Source: Psammoneis japonica | Lineage: Eukaryota | Length of the DNA stretch: 64,000 bases | Assembly: GCA_008632985.1 (NCBI GenBank) | Contig: QPGO01000073.1 | Span: 124,001 to 188,000 of the forward strand | Direction of reading: 5' to 3' | Part shown: one piece after another, positions 1-64,000 of the stretch | How positions within the stretch are numbered: the first letter of the stretch is position 1 | How the letters are laid out: the number at the start of each line of letters is the position of its first letter | Program-made: the position numbers and the translations under genes | The notes under the pieces: model-generated | Told to the model about the DNA's origin: nothing | What the model saw: only the letters and a program-made list of their open reading frames with translations | Database searches by the model: none

Positions 1-1413
1 CGGAGGTTCATTCACGTTATCGGGTTTGATATCATTTTGTTCGTCGTGGGTCATTTTGTAAGTTCCCAAATTGACACCGGCCACTTCATAGTCAGTTTGA
101 GTGAACGTAGACCAGGCGAATGGATCGATTTGAGCCGAAATAACGTTGCGCATGGCCGTAATGAGTGTTGTATGATATTGATAGATCAAAGCACGCTCGT
201 GTTTGGGAAGATTGACCATGTAGCTGGAACCTGGTAAATACTCCAACAGTGCCTCAAGACGATCCAGTTCATCATGGAGTGGCTCGAGTGCTTTATCATT
301 ATGTGTTGGACGTCCAGGAGGCCACTCGACAATCAACGTACTCTCTTCGCCATCTGTTTCTTCTCCAGCTTCATGTAATTCAAACGAGATAGAGTGTGCC
401 AGTCCGTCTTCGTCTTCGACACGAAAATCAAATTGCTGTGGATATTCTTCGATAATTCCACCATCTTGGAAGAGCCGTGGCGTCCCAATGGGTTTTCCTA
501 ATCCCACACTGCCATGAATCGGTTCACCTTGTTGTATCGTTCGAGCGGCCACAATGATGATATCACTTCCTACCGCATACGTCTTCAACTGGGTATTGTA
601 GTGGGAACCACCCCGATGCGAATATAGATCAAAGAATGGCATCATGCACTCCTGAAAGGAATCTTGTGTCTGATCAGGTGTCTTGAAGCCATTACTACGA
701 TAACCTACAGTCAAAAGTGCCGCCTTTTTGCCCAGCTCATCACTCATACTGCCACCACACGCATTGACATACCAATCCAAACTGCCGCCGACATTCTGCG
801 TTGGAAGAAAATCACCAATCAATCGTTTCAGCAATTCTTGTCCAGATTCACTCCATCCATCCGGGAGAAGCATGGGTCGAGTATAAAAGTCCAGCAATCG
901 CAAATAGGGAGCATAGAAAGATGCAGAGGGGTCATTATAATATGACTCCAGTTCTCTCTTCAAGACGTGCACTGTTTCACACAAGTCCGTCTCTATGGGG
1001 TCCTTGGGTGAAATAATTAATTTCCAAGGCACGCGGACAAGTGTCGTACCGCCCGGAATAAGTGAACGTGCATAAACCTTTCGCGGAGACGTAATGTCCG
1101 TTGGGTCATCTCGGCGTATCTCCTGACGATCATCGACAGTTCCACCGTTATTACGAATCCACTCAATCAAATCAGCAATCAAGGTTGGTTCTTGTGTTAG
1201 TAATGATGATGAGCCAGCATCCTCCTCATTCTTGTATTCCCCCATAGTTCCATCGGAATTCACTTCCATGAAAGCATCTGGATTCTCTGGCGCTGCTTCC
1301 GTGACAGTCGTTGCCGCTGTATTAGTAGCCTCCGCATAACAATGGGACCCTATCAACAGCACCAGCATCAGCAGCACTGCTGCTGTTCCTGAGTGCTTGC
1401 AGTGAAGCAGCAT
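1..1413 (-). CDS. Signal-peptide-bearing SET-domain (Rubisco LSMT/SETD-like) protein, 3' end beyond the window start
   Basis: Not in the ORF track because there is no stop in the window. ATG at 1413 opens MLLHCKHSGTAAVLLMLVLLIGSHCYA (signal peptide), then LIEWIRNNGGTVDDRQEIRR..SPRKVYARSLIPGGTTLVRVPWKLII, FYAPYL, MPFFDLYSH and AARTIQQGEPI. These match pre-SET/SET motifs of diatom SET proteins. The frame is open to position 1. Confidence 0.75.
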   Translation of the reverse strand, partial: MLLHCKHSGTAAVLLMLVLLIGSHCYAEATNTAATTVTEAAPENPDAFMEVNSDGTMGEYKNEEDAGSSSLLTQEPTLIADLIEWIRNNGGTVDDRQEIRRDDPTDITSPRKVYARSLIPGGTTLVRVPWKLIISPKDPIETDLCETVHVLKRELESYYNDPSASFYAPYLRLLDFYTRPMLLPDGWSESGQELLKRLIGDFLPTQNVGGSLDWYVNACGGSMSDELGKKAALLTVGYRSNGFKTPDQTQDSFQECMMPFFDLYSHRGGSHYNTQLKTYAVGSDIIIVAARTIQQGEPIHGSVGLGKPIGTPRLFQDGGIIEEYPQQFDFRVEDEDGLAHSISFELHEAGEETDGEESTLIVEWPPGRPTHNDKALEPLHDELDRLEALLEYLPGSSYMVNLPKHERALIYQYHTTLITAMRNVISAQIDPFAWSTFTQTDYEVAGVNLGTYKMTHDEQNDIKPDNVNEPP

Positions 1414-2087
1414 GGTGATGGAAACGATATCGGTGTAAAGTGCACTTGTTTACGGATTCTAAACACAAAAGTGATGAGAAAAAAGAATTGAGAAGAGGTG
1501 AAATACAAGCACTTATTCTCTCGATAAGCAGTTCACCGCGGTCTGTTATCTCAAGAATAAGCACCAAATCAAGAACAAAGAACTATAACAACTCAGGTAC
1601 AAGACAAAATGTCCTCTGACACATAAAGCAAAGCTATAGGAATATATACTCAGCCAACTAACGACAACAGCCTAGACAAAAGTTTTACTTATTATTACTG
1701 ACGTCTCTTTTGTCATTATGATTGTCACAAGATTTATTATTTATGGGATGGTCGTGTTACCTTGAGAAAATACTTGTCTTCTTTTATTTCCCGCTTCTTT
1801 TTTCTAAGTATCGACTTTGCCTTCCATTTTCAATTTTGTCTGCGCATGTTGAACACGGCGCGCGAAAAAACGCGACGACTTCGCGCAGTACTTCGCACCT
1901 CGCACCCTGCATCCTTCGCATGTCGCATGCCTTCATGTTCTGCTTTTGAGCTTGGAGCGATGTAGATGTTCTGGGTTCACTTCACCTCCTATCTTTGTTC
2001 TCTCTCGCTTATCGCTGTGCAAGAGACCATTTTCATTATTTCCTTTGACCGTACCGTGCTTGATCGTTTCTCATTAAAGCGAGAAAC

Positions 2088-3251
2088 ATGAGTGGATTTG
2101 ATTTGAGCAAAGAGAGCTATGATATTGACTATGCTGAGGTGGCGCCCGGTGCCTACTCGGTATGCGAAAAGGATTTTCATCCCGCCGCTCTCGAGTTCTT
2201 TCCCTCGTGCAACAATCGTGCCTTTCTCTATAGAGTCAAGAAACAGGGTGGTAAAGATCACTTGATCATGAGCGGAATTCCGGGCAAGTCGTGTATTGAA
2301 CGGGTGCAAAAGCTTGAAGCAGACACCGGCCTCAAGCTTGAGTTGATTGTGGGCGGGGGCGACTTTCATCACGTAAGCACGTACCTATTGCAATCACTGC
2401 GACGAGATTATCGTTTCGCTGAAATAGCCATGTACTCATATTCTTTCCACGTACTACTCTCTTTGCAGATGTCAATAAAGTACTGGCTTGATGCTTATCC
2501 CTCCGTTACAATTCTGCATTCTAGTCTCAAGTTTCCAAACACACGCAATGGGAAAGAAATCCTTGCTAACCCCACCTACAAGAAACAGTTCAAATTGGCG
2601 GATAACGTGGACTTTCCCGAATTGGATCCATACAAGAATGTTGTTCGGTTCTTCACTTTTAATCAGTTCCGTAGCTACGAGGATAAGGACTACATGAGCA
2701 AAACGGTAGACGAGCCCACGAAAGAATCCACGTTGAAATTCATGTCCAAGTTTCCATCAGAAAAGTCAGTCGAACCCGTCTTGCTCGTTTGGCACTACCA
2801 CGTTCCATCCAAGCAACTTGTATACGATCACAATTTCTTGTTTCACTTTACCCCAGACGAGCACGCCAACCTTCCCTTTATGCTTCGCATGCTCATGCCT
2901 AAAGAAGCCTGTGGATCGGCCGCAAAAGAACAGTTTCCTCATGGTCCAACGACACGAGACGGCTGTCGGCTGCATTGTGAACAAATGGCCAAGATACTAG
3001 AGATGGATGTGAGGGCGCTTACCGATTATCATGCCAAGGCGGGAGTGCAAGTCAAAACGTGGACTAGTAAAGAGCACTTTCAAGAGGATTTTACAAAAAT
3101 CTTAAAAGTAACTGGTGAACATGATCCTACAGGAGAGGCAATGTACGAACTAATGAAGCCCAAAGACAATTTCACAATGATTGCCGCCGCATCGGTTGCT
3201 GCGGTTGCTGCTGCGGGTGCAGCATGGTTTCTTCGCAACAGTGCTCGTTAA
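2088..3251 (+). CDS. DUF4336/metallo-beta-lactamase-fold-like protein with C-terminal membrane anchor; one intron at 2373-2468
   Basis: Long ORF. Removing the GTAAGC...TTGCAG intron (96 nt, in frame) gives GGGDFHHMSIKYWLDAYP, resembling the DUF4336 FHH..W..AYP motif. Hydrophobic tail AAASVAAVAAAGAAWFL. Confidence 0.6.
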   Translation: MSGFDLSKESYDIDYAEVAPGAYSVCEKDFHPAALEFFPSCNNRAFLYRVKKQGGKDHLIMSGIPGKSCIERVQKLEADTGLKLELIVGGGDFHHVSTYLLQSLRRDYRFAEIAMYSYSFHVLLSLQMSIKYWLDAYPSVTILHSSLKFPNTRNGKEILANPTYKKQFKLADNVDFPELDPYKNVVRFFTFNQFRSYEDKDYMSKTVDEPTKESTLKFMSKFPSEKSVEPVLLVWHYHVPSKQLVYDHNFLFHFTPDEHANLPFMLRMLMPKEACGSAAKEQFPHGPTTRDGCRLHCEQMAKILEMDVRALTDYHAKAGVQVKTWTSKEHFQEDFTKILKVTGEHDPTGEAMYELMKPKDNFTMIAAASVAAVAAAGAAWFLRNSAR

Positions 3252-4189
3252 AGCCAATCTTGTAGGTACTTGTAGAAGTATGATGTATGATGTTGTGGGG
3301 ATACACTCAACCGGTGTGGTAACTGAAAGGCTCTATAGTCTATTCCCATTTTTGTTCATCTCTTCACAACTTAGATTGGCTTGGATGAGTGTGGGGACGA
3401 TGTATGCAATCAATCGTAAGACAAGGGTGGAATTCAATCGACACTATGCGCTTTCCTTATTATATCTTTCACGTTCATCATGATGTAAGGCAGCGAGTAG
3501 TTTGAAGTTTCGTTGCGCCCCATGGATCTATGTTTCAGGAGCACGTCAGAATCGTTTCCTCTAACGGCAAGACGTCTCTTGCAAAACTACCTGTACGGTT
3601 GGCTAGCTGCTCCACCCACAACCATTTAATCGCTTTGAAGGGGTGCTCTTTCCGCCTGATGATCCTGAGAATGCTTGGTTAATGATCTTGAAATCGCCCG
3701 CAACGGCGGTTGGGGGGTTCCTGACACACGTCAAAGCGCCATTGTTCATTCGAGGTCACGACTCAAACCAAGACTCAGCGCTCTCGCGCGACACTCAGTC
3801 TAGTCAGTAAACTCTCCTCGCAAAACATTCTTCACAAAATAGATTAATACCGCACGTTCTAACTTTTCTTTAACACCTACTTGGCGCCATCTGGCATATC
3901 AACAAGTCCAATCTTGAGCAACTGAGTATACAGACACATAAAAAACAGGGCACAAACAAAGAAAAAGAGACAGCAAAAAGCGAATACCACGAGAAGGTAG
4001 GTACGGTAGCGATTTGAGGATGCACTCTAGTTGTTAGATTCGCGTGATCCCTCATGGGCTGCATATTCAGGTTAACCCTGAGCAAGTTCTTGCATCGTAC
4101 CTTGCCAACCTGTATCATACCGCACTTTATGACTTTCGAGAACACCAAGCCCAACTTAATTGCCTCTTGCATAATCTTTACAGAGTAAC

Positions 4190-6871
4190 ATGAAACTTGA
4201 CTGTCGAATATTGGTCATGCTCGGAGGGGCATACTTCCTCACGAATGTATCAGCTGGGCCCCATTTTCCTGTCTGGTCCGAAGTGGATGACCACACTGCA
4301 AGCACCGCGCGGGCGGAGCAAAAGAAGAAGCAGAGAGTCAAAATCAACCACGATCTCTTTGCCTCGGCTCTGGAGGACACACAACACCAAGACCATGTGC
4401 CACTTTCGTTTCTGGTGCACGGCAAGGAGTTGGTGTGCAATATGAGGCAATCGGCCTTACTCTCGCCCGAACTTGCAACGAAGTACAAGGAAATCAAGGC
4501 TTTGACCGGAGCCTGCGATGACGGTGGCTCATCTGTCTCACTTGTGTACAACATTGTGAATAGAGGCTCACTCTCCACCACGCTTGTTATCGGAGGAAGG
4601 CTCTATTATGTCGACCACGAAGACGAGGAGCGCGATCTGGACACATACTCCCTTTTCAAGTTACGTGACATGGACAACGAGAAGAGACACTTTAATGAGA
4701 CTGGGGCTGTAGCGCACGCGAAGATTCGCCACGGACATCTTCGCGCCGGGAGAGAACAACTGCAGAAAGGCTACATATTCCGCATGGCAATTCTTACAAC
4801 TGAGGAGTTTTCGGCTTTGCTTGGTACTACTCGTAGCCAAGTACTTACGGGAATTGCCGCACTCTTGGCCCGAGTCAATGGAATCTATCTTCGTGAGGTA
4901 GCCGTCATGTTTCAACTCATCCCAAACACTGATGACCTCATCTGTCTCGGAGAAGACGACTGCAAGAACTGGGAGAACGACAACGGTGGAGCATTTTTGA
5001 ATGCTGTTACTGGCTATATGAACGGCAGGGGTGTTTCACCTTCGCAGTACGACATCGGCCATGGATTAACTGGAATTAGCGGGAACGCGGGTAATGCTCT
5101 AGGACAACTATGCACCTCTGACAAGGCGAAAGGAGTGACAGGCGGCCCGAACCCAATAGACGATTATTTCTTCGTTGATTTCGTTGCCCATGAAATTGGG
5201 CATCAATTAGGCGCCGATCATACATTCAGGGACTGTCCCACAGACAAACCTGCACATAATCCACCCACAGCGATCGAGCCAGGAAGTGGTACTTCAATCA
5301 TGAGTTATGCAGGCGGTTGTGAAACAGCGGTTCAGGCGCGGTCAGACCCGTTTTTCAACTCCATGACTCTAGTCCACATGCGTGACTTCATTGAAGAAAA
5401 AGCTCCAACCTGTGGAGTAAATTTCCTTATGGAAAACGAGGTGAAACTTGTGAAACCTGTCGTAGTTAGTACTCCAACATGCAAAGTTCCAAAGGGAAAT
5501 TATGTACAGCTTGGAGGGCACGTTACCAATATTGCTGATATGAAGTCGGATGTCTTCTATGCTTGGGACCGAGTTGACCCCGGACTGGCGAGCTTTTCTG
5601 ACAGGAATGTTCCGCGCTTTGTTCCCCATGAACCCACGAGACGGTCTCCACTCCGTTTCCTTCCCAACATGTATCTTCTAAGCTTTGGCCTCGTCGATAG
5701 GCAGCTCGAGGAGATTCACCCTAGTGAATCGGTCGCAGGTGATGTTTCAATGGTTTTCCGATTCATTGCACGCACCCATTTCGACCTACACGCAACCGCG
5801 GACAACTTGGACTATGACATGGTTGGTGCATTTGGATACCATGATGTAGCTCTCACATACGACAGCTCAGTGTCTCCGCTCCGATTCACTACGCCCATTC
5901 ACGGTCCTCTCTTGAGCTCTACGGAATACACTTTGACGTGGTCCGGAGGCAGTGATCTAACGTCGCAAGTCGAAATGCTTTTCGCAATCAACACCATGTT
6001 TGAAGTGTCTTACTTTGATTACGACAGCGATGTTTGGGATCTTGACTGGGTCAGCATGGGCGTGTTTGATAGCAGTCATGGATCCGGAACCGTCATGATC
6101 CCAGAGGTTGACAATCCCGACTCGCACCCTATTAATATCATGATCCGGTCGGTAGGCTCTTCTAGCGATTGCTACTTCTTTGATCTCATGCCTGGCCTCG
6201 TCTACACCCGCAGACCCGTGGCGCTGTGCCAGGATGTGATTGTTTCAGCCGACGAAACCTGCAGTGCCTGTGTCACGGCAGATCAAGTGTACAGTGGCCC
6301 GTTCGACCCCCAAGGCGGGGATTTCACTCTGATGAAATTTGATAGCAATTGCTTCTCAGGACTAGGCAGACATGATGTGACTTTGACGGCCACTGACAAT
6401 GTCGGAGTGACGACACATTGTTCTGCTGTTATTACTATTGTCGATGACACTCCGCCGGAGGCTATTTGCTTAGAAGGTTGCACCTCGGTCGGTGGCAAGA
6501 AACAATCCAAAACCGCAAAACAAAAAAAAGGGAAAAAGTGCGGGAAAAAGTCGAGTGGGAAAAAGGGTGGCCGCCCAAGTCGATATTATACGGTCGCAGG
6601 CTCTGACAACTGTCAACCGTCAACGCCGCCGACCATATCCCTCTTCGATTCTGGTTCTCCATCAGCGCATGAGTTCGTTGGACCTTTTAACGTTGACGGT
6701 ACGTTTATCAAGTACACCGATTCCCCAGATGAGCTTCCAGAGCAGCTACCTGGCAGTGAGGAGGTCGCCTGGTTGTTGAAAGGTGAAGGCGACTTGCACG
6801 TTCAAGTGACGGATGGAGCCGGTCTTGTGACGACGATAGATTGCCCTCCTGTAGTCCCGCCTGATTTATGA
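4190..6871 (+). CDS. Secreted M12B/reprolysin-like zinc metallopeptidase with C-terminal HYR-like region
   Basis: 893-aa intronless ORF with signal peptide, zinc-binding HEIGHQLGADH, Met-turn EPGSGTSIMSYAG, upstream LARVNGIYLREVAV, and a C-terminal ...VITIVDDTPP repeat-like segment. Confidence 0.88.
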   Translation: MKLDCRILVMLGGAYFLTNVSAGPHFPVWSEVDDHTASTARAEQKKKQRVKINHDLFASALEDTQHQDHVPLSFLVHGKELVCNMRQSALLSPELATKYKEIKALTGACDDGGSSVSLVYNIVNRGSLSTTLVIGGRLYYVDHEDEERDLDTYSLFKLRDMDNEKRHFNETGAVAHAKIRHGHLRAGREQLQKGYIFRMAILTTEEFSALLGTTRSQVLTGIAALLARVNGIYLREVAVMFQLIPNTDDLICLGEDDCKNWENDNGGAFLNAVTGYMNGRGVSPSQYDIGHGLTGISGNAGNALGQLCTSDKAKGVTGGPNPIDDYFFVDFVAHEIGHQLGADHTFRDCPTDKPAHNPPTAIEPGSGTSIMSYAGGCETAVQARSDPFFNSMTLVHMRDFIEEKAPTCGVNFLMENEVKLVKPVVVSTPTCKVPKGNYVQLGGHVTNIADMKSDVFYAWDRVDPGLASFSDRNVPRFVPHEPTRRSPLRFLPNMYLLSFGLVDRQLEEIHPSESVAGDVSMVFRFIARTHFDLHATADNLDYDMVGAFGYHDVALTYDSSVSPLRFTTPIHGPLLSSTEYTLTWSGGSDLTSQVEMLFAINTMFEVSYFDYDSDVWDLDWVSMGVFDSSHGSGTVMIPEVDNPDSHPINIMIRSVGSSSDCYFFDLMPGLVYTRRPVALCQDVIVSADETCSACVTADQVYSGPFDPQGGDFTLMKFDSNCFSGLGRHDVTLTATDNVGVTTHCSAVITIVDDTPPEAICLEGCTSVGGKKQSKTAKQKKGKKCGKKSSGKKGGRPSRYYTVAGSDNCQPSTPPTISLFDSGSPSAHEFVGPFNVDGTFIKYTDSPDELPEQLPGSEEVAWLLKGEGDLHVQVTDGAGLVTTIDCPPVVPPDL

Positions 6872-8026
6872 CGAGTCCCACGGCCACATCAAGCGCTTCA
6901 GCACGAGGTCTGATCATAGCATTTTAAGCTTACCCAATATCCCATATAAATTGTTTTTGCCTTGTCTTTGGTGTTTATGGTGGGGTTATAACTTGTAGCT
7001 GTTCCATATTGGTGGCGCCTGCATAGTTGAACGCCCTGTGAGAAACACAAATGTGAAGAATGGTGGCATGGGAGAGGCTGGTGGTTGTGCTATGGGAAGT
7101 GATGGTGGAGGGACAGAAGACGGATAAAAGTTCATCTTCGTGGTCTGAATCTCACCAACTCTCCCGTCCGCGGGCCTGCGACTCCATTGGCTTTCACCTG
7201 TGTGTGCTGCGGCGATGATATATTCCATGATCTGTGAGTGTCAAGTTTCTTGGAGCTCGCAGCACGCATCGGCCTGGGAAAGGTCACGGTCGTTTTCCTT
7301 GTCCTCAGATTCCGCGGTGGCAGCCTTGTACTTTTTCTTCTCACGAAGCTTTCAGACTTTGATTTCATACTTTTTCTCGTCGTCGGACGGGTCGTCTCAT
7401 TCCTGTTTCTCATAGTGTCCGGTCCGAATCCCACCAGGGCTTCTTCTGCGGCGTGTTGGTCCCTCAAATTTCTTTCCAATTGTTGACACCTCTCTCAGCA
7501 ACTGCTCGTGCTGAGCTTGCTCTTCTTCCCTCCATCTTGCAGCTTCTGACTCCTCTTCTATCGGTGCCGTGACAACAACACGCTGTCGGCGATCCCGCGT
7601 CGCTCTCGCGTCGCAGAGTCCAACGTCCTTTGTCCTTCTCGATGGGCTAAACTGACAGCGTTCTTTCTGCTTCCTCTGCACTACCATCACCCATATGTTG
7701 ATGGTTTGTTTATTACTCTACACAACAACAAGACGACGACACTGCACACGCTGCGGAATACAGTAAGCATCTCATCACCCTAATTCGGGATGGACGGACG
7801 GACGTGAATGGATTCGTTCGTGGCTGGGTCGTGCGCGTGACTGAAGCGCGACCACATTATATTATTATTATCTGTATTCTTGAGATAATATAAAAATAGC
7901 CGTTTCTTGCATACCGCACAAAAGTACCGTTTGATATTACCATAAATTGGCGATGGGAGTAGAAGGCTACTGGTAATGGAAGCTTCGTATCGTTTGTAAG
8001 CCACCGTCAATAGTTCTACAGGCACT

Positions 8027-10540
8027 ATGATACCTTGGGAGAAAGCAGATGAAAGCCTTAAGGCACAGTGGTGTGCGCTTCAAGAGGTGTTGATGAAGGA
8101 TGATGAGGTAGATGGAGGAACCACACTACGAGAAGAAGCCGTTCGAGCCATGGTGGAGAACACCAGTGACTTGACCCTCTTGGCACAAATTCTTGATGAG
8201 AATGATCAATCCCTTCTCTGCTGGTCACTCAAAGGAAATGCTGTCTTTGCAGCAGTCGTGGTGTTGCTCGTCGATGCATCTAACGAGGCACTTCACACCG
8301 CAAACAGTGACGGAAAAATACCCCTTCACATTGCCATCGAGCAAAAGGTCACGCTGGATGTTATTCAAGCCCTAGTAACTATGGATGTTGTCAATTTCCA
8401 GGAGAGAAGTTTCGTACCAGTCCAGACTTATTCCCAAGATTGTGCGTCTATGGAAGTTGTAGATATGTTGCATACAGCAACTTCCTCTGAAAGGATGCTT
8501 CACCGAACGATCCTTGAACAAGATATGAACGGTAGACTTCCCCTCCATACTGCTATTGAACAAGGAAGCTCTTTTGAGGTCGTCAAGCTGTTACTAGAGG
8601 CAGATAGCATGGGCCAAACCGTGCGCATACCTGACGATGACGGAAACCTGCCTTTGCACAGCGCCATTCGAATACGAGCTTCATCGGAGATTGTTCAGCT
8701 TCTCTTAGAAGCCGATCACAAGAAGAAGACTATAAGTCTACGCGTCCTTCGCCTATTAATCAAGCGTTATCCTCAGAAGCAAGATTGGTTTGACAAGTAC
8801 ATGGCTGAACCCCTGCTCCGATCTCTTTTGGAGAAACCTCAAGAAACTAGGCGACAACCGGAACGGTCCATGTACAGTCTTGGATTGAAGTCAACTTCGT
8901 TTGAATCGGAGGCAACGGGCTCGCCAGAGGATCCGGGGGTGCCCGTAGCGGTCTTTCCCATGCTTGCTAGATCTATTGCAAGATCGCGAGAGCTTCAACG
9001 GCTTGTGAATGAAAAATCTGCAGAACGAAAGGTCGTGGCTGTCTTTCTGGAAGACTTGTACGCAAACTGTTTTCTCATTGCCTTTTACTTAATATCTACA
9101 GACAACTTTCTCAACGCTCAAGATGGAGTCGACAAATACTTCGTAACACTATTCCTCTTGGTGGCATACTTTTTGTTTCGGGAGATCGTTCAAGTTACGT
9201 TTCACCAAGAGCAATACCTTTTTAACGCATGGAACTTCTTCGAGCTGGGAAGAATAGTGCTGGTATTAGCGTCGGCCATATACATGAGCGTACATCAACA
9301 AGCCCAAACAATTGATGTTGTGAATCCTGTGCCTCATGATGAGCCAGCTGGTACATCTTTGTTGGCATGGACCGGAGCCGTTGTATTTCTCGGCATGGTG
9401 TCATTCTTGAGAAGCACCGCTTTGTCCTTCTCATACTTTGTCAACGGAGTATTTGATGTAAGTCCGCACAGACGAGCTGATGCCCAGTCATTTCGATTGG
9501 TTCTTATCATTTTCCGTGCTTAAACAGATCTTTCTGAAGCTACTACCATTCTTTGTGGGAACAGCACTAGTACTTTGGACTTTTGCGTAAGTCTATCTGA
9601 AACGAAATCTTATGAATAATCTTGACAATGGAGACGAAACACCAACACATTTTTTCTTTTGTTTTCCCAATCCGTTGTCAAGCTACCTCTACTTTGTTGA
9701 TCGGTTCTATTTTGTGGAGATTGTTAATGGGACATGCGTCGAGAACACAGACGAAGATGTGCCTGCCAATTTCTGCACGCTCGGGTCTGCCTTTTACGCT
9801 GTTTATGGCTACATGATTGCAGGCCCTGAACAAACAACAACGGCATTAGATTTGATATTTGGGTTGGTGGTCGTCATCATACTTTTAAATGTTTGATAGC
9901 CATTGTTACCACCGCTTGGGAGAAGTCCTCTGAACACGTCGCTGACGATTTCTGGTTGCACCGGATAAGCTTTCTTTCTGAACAACGGCTTCTACTTGAG
10001 TCCATCGATAAGCTTGTAAGAAAAAGATGGCAAACAGTGTTGGATAAAATCGATACTTTTGGCGAAAAGCGTTTGTTTGATAAAATACCATGGGAAGAGA
10101 AGCCCTACCGCTTTGTTTGGATAAATCGAGAATACTATCATAACCCTGAAAGCTTGACGTTCGACTCTTCTTTGGACGACAAGGTTGTGAAAGAATGGCG
10201 TTTGAAACTGAAACGTCTTCGATCCTATGAAGCAGACATGAAGTTTGCTGGTTCTAGAAAAGAGCGGATGAACGTCATAGCAAACTGTTTCGGTTTCATT
10301 CTAACTTACTCTCTGATCCTATTTCCTCTCGGTATCGTCACGTTCGGCTACATGTGGCCAAGTCGCCTACGAATGTTCGTATTTGGAAATAGTGTCACGA
10401 AAGAAGTCTCCTACACGGTAAAGAGAGAGATCAAAGAGCTGAAAAGTGATATGGAGAAGGATCGCTTGGAACTGAAGGAAGAAATCCGTGAGATGCATGA
10501 GCTACTGGCTTCTCTCGTGAGCTCGAAAAATGCAACGTAA
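8027..10540 (+). CDS. Ankyrin-repeat, multi-TM ion-channel-like (TRP-like) protein; introns 9458-9527 and 9587-9682; one apparent 1-nt frameshift near 9893
   Basis: Ankyrin motifs (GKIPLHIAIE, GRLPLHTAIE, GNLPLHSAIR) and TM segments (YFLFREIVQ, NAWNFFEL). Spliced exon IFLKLLPFFVGTALVLWTFA. S6-like VVIILLNV-LIAIV is split by AAT GTT TGA TAG, which is one T short of NVLIA. Confidence 0.8.
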
Positions 10541-12129
10541 TCATATCGTGAGAAGGCGTACGGCATCGCAACGCTACCCCTCTAGTTCAATAGGATTACT
10601 AGTGGCACCCAATGTGGATGTCGTCTTTCCCATGTGCCCGCTGCAGTATCTTTATCGGCTTGCTCCTGGTGGGTGCGGAGTGGCATCCGTCGACGTATGC
10701 GCGGCACTGGTGAATCCTTTGGAAGTAGACCACCGGAGTTGATTTTAATCGAGAAGTACAAAGCTTTGTAGAGTTGGCAGACTGAGTGAGGCAACAACCA
10801 TTTTGTATGGATGCATCGGAACTGGGGTCATTTCCAATGACGAAAACACTGGTACTCTCACGGCAGCGATGTCGTCCGAGAACCTACCGACTGTTGACGC
10901 GGCTGCTCTCTCATTTTTGTACCTGTCGGGGGAATTCCTACATTGGATACATCGAGACGTACGGAAAATGCACGACAACCTCCAACAAAGTTCCAGTCCA
11001 CAACGTTGGCAATGAGTTAGCAGTGACGCTCAAACTCGTGCACAAGCGGGGATTTTTGGGGGCACTCAGGGGCGGGGGGTGGGGGGCTAATTTCACGAGC
11101 GTTTGCAATTGAACAACTTTGACATGGAGAGCAAAGCTCGGGATCCAATTTTTCATTACAAGGATTCTGCACTTGCATTGACTTTGTGAAGATTGGAAAG
11201 CATGCGCCACTTGAGACATGGGTAATTTCCACCAATGCGTTTTGGTTGCTTGTTACGGAATAAAGTGTCGGTCCATTCGGTTATTCATCAGCAGCTCGCC
11301 TTCACAACTATCTCATTCGCAATGGTGGGGATTGTAATCTTACAATTGGGCCACCAGGTACGACAAATGAAACCAACAATGTTGCAGAGGTGGCACCGTG
11401 TTGGTTCCTTCAATAGCATTTTTAACGCACATCCTTGACGAAGGCTATAGTGCCCGGTGGCTCGTCGTCGTTCTCTTAAAAAAGGGATAAGTTATCACGT
11501 TCCTCCATGATTTCATCTCGTTCCGATGGTCGTTTGATGGACTCGTGGTGCTGCTTTTGTTTGTTGGTAACGAATCTCTTGCGGATGGTTGCACAACAAC
11601 TTCATCCCACGGAATGTCATTGGTTCTACTCGTAGCATTGGACGACGATACAACCCGTAAGGTTTCTTTTGGCATGCTGCGTACTCGATGCGAGGCTCTA
11701 TAGGGTAGGTGTAGGCCCTGTATGGATACGCACCGCGACAACGTAAGATGACACATGATACATCTACTTTCTATTTTTCATGACATGGTGCACTAGCAAT
11801 ACCGGGCGAGTAGTGCCTCCGATCGAAAACTACTACTCGGAGTAGCTAGCTAGCTAGTAGTACTGTGGCGTCGCGAATGATTGTGGTCGGCACGACAAAT
11901 AAATGCGTCGCATGCACTGCACGCATAATAAGTACTGTTGTCACCATTAACAGAAAGAGCAAATGTCTCTATTGCCTAAAGTGTCCTATGCGCGACCTCA
12001 TAATTTTTAAAATGAATCCGGTCACAGAAAGCACATGATGAAGATAAGAACGATCGAATCTTCGTTGCACTGCACCGTACTAGCAACCCGGCGCTTCAAT
12101 CGATAGTCTGTGAAAAACAGCATCCGACC

Positions 12130-13149
12130 ATGAAGGACCCCCTTCACATGGGCGTAAAAGCTATCATTGCCTGCATTTTCGTTGTAAATTCCCAGCTTGT
12201 CATGCTTCACAAAATCGACTCTTACTATAGCACACAATCCAATTACGAAGCGCCCGACGGTCCAAGTGAAAAATCTCGCAAGTTTGCTGTGGCTGGTTTT
12301 ATTGATAGGATGGATCAAATGTACGGTACCTATTCCATTATGAAGCAAATGCAAAAGTTCAACATGTCCCATGAGGCAGATCTCGTTGCGGTCGTCCCAA
12401 GTTCCTTCAGCTTACTACACAGAAAAGAATGGGTTATTTTGAATCAGTGGCTAGACAAGGAAAATATATATGAAGTTCCTACCAGTTACATTTTGAAAAG
12501 GATACAGGACAAAGACGTATGGAAAGGAGTGTTCAACAAGCTCTGGCTCTTCAACTTGACCGACTACGACAAGGTCATTGTGCTGGACCAAGATGTTTTG
12601 ATTCGAACAAACATTATGCACTGGTTCGACTATCCGACACCGTGCGCTACCCAAGCAAAGGATAATATCGAATGGAACAGCGGGGCCATGGTCATTACAC
12701 CAAATACCGACGTGTTCAACAAAATGATGGACATGCTTCCAAACATGACCAAGAACAATCCCGATAAACTAAGCGACGTCGACAATTGGAACAGTGGACA
12801 TGGTCAACAAGGCTTTTTATCGGCATTCTTTACAGACGAGTCAAATGGAAAAACTGCGACATCGGAGGGCAGAATGAAAACAATGCCGACCGAAGCATCG
12901 ATATTGAGTAGCAGTTTGAATCAAAAGCAAGTCGGTTACTTTGCCAAATTTCGAATGCATATTTTTGAGACAGTGCATTTCACAACGGCCAAGCCATGGC
13001 TTGGAAACTTAGCGCCGAAAAGCGCGTTGCTATGTAACATTTTGAGAGAATGGACAGAGAGTGTGGAGGGAATTGATAAATACGGCCTTTCAATTGATAA
13101 CGATTATTTTCGGAACTGTCCGCAGAAGCAGACCCTTTCTGGATATTGA
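12130..13149 (+). CDS. Glycosyltransferase family 8 (glycogenin-like) protein
   Basis: FNKLWLFNLTDYDKVIVLDQD (DxD), WNSGAMVITP and HFTTAKPW motifs; N-terminal signal/anchor. Confidence 0.9.
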   Translation: MKDPLHMGVKAIIACIFVVNSQLVMLHKIDSYYSTQSNYEAPDGPSEKSRKFAVAGFIDRMDQMYGTYSIMKQMQKFNMSHEADLVAVVPSSFSLLHRKEWVILNQWLDKENIYEVPTSYILKRIQDKDVWKGVFNKLWLFNLTDYDKVIVLDQDVLIRTNIMHWFDYPTPCATQAKDNIEWNSGAMVITPNTDVFNKMMDMLPNMTKNNPDKLSDVDNWNSGHGQQGFLSAFFTDESNGKTATSEGRMKTMPTEASILSSSLNQKQVGYFAKFRMHIFETVHFTTAKPWLGNLAPKSALLCNILREWTESVEGIDKYGLSIDNDYFRNCPQKQTLSGY

Positions 13150-13449
13150 CTGGTAATTCTTCTCCAGGGTGATTCGACAATGAAAGTAATGAAAGTCGGT
13201 ACTACTGAGAAAGGTTTCGAGAGACGGGAGTCATTTCCAATGCTGATTTTCGATCGTTTCCTGCCCTCGTTCGTTGGGTGGTCGATTTGGGATTCCTTCT
13301 GAAACGCAATGGAGTTGAGATCATCACAAGCAACTCATCAATAAATAGCATAGTTCTAGCTGACTTCTTGAATCATGATGGTGCGTCTTTCTTGGTTGAG
13401 CATCCCAAGGGAAGAACGTTTTTTTTTAGAAGTAGGTACCGTACTTCAT

Positions 13450-16400
13450 GTCCGTTGATTGCGCAACCCGGGGATGAAGGATTTTCAATGCCGATTTTTG
13501 TCCCTTAATTGTGCATCCCGGGGGGTGGACGATTTTCAACACCTGGTTTGTGTTCATTGATTGTGCATCCCGAGGGATGAATGGTTTTCAATGCCCAGTT
13601 TATGTCCTGTGAGAATCCAATCTGTGAGGGCACTGAATGCTCTCGCTTTTGCATGTTTCGTCTTCCTGCAAACCCTGACAAAAAATGGCTATTTTGCAAA
13701 AGCTGGGGGGTGGAAAAGATGATGTGCAATCGAGAAATAGCTGCAGAAGCTGGGTGGGTTGCAATGAGCCCTTTGGCACCTCCACTGTCACAACTGGCAT
13801 CAAGCTGAAGATGGCAGGTGGAAGATTCAGGAGTGTGACAGCACAAATATGGAGAAAAATGCTCGCCCTCATTTCCTCCTCTGAGCTGCAATCCGCAGGA
13901 GCACATTGATGAAGTGAGGAACTCCACACAAGGTCATGGGTGAAGCTGCAATGCCAAAGCAAAGGGATTGCCAGTCTGGGTGTCTGAGATGGCAGCTGCA
14001 CAAAGGAGACCAGCACTCAAACCCACCAATGCCAACAGCGACCACCAGGAGGGTGTGGTGCAGGGTGCAGGCCATGGTCTGTCATGCCATGCCAATGATC
14101 TCAAAAAGACAACATTGTTGACAGTCAAATGCACAAACATCAGGTGTTGAGCACAGATGTGGAAGAAGAGCACAAGGATCAAAAAGAGAAACTCTTGCTC
14201 CCAAAGGCAAAGCTCAAGAGCACATTGTCAAGAACAAAGGAGGCAAAACTTTGACAAAGATCGCAAAGGCAGCAAGCTCTGACGAGCTGCACTGGAAAAA
14301 CCAGACAAGGAGAAAGAGACATGCAAAAAGCAAGCCAAAAAAATTTGAAGGCAAAAGTGACAAGCTCGGCTTTTTCTTGGGATGGTCTGAGGCCTGGCAG
14401 CTCCTTGGAAAATTTGTCAGAGAACACACACACTGCCTTTCTAACCTTTGAGTGCAAAACGAAGCATTTCTGGAGTTTCTCAACTGCACAATGAAGCATT
14501 TGATCCCAGTGACAGCTTGTGCAAGAATGTCAAATGGCACTCAAGGCATGTTGGAATGAAAAAGAGATGAGCTGTGAGAGGGATTGTGCATTGCAGACCA
14601 GCAGAAGTGAGCCACATTTCAGTGTTCTGCTGTCATGGATGAAGACTTGATGATGGATGTTGAGGAAGATGAAAATTCCAGCCTGAAACATGGTGGCAAC
14701 CTCAAAGGCAGCAGAGATGATTGGTTTCTGGCTGGAAGATTGAGTGTCCTGGTTTGGGTGTGTGCGCTCATTGCAAATGTGACAGATTTGTCTGCTTTTT
14801 GGGGTGCAAGTGCCGAGCCTTGTGTCTGATGTTGTTTGCAGTCAGCACAACTCACAAATTTGGCCATGCCTTGATCTTCATGCTTCCAGACACAACTGAG
14901 CAAGAACAAGGTGCCCACCAAAATGCACCAAAGAAATGATGAACTCCACTTTGCACTTGGCTCACAAGCACAGATTGACAGCAAATTGGCTGGCAGATTG
15001 TGACCCAGTTTGAACAACATGGCACAAGCCAACCCCAAGAGGAAACCCTGCGATGGCGCAGGTGTCCCAACACAGCTCTTGATCAGGCAATGCTTGGGTG
15101 TGCAGTGAAAGCTGACAAAGCACTCATCATTGACAACAAGTGTGCCATGAAAGGCCTCATCTGTGCAAAGTTGGCAAATCCAGAGAGTCATGGTCAAACA
15201 CAAGCAAGTGGCCAAATGACAAGACAAAGTTGCTTGAACTCAGTTTGGCTGTGATGCCATTTTTCATGTTGGGCATCCAATGCAAAGCTTCAAGGTTGGT
15301 TTCATCCAAGAGCTGGGTGGAAGGAACATCTGTGCTGAGATTTGGGGGGCTTGTTGCATGGAGATTTGGCACTCAGTGGATTGGTGTGGATGTGAGACCC
15401 AATGTTGAGCTGCAGGCATGGAGAAGGAAGCTGAGCAATGGTGGGAGATTTGTCAAAGCAGCAAGGAAAAGTGCTCAAGAAAGTTCTTGATGAGGTTTGG
15501 CCAGCAAAGCTCAAAGGTGGGCTGAACTTGCTGCAATGTTTGCAGTGTTGTTTTGGTCTTGGTTTTGTTCTCCAACTACACCAACCTGCTTCTCTGACAG
15601 CTTTGGACAATGGCAAAGCCTCCTGTCAACATGAGTGCAAATGGGTCTTCAATTTCATTTTTTCCAATGCATTCTCCATCATTTGCAGAGCATTTTGTGC
15701 CACAATGTCACAAGAAATTTTTGCTTTTGTTGCCTCTTGCATTCCTGCACTCAAGAGTCTCAGTCACACAAGGTCCAAAATGTGGCCCTGGGGTCCACAA
15801 CAGCAAACCACAACCACACCTTTTGTTCCAGCAATCTGGGGGCAAAACAAGAAAGTTGTGGCCTGGGGGGGGGGGGGGGGGCAGTTTCCCAACACCCTGA
15901 TGATGCTGGTGAGAGTTCACAAGGCAACAGCTTTGTGATGGTGGCACAAACCACACCCTGCTTGACATGCCACACAGCAGTGGTGGTGGTGTGTCAATTG
16001 ATTGAATCTCCCAAGAATGTGCCCATCTCACTCAAATGTTGTTGCCTCTGCTGCTGTCTGCAACAAAACCAAGGTGGTGGCGGCTTCTTTCCCATTGCCG
16101 TGATCTTTCCAACTGTGGCACCTCCAACAAAGTCTTTTGAATCAGCTCATTGCCAATGGCACAAAACTCCTTCACAACAAAGTTTCCATGCATGTCTTTC
16201 CATGCATGTCTTTCCATGCATGTCTTTCCATGCATGTCTTTCCATGCATGTCTTTCCATGCATGTCTTTCCATGCATGTCTTTCCGTGCATGTCTCTGGT
16301 CTCTGGGGCATCTAAGGGGCCACAGTGTCGCAAAGTTGTTGGCAAATCTTCGTTCCTGACGCAGCTTGTTGACATCCAAAAAAGCCACAAAGCCCCTCCT

Positions 16401-17540
16401 TGAAGCAGCATGTCTGGGACTGTTTGGTTGTGGCTGTGGCTGCATTTGAAAATGTCTCATTTTGGTCATCACAAGCTGCTGTCACTGGCCTTTGCTTCTC
16501 CAGACACAAAAACATGTGCTGCTTCAGGTGAGCTGCAAGTTTTGCCTTTTTCAAATCTCTGCTCTCTTTCCCTCCTGCTGCACAACTGCTGCATGCCAAT
16601 GCCATGCACTGCAACTCTGCAGCATGCTCTTGCCATCCAGAGGAGGGCCAAAACACCAACAATGCCAGATTGGCTTGTGGCTTCACACAGTTGTGCTGGG
16701 GAGTGTTGTGGGGGGTTGAATGTTGCTGTCAAGAAGCTTTTCTGCTCATTTTTGTTGAATGTCATTTGAAGCTCTGGTGGCATCTGCTAACCTAAAGAAC
16801 AGCCCTGCCAGCTGTTGAACAAATGCTGCCATTTTGTCATCACATGGTGTGCTCCAGCACCTTTCATGAGAGCCAGTCAATGGCGTGCTGCACCAAAGAT
16901 GCGCCGCCCATGCTGAGGGAGCAGCTGAACAAAGCCTCTGCAAAATCCTCTGTTGTTGAGCTTCACAACTGCCATCAATGCAAAGAGATGGAATTTGTGG
17001 TGCTGCAACCTTCTCATTCTTGCCAGCACACCAAAGCGCGCACTCTTTTCTGCTTCCTTCTCTTTTGTGACACCAGCAGCCCCCCCCCGTCAAAAACCAG
17101 TGTTTGACACACCCCACTTCTTGGTTGAGAGCCAGGGCCACAGCAGCTGCAAAACACCCCACCATCATGTGAAACTTGATTCTGTGGTGAAGAAGCAAAA
17201 TTCCCAGCACAAAATTTCTCATGATGCTGGTTGGCACAAACAAGTGCTGTTGTGGGTGAGGCCGGCAGGCGCCAAAGGGCAAGAACAAGAGAGCTTTTGA
17301 TTTTTTGTCTCTCTCATGCAGCTGCTTCAACAACCCTTTGATTTCCATTGTGAGCAGCAGCACGCACCTTGCAAGAGACATGAAAAGAACATTGTGAATG
17401 CCATCGCTCCAATGATGGCTGCAGGGGAAAAGCATTGACATGATTTCAACCCAAATCCCGGCGGTTGAAAAGAAGAAAGGCCTCTGATGCATGCACTCGT
17501 GCGACTGACGCACCCAAGACATTTCAGAATGGCCGATTTA
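13450..17540. mobile_element. Hypermutated (TpA- and CpG-depleted) repeat domain of undetermined transposon class
   Basis: Only about five TA dinucleotides by eye between 13851 and 17530. Many overlapping Cys/His-rich spurious ORFs. Short imperfect direct repeats at the left edge (~13454-13490 and ~13555-13594). No diagnostic protein motif recognised. Confidence 0.6.
16187..16295. repeat. 14-bp tandem repeat (CATGCATGTCTTTC) x7 plus a partial unit
   Basis: Seven perfect units from 16187 to 16284, then CGTGCATGTCT. Confidence 0.95.
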
Positions 17541-17743
17541 CTATGGGGGACCGTTGAATTTGACGTCATGAAGAGCCTATTTTTGATTGTCATTGTCAAT
17601 TGCAAAAGAGCCGCATTAAGCCTATAAAGGCTCTAAAAAGGCTATTCCCAACATCGTTCCCATCCACCATACGTTGAAAGACTCACCATGACGCTCCCGC
17701 CGTCTTATTGAAATATTGCAACGATATACACTACCAAAACACG

Positions 17744-18906
17744 ATGCAACAAGAAGAAATCGCAACAACACCGCCACCACCACCAAGACAACGACGACGA
17801 CTTGGTTCGTTTCGACGAAATTCTCATGCCAATACTACGACGATTACAGAAAGCAGTGCTAATAATTCGCAACAGAAATCAGAGTCTGTAGCCGTCAAAC
17901 CAGATGTCCTCTTGGAAGAAGCGGCTTTGGGCAGTCTCGATATTTTGTGTCGTCGACCTCATGTCGTGAGTGTGACTCTAGTCAAGGATTCTCCGGAAAC
18001 GCCCTTGGGCTTTCGTCTGTCGTCTCATCATGATCAAGTTTTCATTGAAGACAAGACGTCATCAAGCTTGCTGTGCATGCCCAATCCGTGTGCACTCTTT
18101 CCTCATAAACAAAACGATCATTCTCTAACGTTTTTTCAATCGGGTGACGTCTTGGAATCGATCAACAATTTTGATGTCGTGGTGTCGAACCGCACGAAAT
18201 TGAAGAGTACTTTGATTCGCTCCAAGCGGGCTTGATCACAATCATGGTTTCCACCACGAACAACAAGAATGAACAACAACAAGAAGAAGAATCAAGCTAT
18301 CGTCTATGTCAAGCGATTGCTCTTAGACCAGAACAAGAAGAACAACAAGAAGACACACCCTTTGATACTACCGCAGATACTACTACTACTACTACTGACA
18401 CCATACTGGATCCAGGAATTACTTTCGATCAAGACTCACAGGGACGTTTAATTCTTCAAACACTGGCTCCTCAAGGTTGGTTTGGTGGTCGGAAATGTGC
18501 ACTCCAAGCAGGTGATTTCGTGGTGGGTATCAACGATTGTCCCTGTTTTACAATAGGCAAACAAGAAGCACAATTGTTATTGGCCATCAAGGCGGGACAT
18601 TCTCCCTTTGTTTCCATTACGACATTGCGTCCTCCCAAATCGAATGCTTGGGGATTGCGCAAAGCGGCCGTGGCATTGGGTGGTGGAACCATGGTGGGGG
18701 TGGGTGCCGTAATCATGGCGACACCCCTGCATCCCATTGGACACGTCATGGCAGCCGGGGGTGTAGCAGCACTGGGAACGGAATTTGAAGCACCCAAACG
18801 TGCCGTCGAATCCGCGAAAAAGAAATGGCAGGGCATGACGACGAGTCGAAATAGTGACGAGAATGTGAGTGATGAGAGTGCTCTTGTAGTACATCAGCAG
18901 CAATAG
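17744..18906 (+). CDS. Protein with two PDZ-like segments and a C-terminal hydrophobic Gly-rich hairpin; frameshift near 18200-18235
   Basis: VTLVKDSPETPLGFRL...FQSGDVLESIN and PGITF...LQAGDFVVGIN are PDZ-like. RKAAVALGGGTMVGVGAVIMATPLHPIGH...LGTEFE tail. Two abutting ORFs (17708-18235, 18232-18906). Confidence 0.6.
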
Positions 18907-19209
18907 AAGGTATATATAATTCAACATGATACCCTTACACTAAAATAACAAGAGCCAGTTACATACTTCAGCGTCAATCAAAGGGCACGAGGATACACGG
19001 AAGATTAAAAGTGCTGTATCTACCTTTTTTAGTAATTGCACTTATACTGCCGGAAACGGCTCGTCACAACAAGTTACTTCTCCTTTCCAAAAAACGTGAT
19101 TGAATGCGACGGCCTACATTCGAATGAAAAACCTCAGTATTTCAAAATAACTTCATAAACACTACTAAAACTAATACTATTCCCCCTTTTGATCATACTA
19201 CTACTAGCT

Positions 19210-22200
19210 CTAAATAATTAACGCTTTCAAATATACGAAAAGCACAAGATACAGCTGCTCTACCCGAGTTTGAAAAAGGAGATGTATCCTTTTCGAGATG
19301 AAGCTGCCGCAAGCGTCCATCTCGTGAAATTGCCACGCGTGACCCAAGCAAGTCGTCCTTGTTTCTTCCATCCACTTGTCCGACCGGGTATAATCCGTCT
19401 TGTTGGTCAAGGATGCCACAAAGAGTGCACCCTGATCCTCATCATTGGTATCCTTGTCGTCGTCCGTGTGTAGGTTGATTCCAACCGCAAGTTGTTTCCC
19501 ATTGGCACTAATACCGACAGAACTTGGAATGTAATCGTCAGTAAAATCCATGGGATCACGAGACATGGTGTAGTTACCAGTCGTTGCATTCTTCGTCAAG
19601 ACTCGCACCACGGCAATCTCCACATCATCCTGTACAGAGTGCCGGCCAGCGCCAGCAAGGTTCCGTTTTGACTAATGGACACGTCGCTTCCCGAAAAGTA
19701 GTTTTCGTAGTAATAGTCCCACTCGTAGTCATAGTACATGTCATCGTCATAACCGGTTTCTTCCTCGTCTACTTGCTCATCATTCGAAGTGCTCTTGATG
19801 GGAGGAATGACGGTTTCGGTCCAATTCTTTTTGCTCTCGTCATAGTCATACACCTTGGCAAGAAAGGACGAATACGATCCCGTCACAACCACCGTTTGAC
19901 CGTCCCCGCTAAAGGACACTCGTACATTGGCACCATAATCGTCATAGGCAATGCTTCCAATCAAATCACTACCCTTGTTCTTCCACGACGAGTCGTTCTC
20001 ATCCAATTGCACGACACGCAAAAAGCTTCCCGTATCATCCCATCCGTCGTCCAGTTCCTCCACAATGGAACCCGACAACAAGACCGTGTTGCCATCGTCC
20101 GAAATACGAACTTGTCGTCCGACATCTTCCACCAAATCTTGTACTTGATCTAAACGCTGTCCCACCAACGTCCAAAGACCTTTCTCTGAAATTTTGTAAA
20201 TCTCCACATAACCACTCTTGCCCGGCGGTGGTTGGTTGGCTCCCACCACCAACACCGTACCGTCACTGCTCAAATCAACCGATTGTCCAAAACCATCAAA
20301 TTCGGCCGTCCCAAACAAGTCTTGTCCGAGTTGCTTGTATTGTTGATCGTTACAACTCCACGCAAAGACACGAACCATTCCGAGATTTTCATCTGTGGTT
20401 TCATCGATCCCCACCGCCACGACGGATCCGTCCTTGGACATGGCCACCGACAGTGTGTGTTGATCTTGTTGTTTGGGCAATTGATCCAAATCACCCACGT
20501 GCGTATTGATTTCGTCATTGGAAAAGGGAACACAAATCGAAAAGGTAGTGCTATTCTTGTTGGTAGTAGTTGGTGTTTGATTTGTCGACGATGACGGTAT
20601 TTCGCTCTTGCCATCATAATTGATTCCATAAAAGGCCACGACACGTTCGGATCCTACAGCGGCAATCTTGCCATTTCCCGATAAACGAACAAAGTTACCC
20701 GGTACACCCATATTAACCGCCTTGGTTCCCTTGCCGACAATGCGCCACTTTTCATCTTGAGTTCGTGTCACAACCACCATGCTTCCGACACACTCCACGT
20801 CCTCACCAATCCACCATGTTTCATCATTATAATCTTCACGACTCGCTACAATACACGCCACTTGTCCATTGCTGGCAACATCGGTAGCGACTTCGACACT
20901 AAAGTCGCCGTACAATTCTTGAAAGGCCAAGGTGCCGTTTGGATTTTGAGAATAATCCACCAATTGTACCATGTTTGTAATTTTGGATTTTGTTGTATTG
21001 TCACAAAAGGCGGAATAGCACCAAATCACCATCATGATCCATTTCGACCGATTCAATCCAATAATAAACTTCCTCATCAACATCTTGATGAAATGTCGTG
21101 CTTTTACTGGATTCCGCCTTCCATTCGTCAGCATAAAAATCAAACTTGTACAACAAGACACCAAATTGTGGATCGGCAATACTGAGTTCTTCACCATTGT
21201 CGGAGAGTGACAATTGTGGATCATAATCATATCCATCGGGATATTGGACGGTACTGACAATATCGGCACCCTTGGTGGACCACAGACGCTTGTCGGGATT
21301 GTAGGCAAAGTTGCGCACCACAAAGCTGGACGAATTGGTCCACGCCAAAACACTCAGGGTTTGTCCCGTATTGCTCAACGCAATCGCATTGCCCAATTGA
21401 TAATAGGCAATTTCCGTATATTCCAATTCTTGAATGGTTTGTCCCAACAATTGCCAACGATTCGTTTCATCCTCGTCGTAATAATAGACTTGTACAAATC
21501 CCGTCCCACCGTCATAATAGGATTGGGGTGCCGCAATCGCCATGACCTTGCCATCGGCCGACGAACGGATGCGATGACCAAATTGTTCATTTTCATTATT
21601 GCCCATTAAATCTTGTCCAATTTGTTTCCAATTCTCATCCACACAATCATAACCAAACGCACGTACCAATCCGACAGAATAGTTTTGAGGAGAATCAAAA
21701 TCACTCATGCCGACACTCACCAACGAACAATCGTCATTGATATCCATGGCGGTAAAGGTATACTCGTAATCATCATCTGCATCATTTTGTTCGGGAACAA
21801 TTTCTAAATTTTGAATATGAAAGACATCGTAATTGGCTTGAACTGGATCACGAGCCACCATGGGAAGGGTACACATTTGTATCGAGGGCAACGGTGGGAG
21901 TGTCGGTGTGGGTTTTAAGTGTTTTCTTGGGAGCCAATGTCGGCTTTAACGACGTCTTGTGTGGAACTGCTGGTTTGGGTGCGGACGACGGTGTTGATAC
22001 AGTAGAAGGAGGAGGAACGCTGTTGTTGTTGTTGGTTGCTCTTGCTGGGTGATGAACTCTCGTCGTTCTTGTTGTACACCACGACAGACGCTACAGTCGC
22101 TACCAACAACACACATACCAACATGCAAATCAATCGATGGCGTCGTTGCTTTACCTTTTGTTGCACATACAAATCACCCACTGCTCCATCAACACCCATG

Positions 22201-22397
22201 TAATAATCTTCTTCACCCGCAACCGTGGTGGAAAAGTTGGAGACACTCATATCATCATCATTGGATACTTTGAGAAATAAATCACCACGTTTTTCTCGTT
22301 TTTCACAAGATGCATTGTTCATTTGTTCAAAATGATAACGTCCCTTCTTTTGATCAGCACGATCTACCAACTCAATACTCGATGGAGCCGATGGCAT
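19210..22397 (-). CDS. Type II membrane protein with FG-GAP-like beta-propeller repeats, split by several frameshifts
   Basis: TM segment LICMLVCVLLVATVASVVVY followed by repeats WKQIGQDLMG..EQFG..SSADGKVMAIAAP..GFVQVY and YKQLGQDLFG..DGFGQSVDLSSDG..VVGA, spread over ORFs 21915-22397, 21001-21891, 19596-21353 and 19210-19623. 3' end approximate. Confidence 0.72.
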
Positions 22398-22996
22398 AAT
22401 GATGATGATGCGATGATGATGTGTACAGTAACAAGGATGACAGCAACAGCAGCAACGATACAGTCAACACCAAAACAATGCGCTCAACGTGACTGAAAAA
22501 AAAAATGACGACACCGGCCGGCGCGATTAGTGTGTGATGGACAGACGTTGAAAGCATCTTTTGTGCATGCATGTACCGGCACTTATTGAGCACTGTGTGA
22601 CGACACGTGTAACACACGCACGGGGTGTTTCGTGAGACACCACAATGACAAGGGGTTGCTGCTGCTGCTGCTGCTGTCGCCTTGGATGTTTGGAAGAATC
22701 AAGAGCGTCAAAACAATGGTGGAATCTTTTGTTTGCAACAAAGAATCTGCACATGGTCGTTGAAAAGTGATGCTGTTTGAGAGACAGGGAGTGACGGGGG
22801 GCGCTGGAGGAGCGAGAGAGAGGTGTGCTGCTGCCCCCGTGCATGAGAGAAAAAAGAGACAGAGATCACACAAAAAGCCAGAGAGATGAGTGGTCCAAAC
22901 AAGATGTGTGCAATGTGCAAAAGCACGCCAAGAGCCAAAGAGGAGAGAAAGAGAGAGATCTCTCACCAGGCTTGTGTGCTGCACACACACACACAG

Positions 22997-23060
<64 letters not shown>
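22997..23060. repeat. Compound microsatellite (TC)n(AC)n
   Basis: Directly visible. Confidence 0.95.
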
Positions 23061-23062
<2 letters not shown>

Positions 23063-24255
23063 GAAACCCATGCTGCTCTGCTGCATCATGTCAATGGCAC
23101 ATTTTTTCAGCCAAGGCAGTCCATCTCACCAGCACACTCCAACAAAGCAATCAAGGCTTGTGCACCAACAATGAACAATTCTTTGTGATCTCCACCAAGA
23201 CAAGCAGGCGACCAACTGACACCCACACCAGAAAATTGCTGGGAAGGAGGGGCCAAAGGACACATGCACTCTGGCGCCTCGTGCAGTGCTCCTGCATGTG
23301 ACCTTGGGCCTGCAAAATTCCAAGTGCAAGCTCCACAGTGAAATTGTTGAGCAGCAGTGCGTGCATTTGTGAATGATTGCCAACAGAAAAAAGGCAATTT
23401 TGTCAGAATGCACCCTCTCCTTGACACTTGAAGTGCAGCCTGCATCATTCTTTCCAGTTTGCCTGGGGTGTTTCTTCAGACATTCTAGAGGGGTGTGTGC
23501 CCAGCCTGTTTTTGTTGCCCCCCAAAATGAAAAAAATAGAGAGCCTTTGGCTTTGCAAAACAGGGAGTGCGTGTGAAGCCATTTTGCAGAAGATTGAGCA
23601 CAAAAGTGTGCTGGGTGTGTGACACATGGTGTGATCCAAAACACTCTCATGTCACAGTGCGGCCAGTGGCATGAGCCCCACCTCTGGAGCTCAAGCATGT
23701 CAGCACACAACTTTTCTAGCTGCGTGGTGCCATCTTGGCCACCCCCCCCCCAGCTGCTGCCTGCTGTGCTGGACCAGTTTTTCTGAAACATGCTGCCGTT
23801 GAAACTTTTGTCAAAGACCATTCTGGCCTCTTGGTGTGTTGGTGTGTGGCTGCCTTTGTCAGTCTTCTTGGCAACTTTTTTTCAGATCTGTTGTGTCCTT
23901 TGATGTGTGCCAGCACTCTGAGGTGATGATGGCAGATCAGAGAATGGCACTCGCACCCCCCACCACACATGTGAGAGCAAAAAACACATGCAGAGTCAAG
24001 TGCACTGACCATCTCTTGCAGGAATGAATCTTTTGCCGATGCCCACCAGAGCTGTTCCCTTCTTGTTCTTCCACACATCTCAGGTGGGCAGGAGGATGAT
24101 TCCCCATCAACAGCAATGACAGCACAAAACAATGTGCAGCACAAACAGCAAAGTCACAGCAAGACAAAAAAAAACAGCTGCACAGACATGGTGCACAAAA
24201 ATTGCAAAGCAAAACCAGAGTGGCAAGAAACAAAGAGTGCACACTGCAAATGTCA

Positions 24256-24257
<2 letters not shown>

Positions 24258-24301
<44 letters not shown>
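24258..24301. repeat. (AG)n microsatellite
   Basis: Directly visible. Confidence 0.95.
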
Positions 24302-24303
<2 letters not shown>

Positions 24304-24728
24304 ACCCTGACCCTGACCCCAAAGACAGTGCATCATGCCAGCACTGAGAGTTTGCTGCACCTGATTGTGAGACATGAGGCTTGGTTGTTCCAAAACACTT
24401 GCAGCCACAGGTCATCCCAAATTAGATGGAACATTCCATTTTTTCCAAAAACAAGCAGCATTTCCTCTGGCAGCGAGCCAAAGCCCTTTTAAGGACATTC
24501 CAATGGTGACCAGTTTGATCCATGGGAATTTTTCCACAAGTAGACGAATTTCCAATCTACATGAAATGTCGGCATTTCTGCGCTAGAAATCACAGGAGGT
24601 GCAGGGATCTTGTACTTGCAATTGATTTATGCGTTGAGCTAGAGTGTGATTTGGCGTGGATGCAATGACGTGACAACATCATCTCCTGCAACAATGTCAA
24701 AAATTGAGCAATGGTACACCGTAACGTG

Positions 24729-25896
24729 TTACTTTTCTCTACTTTTCGAAAACCATTCTTGATCACATGCTTTATTAAACCACACGGACCATGAAAATGA
24801 CTTTCGATTCATGCCGTTCTTATTAAGCTCAATCCCACACCTTCGATACGCGGCATCCATGGTTTCGTCTTTTTCAATTTCATGTAGGTTTGTAGCCCGG
24901 TTGACCATGTCTTGGTATACCGCAATATCTTCATACATGGCACAGCACAGCGCTCTTGTCCCCTCTTTGGAGAGCCCACCTGTCTCTGCAAAACGCTCGC
25001 TCCCGTGTGTATGCGCTTTTCTAATACTAGGAAGGTTTCCGCCCATCCACCGATCGATTCGTATCATGTCCTCCTGTAGATGCTCTTGTCGAATGACCAT
25101 CACCTCTATTGATTTATTCTTGTACATTGTCTTGGTTGCATAATACTTGTAGTTGGAAAGCATGTGAGCCACGACTTTGGGTCCGCCCCCACGCAGTACT
25201 CTCAGTCCCAACTTGCGACAGAGTGCGGTAGTCACATTATCTGGATTCTCCAAAACATGATAATTCTTGCTGCCAGCAACCGCCATGGCCAAGTCTTCCA
25301 CGGCTGGAAAACAATAATGATAAAAAGCATATATCTTTTCCCGTGTTCGGCTTGATATCGTTCTTGAAGTCCGTTGTTACGATAATGGTTGTATAAGAAA
25401 GCCGAAACCGCCTTGAAATTGGTTCCCGAATGGAGTACAGAAACGTTGTCAGACGACCATCACTTTCCAAATCCTTGACAACAAGATGGTGACATGACTG
25501 GATTGCATTCGAGAGGCCACGAGTATGCGAGGAAGGACTCTGCGGGAGGATTTCATTGCATTGATTCAACGGCAGCCGCAAGGTGTCCCGAATTGTAACA
25601 CCACCAGCTTTACCCACATGTACAAAGGAAATGTTTCGGACAAGGTTGGTGTTAAAGGTGGCTGGCGGCTCGGATGTGTTGACTGGAAAAGCAAGATGAA
25701 AATCATTCACAAAATTGGTAATGATCAAGTCCGAGAACAAAACACGGCTTTCCATCAAAAGCCGAGCTAGATTGGTGAGAAGAACAAAAACAAGAAGCGA
25801 CTCCAACCTCGAGCCTCGAACGGATTTCGTCTTTTGTCTCGAGGTGCCTTCTGTTTTGCCACCCATTGCGATGTCATCTCGCACTTGTTTATACAA
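24729..25896 (-). CDS. Sulfotransferase-like type II membrane protein; frameshift near 25400
   Basis: N-terminal TM, FVHVGKAGGVT (5'-PSB-like), IREPISR (3'-PB-like), and C-terminal VIRQEHLQED...ALCCAMYEDIAVY. Two overlapping ORFs. Confidence 0.7.
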
Positions 25897-26278
25897 GAAT
25901 CAGCTTTTCGTTTACCGAACGTTATGCAGCGAGCAACGACAGAGCGATGCAACATCATCGTGAGGTGGAAACGAAACATTTTGATTTTCTCCCAATACCT
26001 GCCCACCACACCCCTCACCGCGCACTCGCGCGTCCAAGTAACGGCAGGAGGTAGCTGCGGGGTTTAATATTCCCCCCTAAGCTCTGCGGTCATGCCATAC
26101 CCTGTTAGTCATTCAGTAAGGTCTTCCAGTACTTGTATTGGGGGTTCCCATTATTTTATCGAAAATACTACCCCGCTCCTGCAGGCACGTCAAAGCCGCC
26201 ACCACCACCCAACTTTCTTCGCGATCCATATTCAAGGCGAAAAAAGCAGAAAACAGGAGCAAGAACGAATGTGTCACC

Positions 26279-28962
26279 ATGACAATGCAAGAACAGCAGG
26301 ATGAGGATACCCCACAAACACAAACGACGACACGCGTTTGCATCAAAAATGTACCATTGAATTATACAGAAGCCAAATTGAAAAAGTTTCTACACGAGTC
26401 GTCGTCGTCGGAGTTGTTGCAAATTACCGATGTTCGAATCTTACACACATCGTCGGGCAAATCCCGAAAACTTGCCTTTGTTGGATTTCGAACGCACGAC
26501 ATGGCAACAAGGGTAGTACAACGTTTGAATCAAACCTATGCTCAAACGTCCAAACTTACCGTGGAATTGGCATTCAACAAAAAACACTCGAAACAACAAC
26601 AACCACGTCCGTGGTCGAAACACTCGGTTGGGTCGTCGCGATATCAAGCCTTGCATCCAGAGGATCATGTCAAGAGCGATAGTAAAGAAGAAAAGGATAA
26701 AGATAACAGTCGGGCATCAGAGGAAAATCAAAAACGTACGGAGAAATTGGAACAACAAAAGTTGGAGTTCTTGGCTGCCATGGGCGTTGCTCCCACCGCA
26801 GAAAAAGACACAAAGTCAAAGCCCTGGTCCAACGACGAAGCAGTTGCTGTCGGAAAAGATACAACAAAGTCTCGTAATCATGGCGATAGAAAAGTAGAGA
26901 CGGAATCAGAAAGTAGCTCGGATTCCGATAGCGACAATGACGACTCGGTGGATAGTGGTGGCATGGGTGCTGACATTATGTCCAAGTTTGAGAAACAGAA
27001 ACAGCACAATAGCAATATTGCCGTCTTGTCGGATTTAGACTTTATGAAATCTAAAATGACGTCCGTCGAAAATTTGGAGGAACAAGATGAAAAACTCACT
27101 ACCGAGAACGACAAGGACGACGATGATTCGTCTAGTAGTGTCTCGAGCACGAGTAGCAGCAGCATTGCAAGCACGAGCAGTAGTAGTAGCGAAAGCAGTA
27201 TCAAAGACGAAAAGGACGGAACTGAAGCAAAGGACGAAACGAAAACGAGTCAACAAGAAGAACAGCAAAACGAGTCGCTTCAAAACGATACAGATTCCTC
27301 CATGGATCCGCACCGCCTCTTTTGTCGCAATTTACCCTTTGATTGCACCGAAGACGATCTCAAGGAGGCATTCAGCACGTTTGGTACAGTTACGGAGTGT
27401 CACCTTGCCGTGGATGATTTGCGTCGTAACAAGGGCTTTGCCTTTGTCACGTTTTCCAACAAACAAGAGGCAGCACGGGCGTTGCAAGAGTTGGACGGCA
27501 GTGACTTTCAAGGACGGCTCTTGCATGTCTTGCCTGCCAAGCAAAAGCCACAACAACAACACAAAGACGACAATGACAAGACAAACAATGCGGCTGTCAC
27601 GTATAAACAGAAGATGGAATGGAAGCGCAAACAAGAGGCATCCTCGTCCAATGTGGGTGCAATGCGAGTTTTGTCCGGGGCGACGCCATTGTGGACAACC
27701 TTAGTGAGCGACTAGGAATAACCAAGGAGTCCATTTTGAATCTAAAGGATGGACTGTCGTCGGGTGATGCGGCCGTCCGATTGGCCTTGGGGGAAACGCA
27801 CATTATCCAGGAAAATCGTGACTACTTTGCCAAACATGGTGTTGACATGGACGGTTTAGTAGGGATGACAACAGACCAGAAGCAAGAAGGACAGAAGAGA
27901 AGCAACACGGCTATTTTGGTAAAGAACCTGCCGTACGACAAGACAACACTCGAGGACTTGACAAGGCTCTTTCATAGCATTGTTACAAGTCAACAACAAC
28001 AACAAGCCCCGAGTCGCATCTTGCTGCCACCCTCTCGAACCATTGCCTTGGTGGAATACAATCACGCGGTGGACGCACGCCGGGCTTTTCAGAAACTAGC
28101 CTACAAGCGATTCAAGCACGTGCCGCTATATCTGGAATGGGCTCCGTTACTCCATGATACCACAAAGACAAGCAGACCTTCTGGTGACGGTTTAGACAAG
28201 TCATCGACCGAAACAAAAACCGAAGTACAATCGAAAGCAAGTGACTTGACACAAGGCGCAAAGGACGACCCAGAGGAAGAAGTTGCTGCGGATGATTCGG
28301 CCACGTCGTTTACTATTTTTGTCAAGAATCTAAACTTTCGTACTACCGAAGACCAACTCCGCAGCGTCTTTGAAAAGCATGTGTCCAAGATTCGCGCTGT
28401 CAAGATACCAACCAAGGTGGCACCCATTCGTAAACTGGGCGGCCTCGAGCAGCATGCTCCCAAGACATTATTGTCAATGGGATATGGCTTTGTCGAATGT
28501 GACTCTAACCAGTCGGTTCGAAAAGCCATCAAGGCGCTTCAGGGAAGCTTGGTGGATGGGCACGCCCTGGAACTCAAGCCCTCGACAAAGCAACTGGTTG
28601 CGCCTCCCACGACGCCAATCAAGACTGGTCAAAAGGCCAATTGTAAAATCACGGTCCGCAACGTTCCGTTTCAAGCCACCCGAACCGAAATCTTGAAGCT
28701 CTTTGGTGCGTTTGGTCAGCTGAAAAAGGTGCGACTTCCGAAGAAGTTTGATGGCACGCATCGTGGATATGCGTTTGTAGAGTTTACAACGAACCAAGAA
28801 GCCCAGACGGCAATGAAGAGTTTGTCGCGAACGCATTTGTACGGTCGGCATTTGGTACTGGAATGGGCAGAGGACAAGGATGAAGCAGTGCAAGAACATG
28901 GTGTCAAACGGCCATCAATAAGTGACGCACCACCGCCAAACAAAAAGATCCGATTCAATTAG
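26279..28962 (+). CDS. RBM19: Multiple-RRM ribosome biogenesis factor RBM19/Mrd1; frameshift near 27650
   Basis: RRM1 (RVCIKNVP...GKSRKLAFVGF), RPWSKHS, RRM (RLFCRNLP..NKGFAFVTF), AAVRLALGETHII, FKHVPLYLEWAP, SMGYGFVE, and final RRM VRNVPFQAT...HRGYAFVEF..THLYGRHLVLEWA. Confidence 0.92.
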
Positions 28963-29674
28963 TCGACATATGGATAACGGAAATAGGCTGCTATTCGAGT
29001 AGAGTTCGGCAACTTTTTATTGTGTAAGATGATAGGCAACAGCCGAGTGCGCAACAGCATTTGCTCCGTCTCACTAATGGGGGGACCAAACATTCGCATT
29101 CGAGTGGACAAAAGGAGATAAGGCATACGTAATGGAGAGGGAAACACTCGATTTTGCCACAAATAATGCGGCAAATGCAATCAAGGATGTGATGCTGGCC
29201 AAGATGCGGAATGAGAAGCTTGAAGCCGGCGAGACGCTCGAGTCAACGCTACACGTTGCATCAATGCTATACACGCGATGCACCCGGGTGCCTCGTTTGA
29301 TTCCATTCTTAGATTTGCTGCAGTTTTGTGGACATTCATTGGAATATTTCCCAGTTTTACCTCTTACGGAGTCGGTGGATAAGGGTACGGGGGCTTGCCA
29401 CGGACTGATGGAGAGCCAGCATTGCCCAAATGTGTAACGAGGAGCCTGTGGAATTTCTTTTACCCACTGGAAAGAGTAACAATTTGGAGCACGATTAAGA
29501 TACTTTTATGCGAACATACAGCGTATAAAATCATTTCTATGCTGAATTATGTCAAAGGGAGTGGTCGACTATTCAATGCCACGGACTCCTTTTCTTTGGG
29601 AAGATTCCGATTGTGCTGCTTCGCGTCAACAACGCTCCAACATTTTTGGAATAACTTCACCCCGCAAGCACAGA

Positions 29675-30153
29675 CTAATAGAAGATTCCTGCGCCTCCTA
29701 CAATCACCAGAATAGCAACACCGATAATTATATAGAGAAGAACGTTTGTTTGCTTAGCATTCGCGTCGAGTCCCGTGGAAGCTTCTTTCATGAGCCTCTC
29801 GCGCATGCTATCAGAAATACCGACATTTGTCGTTGCCGGCTCCACCTTTTATCAAGGATTAAAGAAAGCGAGAGGTGTCAAAATAAGAAACTCAATAGCC
29901 ACACAACCACATCGTTCCCTCTTCTTACCTCATCATCATAGAAATCGCCAGTCGGTTGGGAGGGTGTCACATCTTCGGTCTTTTCAGGTTCGTTTGACAT
30001 GAAAAGCTTCGAAGAGGTCATGAATGTCGAGCAACCATAGCGTTGAGCTTTTGGGGCGATTACCACACTGCTGCGAGGCGGAGCAAAACCAAAGCAGCGC
30101 AACGAAAGAGCTCCAAGAAGGGCGACGACGAGGCCGTGGTGGAGGTTCATCAT
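29675..30153 (-). CDS. Small plastid-targeted single-TM protein; exons 30153-29929 and 29845-29675
   Basis: Signal peptide ending CFG|FAP (ASAFAP-like) plus transit peptide. GTAAG...AG intron 29928-29846. Exon 2 reads VEPATTNVGISDSMRERLMKEASTGLDANAKQTNVLLYIIIGVAILVIVGGAGIFY*. Confidence 0.8.
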
Positions 30154-30185
30154 CGTGTGCTCGTAAGGTTAATACCAGTTGTCCG

Positions 30186-30873
30186 GCAACTGACAAACCG
30201 AGAAGAAGATACTATACTTGCCGCAGTCTTTCGCAAAAAGCGAGGGGAGAGTGATGATCACTGACGTCACAATAGTGGAGGCAGTTCACTTGGTACCGTA
30301 CATGTTCTACGCTTTTTTACGCAATTTTGAAATTTTGACTGCGCGAGCGGATGGAGGTACGACCGCAGCAATACATACGAGAACAGACGGAAATGTTGAA
30401 AGTGGGGCGTGCGGTGTGGATCGGACACGGATGCCGGTGGTGGTGGCTTGCGAGCCACAAGGGAAAATGATCTGTCAACATTACGTTGTGACAACCCCTG
30501 CGGCAAGAAATGTAAGAAAAAGTCTGGGCAACTGACAAACCGAGAAGAAGATGCTGAAGATTTGCCGCAGTCTTTTTCGCAAAAAGCGAGGGGACATCCA
30601 TGGAGAGTGATGATCACTGGTGTCACAACAGTGGAGGCAGTTCACTTGGCACATGTTCTACGCTTTTTTACGCAATTTTGAAATTTTGACTGTGTGAGCA
30701 GATGGAGGTACGACCGCAGCAGGACGAGAACAGATGGAAATGTTGAAAGTGGGGCGGGCGTGCGGTGTGGGTCGGACACGGATGCCGGTGGTGGTGGCTT
30801 GCGAGCCATGAGGGAAAATGATCTGTTGACATTACGTTGTGACAACCCCTGCAGTAAGAAATGTAAGAAAAAG
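30186..30873. repeat. Local tandem duplication of a ~340-bp unit immediately upstream of the plastid-protein gene
   Basis: GGCAACTGACAAACCGAGAAGAAGAT starts both copies (~30186 and ~30527), which align through AAATGTAAGAAAAAG. A third, more mutated copy lies at ~38360-38606. Confidence 0.85.
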
Positions 30874-31095
30874 TTGCGTTGCACACCACCAGAGCATGTT
30901 CGATGCGATGAAGTGCGCGACTTTTTGTTTGGTCTCGAAACAAGCGCTTGACACTGGGCTGCACACTCGAGCAGTCCAAGGGTTGGGCACTTGTCAATTG
31001 ACTGGCATTGCATTCATGCAGCATAGCAAAAAGATTCAATTCAACAAGACTGCCATGGTGGGTCATTCGAAGCACCAGACTGCCGGCTGCAGTTG
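30860..31095 (+). pseudogene. Degenerate 3' fragment (last codons plus 3' flank) of a sulfotransferase-like paralogue
   Basis: KKKLRCTPPEHVRCDEVRDFL aligns to QKKVHSSPQERIRYDDVYEYL of the 32037 gene. Nucleotide similarity continues through GTCCAAGGGTTGGGCACTTGTCAATTG and AAAAAGATTC..AACAAGACTGCCATG. A second copy lies at ~38595-38825. Confidence 0.75.
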
Positions 31096-31403
31096 ACCAC
31101 TGACGTCACACGCGAAGCCGATGGGTGCAGCCACACAGCTCTCTGCTCTCTCTCTCTCTCTCTGCTCCAGCTGGCTGGCTCTGGCAGCCCTGGCTAGCTG
31201 GTTAGAGGGCTCTGCTCTAGCTAGCTAGCTGGTAGCTAGTGCAGTAGAGAGGCCCTCCACTCTCTCTCTCTCTCTCTCTCTGCCAGCTGGAGGGCAGGTG
31301 CTCGTAGCAGCTGCTCACAAGGCTGCACAATTTCGAAATTTTGAGGCGCGCGCGCGCAGGGGCCGTGCATGATGGATAGAGCATGGAAGATTTCGCGCGC
31401 CGA

Positions 31404-31828
31404 TAAGGACCGGCTAAATGCGCAGTGCGCATTTTTGAGTTTTTGGGTCTCACACCTGAACGTTGCAACGCACTCGTGATGAGCTTGCAACTGCAACAGA
31501 AGCAATTAGCCCTCTCTCTACTAGAGACAAGAAGTGACAGTCATATCATAAAACTCACTGTTACATACATTTACAGCTATCACCTACTCAAGCAAGTGAT
31601 AGTGCTTGCTGTTCAGTTGTTCAAACATGCAGATCTCAAGAATGTCGCGTGGGATCTCTCAGTCACGGTTGTGAAGCTCGCGGCAGCGCGAAGACAGAGC
31701 GCGAAGGGTTGGAGGGAGACTGTGACGTCATCTACCAGTACTGTATCTACGCAGAATACACGTAGCCAGTTTCAGCGCATAAATGAGCGCAAAACCGGGT
31801 TTCGACGAGCGCATTTAGCCGGTGCTTA
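31404..31828. mobile_element. hAT-type MITE (425 bp)
   Basis: 20-bp TIRs TAAGGACCGGCTAAATGCGC (31404-31423) and GCGCATTTAGCCGGTGCTTA (31809-31828), one mismatch. Perfect 8-bp TSD CGCGCCGA at 31396-31403 and 31829-31836. Confidence 0.88.
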
Positions 31829-32036
31829 CGCGCCGATGATGATTTCCTGAGGTGAAGCGACATGCTCACATTCTTTCAAAATTGTGCTTCACTACTCTCC
31901 ACTAGCAGAGGGAGAGTAAGTCAAACTCTAGAGAACAATATCGTATTGAGCAAAAGACTGCAAAGATCAAAGACATTATCGACCTTTAATTCACTCGGAC
32001 GGCAATCTCTTTTCATAACCCAATTCAAACGACAAC

Positions 32037-33182
32037 ATGGGATCCGAAATGCACGTTGCTGACAATGATAGTGGCGTTTTGGAATCAATCAACGTGGGCA
32101 ATGATGGTGCTTTTGTGGAATTGAGGAGCTTGATTCCTGACAACCAAACCCAAGAAAATCACGGCGAACCAACGCTGTGTTGCAGACGCAGGAATCTTTG
32201 GGTGACGATGTCGTTCATGTTCTCTGCATTGACGCTTTGGGTGACGATATCGTTCGTGTTCTCTACATTGACGTTCTCCCAGATATACGGCACGTCTGCC
32301 GAGAATCCGTCACTCAAGCTTTTTCCCTTCACAAGTAGCATTCCATTTCGAGATCTGTCGAATCGTGCAAGGGTGCAGATTGAGAATTACAGAAGAGCAA
32401 CCGGTTTGATGTTGAATGTTCACATTACTCATCATGGAGGAACGTCGTTTTGTCATTCGGTTGGTCATGCCAACGATACAGTGGGTGGTACTCCGCCGTT
32501 TGCATGCCTGGGTCTCAAGGATTTCAACGTGTCGGAAGACTATCCCAAGCCCAAGGAAACTCCCTGGAAACACAATGAAACTGCAAAGCACATTGCCACT
32601 GTGCGGAAATACTTTCACATGATTTCTTGGGAATACTCGAGTCCACCATCCACCCCCATTGCCGAAACTAATTTTGAAGATCCAAACCTTCTCTCTGTCA
32701 TCGTTATGCGACATCCAATATCGAGGCTATTGGCTGGCAATGGGTGGGTCGCAAAAACTTATCCTGGTATTCGCAAGGGCAATGCGACTCACGAGGAGTG
32801 GTGGGAGTATGCGCAAACAACGCATGGGAACACCAACAACTTTGCTCTCCGTGTCCTGGCCGGCAAGGAATGTTGTGACGGTGAAAAAACTGATCCGAAA
32901 CACTTGCAAGCAGCCAAGAAACTGGTTGGGCGCTTTTCTATTGTCCTAGACATCGAATGTCTCGATGAAGGGATGAAGGCATTGACTGATTTGTTGAACA
33001 TCACCATGCAAAAAAACGGCAGGGAACGTCAGAAAAAGGTGCATAGCTCGCCACAAGAGCGCATTCGATACGATGACGTGTATGAATATTTGCTTCGTCG
33101 CAACAAGCTTGACATTGAGCTGTATGAGTGGTCCAAGGGTTTGGCACTTGTCAATTGTTCGGCTCTGAATGCGTCTGTCTAA
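32037..33182 (+). CDS. Sulfotransferase-like (family 2-like) type II membrane protein, copy A
   Basis: TM anchor; NVHITHHGGTSF, VIVMRHPISRL and RNKLDIELYEW motifs; intact 381-aa ORF. Confidence 0.8.
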   Translation: MGSEMHVADNDSGVLESINVGNDGAFVELRSLIPDNQTQENHGEPTLCCRRRNLWVTMSFMFSALTLWVTISFVFSTLTFSQIYGTSAENPSLKLFPFTSSIPFRDLSNRARVQIENYRRATGLMLNVHITHHGGTSFCHSVGHANDTVGGTPPFACLGLKDFNVSEDYPKPKETPWKHNETAKHIATVRKYFHMISWEYSSPPSTPIAETNFEDPNLLSVIVMRHPISRLLAGNGWVAKTYPGIRKGNATHEEWWEYAQTTHGNTNNFALRVLAGKECCDGEKTDPKHLQAAKKLVGRFSIVLDIECLDEGMKALTDLLNITMQKNGRERQKKVHSSPQERIRYDDVYEYLLRRNKLDIELYEWSKGLALVNCSALNASV

Positions 33183-33831
33183 GATTAGCATCACATTCGT
33201 GTAGCATAGGCGCCACGGCAAAATAAAAAGATTCGATCCAATAAGACTACCATGACGGGTCTTTCGAAGCAACAGGCTACCGCTATAGATTTTCAACATG
33301 CTTGCATGTGTGATAGCTCAAACATTATCTAGCAACTAGCTAGAGGCGCTTCGTTGCATTGATAGACATACATGATGCTTCAGAACAAGTCATCACCTCT
33401 GCTTCCCAAAGATGGTGTTCTCCAGTTGATGCTATGACCTGCAGTGTGACATGGATGTCTGTCTTCCTCGCCAGCAATTTCAATTCTCAAAAAGATTTAC
33501 AAAAGCACTGACACAGAGACACAGAGATGACCATGTTGCTGGAATTCTGCAGTCAGTTGGTGAAGCTGTTGCTTCTTGCTGACAGAAGGGGGTGTGGTTT
33601 GACACCCAGTGGGCAAAAAAAAAAATGTCTCAGTTGTGCTGACTTGCAAGTAAGACCAAAAATTGAGCTTGAGCTGTTTGCAGCCTGGGCTGTGCACTGG
33701 CAAGGAGAGGGCCTCCTGGGCTGGTGTGAGTGCCACTGTGAAACAAAAACCCAGCATGCGTGCAGGGCAAAAAATGTGCAGTGGATGGAGTGAGCAAGAA
33801 AGAGGCCATGCCAAGGATTCTCCCATTGTTC

Positions 33832-34294
33832 NNNNNNNNNNNNNNNNNNNNNNNNNNNNNNNNNNNNNNNNNNNNNNNNNNNNNNNNNNNNNNNNNNNNN
33901 NNNNNNNNNNNNNNNNNNNNNNNNNNNNNNNNNNNNNNNNNNNNNNNNNNNNNNNNNNNNNNNNNNNNNNNNNNNNNNNNNNNNNNNNNNNNNNNNNNNN
34001 NNNNNNNNNNNNNNNNNNNNNNNNNNNNNNNNNNNNNNNNNNNNNNNNNNNNNNNNNNNNNNNNNNNNNNNNNNNNNNNNNNNNNNNNNNNNNNNNNNNN
34101 NNNNNNNNNNNNNNNNNNNNNNNNNNNNNNNNNNNNNNNNNNNNNNNNNNNNNNNNNNNNNNNNNNNNNNNNNNNNNNNNNNNNNNNNNNNNNNNNNNNN
34201 NNNNNNNNNNNNNNNNNNNNNNNNNNNNNNNNNNNNNNNNNNNNNNNNNNNNNNNNNNNNNNNNNNNNNNNNNNNNNNNNNNNNNNNNNNNNNN
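33832..34294. other. Assembly gap (463 N)
   Basis: Run of N. The paralogous interval ~49644-50140 is of similar length. Confidence 1.
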
Positions 34295-36729
34295 CTTTTT
34301 GCAGCTCTGATGCCAAAATCAACAAGGTGCCACCATTGCTGTTGTTTGAGTGTGGGAAGACAAAATGGGATGAGTGAGGTGGTGCTGAAAGCACATCAAA
34401 CTCCTGCTCCAAAAGAAGTGGGCCACATGGGAGAAGCCATCATTGTCACAATCAGACATCTGCTGCCCCAAAAAGCTGGTGTGAGTTTGCTCCACATCTT
34501 GCAAATGACAAAAAGTGCATTTGCCATTGAAGCATTGCCCAACCATCACCTTGTTGTTCATCAACAGAGATGTGACCCTCATGCACGCCAAGGGGTCAAG
34601 AGGAGCAGACAAAAGAGGGAGATACACAGGTTGAGAGTTGACATGTTTGGCAGGGTTGTGGACACAGCCCATTGGGGGACAAGCCAATGGAGTGGTTGAG
34701 AGATCTGTGCTGATTCCCAAAGAACATGATGCAAAACAGTGTCTCACTTGAAGAGCCAGCAGGAGATGGAGGTGCACCATTGAGGCCAAGCTGGAAGAAA
34801 AACAGATGCTGGGGACACCTTTGAAAATGTTGGCATGCACGTTGGCCATTGTTGTCAGGCATTTTTGATGATGAACACTGGCCAACTCTCTCTGAGATTT
34901 CCAGCTGCAGGCCAGAATGCTGGCATCACACCAAGCTGAGTGCCAAAGGTGCAGCAAGTGCCAAAGCAGCCCCCCATTGGATGTGTGTGCACACTCACCC
35001 ATCATGCTCAGCCAGCTCCTTTTGGCACACACCACACACAAAACCAGAAACAAAAGAAGCTGATGTTCTCTGACTCACGAGGATTCAAGGGCAAATCACA
35101 AACACTGAATTTTTTTGCACACAACTTGCTGGCAACCAGATGCTGTGCTTTCCTTGGCACAGTCAGCTGGCAAGAAAGGAGCTGGACGCTTGTTTTCACA
35201 TTCACAAAAGGAGGGTCAGAAAGAGGAGGAGGCAGAGGGAACAAAAGCAACATCGTCAAAATGCCAGCCATCAAGATGGACATGTTTGCATCTCTCTGGT
35301 GCCAGCACAGCTGCGGCATCAGTGTGCATCATTTGGCTGCCCAGAGCAGCAGGTGTGTAGCCACAAAGGCCTTTCTGGAGGAAACAAAAAGAGCAATGAT
35401 CGCTGACGTCACATCATGGAATCTCCTGCGGAAGCCAGTGCATGACCGAGCATGCGGTGCACAAGTGTTTGATGAGCCTTGGGTGTGAAGAACCTGTGTT
35501 TGAATGACTTCATTCTGCACTTTAGACAGTTCAATGTTGAGCAATGAAAACTTGTGATGTGTCACTTGCAGGGGTGGTCAGGCACATGCGCGCCGCACCG
35601 CGTGCACACAAAATCAGTGACCACAGCCGTCGCCACCAAAATGAGCATTCTCGATTTTGTGTTGATGCCATTGGACCTGCTGTTGTCAAACCAAAAACTG
35701 ATTCACAATGAAAACAAATGAAAAGATTGTCTGGACCCAAGATGTGCTTCTTCATTGTCACATTCTCAGTGAGTGCATCACATCACGGCATTTTTGCAAA
35801 GGTGACGGACTCTCCATTGATTGAATTTGTTGTTTTGTTTTCTCAACTTTTTTTGCTTTAATCTTTGTCCACATTTCTGCAGGAAAATGCTGGGGCAGCT
35901 CAAGTTGATGCCACATCATGCGAGGTGGATGCAGTTGATGCCATGTCAGACGGGGCGGCTCACTTGCATGCTGCATCACACTGTGCGGGGTGGCTCAAGC
36001 ACACACCAATGTTGAACATCCCATGGAGTGGCAAAAGGGTGAGGAGAATTCTTCACTTTAAAATCTGCAATCTGCCACTTTTGGGAAAGTCCCGAAACAA
36101 AGGGCAGACAAGGTTGCTCTCATCTCTGACAATTGCGAGCAACTGTGCCAAGGTGGCTGACTGCAGTGGCGCCTCGGCAATTTTTTCTGCAAGACGGCCT
36201 GCGAGAGCCAAGGGGTGGTTCCCTGGCAAGACTGAGAGTGGTGCCTCCATGGAAGGGGGTGCCGCTTGACGTGCTGTGACCCGAATCTCTGTCAGACAGG
36301 GTTCGCCTGCCCTCAAAGGTGGTGATTGGTTGTTGTCAAGGAACATGGCAGGATGGAAGGATAAAACAGCTGGATTGAATTGATCTGCAATGCGAAAAAG
36401 CTGTGGTCAAGGAAACAAACATCACGTGTTTTGTGTTGATGCAATTCCACACCCAAACAGAGTGTCCACTGATGAATTCGGGCATTCCAAGAACTGTGAA
36501 TTGACTGTTGACGCTTTTTCAGCAGTGCTTGACAAGTGCATCAAATCCGCCATCAAGAGTGGAATTTTCTTCATCAGTGTCCCAGGAAATGATGTCTTCC
36601 ACCCATGGTTGTTGCAACTCCTTTGCAAGCACCCTCAATCTGTGCTCAAACTGACGGCATTTGTTGCATGCTCAGCCAACTCCAATGCTCATCAACTGAT
36701 CGCACGTGAGGGCCTTTGGAATCATCGAT

Positions 36730-37010
36730 TGCCACCACATGTTGACTTGTTGCTCTGGAAGCCATGACTTGCTCCAGTCCTGGTGTCTTGTTGGCATTCT
36801 TGCAAGGAAGTGCAAAAACCAACTTGGGCCATGGGTGTCCCTCGCCCACGGCAGCTCCCTGTGACTTGTGACCACTGGTGGCTTTACAAAACACAAAGTG
36901 GGATGGTTGTGGCAGAGCAACAGTTGTTCTCACACCGCAATGTCACTGCTGGAACTGGAACACAGGTTGGTGGCAACCCTGGAATGAGCTTGTCTTCTTC
37001 AGGGATGGCA
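36730..37010 (-). pseudogene. PIF1-family helicase C-terminal remnant within a hypermutated element (~35390-38340), possibly Helitron-related
   Basis: Frameshifted minus-strand reading VPVPAVTLRCENNCCSATTIPL..KATSGHKSQGAAVG...TPGLEQVMASRATS matches SF1B helicase motifs V/VI (T.HKSQG.T...G..YV..SR). Confidence 0.65.
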
Positions 37011-37398
37011 GAATCGGAAAATCTACAATGACACAGGCGGGGTGCTTGCGTGCTCCATGGGATCGTCTGGTCCAAGCTCGTCATCGTAAATGATGTGCTT
37101 GATGGCACTGATTGAACCATTCCTGATGTCTTGGCATCGTGCCGTCTTGTTGGTGTTGCAGTCGTCGACTCAATGCATGGGCAGTTCTTGCTCCTGCTCT
37201 TTGATTGTTGCAATGCATGGATGCTGTTGAGGCCAATGCGGTGTGTCACCCATGGTCTCGTGTGTCCGACGATGCCCTTCTGGTCCTGTTCTCGTGAGAA
37301 TGGTGAGAACCGAGATCAAAAAATGAAAATGAAACACAGATCGGCAGGAGATGGACGACGAATGGACACATCTTTCGAACAACTCAGAAACAACAGGA

Positions 37399-37680
37399 AA
37401 CCCCACGAAAAAGTTTGTGCCCCCAAGGAATCCCCACGAGAAAGTTTGCAGCCCCCAGGAACTTAATCACGAGAAGTTTCTAGCTGGAATGGCGTCAGGA
37501 ATCACAATGGAAAACTTTGCAAGCCCCAGGAACCCCCTTGCAAAAATTTGCATCCCCCAAGGAACCCCGGCGAGAAAGTTTGCATCCCCCCAGGAACACA
37601 ATCCAAGAAATGGCATCAGCCACCAGGAATGCAATGGAGAACTTTGCATCCCCCACCCCAGGAACCCCCGCAAGAAAGGG
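37399..37680. repeat. Imperfect ~29-bp minisatellite (CCCCAGGAACCCC..GAAAGTTTGCA)
   Basis: Repeated CCCCAGGAA and AAAGTTTGCA words at ~29-30-bp spacing. Confidence 0.75.
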
Positions 37681-39124
37681 CATCCAGCGAATGGCACTCT
37701 TGCTAGACTGCAGAGCTGAATGTTGCATGTTGGACTCAATGGATGTGAAGCGAGCACATGCAAATGCTCCAGCATTTGCACAAAAACTGTCAAAACAATT
37801 GAGATCTAGACATCTCACACAAAAGCAAGAATGACCCTCACGGAAATTTTACGCAAAAAATGACATGGCCATGGCAATGAAAGTCGCTCACATTGCTCCC
37901 ACAGTTTGACATGCTGCAAAAGCAAGGCATGAATCAACGCGCATTGTCAAGCAGATGTCAAATGACAACAATGTGTGCAATCGGTGGCAACCTTGGTGCT
38001 CAAATCGAAGGCGCACTCTTGACACCAAAAATGACCCTGCAGAAACCCACACAAATTCTGCACAAAAATGAAATCACCAATCAATGACCCTGTTACAAAC
38101 GGCAACCGATGACGCTGCACATGCCATGTCTACAATCAACCAACACATCACGAGGTTTGTCAGACAATGAAGGATGCGACCATGCCAACAAAAGTGGCGT
38201 GCCACACAAACGGCAATGACAGTGAGTGGGTCATTGTCGATGTGGCACATTTCTGCAACTCGACTGCCACGGATTGAGAATTTCACACTCTGGGGGCAAA
38301 AGCAAAGACACACAGGCAGACAAAAAATGCATGACCGAAGGTCATGCATGTTGGTGCGAATGGTGGAGGCAGTTCACTTGGTGTGCATGTTCCACACATT
38401 TTTGCTCAATTTTGAAATTTTGACTGTGCGCGATGGAGTGCGACTGCAGCAGGATGAGAACAGACAGTGATGTTGAAAGTGGGGCACGGGTGCACGAGAT
38501 GGATCGGATGTGGATGCCGGCAGTGGTGGCTTGTGAGCCATGAAGGGAAAATGATCTGTTGACACTGCATTGCAACAACCCCTGTGGTGAGAAATGCAAG
38601 AAAAAGTTGCGTGGCATGCCACCAGAGCATGTTCAATGCATGAAGTGCACGACTTTTTGCTTCGTTGTCTCGAGACAAGCTTGACACTGGGCTGCACTTG
38701 AGTGGTCCAAAGGTTGGGCACTTGTCAATTGATTGGCATTACATTCATGCAGCACAGCAAAAAGATTCGATTCAACAAGACTGCCATGGTGGGTCATTAG
38801 AAGAACCAGACTGCCACTGCAGTTGACCAATGACATCACATGTGTGGAGTGCGGCAGCCACACAGCTCTGCTCTCTCTCTCTCTCTGCTCCAGCTGGCTG
38901 GCTCTGGCAGCCCTGGCTGGCTGGCTAGAGGGCTCTGCTCTGGCCAGCAGCCAGTGTGGCAGAGAGGCCCTCCACTCTCTCTCTCTCTCTCAAACGAACG
39001 ATCAAAATTGGCGAAGCCATTTTCCATCAAATGTGACAAACAATGGCAGTCAAGTGGCTGAGGCAGAGCCACTTAATCAGGTGTTTGTCCAACTGTTTCA
39101 GCAAATGGCAGGCACAACAACCTT

Positions 39125-39172
39125 GGCCGAAGTCAGGAGAACAAGACTTTCACGGTGGCTTCATCAGCGGCC
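39125..39172 (-). ncRNA. Type I hammerhead ribozyme motif, pLTR copy 1
   Basis: Minus strand: GGCCG CUGAUGA A GCCACCGU GAAA GUC-(10 nt)-GAC UU CGGCC. Conserved core boxes; stems I and III pair. Confidence 0.75.
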
Positions 39173-39417
39173 GGCTGTTGTTGTTGATGTGCGGTGGGCG
39201 TTGTTGCATTAAAAAGATCCAAAGAAGGACAGAAAGGTTGATTAAATTGATTCAATTCAAGTTGTTGTCTCTCTCTCTCTCGAATGAGAACGATCAAAAT
39301 TGGCAAAGCCAATTTTCTGTCAAATGTGACAAACAACAGCAATGCAAGCAGCCAAGGTGGAGCCACTCAATCGGATGTTTGTCCAACTGTTTCATCAACA
39401 GCAGGCACAACAACGTT

Positions 39418-39465
39418 GGCCAAAGTCAGGAGAGTGAGACTTTCGCGGTGGCTTCATCAGTGGCC
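39418..39465 (-). ncRNA. Type I hammerhead ribozyme motif, pLTR copy 2 (best preserved)
   Basis: Minus strand: GGCCA CUGAUGA A GC-CACC-GC GAAA GUC-UCACUCUCCU-GAC UU UGGCC. Confidence 0.8.
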
Positions 39466-42400
39466 GGCTGTTGTTGTTAACGTGTGGTGGGCGTTGTTGC
39501 ATTAAAAAGATCCAAAGAAGGACAGACGGGTTGATTAAATTGACAATCCAACAGGACAAAACAGGGGGGCCATGGGAGACTCGGAGCACACGGTGGGAAA
39601 GGAGATTTCCAAGATTGCAGGAGCGACAGCAACAAACAATCATGTGGTTGAGGCCGATGTGTTGTCGGGCGTGATTTCGAAGGTTTGAGAGAGGTTGTGA
39701 GCAGGGAGGGTTGGCCATTGCACCTTTCCACAATTTCCACAGTTCACTGGATGGCGGGTTGTTTGGATGGCAAGGAAGGTGCAGGAAGATTGGGTTTGAC
39801 TGGGGCTCTTCTGTTGTTCCATCAGCATTGCCAAAGATGAGGTCATGTGCTTTTCAGAAGAGCGGTTGTAGTTTGCTGGGTTTGCAACCCCGGGCTTGCA
39901 GTCAAAGGCAGAGCAGGCTTGCTTTTGCTTTTGCGTGGTGGTGTCGGAGCACAGGTTTTTAAAGCGGCGGAGCACACCCATGATGAGGCCGGTGAGTGCT
40001 CCAGGTGGGTGAGCTGAGTGAGGTTGGATGTGCACACACAGATTCATTTCTTTTTCATAGAGGGTGGTGTGGATGTGGGGGCCTTGGAGCAAGATCATCA
40101 GGCCCATGAAGTTAACTTGGTGGCTTCGTGGGCTTGTGATCCATGCAATGTCAAGTCATTCAGTCTGGAGGTGAATGCTTCCCAGGTGGCAGCGTCAGTG
40201 GCAGTGTCAGTGATGTGCCAAATGCTGAAGACGTCATCAACAAATCGTTTGCAATGAAAAAGCTGGGAGCTGAACTCCTCCAGGAGCATGTCTTGTGGAG
40301 TGCGCAGTGCAAGGTGGTGCACGGAGGGGCGGGTGGTGTGCCCATGGCGGCTCCGTTGCGCTGGTGCCAAGTGGTGTCTCCGAAGGTGAGCACATTGTTT
40401 TCCATCACAATTTGGAGTGCTTTGATGAGGGCATCCATTGGCATGTCGCCACATTCGTGTTCATGACGTCGGAGGCAGAAGGCAATCAATCGAAGTGCTT
40501 TTCTGGCAGGCATGTTAGAGCAGCAGGCCTCGGCATCAGATGTGAAGAGGAGGCAATGCAGTGGCGTTTCCATTTGGATGAGTGCTTGTTTCAGGTCCAG
40601 GGAGCTCTTGAAGTGTGGTCATTGGCGGCGAGCAACTTTCTGGAGCTTGTCATCCACCCACATGCCTGAGCCGTAGAGCAGGCTGCTGCTGGTGGAGACG
40701 ATCGGTCGGGATCGGAGCGGAGGGGGCTTGTGCACCTTTGGAGCAAGGCAGAAGATGGGGAACGGGTCTTTGTCAGTTTCAAGACAATGTTTCAGACACT
40801 TGCGTTCCATCGGGGCAAGGCTGGTTTTACATGTCTTGAGCCAGTCATTGAGGAGGTTTTTGATGCGGTGTTCTTGGGTTCTAGCTTCAAACTTGCTCAA
40901 AAATCGACACGCGTTGGCGTCGTTGAGATGATTGCGAAATGCCATCTTGATGCATTTGGTCTTTTTGATGATGGCCGGGCCCCAGGTTCTTGTTGCATTG
41001 GGCTGTTGTGAAGTCGTCTTGTTTGCAAAGAAAGGCCAGGGCACATTGTTGGTGAGGCAGCAGGTTGGTTCTGCCACGGCGTTTCACAAAGAGGTCAGCA
41101 ACTTGTGACTTAAAAGTGGTGCATCGATGGGTGACAATGTTGGTGAGTTTCCAGGAAGGGGGGGTCCAGCTGGAATGGAGGCACATCCTGGCATTGCAAC
41201 CTCCGTCGTTGTTGTTGACAGGTGCACTGGTAAAGCAACCTCGTTTGTCAAGGTCTTGTTTGAATCTTCCAAGTGCATGTTCTTGGATCTTGGAGGACTT
41301 CCCATTGTTGGTGAAGCATGGAGCAGGAACAAATTTCAAGCTGAGACCAAGCAGTGATTGGAGGTTCTTTGGTGGTTGTTTGGTGGTGGTGCAATCATGG
41401 AAGGCAAGGTGTGAAGGCCTGTCAAAGTGGCGCCAGGCAGGCATGTGTCGCAGGTGGGTGCAGGCATTGTGTCGGATTGTGTGAGATGGGTCGGCGACGA
41501 ATCCGTGTGTGTGATGGACTCGGCGCTCTGTTGCCTCCAGTGCCTGTTCCAATTGTTGTTGGAGCACTGCTGCTTCTTTTTCGATTGCTGTTTCGATTTG
41601 GCGCGGTGGCGATTGTTTTTGTTTGCACTTGTGGTGTCATTGTTGGCATCGTCGACTTTGCGGTCGCGTTGAGCACGTTGTTTCTTCATGCGAGCCGATG
41701 AGGCACCTTTGCCCTTTTCTTTTTGTGATGAGGCGCGGCGGTGTAGTTTGGCCCCTCGGGTTGTTTGACTGCTGTGCTTTGATGGACTTGAGGTGTTGAG
41801 CAAGCGTGTTGACCTGTTGGGAGAGTTTTTTGGTGTTTTTCTTGGTCTCCTTGCGGATGAGCTCTTGGAGGGTGGGAGGGTCGACTGCAGCTTTGCCATC
41901 AATTTCCATGTTTGCACTCTCCGCAGCCTTGGTGTTGAAGTGTTCCTTGTTGAGTTTCTTCAATTGGAGGCTGATGTCGTGTTTCTGTTTGGATGCTGGG
42001 TGGGCAGTCCAGGGAGACATGAAGATGCATTCAAGCACCCGGAAGATCTTGCTGAGTTCAGTCTCGATTTTCTGTTGCACGGCGGTGATTTGTGGAGCGG
42101 CGGGTGCTGGTGCTGTTTCTTGTGTGAGGAACAAGGAGTCACCAGCTCGGTCGTCTTGAGTTTGAGACTGTCAAGCGGTTGGAGCAACCAGCGGTTGCGG
42201 CAGATCAGCAACGGCATTTGCTGTGTTGCATTTGGTGAGAAACGCGTTGAGGTTCTCGACCTTGACACATTTTAGCAGCATTTCATGGTGGCGGTCAAGT
42301 GGGGTGACCACTGCGGTGTCGACAGGTGTGGTGATGCTGTTGGCCACAGCGAAACTTTTGGTTGCGAGTCGGATGGCTTTTGTGCAGGACTTAAAAAATT

Positions 42401-42797
42401 CTTCTTGGATGATGTTGAGTTTGATCCTGGTGGCTTGGACAACTTGCTTTTTGAAGGCTTTTTGGGTGGCAGAGATGAGATTGTTGGTTTCCTCCTGCAG
42501 AGCTAAAAACTCCTGGCTCTGTTCAGCGGTTTTCGACATTTGGAATTCGAAATTGATTCGGGCTGAGTTTGGGGATGAACTCTTCATCGCTTTCCATCCA
42601 TTGGATGTGAAAGGCCTTGTCATGGGCCTCAGCTTGCAATTGGATTTGGTTGATGGCAAGCTTCTCAAGGATGGTGGCTGTTTCTGGTTGGAGTGACACG
42701 ACATGGTCCCTGATGCGTTGGGTGGTGGCAGCAAGGGGTGTCCTTGTTTGCTGGTTGGCTGGGTTCACCGCAGTTGAATCGAAACACACACGATGTT

Positions 42798-42845
42798 GGC
42801 CAAAGTCAGGAGAGTGAGACTTTTGCGGCAGCTTCATCAGCGGCC
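42798..42845 (-). ncRNA. Type I hammerhead ribozyme motif, 5' pLTR (core damaged, GAAA->AAAA)
   Basis: Minus strand: GGCCG CUGAUGA A GCUGCCGC AAAA GUC-UCACUCUCCU-GAC UU UGGCC. The G loss is a CpG->CpA change. Confidence 0.68.
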
Positions 42846-42943
42846 GGCTGTTGTTGTCAACGTGCAGTGGGCGTTGTTGCATTGAAAAGATCCAAAGAAG
42901 GACAGACAGGTTGACCAAATTGATTCAATTCAAGTCAAGTTGT

Positions 42944-42979
<36 letters not shown>

Positions 42980-45099
42980 CATCCGAAGAAGGACAGACAG
43001 GTTGATTAAATTGACCCAATTCAAATCAAGTTGTTGTCTCTCTCTCTCTCTCTCTCTCGAATGATCAAAATTTCTCTCTCTCTCTCTCTCAGTGGCCTCC
43101 ATGTTTGCAATCTGACAGGACGAAACTGGGGGGCATGGGAGACTGGAGTGTGCGGCACGAAAGGAGATTTCCAAGGTTGTGGGAGCAACTGCAGCAGACA
43201 ATCATGCGGTCAAGGCCGATGCATTGTTGGGCGCAGTTTTGAAGGATTGAGAGGGGCTGTGAGCAGGAAGGGTTGGCCATTGCACCTTTCCACAATTTCT
43301 GCAGTTCACTTGATGGTGGGTCATTTGGGTGACAGGGAAGGTGCAGGAAAATTGGGTTCGACTGGGGCTTTTCTGCTGTTCTGCAGCATTGCCGAAGTTG
43401 AGGTTGTGCACTTTTTGGAAGAGTGGTTGCAGTTTGCCAGGTTTGCAGTCTCTGGCTTGCAGTTGGAGGCAGAGCAGGTTCATTTTTGCTTTTGCGTCGG
43501 CAGTGTTGGAGCACAGGTTTTTAAAGCGGTGAAGCATGCCCATGATGAGGCTGGCGAGTGCTCCAGGCGGGTGAGCAGAGTGAGGTGGGACACACATGCA
43601 GAGGTTCATTTCTTTTTCATAGAGGGCAGTGTGAATGTTGGGGCCTTGGAGCAAGATCATCAGGTCCATGAAGTTGACTTGGTGGCTTCGTGGGCTTGTG
43701 ATCCATGTGATGTCGAAGTCATTGAGCCTGGAGGCAAATGCTTCCCAGGTGGCAGCATCAGCGGCAGTGTCAGCAATGTGCCAAATGCCGAAGACGTCAT
43801 CAATGAATTGTTTGCAATGAAAAAGCTGGGAGCCAAACTCCTCCAGGAGCATGTCTTCATGAAGTGCACAGCACAAAGTGGCACGCGGAGGGGCGGGTGG
43901 TGTGCCCATGGCGGTTCCGTTGCACTGGTGCCAGGCAGTGTCTCCGAAGGTGACACATTGTTTTCCATCACAATTTGGAGGGCTTTGATGAGGGCATCCA
44001 TTGGCACGTCGTCACATTCGTGTTCATGATGTCAGAGGCAGGAAGCAATCAATCGAAGGGCTTTTTTGGTGGGCATGTTGGAGCAGCAGGCCTCAGCGTT
44101 GGATGTGAAGAGGAGGCAGTTCGATGGCGTTTCCATTTGGATGAGTGCTTGTTTCAGGTCCAGAGAGCTCTTGAAGCATGATCGTCGGCGGCGAGCAACT
44201 TTCTGGAGCTTGTCATCCACCCAGATGCCCAAGCCATGGAGCAGGCTGCCGCCAGCAGAGACGATCAGTCGGGGTCAAAGCAGAGGGGCAAAGTGCACCT
44301 TTGGAGCAAGGCAGAAGATGGGGAATGGGTCTTCATCAGTTTCAAGGCAATGTTTCAGGTGCTTGTGTTCCATCAGAGTGAGGCCATTTTTGTGTTCCTT
44401 GAGCCAGTCACTGAGGACTCTCTCTCTCTCCAGTGGCTAGAGGGCAGGTGCTTGTGGCACAGCTGCTCTCTCTCCACTGGCAGTGGTGCAGCAGTGGCCT
44501 GCACAAGGCCACACAATTTCAAAATTTTGAGGCGTGCGCAGGGGCCGTGCATGCGGCCATGGAAGATTTTGTGCAAGCAGTCTCGCGCCCCACAGAAAGC
44601 CCTGCAGACACGCATCATGCTCAACTTCATTTGCTGGGGGAGTTTGCCAGTGTCCATCCGCCCAAAATCAATCGCTGTCAGACTGCGCTGCACAGAATGT
44701 GGTGCATTTCCAATGATGAGAGAACAAATTCAAAATTTGTCAATGGCAAAATTGGCGCTCATCTCTGTGATGCTCATTTCAAAGACGATCGGGTCCACAA
44801 CACCAACAACCCCCATCCTGTGACTGACACGTGTGTGTTGTGAAGCCATGGTGAGAAAATTGATCATGTTAAGTTGTGTTTGTGCACCATGTGGTGCAGA
44901 GTCATGTTTTGATGTTTTTGGGGTGGTGTCTGCCCTTGTGTTGCCTGCTCACAGTCGTTTGCTTCATCTCATGTTCTAGAGCAAGGTGCTGACATTGCAT
45001 TTTTTGCAGCATTGATGCTTTGTGAGTGCGTTGGATTGAGTTGTGGATTGTGGGGGCATCCTCAGTGACCAGCGCTGCTGATCATTCAGGGACACAGCA

Positions 45100-45590
45100 T
45101 GCAGGAACCGCTTCATGTCGACAGTGCACAAGAGCTGGACTTGGAACTTGACAAAACAACTCTGGAATGACTCACATGGAACGATTGTGGAGTGCTGTTG
45201 TGTGTTTGAATCATCTGTCAATGCATCCTTGCAGTTGAGCGTTGATCTCGCGGTCTAGCATGTCTCCCTCGTGGTTGGGTGCGCAGGAACCACTTCATGT
45301 CGACAATGCACGAGAGCTGGACTTGGAGCTCTGGAGTGACTTTGTGGAACAATTGTGCAGTGCCATCATGCATTTGAATCATCTGTCAATGCATCCTTGC
45401 AGTTGAGCATCAATCTCGTGGTCTTGCGTCTCATCCTCGTGGTTGGGCACGCAGGAACCTCTTTCACGTCAACAGCGCACAAAAGAGCTGGACCTGGAAC
45501 TCGACAAAATAACCTGGAGTGACTTTTGTGGAGTGTTGTTGTGCATTTGAATCATCTGTTCATGCATCCTTGCCATTGAGCACTGTCAAT
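45100..45590. repeat. Three diverged tandem copies of a ~170-180-bp unit
   Basis: GCAGGAACC...AGAGCTGGAC...TTTGAATCATCTGT.ATGCATCCTTGC recurs at ~45101, ~45283 and ~45451. Confidence 0.85.
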
Positions 45591-46198
45591 CTTGTGTCTC
45601 GTCCTTGTTGCTGGCATGCTGCAACCATGTCGAGTCGATTGTGTGCGATGGTTTGACGTGGGAACACAACAAAAACAGTTGGAATGATTTTTGCATTTGC
45701 CATTTTGACACAATTGATTTGTTCCATCACATTTTGGGCTCATTTGGTGACACATCCTTGTGGTCTAGCGTGATTTGCATCGCACCCTCGTTCATGGATG
45801 TGTCTGCCAGAAAACCCGCTGTGTCGATTTTGTGCCATTGCTCTGCTTGGAACCCAACAACAACTGGAGTGTGTCAGTTTGGTCTGGGGTTGTTTGGTTG
45901 TGCGAAGATTTTTGTCTGGTGAAACAAAAACTGTGATTGGAGGCAGCAACACATGTGGTTGGGTTGCTGTGCCAATCTTCAGTCTTTTTGCACGCAACAA
46001 CTTTGAGACTGTGAAACCCTTCTAAACCAACCAAAGTGTCATTTTAAGAAGCACAGTCACATTGTTCAGTGATGAATTTCATGTTGAAAGTTGGACTTGG
46101 AGAGTCGCATCATGCTGTGCCCTGCAGCAACAGTGTGCTGTGATTGTGCAAAATTGTGACATCCCCCCAGCAAATGGAGTCAAGCGTGACTCGCGCTC

Positions 46199-47606
46199 CT
46201 GGCACTGTCAATCCCGTCTGACCGTTGCCACCAAAAAATTTTCAGCACGTGAAAAAAAAGTTTTTTTTTGTGGAACGAATCCACCATGGCAACATCTCAA
46301 GCAGCTCCAACGGGCCATTGCGGCCTCTCCATGAACCAATGCGGAGCGACGCCGACATTTTCTCTTCCCACATTGAGTGGTGTGCGTCAAGAGGATGTCT
46401 CCAACGTGGGGAGATGTGTTGGTGCTCGACAATGCTTCGACTCACCTCTGCTGCCGTGAGTCGGAATCTCTTGATGAGTGGCTTTTTGATGAGTTTGGCA
46501 CATTGCTTCTGTTCCCACCAACTTGCTCCCCCAAGTTGAATCCCATGGAGAAAATGTGGCTCACATTGGCACAGCAACTCAAAAGCTGGGACCTTCACGG
46601 TCCGTGTCCGGTGCGAGATGCAGCAGCACACGCTGCTGCAGCCATCATGGATTCGTTCATGCATGATGATGTTGCTGTGGTGCATGCTCTTTGTGGCTGC
46701 CCGCAAGCCAACTGGATCACTGCCAAAACAACAACAGATTGCAATTTCGATTTTGACAACTGGAGCACAAAAAGACATCGATCTGCTTGGAGCGCTCGTC
46801 CACTCAAACAATCTTGTGGCCTGGATCGTGGCTGCAGCAGCATCTTCCACTCAAACACAACACAGCATTCTTTTCTCCACACTGTTGATGCAATCAATGA
46901 AGAAGCTGCAAGCTTTTCGCATTCCATGTTGTCGCAGACTCCCACACTCCATTTGGGCAACATCTTGAATGCACGTTCACTGCACTGAGGTTGGAAAGAT
47001 CAACGCTTGAGTCTTGCTTCCATCAAAAAACAAACAATCAATCTCAACACATGACACCCAAATCAGATCACTCATCACTGGCCACATCATTGTCGGGCAC
47101 CACATTGGATCCTTGCGAAAGCCCAAACTCGCACATGTCATCTCCTGCCTCCTCGTTGATCGGATCGAACTGCTCCTGCATGTTGCGGGCTCTTTCCTCC
47201 TTTTCATGCTGCAATGCAGCCCATGCCCAGGCATGCAAACTTGTTCAACACATAAAAAGACATTGTTGGACAGCGAGCCATGTGGGGAGAAACCTGTTTG
47301 CAGCACAAACAAACGACTTTCGTCGATTTCACGGCATGCAAACAACAATTTGCACATTTTGTGACAATTCTCTCTCTCTATTGGAACATGCCTTGACAGC
47401 TCTTTCGCATTGCAGCTTTGTCAATCATACAAAGACGTTTACAAAACGCCCCTGGACGTCTCTGGGCGTTGCCTGGTTGCTAAGAAAACACACCGAAAGT
47501 TGTCTGATGGCATGATTGCTTGATTCGTTCCACAAAAAAAAACTTTTCTTTCACGCGGTGAAAATTTTTTTGGTGGCCACGGTCAGACGGGATCGACAAT
47601 GCACCG
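46199..47606 (+). mobile_element. Internally deleted IS630/Tc1-mariner element with ~85-bp TIRs
   Basis: Inverted repeats at ~46199-46281 and 47522-47606, the right one followed by TA. DDE_3 remnant LVLDNASTH...LLLFPPTCSPKLNPMEKMWLTLAQQLK at ~46410-46585. Confidence 0.8.
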
Positions 47607-47841
47607 TATGCGTGAGACGACGACTCGACTCCTCCCTTGTGATGATTTTTGAGGTGAAGCGACATGCTCACATTCTTTCAAAATTGTGCTTCACTACTCT
47701 AGCTACTCTCTAGAGGGAGAGTAAGTCAAACTCTAGAGAACAATATCGTATTGAGCAAAAGACTGCAAAGATCAAAGACATTATCGACCTTTAATTCACT
47801 CGGACGGCAATCTCTTTTCATAACCCAATTCAAACGACAAC

Positions 47842-48993
47842 ATGGGATCCGAAATGCACGTTGCTGACAATGATAGTGGCGTTTTGGAAACAATCATCAT
47901 GGGCAATGATGGTGCTTTTGTGGAATTGAGGAGCTTGATTCCTGACAACCAAAGCCATGAAAATCACGGCGAACCAACGCTGTGTTGCAGACGCAGGAAT
48001 CTTTGGGTGACGATGTCGTTCGTGTTCTCTGCATTGACGCTTTGGGTGACGATATCGTTCGTGTTCTCTACATTGACGTTCTCCCAGATATACGGCACGT
48101 CTGCTGAGAATCCGTCACTCAAACTTTTTCCCTTCACAAGTAGCATTCCATTTCGAGATCCGTCGAATCGTGCAAGGGTGCAGATTGAGAATTACAGAAG
48201 AGCAACCGGTTTGATGTTGAATGTTCACATTACTCATCATGGAGGAACGTCGTTTTGTCATTCGGTTGGTCATGCCAACGATACAGTGGGTGGTACTCCG
48301 CCGTTTGCATGCCTGGGTCTCAAGGATTTCAACGTGTCGGAAGACTATCCCAAGCCCGAGGAAACTCCCTGGAAACACAATGAAACTGCAAAGCACATTG
48401 CCACTGTACGGAAATACTTTCACATGATTTCTTGGGAATACTCATACTTGAATCCACCATCCACCCCCATTGCCGAAACTAATTTTGAAGATCCAAACCT
48501 TCTCTCTGTCATCGTTATGCGACATCCAATATCGAGGCTATTGGCTGGCGATGGGTGGGTTGCAAAAACTTATCCTGGTATTCGCAATGGCAATGCGACT
48601 CACGAGGAGTGGTGGGAGTATGCGCAAACAACGCATGGGAACACCAACAACTTTGCTCTCCGTGTCCTGGCCGGCAGGGAATGTTGTGATGGTGAAAAAA
48701 CTGATCCGAAACACTTGCAAGCAGCCAAGAATCTGATTGGGCGCTTTTCTATTGTCCTAGACATCGAATGTCTCGATGAAGGGATGAAGGCATTGACTGA
48801 TTTGTTGAACATCACCATGCAAAAAACCGGCAGGGAACGTCAGAAAAAGGTGCATAGCTCGCCACAAGAGCGCATTCGATACGATGACGTGTATGAATAT
48901 TTGCTTCGTCGCAACAAGCTTGACATTGAGCTGTATGAGTGGTCCAAGGGTTTGGCACTTGTCAATTGTTCGGCTCTGAATGCGTCTGTCTAA
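47842..48993 (+). CDS. Sulfotransferase-like type II membrane protein, copy B
   Basis: Intact 383-aa ORF nearly identical to 32037-33182, with a 2-aa insertion (EYSYLNPP vs EYSSPP) and scattered substitutions. Confidence 0.8.
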   Translation: MGSEMHVADNDSGVLETIIMGNDGAFVELRSLIPDNQSHENHGEPTLCCRRRNLWVTMSFVFSALTLWVTISFVFSTLTFSQIYGTSAENPSLKLFPFTSSIPFRDPSNRARVQIENYRRATGLMLNVHITHHGGTSFCHSVGHANDTVGGTPPFACLGLKDFNVSEDYPKPEETPWKHNETAKHIATVRKYFHMISWEYSYLNPPSTPIAETNFEDPNLLSVIVMRHPISRLLAGDGWVAKTYPGIRNGNATHEEWWEYAQTTHGNTNNFALRVLAGRECCDGEKTDPKHLQAAKNLIGRFSIVLDIECLDEGMKALTDLLNITMQKTGRERQKKVHSSPQERIRYDDVYEYLLRRNKLDIELYEWSKGLALVNCSALNASV

Positions 48994-51900
48994 GATTAGC
49001 ATCACATTCGTGTAGCATAGGCGCAACGGCAAAATAAAAAGATTCGATCCAATAAGACTACCATGACGGGTCTTTCGAAGCAACAGGCTACCGCTATGGA
49101 TTTTCAACATGCTTGCATGTGTGATAGTTTAAACATTATCTAGCAACTAGCTAGAGGCGCTTCGTTGCATTGATAGACATGCATGATGCTTCAGGACAAG
49201 TCGTCACCTGCTTCCCAAAGATGGTGTTCTCCAGTTGATGCTATGACCTGTAGTGTGACATGGATATCTGTCTTCCTCGCCAGCAATTTCAATTCTCAAA
49301 AAAATTTACAAAAGCGCTGACACAGAGACACAGAGATGACCATGTTTCCGGAGTTCTGCAGTCAGTTGGTGAAGCTGTTGCTTCTTGCTGACAGAAGGGG
49401 GTGTGGTTTGACACCCAGCCAGTGGGCAAAAAAACTGTCTCAGTTGTGCTGACTTGCAAGCAAGACCAAAAATTGAGCTTGAGCTGTTTGCAGCCTGGGC
49501 GCTGTGCACTGGCAAGGAGAGGGCCTCCTGGGCTGGTGTGAGTGCCACTGTGAAACAAAAACCCAGCATTCATGCAGGGCAAAAAATGTGCAGTAGATGG
49601 AGTGAGCAAGAAAGAGGCCATGCCAAGGATTCTCCCATTGTTCCAGCAAGTTCAAGAACACCACTGCAGAGTGGCCAAGGCATCTGCACCATTGCTGAAA
49701 TCAGATGGCACACTTCACCGTGAGGAGATGTTTGAGCCTGTTTGTGTCTGCAAGTGATGGAGGGTGTCACTTGCATCACAAGCCCAGTGGCTGGGTTGTT
49801 GTCACAGCTGCCACTTTGGTCATTGCCGCCGTTGCAGTTGCAGCCATCATGATGGCAGCAGCCTCTTTCATCACACACTCAGCTTGCTGAGCCCCAACCT
49901 CCATCATTGCATTGGCCGCCATGACCACCACCACTGCAGTTTGGTCCCCCCTCCCACACACACACACAACTGAGGTCATCAGGAATGTCACAACATTGAA
50001 GTCATGTGTGACCAGACAAGAGAGTTGCCTGGCTTGGAGACTGACTCTTGCTGCCCTCTGCTCCTTTCTTGCCACACTCTCCGTGCTTGTTGTGGCTGCC
50101 ACCACTGCCGTCATGTTGCCGCCAGTGTTGCCATGCTCTTTGCAGCTTTTTTACAGCACTGATGCCAAAGTCAACAAGGTGCCACCATTGCTGTTGTTTG
50201 AGTGTGGGAAGACAAAATGGGATGAGTGAAGTGGTGCTGAAAGCATGTCAAACTCCTGCTCCAAAAGAAGTGGGCCACATGGGAGAAGCCATCATTGTCA
50301 TTGTCAGACATCTGCTGTCCCAAAGAGCTGGTGTGAGTTTGCTCCACATCTCGCAAATGACAAAAAGTGCATTTGCCATTGAAGCACTGCCCAACCATCA
50401 CCTTGTTGTTCATCAACAGAGATGTGACCCTCATGCACGATGCATGCCAAGGGGTCAAGAGGAGCAGACAAAAGAGGAAAGACACGCAGGTTGAAAGTTG
50501 ACATGTTTGGCAGGGTTGTGGACACAGCCCATTGGGGGCAAGCCAATGGAGTGGTTGAGAAATCTGTGCTGATTCCCAAAGAACATGATGCAAAACAGTG
50601 TCTCACTTGAAGAGCCAGCAGGGGATGGAAGTGCACTGTTGAGGCCAAGCTGGAAGAAAAACAGATGCTGGGGACACCTTTGAAAATGTTGGCATGCACG
50701 TTGGCCATTGTTGTCAGGCATTTTTGATGATGAACACTGGCCAACTCTCCGCTGAGATTTCCAGCTGCAGGCCAGAATGCTGGCATCACACCAAGCTGAG
50801 TGCCAAAGGCACGGCAACTGCCAAAGCAGCCCCATTGGATGTGTGTGCACACTCACCCATCATGCTCAGCCAGCTCCTTTTGGCACACACCACACACAAA
50901 ACCAGAAACAAAAGAAGCTGATGTTCTCTGACTCACGAGGCTCAAGGGCAAATCACAAACACTGAAGTTTTTTGCACACAACTTGTCAACAATCAGATGT
51001 TGTGCTTTCCTTGGCACAGTCAGCTGGCAAGAAAGGAGCTGAGCCCTTGTTTTCACATTCACAAAAGGAGGGTCAGAAAGATGAGGAGGAGGTGGAGGGA
51101 AACAAAAGCAACATTGTCAAAAGGCCAGCCATCAAGATGGAAATGTTTGCATCTCTTTGGTCCCAGCGCAGCTGCGGCATCAGTGTGCATCATTTGGCTG
51201 CCCAGAGCAGCAGGTGTGCATCCACAAAAGCCTTTCTGGAGCAACCGCCAATCACCAAAAAAGGCAGTGGAAAAAAGTCAATGATGGGGAGGTGGGGAGA
51301 AGCTGCTCCAGCTGTGGCTGAGTGTTTGACATGCTTGAAGGAGATCACTTGGGGGTCCTGGGCATGGATCACCATGGCACAAGAGGTGCTCTGATGAGCT
51401 GTGTGAAAAACTTCATTGCCAGCATGCATGTGCTTTGTGCTGCAACAAAAGGCACTTGAGCGTGTCATTGAACTGTGAGAGAGCAATGCCTTGCACTTCA
51501 TGCTGTCACAAGTGCAAGGCAAAGCAAGCACCATGAACATCAAAGTGCTCCAAGCAGGCCAAGTGGACAAGGGTGAGTGTCTTTGTGCTTCAAGATCCAG
51601 CTGCTGGCAGGCCCACTCTGTCTCACAACAGTGAGCAGTGCACAGTGCAAGCATCAAAGTGCACTTTGAGCATGGGGGTCATGAGAGTGAGCATCGCACA
51701 GTTTTTCAAGCCCCTGCTGACAATGGGCCACACCCTGCTCCTTTGAGCCATCACAAGCATGACAAAACACAACCCAAATTCTGTGTTTTGGGTGCTGCTG
51801 GGCTCCCATCCCACAACTCCGCAATGAGCCACTGGCCCATGCCCCATCACAAGCATTGCAGTGAGAAGCATGAGCCCCAAAGCACTTTGAGCCTTTGAGC

Positions 51901-52678
51901 ATGATGAGGGCAAGCATCACTGCGCTTCTTCATGTCAAGAAGCACAGGCGACCAACCACAAGGACAACAAGCATGAGACTGAACATGTGGCTGGTGCTGG
52001 CTGGTCGAGCAAAACACAACATTGTGCACTCTCCACTGGCTGCACCAGACCAATTGTGGACTGCCAAGACCACCATCAAGTTGACGGAAGAGGCCCGCAA
52101 TGAAGATGACACTAACGAGAACTGCGCTGACTTTGCAAAATCTTGGTTTGCCAGCGATGAACATCCAACCAAAGTGCAAGACCCTCACGGATGTGAACCC
52201 TTGCAGTCATTTGTTTGACAACAATCTGCGTTTTGCACCAGCACATGAGCTCAAACAAAAATCATGAACAATGTTTGTTCACAGCATGAAGACAGCTGGA
52301 CACAGCCATTCAGTGAAGTGCTCAATTTTCTGATTTTGAAAAACCGAAATTTCTGAAATTCCCCGTCACAGATCAGCTTGCGCACAGGCTTGGGCTGCTC
52401 GGGGATCGGCAAGTTGCTTCACGGGACAAGAACAAACGTTGTTGAGCAAGAAAATGTCGAAATGTCGAGTCAACGACGTGGATCACGCACTTCAACATTG
52501 TCCAAAGCTGAAGCCATTCAGAGGCATTGTGTGACATGGTGTGGCACTGGATTGTCACAAGAGACGCTTTCCGCCACCCAGCCTTCCCGGCTGCATCTCG
52601 TAAAAGGGGAAAGTGCAAAAGCTTTCTTTCCGGTGAAGGCGGTTGCAATGCACTCTTCGAGATCAACAGCAAGATGGG

Positions 52679-55600
52679 CAGTGGCACAGCCAGGGGGGTG
52701 CTAGAGGGTGCTCAGCACCCCCAGTCTTCGAGAAAACTCGCCAGTCCACGAGCTGCACGAGCTCTAAAAAACCTCTTACATTGCATCGCGCTCTCTTGCC
52801 ACATTGCCAAAAGACCATTTCTGCATGGAAACCACGTGAAATCATGTGACGAACATCACTTCTCAGTCGCACTTGCGCAGAAGTCGCGTTCATTCGTGCT
52901 GCAGGTGGTGTGACCCACCTCCTCTTTCCAAATTTTGTTTTTTCCAGGCATGTCGGCGGTCTCTTTGTTTGCTCTGGGTTGCCGCATGGATGTCAACTGA
53001 CCCTCTAGACTTCAAGTCGTGAAAATGGCAGGTCGTCAAACAGTGTGGGATGCTGCACATGATGACAACGCTGACGTGGAAGGTCATCCTTTAAGCAATT
53101 GTCCCTTGTGCACAGTGCAAATTTTATGCCGTGCATGAGGCGGAGGACATGAGAAGGTTGTGCCGCACACAAAGGCAATTTTTTGCTCACTCAACGGGGC
53201 ACTTTTTTGAGTCATCACACATTGCCCTTTGTCATTTTAATCAAGTTAGTCGAAGACAGCTTTAAACCGCCGTCATGCGGCAGTGCGCACAGAGAAGATG
53301 GATCTTGTGGCACAAATGTCGCCAGTCTAACGCAAGCAACTGGGACAGTGAACATGGAAAATGTGATGGCATTCCAAGCAGAAAGAGTTGCTCTTGTCAG
53401 CTGTTGCTTGCTTCCTGTCTCTCTGTTGTTGTTTCTTCTTTTGCAGTGGAAGAGAGCACCAAGCTTGTCTCGCCCAGCACTTCGAGCTTGTCTCACCCAC
53501 TTCCTTCCTGCCACCATGCCACACACAATGATCAAAGCATTTTGCTTTTCAACTCTGCCACAAAGTGTTCTGAGTTGGCAATGCAAGAGGCCGGCTGAGC
53601 TCTGGCAGCTCCTGGGAGCTGGCCAGCGCCAAGCACCACTGATGCTGCTCTTGGCTGGTGCCTCACAAGCAGTGGCTGTGCACAATGACGTGCACTCTTG
53701 AGCCACCACCTGGTGCCAAGACTGCACCAAGTTGGCTTGCTTCTCTCTGTGCAGCTTCTTGACTTTGCCCATGCCATCCTCATCAAAGCAATCTTTTGTT
53801 TTCTCACCCTGCTTTTGCCGCTGCTTGTCTTGTGCTGGCAGCTGGCACATGCTGCCTGGAGATCATTTCTGGCCACCTCAGATGCTGCATGCCTGTGAAC
53901 TTCTGCTCTTTTCATCTTTTCTTTTTGTTGTTGTTGCTCTGGCTGCTTGCTGCTCCAACACACAGCAGAGCTGCTTTTTGCTGCTGACACACTGCTGCTC
54001 TTGCCCATGACCTTGTTGGCGCCACAGCAAAGCACTGTGCTGGGAGCTCTGCACCAAACACCAAAGCTGCAAAGATGATTGCCCAGCCCTGCAAAGAGGT
54101 CATGGAGCACATGCTTGTGCTCTCATTTGACAGAAGCAGTGCACAGCAGCAGAGAGACATCTTCAGCAAGCTTCGGTGCTTTCGCACATGCTTGGAGATT
54201 CGCTGACAAGCGCGCCGCTGGAGTGGTTTTTTGTGAGGCACAGCTCTGAATGACGTCTGGGTCACACCCCAAAGTGGTGTTAAAAACACTTTTCAGGGTG
54301 CTGCTGCTTGGTCATGGACAACACACAGAGATTCTTGGCTGGCCTGCTGGGGCGGCAATGAGCTTTTGCCAGGTTGTGCTGCAAAGAAGCATCTCACAAC
54401 TCTGCTTGCTTTCAGCTCCCAAACAGTCTCACAATTTCCCCCTTTTTTGGCATTTTGTTCACCCCTTCCACCCAGTTCTTCAAGGCACAGCACATGCCAC
54501 TGTCCTCTGTGCAGGCTCTTGTCCCCTCTCTGGTGGCTTCTCTCTTCTTGCTTCTTCACGTTGCTCTGCCTCCTCTTGTGGCCTTCTCCACTGGTGCTCT
54601 GGTGTGGCTGGGCACTTTGTTTCTACACAAGCTCCTTGTCTGCATGTTGCATTTTGCTTTGCATGTTGTTCCTTGTCCTTGAGTGCAGCTGCCTTTGATG
54701 ATGGTTGCTTGTGCAATTGTCAGTTCTCCTGAATTTAAAATCCGGGTTGCTTTTGCGACATGAGCCTCGCTTTGCTCGAGTCGAGTCAATCAAAACCTGT
54801 TGCCCACACCAGGCAAAAAAATGCCAAAAACGGCAGGTTGTCAAACAGTGTGGGATGCCGCACATGACGACAATGCTGACGTGGAAGGTCATCCTTTGAG
54901 CAATTGTCCCTCATGTGCGGTGCAAATTTTGTGCCGCGCGTGAGGCGGAGGACACAAGAAGGTTGTGCCGCACACAAAGGCAATTTTTTACTTGCTTGGC
55001 GGGGCACTTTTTTGAGTCATCACACATTGCCCTTTGTCATTTTAATCAAGTTAGTCGAAGACAGCTTTAAACCGCCGTCATGCGGCAGTGCGCACAGAGA
55101 AGACGGATCTTGTGGCACAAATGTCGCCAGTCTAACGCAAGCAACTGGGACAGTGAACATGGAAAATGTGATGGCATTCCAAGCAGAAAGAGTTGCTCTT
55201 GTCAGCTGTTGCTTGCTTCCTGTCTCTCTGTTGTTGTTTCTTCTTTTGCGGTGGAAGAGAGCACCAAGCTTGTCTCGCCCAGCACTCCAAGCTTGTCTCA
55301 CCCACTTCCTTCCTGCCGCCATGCCACACACAATGATCAAAGCATTTTGCTTTTCAACTCTGCCACAAAGTGTTCTGAGTTGGCAATGCAAGAGGCCGGC
55401 TGAGCTCTGGCAGCTCCTGGGAGCTGGCCAGCACCAAGCACTGCTGATGCTGCTCTTGGCTGGTGCCTCACAAGCAGCAGCTGTGCACAATGACGTGCAC
55501 TCTTGAGCCACCACCTGGTGCCAAGACTGCGCCAAGTTGGCTTGCTTCTCTCTGTGCAGCTTCTTGACTTTGCCCATGCCATCCTCATCAAAGCAAGCCT

Positions 55601-56790
55601 TTGTTTTCTCACCCTGCTTTTGCCGCTGCTTGTCTTGCACTGGCAGCTGGCACACGCTGCCTGGAGATCATTTCTGGCCACCTCAGATGCTGCATGCCTG
55701 TGAACTTCTGCTCTTTTCATCTTTTCTTTTTGTTGTTGTTGATCTGGCTGCTTGCTGCTCCAACACACAGCAGAGCTGCTTTTTGCTGCTGACACTGCTG
55801 CTCTTGCCCATGACCTTGTTGGCGCCACAGCGAAGCACTGTGCTGGGAGCTCTGCACCAAACACCAAAGCTGCAGAGATGATTGCCCAGCTCTGCAAAGA
55901 GGTCATGGAGCACATGCTTGTGCTCTCATTTGACAGAAGCAGTGCACAGCAGCAGAGAGACATCTTCAGCAAGCTCCGGTGCTTTCGCACATGCTTGGAG
56001 ATTCGCTGACAAGCACGCCGCTGGAGTGGTTTTTTGTGAGGCACAGCTCTCAATGACACCTGGGTCACACCCCAAAGTGGTGTTAAAAACACTTTTCAGG
56101 GTGCTGCTGCTTGGTCATGGACAACACACAGAGATTCTTGGCTGGCCTGCTGGGGCGGCAATGGGCTTTTGCTGGGTTGTGCTGCAAAGAAGCATCTCAC
56201 AACTCTGCTTGCTTTCAGCTCCCAAACAGCCTCACAATTTCCCCCTTTTTTGGCATTTTGTTCACCCCTTCCACCCAGTTCTTCAAGGCACAGCACATGC
56301 CACTGTCCTCTGTGCAGGCTCTTGTCCCCTCTGGCGGCTTCTCTCTCTTCTTGCTTCTTCGTGTTGCTCTGCCTCCTCTTGTGGCCTCATCCACTGGTGC
56401 TCTGGTGTGGCTGGACACTTTGTTTCTACACAAGCTCCTTGTCTGCATGTTGCATTTTGCTTTGCATGTTGTTCCTTGTCCTTGAGTGCAGCTGCCTTTG
56501 ATGGTGGTTGCTTGTGCAATTGTCAGTTCTCCTGAATTTAACATCCGGGTTACTTTTGCGACATGAGCCTCGCTTCGCTCGAGTCGAGTTAATCAAAACC
56601 TGTTGCCCACACCAGGTAAAAAAATGCCGTGAAAACGCGCTAAAAATGAGTGAAAATGTTGTCTGTGTGTAATTTTTTCCGTTCCGCGGGCGCCTCATTC
56701 CCCGGCGAGGCTGTCAACCCCGTGTGGGCGTGTGCTCGCTTTGCTCGCAGTTGTGGCACTCCCAGTTGATTTGGTCTGGCTACGCCACTG
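52679..56790. mobile_element. hAT-type DNA transposon (4.1 kb), probably non-autonomous, hypermutated
   Basis: Right TIR CTGGCTACGCCACTG (56776-56790), left TIR CAGTGGCACAGCCAG (52679-52693). 8-bp TSD AAGATGGG (52671-52678) / AAGACGGG (56791-56798). No transposase motif recognised. Confidence 0.82.
53026..56628. repeat. Internal tandem duplication of a ~1.8-kb unit (53026-54830 and 54831-56628)
   Basis: Both units start GGCAGGT.GTCAAACAGTGTGGGATGC and end CCCACACCAGG.AAAAAAATGCC. The ORF track shows near-identical ORF pairs offset by ~1805 bp. Confidence 0.93.
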
Positions 56791-57024
56791 AAGACGGGCA
56801 TGGACGCAGTGGCTTTGGCCATTGAAAAAAGAACAAGCACGAAAGTGAAGTGCTGTTTCAATCAAGCACAAAGTTTCTTGTCAAGTCCAAGTCTGTTGAA
56901 CACCGAGTGGAGGCCACCTTTGGGAAAGATCACGTGCGTTTTGATGCAGCAACTTGCAAATTGGTGAGGGAAGCGAAGAAGAGAGGCAAGCATGGGAAGG
57001 GAAGATGAAAGGCAAGCAAGGCAG

Positions 57025-60000
57025 GGAGGAAAGACAAATGAGTGCACTCAAGCACACTTGAAGTGCGCCCTTTTTTGTCTGCCAGATGACCGCGTAGAAT
57101 TCCATGTGCAACTTCAGTCGCAAGTGTGCTTTTCAGTCGTAAGTGCACTTTTTAGTGTGCTTTGTGTTCCATTCGACAAGTCCAACACAGCCATCATTTT
57201 CAACCCAGTTTTTTCTCCCAGAGTTCTGTCACGCAGTTTTCCATCATCTGCAAAAGTGCAGGTGGTCAATTGCTTTGGTCATTTGGCACTGTTTCAATCG
57301 CAACCAGATCATCGAAAAAGTGAAGGTTCTGGAGCTTGGCACATTTTCTGCACATTCCTGCGCAAGTCATGGCTTGGTTGCGAATGGCAAACTGAGTGTG
57401 CCTTGATTTGCAATTGTCAAGACTGGTCGATGCATCAATTTCAACCCTTTTTTTTCTCCCAAAATTCCATCATGTGTCACACGATGTGATGCACAAGTTT
57501 TCATTGTCAATTGCTTTGGCCTTTTGGAACCATCTTGATTGCAACCAGATCACCCAAAAAGCAAAGTTGGAGGTTCTTGGTGCATGCCCCGCACATTTCT
57601 GCGCAGGTGGCGATTGATCAATTGAGTGCACTCTGTGCATCACTGTGCTGAGTTTCTGCGCAGAAAATGCTGTTGACGTCCAACACTGAGTCCCGCGAAA
57701 ACTCAGTGGAAATTCCTGTGCATCGCACACAACCGCACACAACTCAACCAAAATTGTCCACAGTGCAAAGTGCAATCGACAAGGTGACCATAGCCGCCAT
57801 TGTCTGCCTTGATTTTTTCCCTGCACATCAATGTTTTTGTTTGTTGTTTTGTGCATTCGTCGCATTTGTGTCATCTTTCGTTGTTTGTCTGATTCATTCG
57901 CTGTTGTTGCTGCAGTGCTGTTTCCACTCTGTGTGCATGCAACACAAATCGCGCAAACATGTGGTGTTTCCACGCCGCACAAAATTTCTGTTGAATTCCA
58001 CATGTTCCGCATCTTGCATTTGATTTGCCTTTCCCGCCTTGCAAAGAAGCACTGCAGCACTGCTTGGTGAGTGAAAAACCCAATTTCTTCACAGTTGCGC
58101 CATGTGGGCTCCTGTTTGTCTGACCAACCTGTCAAATGTGGCACCCCAATTTTGTTTTTTACAGAGGACCGTCAGACACATCCACACACTCTCGCTCTTC
58201 CAGGGACAGGAGAGCACCTGTTGCCACCACAATGGATGGGGACAACTCACAAGATGATGGGAGAAGCTTGTCCCAGCATGAAGAATCTGCTCTGGACAGG
58301 AATTTTTTCCGCCAGTTTCTTTTGTCACAAGCAAGAATGGAGCAGATTCAGTCTCAGCAGAGGGTGACTGAAATCTTCCGGGTGATGGAGGCTGAGGTCG
58401 GCTCCAGGCACACCCAGCCCAGGGTTCACTGTGCAGAGGACAGACACCCCTCAGCTGCTGCTTCTGAGGCTGTCAAGCCCCCTGTCATGAGCTCAAAAAA
58501 GGCTGTGGTGGAAGAGCATGAGTTTCCAAACTGCGAGATGCAGTGGCGGGCCAAAGGCTTGGGTGAATTCTCCCCCACAACAGGCTGGGCAATGGGCACT
58601 TGCTCAACTAAAAAGTCCACAGATGGCTTGAGAAAAGTTTGCAAACACTGCATGGGTGTCTTTGTTTGCTCCCTTTGTAGAGAGTTTCTTGAAAGGCCCC
58701 GGCAGCCTCAGACAGGAAGGAAGAAGTTTGGGTCGCCACTCCCTCCCAAGCTGGTGTGCCCCAATCATGAGCAAGAGTCAAAATTGGAGCACAAAGAGTG
58801 CACCTGCCTGCTGACCTGTCAAGAAGTCAGTGCCAACTCTTGGCTCATGAGCCACAAAGGGAGGCACCAACACCCAAGACCTCCACCATCGAAGCTCCCA
58901 ATGGCAGCACAAGGAAAGCTTGAGGAGCTTGTCAGAGCTGCTCCTGAGTTGACTCCAGCACAGCTGAGACTTGGGGCTGCAACCAGGCCTCGAGTGTCAC
59001 AGATTCACCCAGCTCTTCACAACAAAGATCGTGCAAAAAACATGAGGAAGAAGATCTTAAAGGAAACAGGGATGAGCTCCACCATTGCCAGCCTTGTGAA
59101 TTTCCGAAAGGAAGTGAACCAGAGCTTCATTGTTTCAGAGCAGCTCACCACAGATGATGCTCACATTGTCATGCAAGACCAAGACATGATTGACATGCTG
59201 AGAGAGCCAGCATCACCCATGCAAACTGACTCTGTGGAGGGATTTGTTGTTGATGCAGACTTCCAGGGGCAGATCAATGTCACCTTCTCTTCACAGTTTG
59301 ATGCAATGTTGCAGCAGTGGGTCCCAGTCTGCATTTCCATCTTGTTTGGCAAAACTTCTGCACACTACAAAGCCCACTGGTGCAGGGTGCTTCAGTGCTG
59401 CCAGGCCAACACCTGGGATGATTTCTTGAACAACTTCCAAGGAAACACAGCGACTTTTCTGACGCCATTCGAAATGGCTTCTTTGCAGCCATGCAGGAGC
59501 TTGCACTTGAGCGTCATGACAGGGAAGCCACAGATGAGGAGATTGCCCAGTTTTACAACTTTTGTGATGTTCACTTTGAGAGGTCCCGCATGAGGGTGGC
59601 CAGAAACTCTGCTGTTGTCAATCCAGACAGGGAGGATGACTTCAACCACCATGTCAACAGCTTGAGGGGTTTTGTCCAAGGAAACTTTGCTCAGTTTGAA
59701 AAGTCCTGCAAGCTGCTCATCAGATCTTACCCAAATGCCGAGTCATGGCTGAAGTGGTTTCTCAACCCAAGGAGGGCAAGGATTTTCTTTCCTGCATGCA
59801 GGCAGCTGGATGAGCTGCAGCAGCAGAGGCATGAAAAGCTCTGCACAGACACAAATGCACAGGAAAATGTTGGAAAACAGTTTCAGTGCAGTGCACCAAA
59901 GACCAAGTTGACCATTGGAGAAGCAGTTCTGCATGCTTTCAAGTTCTGCAATGCAAATGTCTTTGACAGAAAGGCAGCAGCCAGGGGAATTGCACGTCAT

Positions 60001-62017
60001 TACGGAGCTTGCAAGAACATCCAGTCAGGCCACAAGAAGCCCAAGAGCAAAAGAAAGCAAGGGAAAAAAACAAACGATGGAAGAGCACCAGACACCACAA
60101 AGCAGCTGACAAGGCCAAAAAAGAAGCCTGCACCCAAAAAGAGGCCAGGGGAGTTGGCAGCAAAGAAGCAGGCAGGAGGCACCATGAAGCAAACAAGGAT
60201 CAAGTTCAAGACCCAATCATCAAAAAAAACTGCACCCAGGCATGCTGTGACCTCATTCCAAGGCATCCCATGGAATGTGCCCAGCAAAGGAGACTGTCCT
60301 GGCATCAACAACACTTGCAGGCTGGACAGCTTGTTGACTTTGCTGTTCTCACTTCACAAGCAGCAGCTGATGAAGAAGCCAATGGCGGAGCTGGCTGATC
60401 CAGACAACCTCCTGTCAAAGACGTTCAGCTTGATGGAGAAGGGTGAGTTTGATGATGCCAGGCACCTTTGGGTGAGTGACAATTCTGTTCTCAAGGACAT
60501 GAATTGCCAAATTAGAAAGAGCCGGTTTGCCAAGTTCAACATGTTTGGGTCACTCTTTGAGGTTTTTGGCCCACCAGTCAGTCCAGGAGCTCCCTTCCCA
60601 ATGAGCCAGTCATTTTGAGCCTGCTTTGAATTCTTTGAAAAGTGTGTTGCAGGTGACTCTTGGTGTCCTTCATGCTTCTCTGATGAGGATGAAGATGGGC
60701 GTCCAAGGAAAAAGATCTTCAACACATTCCCCATTTCAGAATTTGACAGTGCCAGCCACAGCCTCCAAACTTGCCTTGAGAGTGACTTGCAGAAGTGTGG
60801 GAACTTTCAAGGTGGTGTTGGTGAGGGTGAGGATGCAGTGATGGTGGCAAGTGACACCCCAGAGGAGAGGCAATGCTGCGGATTCCTGAACACCACTGAA
60901 AAAGTCATCACGAAGTTCCCACACATGATGGTTTTTACAAGCACCCCAAAACCCGGTCTTTCACTTGGAGATTTGGAGACAGAGTTTTCTCTTTGTGGGA
61001 AACAGTTTGGCTTGAGAGGGACCTTGAGTGGAGATGGTGGAGTTCACTTCACTTCATGCATCAGAGGAGAGGCAAGCTGGATCTTTTATGATGGAATTGG
61101 GGATGATTTCCCTGTCTGGGAGAGGTGGATGTTTCGCGAACAAGACCAGGTTTTTCAGGGAGAGCACAGCTCCCAGATGGTCATGGCCACAGTGTGCGAG
61201 GTCTCAGACTTGGAGGTTGGAGAGGAGAGCAGCAAGCCAGGGGAGCAAGAGCAAAGCAAGCCAGGAGAAGAGGAAGAGCATTTGGAGATTGGAGAGGAAA
61301 GCAACAAGCCAGGGGTGCAAGAGCAAAGCAAGCCAGGAGAGGAAAAGCAAGGCAAGCAACAGAAGAGAAAGAGAGTGGCCTTGGGCAATGGTGCAATCAA
61401 GTGGAAACAAGTGGCCAGAGCAGTCAAGCTTGAGTTCAGGGAGGAGGGCAAGACAGGGGGAAGATTGCCAACATGCAGGGGCTGCGGCCAGCTCCTCTCT
61501 CAGAATGAAAACAGGCTTCTCTGCACCTTTTATGAGAAAAAAGGACACAAACTCAAGACAGAATGGCAGCTGCACTGCAGGCTGACATGCATTGATGGCA
61601 AATTGGATGAGCAATCTCTTCACAAATTGTTTGAAAAAGGGGAGCACCAAGCAGTTCGGGGCCTTCAAGGGCAGCTTGAGCAGGCTGCCAAAAATGTGCA
61701 GCATGTGATTTGAGGCTGAGGTTTTCAAGTTTTCTGCAAACAACAACTCTTTTGTTTGTCTAATTTAGAACTGCTTTGTCTGCACATTGTTGGCTTTTAT
61801 CATGTTCATTGGAGCATTGTCCACTGCTTGGTGCAATGCGTTTTTCATTGTTTGCCGGCACACCCACGTGGAATGTACGGCACAGTGCACAACACACTTG
61901 CAAAATTTGTCCATGCTGCAGCTGGTGTGGTCCCACGTAGAAATGTACGCAAGGGTCATAGTGCACTCGAGTGCACTTGAAGTACACTTGACAAGGTACA
62001 CTTTTTTGACTTTTCCC
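57025..62017 (+). mobile_element. Full-length Mutator-like element (MULE), ~5.0 kb
   Basis: 9-bp TSD GCAAGGCAG at 57016-57024 and 62018-62026. Imperfect TIRs: GGAGGAAAGACAAATGAGTGCAC.. versus the reverse complement of the right end, GGGAAAAGTCAAAAAAGTGTAC... A ~240-bp subterminal tandem repeat at ~57195-57630. Encodes a transposase. Confidence 0.82.
58232..61713 (+). pseudogene. MULE transposase pseudogene: GCM-type Zn DNA-binding domain + DDE domain + USP-like cysteine protease + PARP-type zinc finger
   Basis: GCM-like TGWAM...CMGVFVC...RP...CP...HKGRHQHPRPP. Catalytic QTDS, DFSDAIRNGF, FCDVHF (CxxH) and TNAQEN. Cys box NNTCRLDSLL, His box GVHFTSCIR...WIFYDG. TCRGC...R...WQLHC..C. One frameshift at ~59450 and one in-frame TGA at 60616-60618. 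Confidence 0.78.
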
Positions 62018-62354
62018 GCAAGGCAGGTACTCATGTGTTTCATAAAAATGTGTAATTTCCATTTATATACATTGTCTAATTGTAGCGTAAGTCTAGCCCT
62101 TTCACTTGAACGAATATAGAATAATGTACGCTGTCCATCAAAGAATTATGCGCGGTAACTGTAGTGACATCAAAGCTTGCGTTCAACAAGAAAGGGAAGC
62201 CAAGTATCATTCACTTGATGTATCATGAAGTTGTTCGTCTTTGTATACATGCATGAACCAAATCTTCTTTGCCGCCCCATTAACGTCTTCCCATTCCGGC
62301 ACTTGCGAGCCCTCTTCGAACCCTTTCCGTCCTTGCACCTTCTCTCGGTCAGTT

Positions 62355-63527
62355 TTAAGGTACTGGTAGCCGAATATTTCGATCAGCAACTGGAGTGATC
62401 TTCCAGCGCTGGCGGAGCTGGTTGCATCGGTGGAGGCGGTCAGTGTAAACTTTGTATCGTGAGAACCCCCTTGAAGTCAGAAAACGAAGCGTCCCAAACT
62501 GCTGAATGAAATAGTCGTTGAATGGAAAAAGGCTGTCTCTCACGATCCACAGCTGCGCGTCATTGTCTTGGCGAGAACGAGTGACAACAGAAAACCTGTT
62601 GCCCGTGTCTTCATATTCGTCATGCAAGTAATAACCTAGGCTTTTTTGCTGAATGGTGTAAACCACTCCAGTGGGATAGATGCTCCATTCTTGGGACTTA
62701 TTGCTCTGTTTAGGGCGAGTGACTACTCGAAAGTGGCCTGATTCGTAAGCATCCAGAAAGCGGGAGTTGCTCTTTTGTTCAACAGTGTATATGGAGAGTT
62801 TTTCAGTGCCAAGATTTTCACTTTTAACTATCCAAAGCTGTGTGTCGTTGTCTTGGAAATCCCTCGTGACAACCTGGAAGTCGTGTTCCTTGTTCTCGTG
62901 GGCGTCAAGAAACATACGTGAGCTTAAATGCTGGACACGGTATGTGTTGTAACTGCCACTAGGGTAGAAGACCCATTCAGTTTGGCCCGGAATAGAGCCC
63001 CCATCGCGACGAGTTCTAACCCTATAGCGCTCCACGAATCTTCGCCGCAAATAGCGGTTAGTCAAGTCGCCGGTAACAGGTGTTATCCCTACCATGAACC
63101 TTCCGTTCAATACCTGTTGAACTACTGTTGCCACCACACCAACCGGAGTGAAGAGCCATCTTTGGTAATCATCATTTCGAAACAAGGGGTTGGCAAAAAC
63201 GCCCAAATCGTCAAAGCCGAGATCATCGGAGGCCGCGTCCAAATAGCCACCACGACTGTGATTGGGGAGCCTTACGTTCACATTAAAGTCAACGCCTTCG
63301 GCCGGGAAGTAATAGACCTTTTTGTAAAGGATCCCGAGACTACGGGGCCTGGGAATACAACCAATGCACGTCAACAAAGGATCATGCAGCAGACCTAATA
63401 GCATGTCTCTTCGACGTGCGTCACCGGGCGGTGAATCTTCATGTTCTTGAAGTTGACCAGGATCTGCGCCGGTGACCACCGAGAAAGCTACAAGAGCAAG
63501 AATAGCACATTTAAGGATGCGTTGCAT
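62355..63527 (-). CDS. Secreted ricin-B/beta-trefoil lectin-like repeat protein
   Basis: Signal peptide MQRILKCAILALVAFSVVTG and ~45-aa repeats Y.(I/V).Q.S..RFLDA.E....F.VVTR..Q.N..Q.W with the QxW signature. Intronless. Confidence 0.8.
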   Translation of the reverse strand: MQRILKCAILALVAFSVVTGADPGQLQEHEDSPPGDARRRDMLLGLLHDPLLTCIGCIPRPRSLGILYKKVYYFPAEGVDFNVNVRLPNHSRGGYLDAASDDLGFDDLGVFANPLFRNDDYQRWLFTPVGVVATVVQQVLNGRFMVGITPVTGDLTNRYLRRRFVERYRVRTRRDGGSIPGQTEWVFYPSGSYNTYRVQHLSSRMFLDAHENKEHDFQVVTRDFQDNDTQLWIVKSENLGTEKLSIYTVEQKSNSRFLDAYESGHFRVVTRPKQSNKSQEWSIYPTGVVYTIQQKSLGYYLHDEYEDTGNRFSVVTRSRQDNDAQLWIVRDSLFPFNDYFIQQFGTLRFLTSRGFSRYKVYTDRLHRCNQLRQRWKITPVADRNIRLPVP

Positions 63528-64000
63528 GATTCTGTCTTCGCAACCGCATACTGTATGAATGAGAGCCCAAAGACCGGATTGTTGTAAGAGGTAGGTACTG
63601 TATCAAGCAAGAAGGGAAGAAAGAACAAAACGATTGTGATGCGGTATGTCAAGACAACGATCTTCAAATTGAAAATCTTGAAATCTGGGACATCGCATAG
63701 CGCAATCCCGAAGAACAAATCATCCCGTGACACGACACGACATACGGTCAGACCGTCAGAATTCACTCGGTCCGTCCGGCCGTCGCCGAGCGCGATGTTT
63801 GTGGCGTCCCTTGCCCAGCACCAAGGTTGGGGCCACTGCGGGTGCTGCTGCTCTCCAAGAGGGCCCTAGACTAGAGCATGTAAAGAAGTTTGAAAAGAAC
63901 CAAGAGAAGAAGAAAAAGAAGTCAAAAGATGCACAACATGATGCCCCAGTTGTGCTGGTCACATGTGCCAGGACATCACAGCACCCGCCTGAGTGCCCAA

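Follow-up and report, generated by a model that had tools for sequence, protein, structure and literature searches.

Results

The window, by which we mean the whole 64-kb stretch of DNA that was analyzed, contains two functional sulfotransferase-like genes, a pseudogene patch, transposase-like and repeat sequences, and four domains almost free of the dinucleotide TA. Segmentation placed the TA-free domains at 13691-17577 (domain 1; 3.9 kb), 22575-24540 (domain 2; 2 kb), 33434-47427 (domain 3; 14 kb) and 49252-61765 (domain 4; 12.5 kb), which together make up half of the window. They contain 9, 7, 54 and 50 TAs, respectively, with observed/expected (O/E) ratios of 0.035, 0.057, 0.066 and 0.064. 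Summed over 32.4 kb, we counted 120 TAs compared with approximately 1,980 expected from base composition, meaning that about 94% of the expected TA is gone. When the window was examined kilobase by kilobase, TA O/E was 0.58-0.77 in genic parts and 0.00-0.15 at 14-17, 23, 34-47 and 50-61 kb, and the low values form unbroken stretches of 3, 13 and 11 windows of 1 kb. An earlier reading, made from the sequence alone, had described large domains nearly lacking TA beside genes with normal TA, and the per-kilobase ratios and the segmentation both agree with it. Its estimate by eye of about five TAs in 13851-17530 was accurate, as there are exactly five (14442, 15577, 16313, 16788 and 16793). The right edge of domain 1 is sharp, with no TA from 17077 to 17538 and dense TA from 17578. 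TG and CA are in excess in the four domains (O/E 1.63-1.93) and mostly reach 1.5-2.0 in the low-TA 1-kb windows, with 39-44 kb at approximately 1.3 for TG and 2.0 for CA. CG is also depleted (O/E 0.16, 0.21, 0.49 and 0.30 in domains 1-4, compared with approximately 0.9-1.1 in genes), and TA depletion exceeds CG depletion in all four domains, in line with the earlier proposal that CpG decay co-occurs but is less complete. We conclude that TA depletion in these domains is real and extreme.

An artifact of assembly, polishing or sequencing could produce such a pattern; domain 3 does include an assembly gap (an N run at 33832-34294), and the sole runs found come from one sample. Raw reads of run X1, which represent a single sample and possibly the very one used for the assembly, were put together into independent contigs at a word depth of approximately 60. 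A 3,880-nt contig covers 12007-15881 and differs from the assembly at 5 letters, and a 1,869-nt contig covers 16256-18123 and differs at 7. The TA-free sequence is thus recovered from raw reads, which excludes a polishing artifact, although the run does not amount to an independent platform. The pattern also respects gene boundaries and codon structure, and the same signature is carried by L001, a public contig that belongs to a different record. An artifact is already contradicted at the level of polishing, and we give this explanation a negligible probability overall.

The sequence-only reading had considered all of the large domains to be transposons, and a mobile identity was found for two elements. 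In domain 3, a Tc1/mariner-like transposase remnant (46377-46985, + strand) matches Pfam DDE_3 (PF13358; E=1.1e-8; 35.6 bits, cut-off 28.6) over profile positions 76-135 of 146. Its frame reads ...DNASTH...LLFPPTCSPKLNPMEKMW and includes PTCSP at 46518-46532, with Cys at the position where the Tc1 family motif has Tyr (YSP), so the replacement claimed for this motif is present. In domain 4, a nearly intact transposase-like gene (58286-61686, + strand) belongs to a family of approximately 1,090-aa proteins with a GCM/WRKY-type zinc finger. We identified 534 homologs, of which 150 were used in tblastn and gave 58286-61686 as the sole place of match. In a profile comparison, the family matched the DNA-binding domain of GCM1 (1odh_A, E=3.3e-9). 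The transposon label does not extend as firmly to the rest. Penelope-like retroelements have a reverse transcriptase (RT) domain and, in many cases, a GIY-YIG nuclease. The peptides FCLAPK (40736-40753 and 44299-44316, - strand) and LPCHP (39764-39778 and 43326-43340, - strand), which presumably resemble Penelope RT motifs, are present as quoted in both copies of a repeat in domain 3. The nearest Atlas clusters in a feature search bear PF26215 and are commonest in Rotifera (score 0.97), and 10 ORFs gave no Pfam RT or GIY-YIG match at E<=5; we treat the Penelope-like assignment as a lead only. Pfam and homolog searches gave no mobile-element identity for domains 1 and 2; in domain 1, none of 21 ORFs matched a Pfam entry, and homologs were likewise not found. 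Domain 2 holds a high-copy segment (word depth 989 at 23275-23725 compared with approximately 50 beside it) and carries (CA)n, (CT)n and (GA)n runs.

The depletion had been described as repeat-targeted, and a duplicated gene pair bears on this claim. The functional sulfotransferase-like genes, at 32037-33182 (+ strand; a 381-aa ORF with a weak Pfam Sulfotransfer_2 match) and 47842-48993 (+ strand), lie within a 96.8% identical duplication (31837-33831 and 47640-49643), and both are spared. Over approximately 1.47 kb compared, the pair shows 32 differences (97-98% identity); 44 TAs are common to both copies, and only 3 differences are between TA and TG or CA. TA O/E is 0.35 in copy 1 and 0.80 in its 3' flank (33183-33433). 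In the aligned duplication, both copies turn TA-free at one shared position, and 49252-51244 in domain 4 is a duplicate of the left edge of domain 3. Retention of 44 TAs by a duplicated gene pair, together with the identical starting point, argues that duplication per se is not the trigger. We conclude from these alignments that the hypermutation is not triggered by sequence duplication, and the term repeat-targeted is not supported. The individual differences quoted between paralogs are all present (33370/49181, 33442/49251, 33457/49266 and 33651/49461), as is the contrast in alignment A1 between AATAAGACTACCATG in the gene and AACAAGACTGCCATG in the pseudogene. The quoted change of RYDD (33066-33077 and 48877-48888) to RCDE (30901-30912) was likewise located.

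Sulfotransferase-related copies outside the gene pair have lost TA. A pseudogene patch outside the large domains (30401-31200, + strand) is TA-poor, with 10 TAs compared with 45 expected, and CpG-normal, with 39 CGs compared with 52 expected. Inside domain 3, a TA-erased fragment derived from the 3' end of the host gene (38363-38991, + strand) is 83.5% identical to 30631-31276, and 8 TA-to-TG/CA changes are common to it and the patch. Where the functional gene has TA (12 sites), one pseudogene copy retains 1 and the other (38363-38991) retains 0, with TG or CA in place of those lost. When the outside copy (30631-31276) was compared with the inside copy (38363-38991), TA corresponded to TG or CA 12 times, and the reverse was found once.

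We then considered whether copies lost TA independently. The Penelope-like repeat, which we refer to as pair C, occurs at 39544-40854 and, 3,564 bp downstream, at 43108-44417 (both - strand; 84.9% identical). Of 192 substitutions between the copies, 126 are interchanges within {TA, CG, TG, CA}, including 42 double differences in which one copy has TG and the other CA. Such CA|TG differences account for 42/52 adjacent double transitions in pair C, 9/13 in pair B and 0/2 in the spared gene part. With CpG allowed for, the ancestor of pair C would have had approximately 74 TAs in 1,311 bp, which is a normal density. A runs test on the 42 sites gave z=+1.09, with the strands uncoordinated. A tandem duplication in domain 4 (53022-56628, + strand; 2 x 1.8 kb, 96.2% identical) has 45 of 70 substitutions within {TA, CG, TG, CA}. 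Most of these pair comparisons are unpolarized and take TA as ancestral. Our reconstruction indicates that pair C began with normal TA and that each copy resolved its sites independently, as the earlier reading had claimed for paralogous copies.

Relatives of the transposase-like gene in domain 4 also bear on polarity. Five distant ones from metagenome contigs have normal TA (O/E 0.46-0.69), and their proteins contain 2.6% Tyr compared with 0.6% in the gene itself. With the losses at the TA sites of the functional gene and the 12-to-1 difference between the outside and inside copies, these comparisons support TA to TG/CA as the direction of change.

The same gene raises an alternative, that the elements arrived or evolved TA-free through selection against TA, for example to evade a nuclease that reads TA or to evade the hypermutation. 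It is TA-free and intact, keeping 204/236 conserved columns, with zero in-frame stops in 1,131 codons and with T|A at 4 codon boundaries compared with C|A at 148. Four of six conserved Tyr residues are retained as TAC or TAT, and the Tyr-rich columns are mostly Phe (10/25), which TA-to-TG/CA changes cannot yield. L001, the nearest relative of this gene in public data, is TA-free as well (O/E 0.03). However, L001 has Tyr-to-His replacements in conserved motifs, just as the Tc1-like remnant has Tyr-to-Cys; pair C began TA-normal and each copy lost TA independently; the host-gene fragment inside domain 3 lost its TAs; and TA is normal in the distant relatives. Given this evidence, selection against TA is better seen as a consequence of mutation pressure for one family than as an alternative, and as the origin of the pattern we consider it very unlikely. 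A gene that is TA-free yet intact suggests that mobile elements can adapt to TA erasure, and the element shows that part of the TA poverty arose under selection on its lineage, beyond decay in place.

Sequence context differed between TAs that survive and those of normal DNA. The 120 surviving TAs comprise 3 RTAY, 53 mixed and 64 YTAR sites, compared with 366, 680 and 171 among 1,217 TAs in normal DNA, and the product excess is +12.3 per kb for RCAR/YTGY compared with +3.0 per kb for RTGR/YCAY. The changed A therefore appears to be preferentially followed by a pyrimidine (5'-TAY-3'), on the assumption of host-like starting tetranucleotide content and flank-symmetric CpG decay. Counted from the site list, 13/17 single differences at mixed-flank sites obey this rule. 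A strong rule would leave fewer TG|CA doubles at mixed flanks than the 27/50 counted, so we rate the preference as no more than moderate. C-to-T change at CpA/TpG may have created some of the surviving TAs, which would then be new instead of resistant. Both strands are affected equally and without clustering. Besides the retroelement-like copies, the affected sequences include DNA transposon remnants and a fragment of a host gene, which argues for action at the level of DNA.

These results bear on ADAR-like A-to-I editing at UA of element transcripts, fixed through reverse transcription. ADAR prefers a 3' G, whereas a 3' pyrimidine is favored here. DNA transposon remnants and the host pseudogene fragment are affected equally, strands are hit equally without clusters, and tandem copies diverged in place. 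That one affected family is retroelement-like would fit RNA editing, as would the preference of ADAR for a 5' U (10.64898/2026.01.13.699255, Discussion). ADAR-type hyperediting is nevertheless contradicted by the sequences affected, the lack of clusters and the 3' context, and we regard it as extremely improbable.

A second chemistry would have thymine as the base attacked, with a TET/JBP-type dioxygenase modifying T in TpA of silenced DNA to 5-hydroxymethyluracil (5hmU) or a derivative that is copied or repaired as C, which would turn TpA into CpA, read as TpG on the opposite strand. Strand-symmetric products cannot separate A-to-G from T-to-C, the 5'-TAY preference could just as well be one of the paired T for 5'-RTA, and co-occurring CpG decay fits a shared 5-methylpyrimidine chemistry. 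On the other hand, 5hmU opposite A is generally copied faithfully, and we detected no T-to-C signal at TpC (TC O/E 1.05 over the entire window). A 2024 PNAS paper states that 5hmU in a dinoflagellate takes the place of thymine, with a preference for TA and TC, and connects 5hmU with the silencing of transposons in its title and significance statement (PMC11572971). We consider attack on thymine unlikely.

Discussion

Taken together, our comparisons suggest that a process acting on DNA probably converts TpA to TpG/CpA on silent mobile DNA. The A:T pair of TpA would become G:C, giving TpG when one strand is changed and CpA when the other is. Conversion would occur in place, after insertion of the element, with the strands of a TA site struck independently and neighboring sites uncoordinated, and would run near to saturation over a background of slower, 5-methylcytosine (5mC)-type CpG decay. 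Because the process keeps to domains with sharp edges and is not tied to sequence duplication, we infer that it is targeted by a chromatin, silencing or foreign-DNA mark. For the chemistry, we tentatively favor, as the most likely option, an enzyme that deaminates adenine in DNA; the resulting hypoxanthine would be read as G at replication, and the enzyme could be TadA/ADAT2-like or another deaminase. Coding TA losses would be mostly silent, with TAA and TAG stops removed and none made, so elements would be crippled mainly through Tyr-to-Cys/His changes and could escape by becoming TA-free.

Known systems resemble this process in part. Decay of 5mC at CpG shares a palindromic dinucleotide target, TG/CA products, a strand-symmetric uncoordinated outcome and the same domains. 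The CpG deficit with TpG/CpA excess in the domains appears to fit such decay. Decay of this kind accounts for the CpG component alone and has no way of turning A:T into G:C at TpA, and TA loss can also occur without CpG loss (30401-31200). Fungal RIP, a dinucleotide-specific transition hypermutation of mobile DNA that likewise leaves skewed blocks beside normal genes, changes C:G to T:A at CpA to make TpA, creates stop codons and is triggered by duplication. Here the skew is opposite (TA O/E 0.035-0.066; TG and CA 1.6-1.9), TAA and TAG are removed, and the duplicated gene segments keep their TAs, and we rejected RIP. APOBEC3, acting on single-stranded cDNA, and ADAR, acting on double-stranded RNA, also drive context-specific transition hypermutation of selfish nucleic acids (retroelements and viruses of animals), as would the putative enzyme here. 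These enzymes leave strand-coordinated clusters, in contrast to the unclustered changes in chromosomal DNA of all element classes that we observed. TadA and ADAT2 act on A34 preceded by U33, and bacterial TadA reads U-A-C, a context that matches the T-A-pyrimidine preference. Evolved TadA, as used in adenine base editors, deaminates A in DNA, and we know of no established natural chromosomal role of this kind for TadA/ADAT2.

The process had been thought undescribed, but a bioRxiv preprint on Bigelowiella natans already reports hypermutation that takes TpA to TpG/CpA (Mettrop et al., April 2026; 10.64898/2026.01.13.699255). According to its main text, integrated viral DNA was hypermutated at TpA during mutation accumulation: 231/302 new mutations fell in two viral insertions, and 230/231 of these were A-to-G or T-to-C, all on TpA. 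The rate was approximately 1000-fold above the rest of the genome and was elevated in some lines only, low-TpA genes were enriched for DDE and RT domains, and an ADAT/TadA-like deaminase was also proposed (10.64898/2026.01.13.699255). As far as that text describes them, the two cases share an identical dinucleotide target and products (comparative here, de novo there), confinement to particular foreign or silent regions, and long-term TpA depletion with CpA/TpG enrichment in runs of 1-kb windows. They differ in host, which is a chlorarachniophyte there and an ochrophyte stramenopile here, and in extent, with Rho 0.45 for the NCLDV region there and TA O/E 0.035-0.066 over half the window here. 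Viral insertions are the targets there; here the process has struck transposon-like elements and a pseudogene fragment from the host, and no viral genes were identified in the window. Possible foreign targets in domains 3 and 4 are the Tc1-like remnant, the GCM-finger gene and the Penelope-like lead, and the host-gene fragment is also affected. A term search of the preprint's main text returned no CpG co-depletion, 3'-pyrimidine preference, lack of strand clustering or TA-free intact element, all of which are seen here.

Judged by its signature, the window is a further, far more saturated case of the B. natans type in another lineage. It is possible, though we hold it to be doubtful at present, that a TpA-directed DNA adenine-editing defense is ancient and widely distributed in the SAR supergroup (at least in chlorarachniophytes and ochrophytes), targeted by silencing and not by homology, and in an arms race with elements that purge TA. 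If so, escape in this arms race would consist of synonymous TA loss and replacement of Tyr by Phe, with essential Tyr alone kept, and TA-free coding sequence would be a genomic fossil record of the defense across protist genomes and metagenomes.

Four domains of the window are nearly free of TA

Across the whole window, the observed/expected ratio (O/E) was 0.34 for TA, 0.65 for CG, 1.45 for TG and 1.50 for CA. By kilobase, the genic parts had a TA O/E of 0.58-0.77, compared with 0.00-0.15 at 14-17, 23, 34-47 and 50-61 kb. Segmentation delimited four TA-poor domains: domain 1 at 13691-17577 (9 TA, TA O/E 0.035, CG O/E 0.16), domain 2 at 22575-24540 (7 TA, TA O/E 0.057, CG O/E 0.21), domain 3 at 33434-47427, which has a 463-N gap inside (54 TA, O/E 0.066, CG O/E 0.49), and domain 4 at 49252-61765 (50 TA, TA O/E 0.064, CG O/E 0.30). 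Combined, the domains cover 32.4 kb and hold 120 TA, against about 1,980 expected from base composition, and their TG and CA O/E were 1.63-1.93. The edges were sharp, at about 100 bp or less, the exception being the left edge of domain 1.

Contigs assembled independently from run X1, a raw-read run of one sample, matched the TA-free sequence of 12007-15881 at a word depth of about 60 with 5 letters differing, and an X1 contig over 16256-18123 again carried TA-free sequence, with 7 letters differing. Because these contigs carry the TA-free sequence too, a polishing artefact is excluded and the view that the depletion is artefactual is contradicted; run X1 may be the assembly's own source. Run X2 matched only genic parts of 12-25.5 kb and X3 matched nothing, and uncovered parts are not equivalent to silence. 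The domain counts, O/E values and read contigs thus confirm the TA depletion observed in an earlier sequence-only reading, and the paralogue differences and peptides quoted there were all found in place.

Contents of the domains: a Tc1/mariner remnant, a Penelope-like lead and simple repeats

The domains have 143 stop-to-stop ORFs that reach 100 aa or more, and among these Pfam returned only DDE_3 and a weak GCM match. The DDE_3 match belongs to a Tc1/mariner remnant at 46377-46985 (E=1.1e-8), whose frame includes ...LLFPPTCSPKLNPMEKMW, with Cys at the motif position that is Tyr in the family; a homologue search with the Tc1 ORF (longer proteins) found nothing. The repeat pair 39544-40854 and 43108-44417 on the minus strand (pair C) bears the peptides previously read as Penelope and has an Atlas resemblance to rotifer clusters with PF26215 (score 0.97). 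Pfam found no RT domain among ten ORFs of these copies at E<=5, and we treat the Penelope-like identity as a lead only.

In domain 1, homologue searches with 16749-17537(-) and, in Atlas, with 14622-15239(-) were empty, and the edges of domains 1 and 2 showed no terminal inverted repeats. The domain 2 segment 23275-23725 had an approximately 18-fold word depth in run X1 (989 vs about 50 in adjacent bins), and is therefore a high-copy repeat in the genome. No mobile-element domains were found in the normal-TA parts of the window. Within the TA-free domains, at 16169-16322, 22982-23063 and 24258-24301, we also observed a 14-bp minisatellite, TTTCCATGCATGTC, in about 8 copies, and simple runs of (CA)n, (CT)n and (GA)n. 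We speculate that CATGCATG and (CA)n are the products expected of (TA)n under a TA-erasing process.

TA is lost in place, in each copy separately, and toward TG or CA

Independent resolution of an ancestral TA in two copies should leave half of the sites as TG in one copy and CA in the other, an adjacent double transition. In the repeat comparisons CA|TG was by far the top class of adjacent double transitions, with 42 of 52 in pair C, 9 of 13 in another repeat pair (pair B) and 10 of 20 between the window's transposase-like element and a public relative, contig L001; in the spared gene segment of a duplication the count was 0 of 2. Interchanges within {TA, CG, TG, CA} made up 126 of the 192 substitutions in pair C. 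With CpG allowed for (about 8.6 doubles expected), the ancestor of pair C had about 74 TA in 1,311 bp, which is a normal density, and the TAs common to both copies today number 2. That ancestral composition alone accounts for the TA-poor domains is contradicted by this normal ancestor and by the independent loss in each copy. From these alignments, TA loss takes place in situ and independently per copy.

We examined direction in a four-way alignment of two functional sulfotransferase-like genes with two pseudogene copies. The functional genes have 12 TAs in common; the 30.5-31.3 kb pseudogene retains 1 of these and the domain 3 copy at 38363-38991 retains 0. At the lost TAs, the two pseudogene copies carried TG/TG five times and CA/CA three times. 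Comparing the pseudogene copies, TA outside versus TG or CA inside occurred 12 times and the reverse once, while the CG equivalent gave 13 vs 3. The pseudogene patch 30401-31200, outside the large domains, shares 8 TA losses with the domain 3 copy, which has lost further TAs: one sequence family, with a different fate by location. Distant relatives of the transposase-like gene (L002-L006, metagenome contigs at 28-37% identity) had a TA O/E of 0.46-0.69; these outgroups do not already lack TA, in keeping with the direction proposed earlier. Tyr makes up 2.6% of their proteins and 0.6% of the window copy; for the host genes of the window the figure is 3.0%. Taken together, these comparisons indicate that the direction of mutation is TA to TG/CA.

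Duplication is not the trigger, and TA loss is separable from CpG loss

The segments 31837-33831 and 47640-49643 are 96.8% identical. Their gene part keeps 44 shared TAs, and both turn TA-free at the identical aligned point, 33434 and 49252; the non-coding 3' flanks adjoining the domain have a TA O/E of 0.80. With this gene pair spared, duplication as such is not the trigger, and the earlier proposal of repeat targeting is not supported. The full segmental duplication (31837-35383 and 47640-51244, about 15.8 kb apart) comprises gene and TA-free domain edge. Its mobile part was already TA-free before duplicating, and from then on it has changed at roughly twice the rate of the gene part (72 substitutions over about 1.5 kb vs 32 over 1.47 kb). 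The functional sulfotransferase-like genes at 32037-33182(+) and 47842-48993(+) had a TA O/E of 0.35 and 0.37 and a TG/CA O/E of 1.3-1.45, compared with a TA O/E of 0.48-0.67 in other host genes and 0.80 in their own 3' flanks. This intermediate level may reflect mild past exposure of a multi-copy family, or codon usage.

TA O/E was about 0.05 in every domain, versus a CG O/E of 0.16-0.49. In the patch 30401-31200, TA was poor (10 vs 45 expected) and CpG was normal (39 vs 52 expected). TA loss is both faster than CpG loss and separable from it.

A transposase-like gene appears adapted to TA erasure

Three ORFs at 58124-61710 together represent a single gene, a nearly complete member of a protein family about 1,090 aa long. 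It has 534 homologues, and 150 of 150 tested map only to 58286-61686. The family had no match to a transposase Pfam domain; a profile built from it hit 1odh_A, the DNA-binding domain of GCM1 (E=3.3e-9). GCM/WRKY fingers head Mutator-like transposases, and we call the gene transposase-like.

The gene retains 204 of the 236 columns conserved among homologues, and has one frameshift and 0 in-frame stops in 1,131 codons. TA is gone from places where losing it is silent: the codons TTA, CTA, GTA and ATA occur 1, 0, 0 and 0 times, and T|A vs C|A at codon boundaries is 4 vs 148, compared with 206 vs 437 in host genes. Of six conserved Tyr columns, 4 keep a TAC/TAT codon and the other 2 have Phe; at the 25 columns with at least 25% Tyr among homologues, we counted 10 Phe, 5 Tyr and 2 Cys. 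A change of Tyr to Phe requires a transversion, outside the reach of TA to TG/CA, and retention of essential Tyr (4/6) is far above the 5-8% general TA survival. Both observations place the loss of TA at a time when selection was still maintaining function in the lineage. Among public sequences the nearest relative, L001 (JAAUYE010099229.1, 2,034 bp; 54% protein and 69% nucleotide identity), bears the same signature (O/E: TA 0.03, CG 0.13, TG 1.71, CA 1.52), and in it a nearly invariant Tyr has become His, the direct product of TA to CA. The element at 58286-61686 appears to be adapted to TA erasure through TA-free coding.

Each strand is attacked independently, with an apparent TAY preference

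Along pair C, TG|CA and CA|TG sites formed 25 runs where 21.6 were expected (runs test, z=+1.09), showing no strand clustering by this test, and TG and CA counts along the domains were about balanced. All element classes and one host-gene fragment are affected, so an RNA intermediate is not needed. RNA editing as the source of the changes is contradicted by that breadth and by the lack of strand clusters. We rejected a kilobase-scale TG/CA strand asymmetry at 39-45 kb, where the O/E gaps reflect base skew and counts are about balanced except at 41501-42000. That stretch has TG 76 vs CA 17 and an AT skew of -0.55, whereas the domains are balanced elsewhere.

The 120 surviving TAs comprise 3 RTAY, 53 mixed (RTAR/YTAY) and 64 YTAR, whereas 1,217 TAs in normal DNA comprise 366, 680 and 171. 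Log survival was -2.55 for the mixed class, close to the average of -2.89 for the two symmetric classes, as predicted by independent attack on each strand. Product excess was +12.3 per kb for RCAR/YTGY vs +3.0 per kb for RTGR/YCAY, assuming host-like ancestral composition and CpG decay symmetric for flanks, and 13 of 17 mixed-flank single differences obey the same rule (one-sided binomial about 0.025). Because of these two results, the changing A apparently has, by preference, a 3' pyrimidine (5'-TAY); equivalently, the changing T has a 5' purine. Doubles at mixed flanks are frequent (27/50), which argues that the preference is only moderate.

A second lineage with TpA hypermutation, and candidate mechanisms

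The process had been put forward as undescribed, but TpA hypermutation has already been reported in Bigelowiella natans. In that preprint, 231 of 302 new single-nucleotide mutations in mutation-accumulation lines fell within integrated giant-virus and virophage regions, and 230 of the 231 were A-to-G or T-to-C, all 230 on TpA, at about 6e-7 per site per generation, roughly 1000x background (Mettrop et al., bioRxiv, April 2026, 10.64898/2026.01.13.699255). The same source describes 324 low-TpA genes, enriched in DDE and RT domains, and 124 clusters of TpA-poor, CpA+TpG-rich 1-kb windows, and proposes an ADAT2-like deaminase; CpG, flanking bases and trinucleotides go unmentioned in its main text (10.64898/2026.01.13.699255). 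Subscription journals aside, the literature yielded no description beyond this preprint, and a preprint of July 2026 that deals with mutation spectra in phytoplankton contained no TpA or hypermutation term. What stands of the sequence-only reading is that the process is real, runs from TA to TG/CA and acts on copies independently; its novelty and the repeat targeting do not. New here are the host lineage, near-saturation across half of the 64-kb window, transposon targets, CpG co-depletion, the per-strand TAY preference, duplication independence and a TA-free intact element.

The MRD1-like gene at 26138-28962 has a best protein-collection match of at most 58-59% identity (BLASTP; 62% over 410 tree columns). 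In its single-gene tree it groups with a diatom and unnamed sequences (support 100/100); this clade lies within stramenopiles as the sister of brown algae, and a chlorarachniophyte sequence falls outside it. This position makes the host lineage an ochrophyte stramenopile, not Bigelowiella. The window genes are long uninterrupted ORFs; the MRD1-like gene is split over two overlapping ORFs (26138-27715 and 27619-28962), and a short intron, a frameshift or an assembly error could account for the split.

Collectively, the data show a process that acts on DNA, changes A:T to G:C specifically at TpA and stays within domains. GC-biased gene conversion was rejected, as a restriction to TpA is not expected of it. 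Because edges are sharp, duplication is not needed and a pseudogene family is mutated further inside a domain, targeting would act through a silencing or foreign-DNA mark. The leading chemistry, which we rate at slightly under an even chance, would be adenine deamination in DNA. The T-A-pyrimidine context recalls the TadA target, U33-A34-C35. This context, the product and the candidate enzyme of the B. natans preprint are consistent with deamination. The main rival, a TET/JBP-type enzyme that modifies T at TpA, seems to us unlikely, although 5hmU in a dinoflagellate is reported to take the place of T with a preference for TA and TC and to silence transposons there (PMC11572971).

Implications

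Natural examples of directed A:T-to-G:C mutation in chromosomal DNA are almost unknown; the one report found is a 2026 preprint on a single alga. The TA-erasing process described here belongs with this very recently described kind, and several features sharpen the mechanistic question. Per-strand independence, the lack of processive clusters, the apparent 5'-TAY context, sharp edges and the lack of duplication dependence limit what kind of enzyme and targeting signal to look for. A natural TA-specific DNA adenine editor would interest the base-editing field, and in the annotation of protist genomes TA-free blocks would be an easy marker of silenced mobile DNA.

As a defence, TA erasure would be much gentler than fungal repeat-induced point mutation (RIP). 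RIP creates stops, whereas TA erasure removes TAA and TAG, and this accounts for long ORFs being present in all six frames. It would be silent at most codon positions and escapable through TA-free coding; with stops removed and changes mostly synonymous, elements can therefore survive by turning TA-free. If another major lineage has the process too, and in far more saturated form, it is not a one-species curiosity.

Follow-up and report, generated by a model that had tools for sequence, protein, structure and literature searches.

Flanking bases govern the erasure of TA dinucleotides in repeat DNA of Psammoneis japonica

The window analysed here, a 64-kb stretch of Psammoneis japonica DNA, was divided by HMM segmentation into mutated domains and normal DNA. 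Four sharp TA-erased domains, which carry no strand assignment, were delimited: domain 1 at 13443..17538 (4096 bp with 10 TA and 43 CG), domain 2 at 22611..24489 (1879 bp with 4 TA), domain 3 at 33370..47694 (14325 bp with 59 TA and 408 CG, enclosing an N gap at 33832-34294) and domain 4 at 49308..61760 (12453 bp with 47 TA). The remaining intervals (1..13442, 17539-22610, 24490-33369, 47695-49307 and 61761-64000), likewise without strand assignment and with genes recognised by Pfam, constitute the unmutated genic reference. The four repeat domains contain 120 TA in 32.7 kb, a density of 2-4 per kb, against 1295 TA in 31.2 kb of genic DNA, where densities are 36-45 per kb for TA and 47-56 per kb for CG. 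Observed/expected ratios in the mutated domains are 0.01-0.2 for TA and rise to 1.6-2.2 for CA/TG; AA/TT (1.1-1.4) and AT are not depleted. Erasure is thus local, striking repeat DNA and sparing adjacent genes at the four domains of this window. The saturated core of domain 1 begins near position 13851, the start given by a first-pass annotation of this DNA, and the five TA kept beyond that point are four CTAA and one CTAC. Those kept in domain 2 are two CTAG, TTAG and ATAG. Domain 3 includes a DDE_3 transposase fragment at 46377-46988 (Pfam match, E=1.1e-8).

Several repeats are present in more than one copy, all described on the forward strand. The little-mutated copy at 30631..31276 and its fully mutated partner at 38363..38991 form a before/after pair, the alignment of which (654 columns) displays TA>TG six times, TA>CA six times and TG>TA once. 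A segmental duplication comprising a sulfotransferase-like gene and the adjoining mutated repeat is represented by copy A (31837..35383) and copy B (47640..51244), which show 96.8% and 93.9% identity and differ at TA/TG/CA sites close to the boundary of the mutated state. Domain 4 contains a tandem 1.8-kb duplication (53022..56628), whose copies, 53022-54825 and 54827-56628, are 96.2% identical and have surviving TAs in common; one of them was masked for counts. Two further copies within 39544..44417 (39544-40854 and 43108-44417) are 85% identical, were hit independently and are discordant for TG/CA at 38 columns. The only TA steps retained by both are TTAA and ATAG, which occupy the same columns, and these survivors are old sites. 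The copy pairs show few changes other than those at TA and CG. Columns discordant for TG and CA were also considered as markers of ancestral TA and were rejected because an ancestral CG yields an identical pattern.

The forward-strand region 58124..61713 comprises three consecutive stop-free frames of 489, 398 and 364 codons (58124-59593, 59422-60618 and 60619-61713), which belong to a heavily mutated transposase-like element. Its seven in-frame Tyr codons are exactly those reported previously (TTTTAC twice, CACTAC, TCTTAC, CATTAC and TTTTAT twice), and the frames also contain 43 Cys and 41 His codons. The earlier assignment of this element to the MULE group has no Pfam support, since neither the window ORFs nor four homologues matched Pfam MULE or Transposase_mut, even at E<=5, and the homologues lack any Pfam domain. 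The label derives from two sub-threshold GCM zinc-finger matches (E=0.002 and 0.022) and from a language-model lead, in which the closest named Atlas clusters, with scores of 0.90-0.94, carry a MULE domain. Conserved Tyr columns were too few for a tally of Tyr to Cys/His changes from the protein alignment.

TA erasure in the repeats depends on the flanking bases, which confirms what the first-pass annotation had observed. The residual TAs that it cited are all present and all YTAR, namely CTAA at 14442, 16313, 16788 and 16793, CTAG at 52702, TTAA at 53238 and TTAG at 53247; the coordinates originally given for them are one base low and correspond to the flanking base. Raw counts in mutated and normal DNA are 64/192 for YTAR, 30/354 for YTAY, 22/363 for RTAR and 4/386 for RTAY (chi2 122, p=3e-26), and masking of in-window duplicates leaves 52/182, 26/337, 18/349 and 4/366, respectively (p=3e-21). 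With ancestral tetramer counts estimated from the genic DNA of the same window as denominators, corrected survival is 52/167 (0.31) for YTAR, 26/279 (0.09) for YTAY, 18/306 (0.06) for RTAR and 4/340 (0.012) for RTAY. Context-dependent survival is thereby demonstrated: block-bootstrap intervals of the top, middle and bottom classes do not overlap, and YTAR survives 27 times as often as RTAY (lower bootstrap limit 11). Uniform survival after ancestry correction is rejected, and the classes follow the order that had been predicted, YTAR > YTAY = RTAR > RTAY. CG survival across the same flank classes, used as an internal control, is flat (0.36-0.45). The class bias is robust to the choice of ancestral baseline, whether normal ORF, normal non-ORF or a uniform ancestor (all p<=1.4e-10), and YTAR is the biggest survivor class in each of the four domains; with duplicates masked, YTAR/YTAY/RTAR/RTAY survivors number 28/11/10/3 in domain 3 and 16/12/6/0 in domain 4. 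The most frequent surviving tetramer is TTAA, and the slowest-erased sites are located at T-tract/A-tract junctions such as TTTAAA. YTAR had been proposed to be hit from neither strand, a view that does not hold, as the estimated ancestral complement of YTAR has been reduced by about 70%. The flank preference is therefore one of degree, about 3.5-fold on each strand, and erasure at YTAR is slow but does occur.

An additive model, with independent hits on the two strands and rates determined by the base that follows A on the 3' side, accounts for the complete set of 16 tetramers (goodness-of-fit p=0.47), while a uniform-rate model is rejected (LRT 90.5, p=2e-21). Fitted half-site rates are 2.29 for T, 1.96 for C, 0.80 for G and 0.38 for A. 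Log-survival is additive over the two half-sites without synergy, RTAY survival being predicted at 0.016 and observed at 0.012. Differences among the four bases go further than the purine/pyrimidine split proposed earlier (T>=C>>G>A; LRT p=0.014), and the second base 3' of A (+2) also contributes (LRT 45.8, p=6e-10). Positions +3 and +4 add nothing to the fit. Erasure is fastest at TACT, TACC and TATC and slowest at TAAA and TAGA, a rank order of contexts that persists once the altered flank composition is corrected for. TACG survives at 0.16, compared with 0.005-0.012 for TACT and TACC. TAGG is an exception, with one survivor for about 82 expected ancestral half-sites, a far quicker loss than the additive rule predicts. 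With four corrections needed, the model of the first-pass annotation is supported and mostly holds.

The products of erasure reveal which base of the TA step changes. The share of lost TA turned into TG on its own strand is 0.66 for TAT, 0.70 for TAC, 0.16 for TAG and 0.19 for TAA, and in pooled half-sites the bootstrap intervals of this share for Y and R do not overlap. When the model parameters are fitted to the survivors alone, they forecast how the TG-minus-CA product asymmetry varies with context (r=0.83, p=6e-5). Copy pairs provide 47 unique TA-to-TG/CA events, with TG and CA products numbering 6 and 2 at YTAY, 4 and 9 at RTAR, and 7 and 6 at YTAR; the expected direction is seen in 15 of 21 events and the contrary one in 6 (p=0.039). 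The pooled product excess, the predicted asymmetry and these copy-pair events all agree with the proposal that TAY is converted to TGY on either strand. With duplicates masked, the product asymmetry is strong for Y..Y flanks (OR 1.66, p=3e-10) and weak for R..R flanks (OR 0.91, p=0.23). The product ratio (TGY+RCA)/(TGR+YCA) is about 1.0 both in the 39-43 kb region and in the 58-61.7 kb element, and 1.01 in the normal DNA of the window. TG outnumbers CA only at 41-43 kb and at 45 kb, other regions lying within the spread of normal DNA, and no domain-wide strand bias is claimed. As to double hits (TA to CG), R..Y contexts retain CG marginally better than Y..R contexts do, a non-significant difference (p=0.12), and CG loss displays neither a TCG bias nor an effect of a 5' T.

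A metagenome scan for related loci revealed one, a 2-kb contig of another assembly (L001), and a scan of viral contigs found none. This contig keeps five TA in 2034 bp (TTAA three times, CTAT and CTAC), contexts that match the survivors of the window; its product ratio disagrees, being 0.71 against 1.01 in the window's normal DNA, where the contig's own baseline may differ. Assembled contigs of one sequencing run differ from positions 35000-54800 at 482 sites, and the 40 differences listed are mostly CG versus TG/CA; these 40 are uninformative on TA context or ongoing activity.

These observations suggest a repeat-restricted process that converts TpA to TpG or CpA and treats the two strands of a TA step as separate targets. 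The target on each strand would span four bases, an obligatory T, the changed A and two positions at which pyrimidines are preferred (TAYY). Under such strand-wise reading of TAY, erasure is fastest in duplex RTAY, intermediate at sites with TAY on one strand and slowest in YTAR. The fingerprint reasonably suggests an enzyme, as had been surmised earlier, and the agent would be one that reads sequence, modifies bases and is directed to silent chromatin at repeats; a DNA adenine deaminase of the TadA/ADAT type, which would turn A into inosine, read as G, is the likeliest candidate. The strand-wise TAYY process together with such an enzyme is the best joint explanation of the data, with a probability of about 0.72. 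Deamination of A and modification of the opposite-strand T are not separable from sequence, and the statistics identify no enzyme.

The same fingerprint would arise if T were the modified base, with a TET/JBP-type oxygenase oxidising thymine in 5'-R-T-A-3' to 5-hydroxymethyl- or 5-formyluracil and mispairing with G changing T to C, and none of the statistics presented above distinguishes A>G at TAY from T>C at RTA. This explanation would gain from the enrichment of 5-hydroxymethyluracil at TpA in dinoflagellates, on which a literature search found no paper. 5-Formyluracil in DNA is described as causing mainly A:T to G:C transitions via mispairing with G (PMC7051996, in the portion available). 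We nevertheless regard thymine oxidation by such a putative enzyme as unlikely, since near-complete conversion would require very efficient mispairing, and the available part of the Bigelowiella preprint discussed below favours deamination, by analogy only.

The remaining explanations fare less well. A duplex read as a whole, by a dimeric enzyme on the RTAY palindrome or through DNA shape or stacking at the TA step, would suit the palindromic character of the RTAY class and the position of the slowest sites at T-tract/A-tract junctions, and purines 3' of A, which stack on it, could impede base flipping; the additivity of the half-sites without synergy, and a changed base that follows its own flank, render it improbable. 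That there is no context preference at all, survivors reflecting ancestral tetramer make-up or TA re-created from CA/TG by ordinary transitions (e.g. C to T at CAG/CTG), is strongly disfavoured. Ancestral counts are indeed estimated and not directly observed, and CHG-type deamination could yield CTAG, CTAA and TTAG, yet the bias persists under ORF, non-ORF and uniform baselines and survivors are common to old copies. In addition, the near-equal CA/TG classes predict 23/25/27/25 re-created survivors where 52/26/18/4 are found (chi2 58.5, p=1e-12), TTAA, the commonest of them, is impossible from CHG sites, and the product excess implies that RTAY sites once existed and were converted. Scarcely credible, finally, is an origin in error-prone repair synthesis of the polymerase-eta WA-motif kind, or in editing of RNA that is then reverse-transcribed. 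Polymerase eta is prone to A to G errors at WA motifs, ADAR acts preferentially after a 5' U, and patch repair could be attracted by the CpG decay that the same domains have undergone. Polymerase eta, however, would target AA as well as TA, and it is TA (0.01-0.2) and not AA/TT (1.1-1.4) that is depleted; few changes lie outside TA and CG in copy pairs; erasure runs unbroken through blocks of 12-14 kb in which repeats are mixed, a DNA-transposon-like element among them; and ADAR favours a 3' G, contrary to the order T>C>G>A found here on the 3' side.

To date, hypermutation restricted to TpA has been described in a single 2026 preprint, which reports it, in the available text, for giant-virus and virophage DNA integrated in Bigelowiella natans (Mettrop et al., bioRxiv 10.64898/2026.01.13.699255). 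A literature search on diatom TpA erasure or flanking preferences found nothing beyond it, and the accessible main text of the preprint contains no flanking-base analysis. The two systems are alike in that nearly all Bigelowiella changes are A>G/T>C and all are at TpA, giving TpG or CpA, with an adenine deaminase proposed, and in that the process is local and spares neighbouring host DNA. In the present window the change from TA to TG/CA is similarly directional (6 + 6 against 1 reverse in the before/after pair, and the 47 copy-pair events) and restricted to the TpA dinucleotide. Bigelowiella differs in being a chlorarachniophyte with de novo events on viral DNA (231 TpA mutations, which arose during laboratory propagation in some of the lines), whereas saturated transposon-type repeats of a diatom-like stramenopile are concerned here. 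Repeat-induced point mutation (RIP) of ascomycete fungi, as far as the consulted portion of PMC2621366 describes it, is also repeat-directed, acts by dinucleotide-specific transitions on both strands and destroys mobile elements. RIP, however, changes C to T at CpA and thereby raises TpA, which is the opposite direction to the destruction of TA and the rise of CA/TG via A:T to G:C observed here.

The target was also compared with those of known deaminases. In the available text of PMC10027721, bacterial TadA, like the adenine editors derived from it, requires U/T 5' of the edited A and accepts C at +1, with UACG present at 15/15 E. coli mRNA sites. A T immediately 5' of the changed A is likewise found here (erasure is confined to TA, with a rise in CA and no depletion of AA), but T at +1 is at least equal to C, G at +2 is not favoured, as the slow loss of TACG illustrates, and the natural substrate of TadA is an RNA hairpin loop. 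Fungal ADAT-type mRNA editing displays, according to the same portion of that source, a strong U preference at -1, as here, and A/G at +1, unlike TAY. The amphioxus BjADAT2 can deaminate A in DNA and, in the accessible part of PMC10354150, works best on GAA when A is the target and on TCG when C is; in the window a T is required on the 5' side, A is the least favourable 3' base and CG survival shows no 5' T effect. ADAR hyper-editing produces A to G clusters in animal repeat RNA and favours a 5' U, as outlined in the discussion of the Bigelowiella preprint (10.64898/2026.01.13.699255), part of which was available; it differs in its RNA substrate and in an enzyme family confined to metazoans, and G at +1 is a poor context here. 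The mismatch between the TAYY code and the reported ADAT2 preferences in DNA or mRNA argues against simple ADAT2 moonlighting.

The quantitative code, in which TAYY is lost quickly and TARA slowly, the half-sites behave independently and the footprint ends at +2, amounts to a testable specification of the mutator, by which candidate deaminases or thymine oxygenases may be accepted or rejected in an oligonucleotide assay. In genome scans, scoring repeats by this signature would be more sensitive than TA depletion alone. A search for this bias among the mutations published for Bigelowiella could reveal whether the two lineages share one system. It is tentatively suggested, as a possibility short of a probable one, that TAYY may be the recognition code of a natural chromatin-guided adenine-DNA deaminase, a native A-to-G editor that would serve diatom transposon defence and might be shared with the Bigelowiella system.

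The window belongs to the genome of an intron-poor eukaryote, and the top named relatives of its reprolysin-like gene (4190-6871) are from diatoms, at ~41% identity. Dinucleotide statistics of the window revealed observed/expected ratios of ~0.6 for TA and ~1 for CG in genic DNA, and four blocks where TA drops to 0.01-0.2, CG is lowered and CA/TG reach 1.6-2.2. Their borders, set by a two-state HMM on TA occurrence, are 13443-17538 (domain 1), 22611-24489 (domain 2), 33370-47694 (domain 3) and 49308-61760 (domain 4), and the four domains contain 120 TA in 32.7 kb, whereas the 31.2 kb of normal DNA contain 1295. TA mutates to TG/CA: between a repeat with few mutations at 30631-31276 and its erased copy at 38363-38991, the changes are TA>TG at six sites, TA>CA at six and TG>TA at one. 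Loss of TA is even among domains (2-4 TA/kb) while retained CG varies about threefold (10.5-28.5/kb), and the two erosions appear uncoupled. The stop triplets TAA (1.5 per kb per strand in mutated vs 9.1 in normal DNA) and TAG (1.2 vs 8.8) are nearly absent from erased DNA, and both of its strands are consequently full of long spurious open frames that overlap one another; TGA is not lost (22.5 vs 19.4). TG and CA are balanced in most mutated kilobases. The stretch 40001-46000 departs from this, with an excess of TG over CA reaching +0.41 and skews of G>C and T>A; the mutator may have favoured one strand of a single element there, or the asymmetry may stem from the ancestral composition.

The loss of TA depends on its flanking bases. 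The residual TA steps cited in the first-pass annotation are all present and all YTAR (Y, pyrimidine; R, purine), and the three ORFs at 58124-61713 retain seven Tyr codons, in exactly the hexamers it gave (TTTTAC and TTTTAT twice each, CACTAC, TCTTAC and CATTAC), each codon following a pyrimidine. Counts in mutated/normal DNA were 64/192 for YTAR, 30/354 for YTAY, 22/363 for RTAR and 4/386 for RTAY (chi2 122, p=3e-26). Because several survivors are inherited duplicates, one copy per in-window repeat was masked, giving 52/182, 26/337, 18/349 and 4/366, respectively (p=3e-21). Ancestral TA was then estimated for each flank context as the sum of TA, TG, CA and CG in mutated DNA multiplied by the TA share in normal DNA, on the premise that these four dinucleotides interconvert while their flanks remain unchanged. 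Corrected survival was 52/167 = 0.31 for YTAR (95% block-bootstrap CI 0.22-0.45), 26/279 = 0.093 for YTAY (0.059-0.136), 18/306 = 0.059 for RTAR (0.033-0.087) and 4/340 = 0.012 for RTAY (0-0.025), values that, like all rates given here, describe saturated DNA in a single window with ancestry estimated rather than observed. The same procedure applied to CG yielded flat survival over the four classes (0.36-0.45), indicating that the method itself generates no class differences. The bias persisted (all p<=1.4e-10) whether the baseline was normal DNA within long ORFs, normal DNA beyond them, or a uniform ancestor; YTAR was the top class in all four domains and remained so when domain edges were trimmed by 300 bp (49/20/16/2). 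Re-creation of TA from the abundant CA and TG predicts near-equal classes and was ruled out (p=1e-12).

Loss is additive over the two strands. The 16 tetramers are accounted for (goodness of fit p=0.47) by a Poisson model that adds up two strand rates for each TA step, each rate depending on which base follows the A on that strand: 0.38 for A, 0.80 for G, 1.96 for C and 2.29 for T. A single rate was rejected (LRT 90.5, p=2e-21), and separate rates for the four bases gave a modest improvement over two rates, 0.59 for purines and 2.08 for pyrimidines (p=0.014). The two half-sites, each a TA read on one strand with the bases 3' of its A, thus behave independently and synergy is unnecessary. The TAY target proposed earlier for either strand therefore stands as a preference, but the proposed exemption of YTAR does not: ~70% of its estimated ancestral sites are also lost, and the flank preference is thus quantitative. 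Case-control logistic modelling showed a further contribution from the +2 position, two bases 3' of the A (LRT 45.8, p=6e-10), where A is protective and T fastest; positions +3 and +4 have no added effect. Corrected for flank composition of mutated DNA, the slowest half-sites are TAAA (survival 0.33) and TAGA (0.29), and the fastest TATC (0.015), TACC (0.012) and TACT (0.005). On each strand the footprint thus spans four bases, T-A-N-N, and TAYY describes it best. TAGG (= CCTA) is an outlier, erased in the mutated domains much more quickly than the additive flank rule predicts (survival 0.012; one surviving half-site vs ~82 expected ancestrally).

The products of mutation follow a rule for the changed base. 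Parameters derived from survivors only predict the TG-over-CA excess per context (r=0.83, p=6e-5). With strands pooled, TG on the same strand accounts for 0.66 of the lost TA in TAT contexts and 0.70 in TAC, versus 0.16 in TAG and 0.19 in TAA; TAY and TAR do not overlap in their bootstrap intervals. Eleven in-window copy pairs, compared site by site, provided 47 unique events, with TG/CA outcomes of 6/2 in YTAY, 4/9 in RTAR, and 6/2 and 7/6 in the symmetric classes; 15 of 21 events ran in the predicted direction (p=0.039). Pooled products and copy pairs thus agree that the A beside a 3' pyrimidine is the base that changes, as anticipated from the TAY target. After masking, Y..Y contexts show a strong product asymmetry (OR 1.66, p=3e-10), whereas it is weak in R..R contexts (OR 0.91, p=0.23), which fit the rule poorly. 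Overall, mutated DNA has a (TGY+RCA)/(TGR+YCA) ratio of 1.25, compared with 1.01 for normal DNA (p=1e-7); individual pieces range from 0.97 to 1.78, and the element at 58-61.7 kb, at ~1.0, is also a poor fit.

That element has a relative elsewhere. Its three frames (58124-61713) have four homologues; neither frames nor homologues match a Pfam transposase domain, and two sub-threshold GCM-type zinc-finger matches, together with language-model neighbours that carry a MULE domain, make the MULE label plausible, if unproven. For relatives of the element, one DNA locus alone was recovered: L001:1-2034, a contig belonging to another assembly. It encodes a protein 54% identical to the transposase-like ORF and is likewise stripped, with 5 TA and 13 CG left, revealing the same kind of erasure outside the window's genome. 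Its remaining TA (TTAA three times, CTAT and CTAC) agree with the flank rule. Its product ratio of 0.71, however, fits poorly, though it was not counted as a contradiction, as the window's ancestral baseline may not apply. Within the window, a segmental duplication (31837-35383 and 47640-51244; 96.8% and 93.9% identity; N gap at 33832-34294 in the former copy) carries in both copies a sulfotransferase-like gene, unmutated in each, beside an erased repeat. Single TA/TG/CA differences between the copies near the shared boundary indicate that some hits postdate the duplication. Two adjoining 1.8-kb direct repeats in domain 4 (53022-56628, 96.2% identity), either LTRs or a tandem duplication, differ chiefly in CG/TG/CA and TG/CA columns. 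Erased domain 3 includes a DDE_3-type transposase fragment (46377-46988, plus strand, E=1.1e-8), near an 81-bp inverted match (47522-47602 vs 46202-46281).

A short fixed footprint, read per strand, and sharp-edged domains fit a base-modifying enzyme that would be recruited to silent repeat chromatin, most likely an adenine deaminase. According to passages of PMC10027721, U/T is the favoured base 5' of the target adenine for TadA and ADAT-type editors, with TadA accepting C at +1, and the Bigelowiella preprint (Mettrop et al., bioRxiv 10.64898/2026.01.13.699255) proposes an ADAT2 homologue. Sequence data would be identical if thymine oxidation modified the opposite-strand T in R-T-A, and 5-formyluracil is described as causing A:T to G:C transitions (in PMC7051996). 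AA shows no depletion, which makes polymerase-type WA mutagenesis unlikely; an RNA-editing route is unlikely too, given erased blocks that are contiguous over 12-14 kb and span mixed repeats. The flank fingerprint of the putative deaminase matches none of the reported preferences compared. The TadA motif is UACG (passages of PMC10027721), whereas TACG sites are comparatively well protected in the erased DNA; in fungi, ADAT-type mRNA editing prefers A/G at +1 (same passages), in contrast with the pyrimidine observed here; and amphioxus ADAT2 prefers on DNA GAA, and TCG for cytosine (passages of PMC10354150), rather than TAYY, while CG loss in the window's mutated DNA displays no TCG bias.

The TA to TG/CA change matches the TpA hypermutation described in Bigelowiella natans, a signature found in the literature searched solely in that 2026 preprint (bioRxiv 10.64898/2026.01.13.699255), the main text of which holds no flanking-base analysis. 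The mutation process therefore belongs to a known, barely described kind, TpA hypermutation, of which the flanking-base code is, relative to the literature searched and the preprint's main text, a new property.

Follow-up and report, generated by a model that had tools for sequence, protein, structure and literature searches.

A dead, partially tandem Penelope-like element with no detectable endonuclease inside a (CT)n microsatellite of Psammoneis japonica, and its possible entry by repeat pairing

If the Penelope-like elements (PLEs) that lack an endonuclease (EN) are held to chromosome ends, needing a free telomeric 3′ end, as stated in the part of PMC8557442 that deals with them, how could such an element come to lie at an interstitial site, within a simple repeat? 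The question is raised by a 64,000-nt stretch of Psammoneis japonica DNA (contig QPGO01000073.1, positions 124,001 to 188,000; hereafter the window), in which the decayed remains of a retroelement with two ORFs, arranged as a partial tandem array, occupy positions 38992-44417 on the minus strand (Table 1). At least 19 kb lie between the insertion and either end of the window.

The position of the array can be read against an empty paralogous site. Host sequence on one side (38363-38991) matches 30631-31276 at 84.6% over 655 columns, and in a three-way alignment the flank on the other side (44418 to about 44540) picks up the paralogue from 31270 across a single (CT)11, both host flanks of the array thus being collinear with the paralogue. 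A preliminary description of this locus had set the whole array inside such a tract, a claim borne out by the uninterrupted (CT)n of the paralogue, and the six tracts that it reported at the array junctions were all recovered in our tract listing. All six read CT on the plus strand, i.e., (GA)n on the sense (minus) strand of the element. In the rest of the window, with the array left out of the count, (CT)n/(AG)n tracts of at least 12 nt account for 120 of 58,400 bases (0.21%), and it is therefore no chance result that the two outer junctions lie in one (CT)n tract. In both paralogues the host repeat family carries another (CT)n, which lies ~100 nt upstream (31146-31163 and 38871-38886). These flanks are those of one insertion, at one site.

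Table 1. Parts of the array and of its empty counterpart, in window coordinates.
Feature	Positions	Strand	Evidence
Empty paralogous site: single (CT)11 with both flanks	31260..31281	.	alignment
Outer (CT)8.5; junction of array 3′ end and host; proposed priming site	38975..38991	-	aligns with left part of the paralogue's (CT)11
U2, non-coding pLTR-like module, 276 nt	38992..39267	-	self-BLAST, 38978-39250 vs 39268-39543, 86.6%
Internal (GA)7, U1/U2 boundary	39268..39281	-	tract listing
U1, second U module, first ~20 nt gone	39282..39545	-	self-BLAST, sequence
RT ORF of full-length copy 1	39545..41444	-	tblastn with 10 intact relatives; P0008 residues 1-645 map to 41444-39542
ORF1 of copy 1; ATG at 42837-42835	41640..42837	-	tblastn with relatives' ORF1
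108-nt 5′ leader of copy 1, directly after (GA)n	42838..42945	-	sequence comparison
Internal (GA)15 directly upstream of full-length copy	42946..42975	-	tract listing
Leader fragment of ~58 nt, start of a U module	42979..43036	-	TRF, 91-nt repeat at 42890-43058
Internal (GA)11	43037..43058	-	tract listing
Piece of U tail end, ~15 nt (AAATTTTGATCATTC)	43059..43072	-	sequence
Internal (GA)9, adjoining the 3′ box of copy 2 on its downstream side	43073..43090	-	tract listing
Conserved 3′ box, sense GGAGGCCACTG, abutting microsatellite	43091..43101	-	comparison with relatives
Copy 2, 5′-truncated RT, from upstream of RT motif 1 to 3′ end	43091..44417	-	self-BLAST, frames, tblastn
Outer (CT)6.5; junction of truncated 5′ end and host	44418..44430	-	tract call and three-way alignment

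The array consists of a truncated copy (copy 2) upstream of a full-length copy (copy 1), together with two U modules of 293 nt. Read in the sense direction, a unit comprises a 108-nt leader, ORF1, the reverse transcriptase (RT) ORF, a short 3′ box rich in G, then (GA)n and lastly a U module resembling a pseudo-LTR (pLTR), which is a repeat of the leader and ends again in (GA)n. U2 contains the leader of 108 nt, ~14 codons from the start of ORF1 and a tail of ~120-140 nt closing with GATCGTTCG and then (GA)n, and U1 abuts the 3′ end of copy 1 directly, with no microsatellite at the joint. At +30 the leader holds a conserved box, ACCTGTCTGTCC; in L001, an environmental locus of the same RT family, the 12-mer ACCCGTCTGTCC stands at +36 after (GA)19. 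Over 1323 aligned columns copy 2 has 84.9% identity with copy 1; it retains an uninterrupted frame of 269 aa (44011-43205), which served as our search query. Partial tandem arrangement, pseudo-LTRs and 5′ truncation, by which PLEs are recognized, are all present, with copy 2 lying upstream and the leader repeated in U1 and U2. The junctions given in the preliminary description stand, and a set of separate insertions need not be assumed, the anatomy being that of a typical PLE partial tandem.

Two readings of smaller parts were considered. The motif GCCACTG, found next to (GA)n at either end of copy 2, was rejected as a target-site duplication because it is the conserved 3′ box of the relatives. 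That U is a random deletion derivative is weakened by motifs collinear with the inter-ORF module of L001: the tail end and two exact 12-mers are common to U2 and that module, in the same order. The overall local alignment score of U against the module was no higher than that of shuffles.

All copies are dead, having accumulated stops and frameshifts and having a TA observed/expected ratio of 0.07. The RT of copy 1 is spread over several frames with in-frame stops, and its ORF1 is broken by a single frameshift near 42570 and a single in-frame stop (42171-42173). Hypermutation of TpA to TG/CA has turned conserved Tyr residues into Cys or His. Because nine translated pieces of the window gave no Pfam RT match, the analysis was carried out on intact relatives. 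Copies 1 and 2 differ at 192 positions, with 170 transitions and 121 differences at CA/TG/CG-type sites; most of their divergence therefore arose after insertion, a pattern that fits one insertion event or several.

Despite this decay, the RT of copy 1, which has a basic N-terminal extension reaching ~41660, keeps GxKF (LGLSLKF), DKN in the form NKNLGP, motif B (GAAMGTPPAP) and a YxDD box reading FVDD, and the window RT retains 72 of the 100 alignment columns with at least 90% conservation. In alignment A2, G35 and F38 are nearly invariant and D156, K157, N158 and G160 invariant. GxKF/Y and DKG-type motifs are PLE diagnostics in the part of PMC8557442 that treats them; both occur here upstream of RT1, the latter with N as its third residue, and this DKN form is given as a feature of Coprina in the relevant part of PMC13159263. 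An AlphaFold2 (AF2) model of the RT of an intact relative, P0008 (pLDDT 88.7), found human TERT as its best Foldseek match (9shz_A, E 2.6e-10; 7trd_A), with LINE-1 RT next. By predicted fold the RT is thus nearest to telomerase, and this mark of a PLE is seen at the level of the fold only: a profile search of PDB sequences returned nothing, and an NCBIfam search nothing meaningful.

The preliminary description had also placed a helical ORF1 ahead of the RT, and tblastn puts it there: residues 1-91 of the L001 ORF1 align to 42837-42568 at 45% identity, and the ORF1 bodies of L001, L002, L004 and L063 to 42572-41710. ORF1 is helical with a basic C-terminal tail, and the AF2 model of a relative's ORF1 is all-helical; the fold search with this model gave no PDB match at E≤0.001.

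The same description held that the RT ends without a GIY-YIG domain, and proposed a profile check, which on intact relatives yielded no match. GIY-YIG (PF01541) was not detected in 20 related RTs of 387-761 aa with a local copy of Pfam, which missed PF28514 and PF26215 in proteins for which the precomputed table lists them; nor was it detected, at E≤10, in 10 terminal segments (six C-terminal, four pre-RT), and 11 ORF1s of relatives matched neither GIY-YIG nor any family at Pfam's cut-off. PF01541 is not on record among the 120 near-length matches listed or for 13 longer homologues, and the six of these 13 that were scanned locally had none. Because the RT proteins of relatives stop within ~10-30 codons of the end of the window RT, there is no space in the window for a C-terminal EN. 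Counting against an EN-less reading is a small alpha/beta unit that the AF2 model predicts for the last ~90 residues of the RT. To the extent that sequence, size and fold reveal it, the element is EN-less.

Hammerhead ribozymes, which PMC8557442, in its relevant part, ascribes to all other EN-minus and EN-plus PLE clades except Naiad and most Chlamys, were searched for with Rfam, giving no match in 38500-45000 at E≤1 and none at the gathering score in 20 related loci. The window contains no TTAGGG doublet at up to one mismatch, a motif that may not be the telomere repeat of this host; none of 80 environmental loci has two or more TTAGGG-type units, and two have CCCCAA twice. The element thus has the ORF1 (coil) and EN-less RT ORF of EN-minus PLEs, but not their reverse-complement telomeric repeats and telomeric location, its flanks being (CT)n with an empty paralogue. 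Nor does it resemble a LINE, there being no APE or RLE domain in the relatives and segments scanned. Clusters in the Atlas that look similar carry PF28514 and PF26215 and are commonest in Rotifera and Arthropoda, which we take as a lead only.

Set beside Coprina and Athena by their descriptions, the element is, on its sequence features, a putative EN-minus PLE of Coprina/Athena type. The 3′ end of Athena bears a short repeat whose complement stands at the DNA end from which synthesis is primed; this repeat, (ACACCC)n, lies beside a hammerhead motif, and Athena attaches to telomeric G-overhangs. In the present family the repeats are instead di-, tri- or pentanucleotides, their strand composition varies by lineage, and no hammerhead was found. 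Athena, of bdelloid rotifers, has an ORF1 (coiled coil) parted from the RT by a frameshift (PMC8557442, Fig. 1 legend); here there are likewise two ORFs, with the RT in frame -1 relative to ORF1 in 48 of 50 loci. Coprina comprises EN-minus PLEs of fungi, Selaginella and the diatom Phaeodactylum, with Coprina-1_Alen as its model. In the passages of PMC13159263 that describe it, Coprina agrees with our element in having no EN, a length of ~4-4.5 kb, direct repeats at both ends, an ORF1 with a coil domain, an ORF2 with NLS, DKN motif, RT and thumb, and one simple repeat flanking both ends. It differs in that those repeats are telomeric and its insertions lie at chromosome ends, whereas here the repeat is (GA)n at an interstitial site with an empty paralogue and no detected hammerhead, and relatives carry various other microsatellites. 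Naiad, Chlamys and Neptune, as covered in the corresponding part of PMC8557442, have a PLE RT, pLTR partial tandems and 5′ truncation, and Naiad and most Chlamys share the lack of a canonical hammerhead; they insert into (TA)n, (CA)n or (C)n. Unlike our element, in which neither an EN nor a CxC domain was detected and the repeat belongs to the 3′ end of the element itself, they encode a GIY-YIG EN (N- or C-terminal), and their insertion bias is ascribed to EN-linked Zn-finger/CxC domains.

Whether the microsatellite belongs to the element was examined in 80 loci from metagenomes whose RTs are of one family with that of the window, 69 of them eligible for a test of downstream sequence. A microsatellite starts within 120 nt downstream of the RT match in 14 of the 69, against ~1.5 expected by chance from a background of 0.022 starts in each 120 nt (58 over 317,147 nt); these repeats are from 15 to more than 108 nt long. 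The other 55 have none after the RT, many having a long 3′ hairpin instead, and the trait is therefore one of two clades rather than of the whole family. In trees made with FastTree (76 rows) and IQ-TREE in quick mode (42 rows), the window copies are sister to L001, the sole (GA)n-tailed locus, with support of 96 in both, even though their RTs are only 46-53% identical. This pair falls within a 9-row clade (96/98) in which all five environmental rows with downstream sequence have a microsatellite; a second clade, of (AAC)n and (AAAAC)n loci, has support of 98 in FastTree and is not resolved in IQ-TREE.

In L001, (GA)19 directly follows the 3′ box that it has in common with the window (GCGGGCCACGG in L001; shared box GGGCCAC/GGAGGCCAC), and in sister lineages the same position is taken by (GT)n, (GTT)n, (AAC)n or (AAAAC)n. 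In 12 of the 14 loci the microsatellite has a GGGC/GGAGGC box no more than 16 nt away (34 nt in L001), as compared with 2.6% of background windows. These data favor the suggestion of the preliminary description that (AG)n stands in for telomeric repeats, the priming itself being a step that we infer. Two observations count against the repeat as RNA terminus. In metagenome contigs the repeat comes after the RT and ahead of a U-like module, behind which the next ORF1 begins; it could therefore be a spacer within tandem arrays, or reflect an assembly path, and not be the end of the RNA. Also, the RT frame of one subclade continues through (CAA)n.

Based on the anatomy of the array, its empty site, the lack of a detectable EN, the TERT-like fold and the clade-specific repeats, all of which are observed, we think that the locus is probably a dead partial-tandem insertion of an EN-less PLE whose (GA)n-tailed RNA was primed by annealing at (CT)n. 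In such a process (GA)n would form the end of the transcript, and this tail would pair with a (TC)n 3′ end exposed inside a genomic (GA/CT)n tract by a break, a stalled fork or a lagging-strand gap. From this (TC)n 3′-OH the telomerase-like RT would then synthesize DNA along the RNA, making an element-encoded nick unnecessary, and the 5′ side would be joined inside the same repeat. Tandem junctions would also be (GA)n because each unit ends in the repeat. The comparison of sequences suggests that a heritable microsatellite tail has replaced the telomeric one, the repeat type being passed on within each lineage and playing the role that reverse-complement telomeric repeats have in Athena and Coprina. 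Telomerase, the closest solved fold, likewise extends a repeat-ended DNA 3′-OH paired with a complementary RNA repeat, but it is a host enzyme that copies a short template repeatedly, whereas the mobile element would copy its whole RNA.

A different source of the primer would be a nick made in trans, by an EN-plus element, a host nuclease or repair, in which case the repeats at the ends would reflect the preference of the cutter and not RNA-DNA pairing. We consider this unlikely, although, in the part of PMC8557442 concerned, EN-plus PLEs are biased to microsatellites through what are taken to be EN-linked domains. The type of repeat tracks the RT lineage, the window agreeing with L001 despite the divergence of their RTs, and a repeat type so bound to lineage is expected of a tail encoded in cis rather than of a host or foreign nuclease; moreover, the conserved box and the repeat belong to the element itself, and no EN-plus relative occurs among the 120 matches listed or the 13 longer ones. 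It seems similarly improbable that the element inserted without regard to sequence and made the microsatellites itself, by tail addition or slippage as in many LINEs, so that the (CT)11 of the paralogue would be the solo remnant of recombination. The repeats after the RT are long, repeat addition would be plausible for a telomerase-like RT, and recombination between the direct (CT)n tracts flanking an array leaves exactly one tract, an origin that is possible in principle for the empty site. But a 3′ tail cannot account for the truncated 5′ end of copy 2 also abutting (GA)n, the second (CT)n present in both paralogues indicates that CT tracts are native to the target, and the outer tracts, which sum to 30 nt as against 22 nt at the empty site, leave no room for a large expansion.

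That the array is an artefact of assembly or recombination, unrelated fragments having been stitched together through low-complexity (CT)n, strikes us as very improbable. Repeats of this family are abundant (1100 contigs at a likeness of at least 80% in one DNA run), and none among the contigs listed covers the whole stretch; against this, the parts follow the canonical order of a PLE partial tandem (as given in the part of PMC8557442 on such arrays), all lie on one strand between collinear host flanks, and the order RT-box-repeat-U-ORF1 recurs in independent metagenome contigs. A run search for the stretch found one DNA run only, with no RNA run among the runs listed. In contigs of that run the U tail recurs with (CT)n ahead of it, as seen at a few loose ends (four contigs at 39288, three at 39281); these are hints, depth at these points not being equal to copy number.

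We found no published report of an EN-minus PLE with a microsatellite tail at interstitial sites. Beyond the single locus, it is nearly as likely as not that a large EN-less, telomerase-related group homes to any matching chromosomal microsatellite by means of a 3′ box and an exchangeable RNA repeat, its lineages having been re-addressed several times and the group being visible so far mainly in environmental sequence. More boldly, the RT might, like telomerase, also attach repeat units and in this way seed or lengthen microsatellites. If priming by annealing is true, an endonuclease would be replaceable by repeat pairing alone, and the address of a mobile element would be a short segment of its RNA, swapped repeatedly in evolution. 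A boundary box with a repeat template would then represent a natural intermediate of mobile RTs and telomerase. Such an arrangement suggests a nuclease-free insertion system with its address in RNA, and these elements would be a possible source of microsatellite-associated structural variation in protists.

The paralogous empty site of the preliminary description is real: window positions 30631-31276 and 38363-38991 match at 84.6%, and a three-way alignment finds in copy A (the host repeat without the array) one (CT)11, at 31260-31281, bridging the left flank of its occupied paralogue, copy B, and the right flank (44418 onward). The 5.4-kb array of copy B thus sits within what copy A has as one repeat tract. 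The six (CT)n tracts recognized at that time were also confirmed, all six with CT on the plus strand; in the rest of the window, (CT)n/(AG)n tracts of at least 12 nt account for 120 of 58,400 bases. The host repeat that received the element includes a 351-nt tandem repeat (30185-30874). Segmental duplications at 94-97% identity pair 31837-33831 with 47640-49643, 34296-35380 with 50148-51241, and, in direct tandem, 53022-54825 with 54827-56628.

The coding strand of the array is the minus strand. U, the non-coding pLTR-like module of this Penelope-like element (PLE), is about 276-293 nt long and is made up of the leader, ~14 initial ORF1 codons and a ~120-140-nt tail, whose terminus, GATCGTTCG, adjoins (GA)n. 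A truncated copy before a full-length copy, with the terminal module repeated, is described in PMC8557442 as the standard PLE 'partial tandem with pseudo-LTR'. Because it has this order, the array may be one insertion instead of multiple.

Features of the array, in sense order (U1 and U2 are the instances of U downstream of copy 1; the box is a short G-rich motif before a microsatellite)
Feature	Position	Strand	Remark
(GA)6.5	44418-44430	-	host flank side, before copy 2
Copy 2, 5'-truncated RT	44417-43091	-	3' end is the box GGAGGCCACTG
(GA)9	43073-43090	-	after copy 2; next ~15 nt are the end of U
(GA)11	43037-43058	-	then ~58 nt of element leader
(GA)15	42946-42975	-	directly precedes full-length copy 1
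Copy 1 leader, 108 nt	42945-42838	-	
Copy 1 ORF1	ATG at 42837	-	
Copy 1 RT	down to ~39545	-	after ORF1
U1		-	after copy 1 RT; junction without repeat
(GA)7	39268-39281	-	after U1
U2		-	between (GA)7 and (GA)8.5
(GA)8.5	38975-38991	-	then host flank

The copies in the array are all dead (in-frame stops, several frames) and bear the marks of a TpA-erasing hypermutation. The array has a TA observed/expected ratio of 0.07, and the alignment of copies 1 and 2 (1310 sites) contains 192 differences (170 transitions, 22 transversions), among them 84 CA-versus-TG doubles and 37 CG-to-TG/CA changes. At columns conserved among relatives, the commonest change is Tyr-to-Cys. Because of this hypermutation, Pfam did not detect the RT in the window's own translated pieces. 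In 2-kb bins, TA observed/expected is 0.01-0.14 at 14001-16000, 34001-47000 and 50001-61000, which include the array and both flanks, versus 0.5-0.7 in gene-like stretches; the low-TA bins are depleted of CG, with TG and CA in excess.

When the intact 269-aa frame of copy 2 was searched against 1.84 billion proteins, 3196 representatives matched at E<=0.001 (85 at E<=1e-30), and the fuller-length ones among the best 150 were mostly 560-760 aa. A profile of 20 relatives matched 2252 clusters, and the matches listed were all environmental, with PF28514 recorded and, mostly, PF26215. The relatives' alignment contains LGLGLKF and an invariant DKNLGP; GxKF/Y and DKG-type motifs are PLE diagnostics (PMC8557442), and DKN is the form drawn in Coprina-1_Alen (PMC13159263). 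The window RT keeps both PLE motifs in mutated form, plus motif B and the xxDD box. An AlphaFold2 model of the RT of one relative, P0008 (pLDDT 88.7), has human telomerase TERT as its best match (9shz_A, E 2.6e-10), followed by LINE-1 RT and other TERTs; its final ~90 residues are modelled as a small alpha/beta unit. The PF28514 region also occurs fused to other domains in two long Closterium proteins (P0293 and P0304; a streptophyte alga, per NCBI naming) and one frog protein, so the RT family extends well past environmental contigs.

The helical ORF1 proposed to precede the RT finds agreement in a relative's ORF1, for which long helices flanked by disordered basic ends are predicted. A fold search with this model gave nothing in the PDB at E<=0.001, and none of the 11 relatives' ORF1s scanned has a Pfam family at cut-off. 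Both ORFs are present in 50 loci, 48 of which have the RT in the -1 frame with respect to ORF1. The overlaps (40-750 nt) often contain in-frame slippery heptamers (e.g., A AAA AAC), a combination suggesting that programmed -1 frameshifting is used throughout the family.

No GIY-YIG endonuclease was found in 20 RT relatives by local Pfam scan, in six C-terminal segments of 130 aa or four segments preceding the RT, even with E allowed up to 10, or in the precomputed domains of 13 longer homologues, 6 of which were also scanned locally. The relatives' RT aligns to the window from 41444 through 39542, and the closest loci have box and repeat within 8-31 nt after the RT stop codon; neither end leaves space for an endonuclease. 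Judged from its sequence, the element appears to lack one, as the preliminary description had held.

We take the element to be a Coprina/Athena-like PLE without endonuclease (EN-minus) that carries a microsatellite, not a telomeric repeat, at its 3' terminus. In this scheme, a complementary DNA 3' end exposed within a genomic tract of the matching microsatellite would anneal to the tail of the element's RNA and be extended along it by the RT. The free 3' end could come from a break, a fork that stalls where a repeat is prone to form structures, or a gap on the lagging strand. Insertion primed by the tail predicts an antisense U tail straight after the tract, and on the plus strand (CT)8.5 is directly followed by one. 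The main alternatives are that a nuclease is supplied in trans and that the repeats are element-made, not targeted.

One scan of metagenome contigs yielded 80 loci of the same RT family, 69 of them eligible (at least 40 nt past the RT match). A microsatellite of at least 12 nt starts within 120 nt after the RT in 14 of these 69; a background of 0.022 per 120 nt, from 58 starts over 317,147 nt elsewhere in the same contigs, predicts ~1.5 loci. These 14 cluster in the tree rather than scatter. Both window copies group as sister to L001 with support 96 in both trees (FastTree, 76 rows; IQ-TREE quick, 42 rows), and L001 is the sole (GA)n locus, with (GA)19 on the sense strand. Their clade (96/98) also holds L004 and L005 (GT), L002 and L003 (GTT), as well as two rows that lack sequence downstream; a second group, of (AAC)n loci and one (AAAAC)n locus, has support 98 in FastTree and is unresolved in IQ-TREE.

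The window and L001 RTs are 46-53% identical, and a near-identical box directly precedes (GA)n in both. In 12 of the 14 loci, a GGGC/GGAGGC box precedes the repeat by at most 16 nt (34 nt in L001), versus 2.6% of background windows; with five of the 14 loci being close kin, this corresponds to about seven lineages. A short tract with the same repeat unit also stands just before the ORF1 ATG in 8 of 10 loci. Three motifs of U recur collinearly in the L001 module between (GA)19 and ORF1: ACCCGTCTGTCC close to the start, then CCGCTGATGAAG, and finally the tail end GATCGTTCG before (GA)n; the overall alignment score is no higher than for shuffles. In one (CAA)n subclade (L009, L011, L012, L025 and L032), the RT frame stays open across the microsatellite, with its stop 60-120 nt beyond, such that the repeat would yield a homopolymer tail on translation.

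The other 55 loci have no microsatellite after the RT, many having a long hairpin directly past the stop. This hairpin (C-rich run, T-rich arm, GC stem, matching A-rich arm) is conserved within the first ~90 nt post-stop in L027, L029, L034, L035, L039, L051, L052, L066, L070, L073 and L077, of sister clades without microsatellites, and is an alternative 3' end design within the same RT family. Telomere-type repeats are absent from the window, and two or more TTAGGG-type units occur in none of the 80 loci, with CCCCAA twice in two loci. An Rfam search for hammerheads was negative for the window and for 20 loci.

One DNA run contains 45% of the words sampled from the stretch, and 1100 of its contigs match at 80% likeness or above. 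Contig depth, which does not equal copy number, is several-fold higher over U (38992-39560, U1 and U2) than over the coding body, and U may spread or amplify alone as a non-autonomous or satellite-like unit. Loose contig ends with U tails after (CT)n (four contigs at 39288, three at 39281) give a hint, not a census, that other U tails adjoin (CT)n in the organism; loose ends also suggest U-(GA)n-U tandems elsewhere.

A microsatellite insertion bias has been published for the endonuclease-bearing PLEs Naiad, Chlamys and Neptune, and PLE-X combines endonuclease loss with a new target, 28S rDNA (PMC8557442). EN-minus PLEs are described in the same source as telomere-attached via reverse-complement telomeric repeats. 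A full-text literature search returned no EN-minus PLE with a microsatellite tail or an interstitial microsatellite target, and an earlier mention may exist. On its own, the window copy is an ordinary dead insertion; the point of interest is not the copy itself, but the family-level pattern that it reveals.
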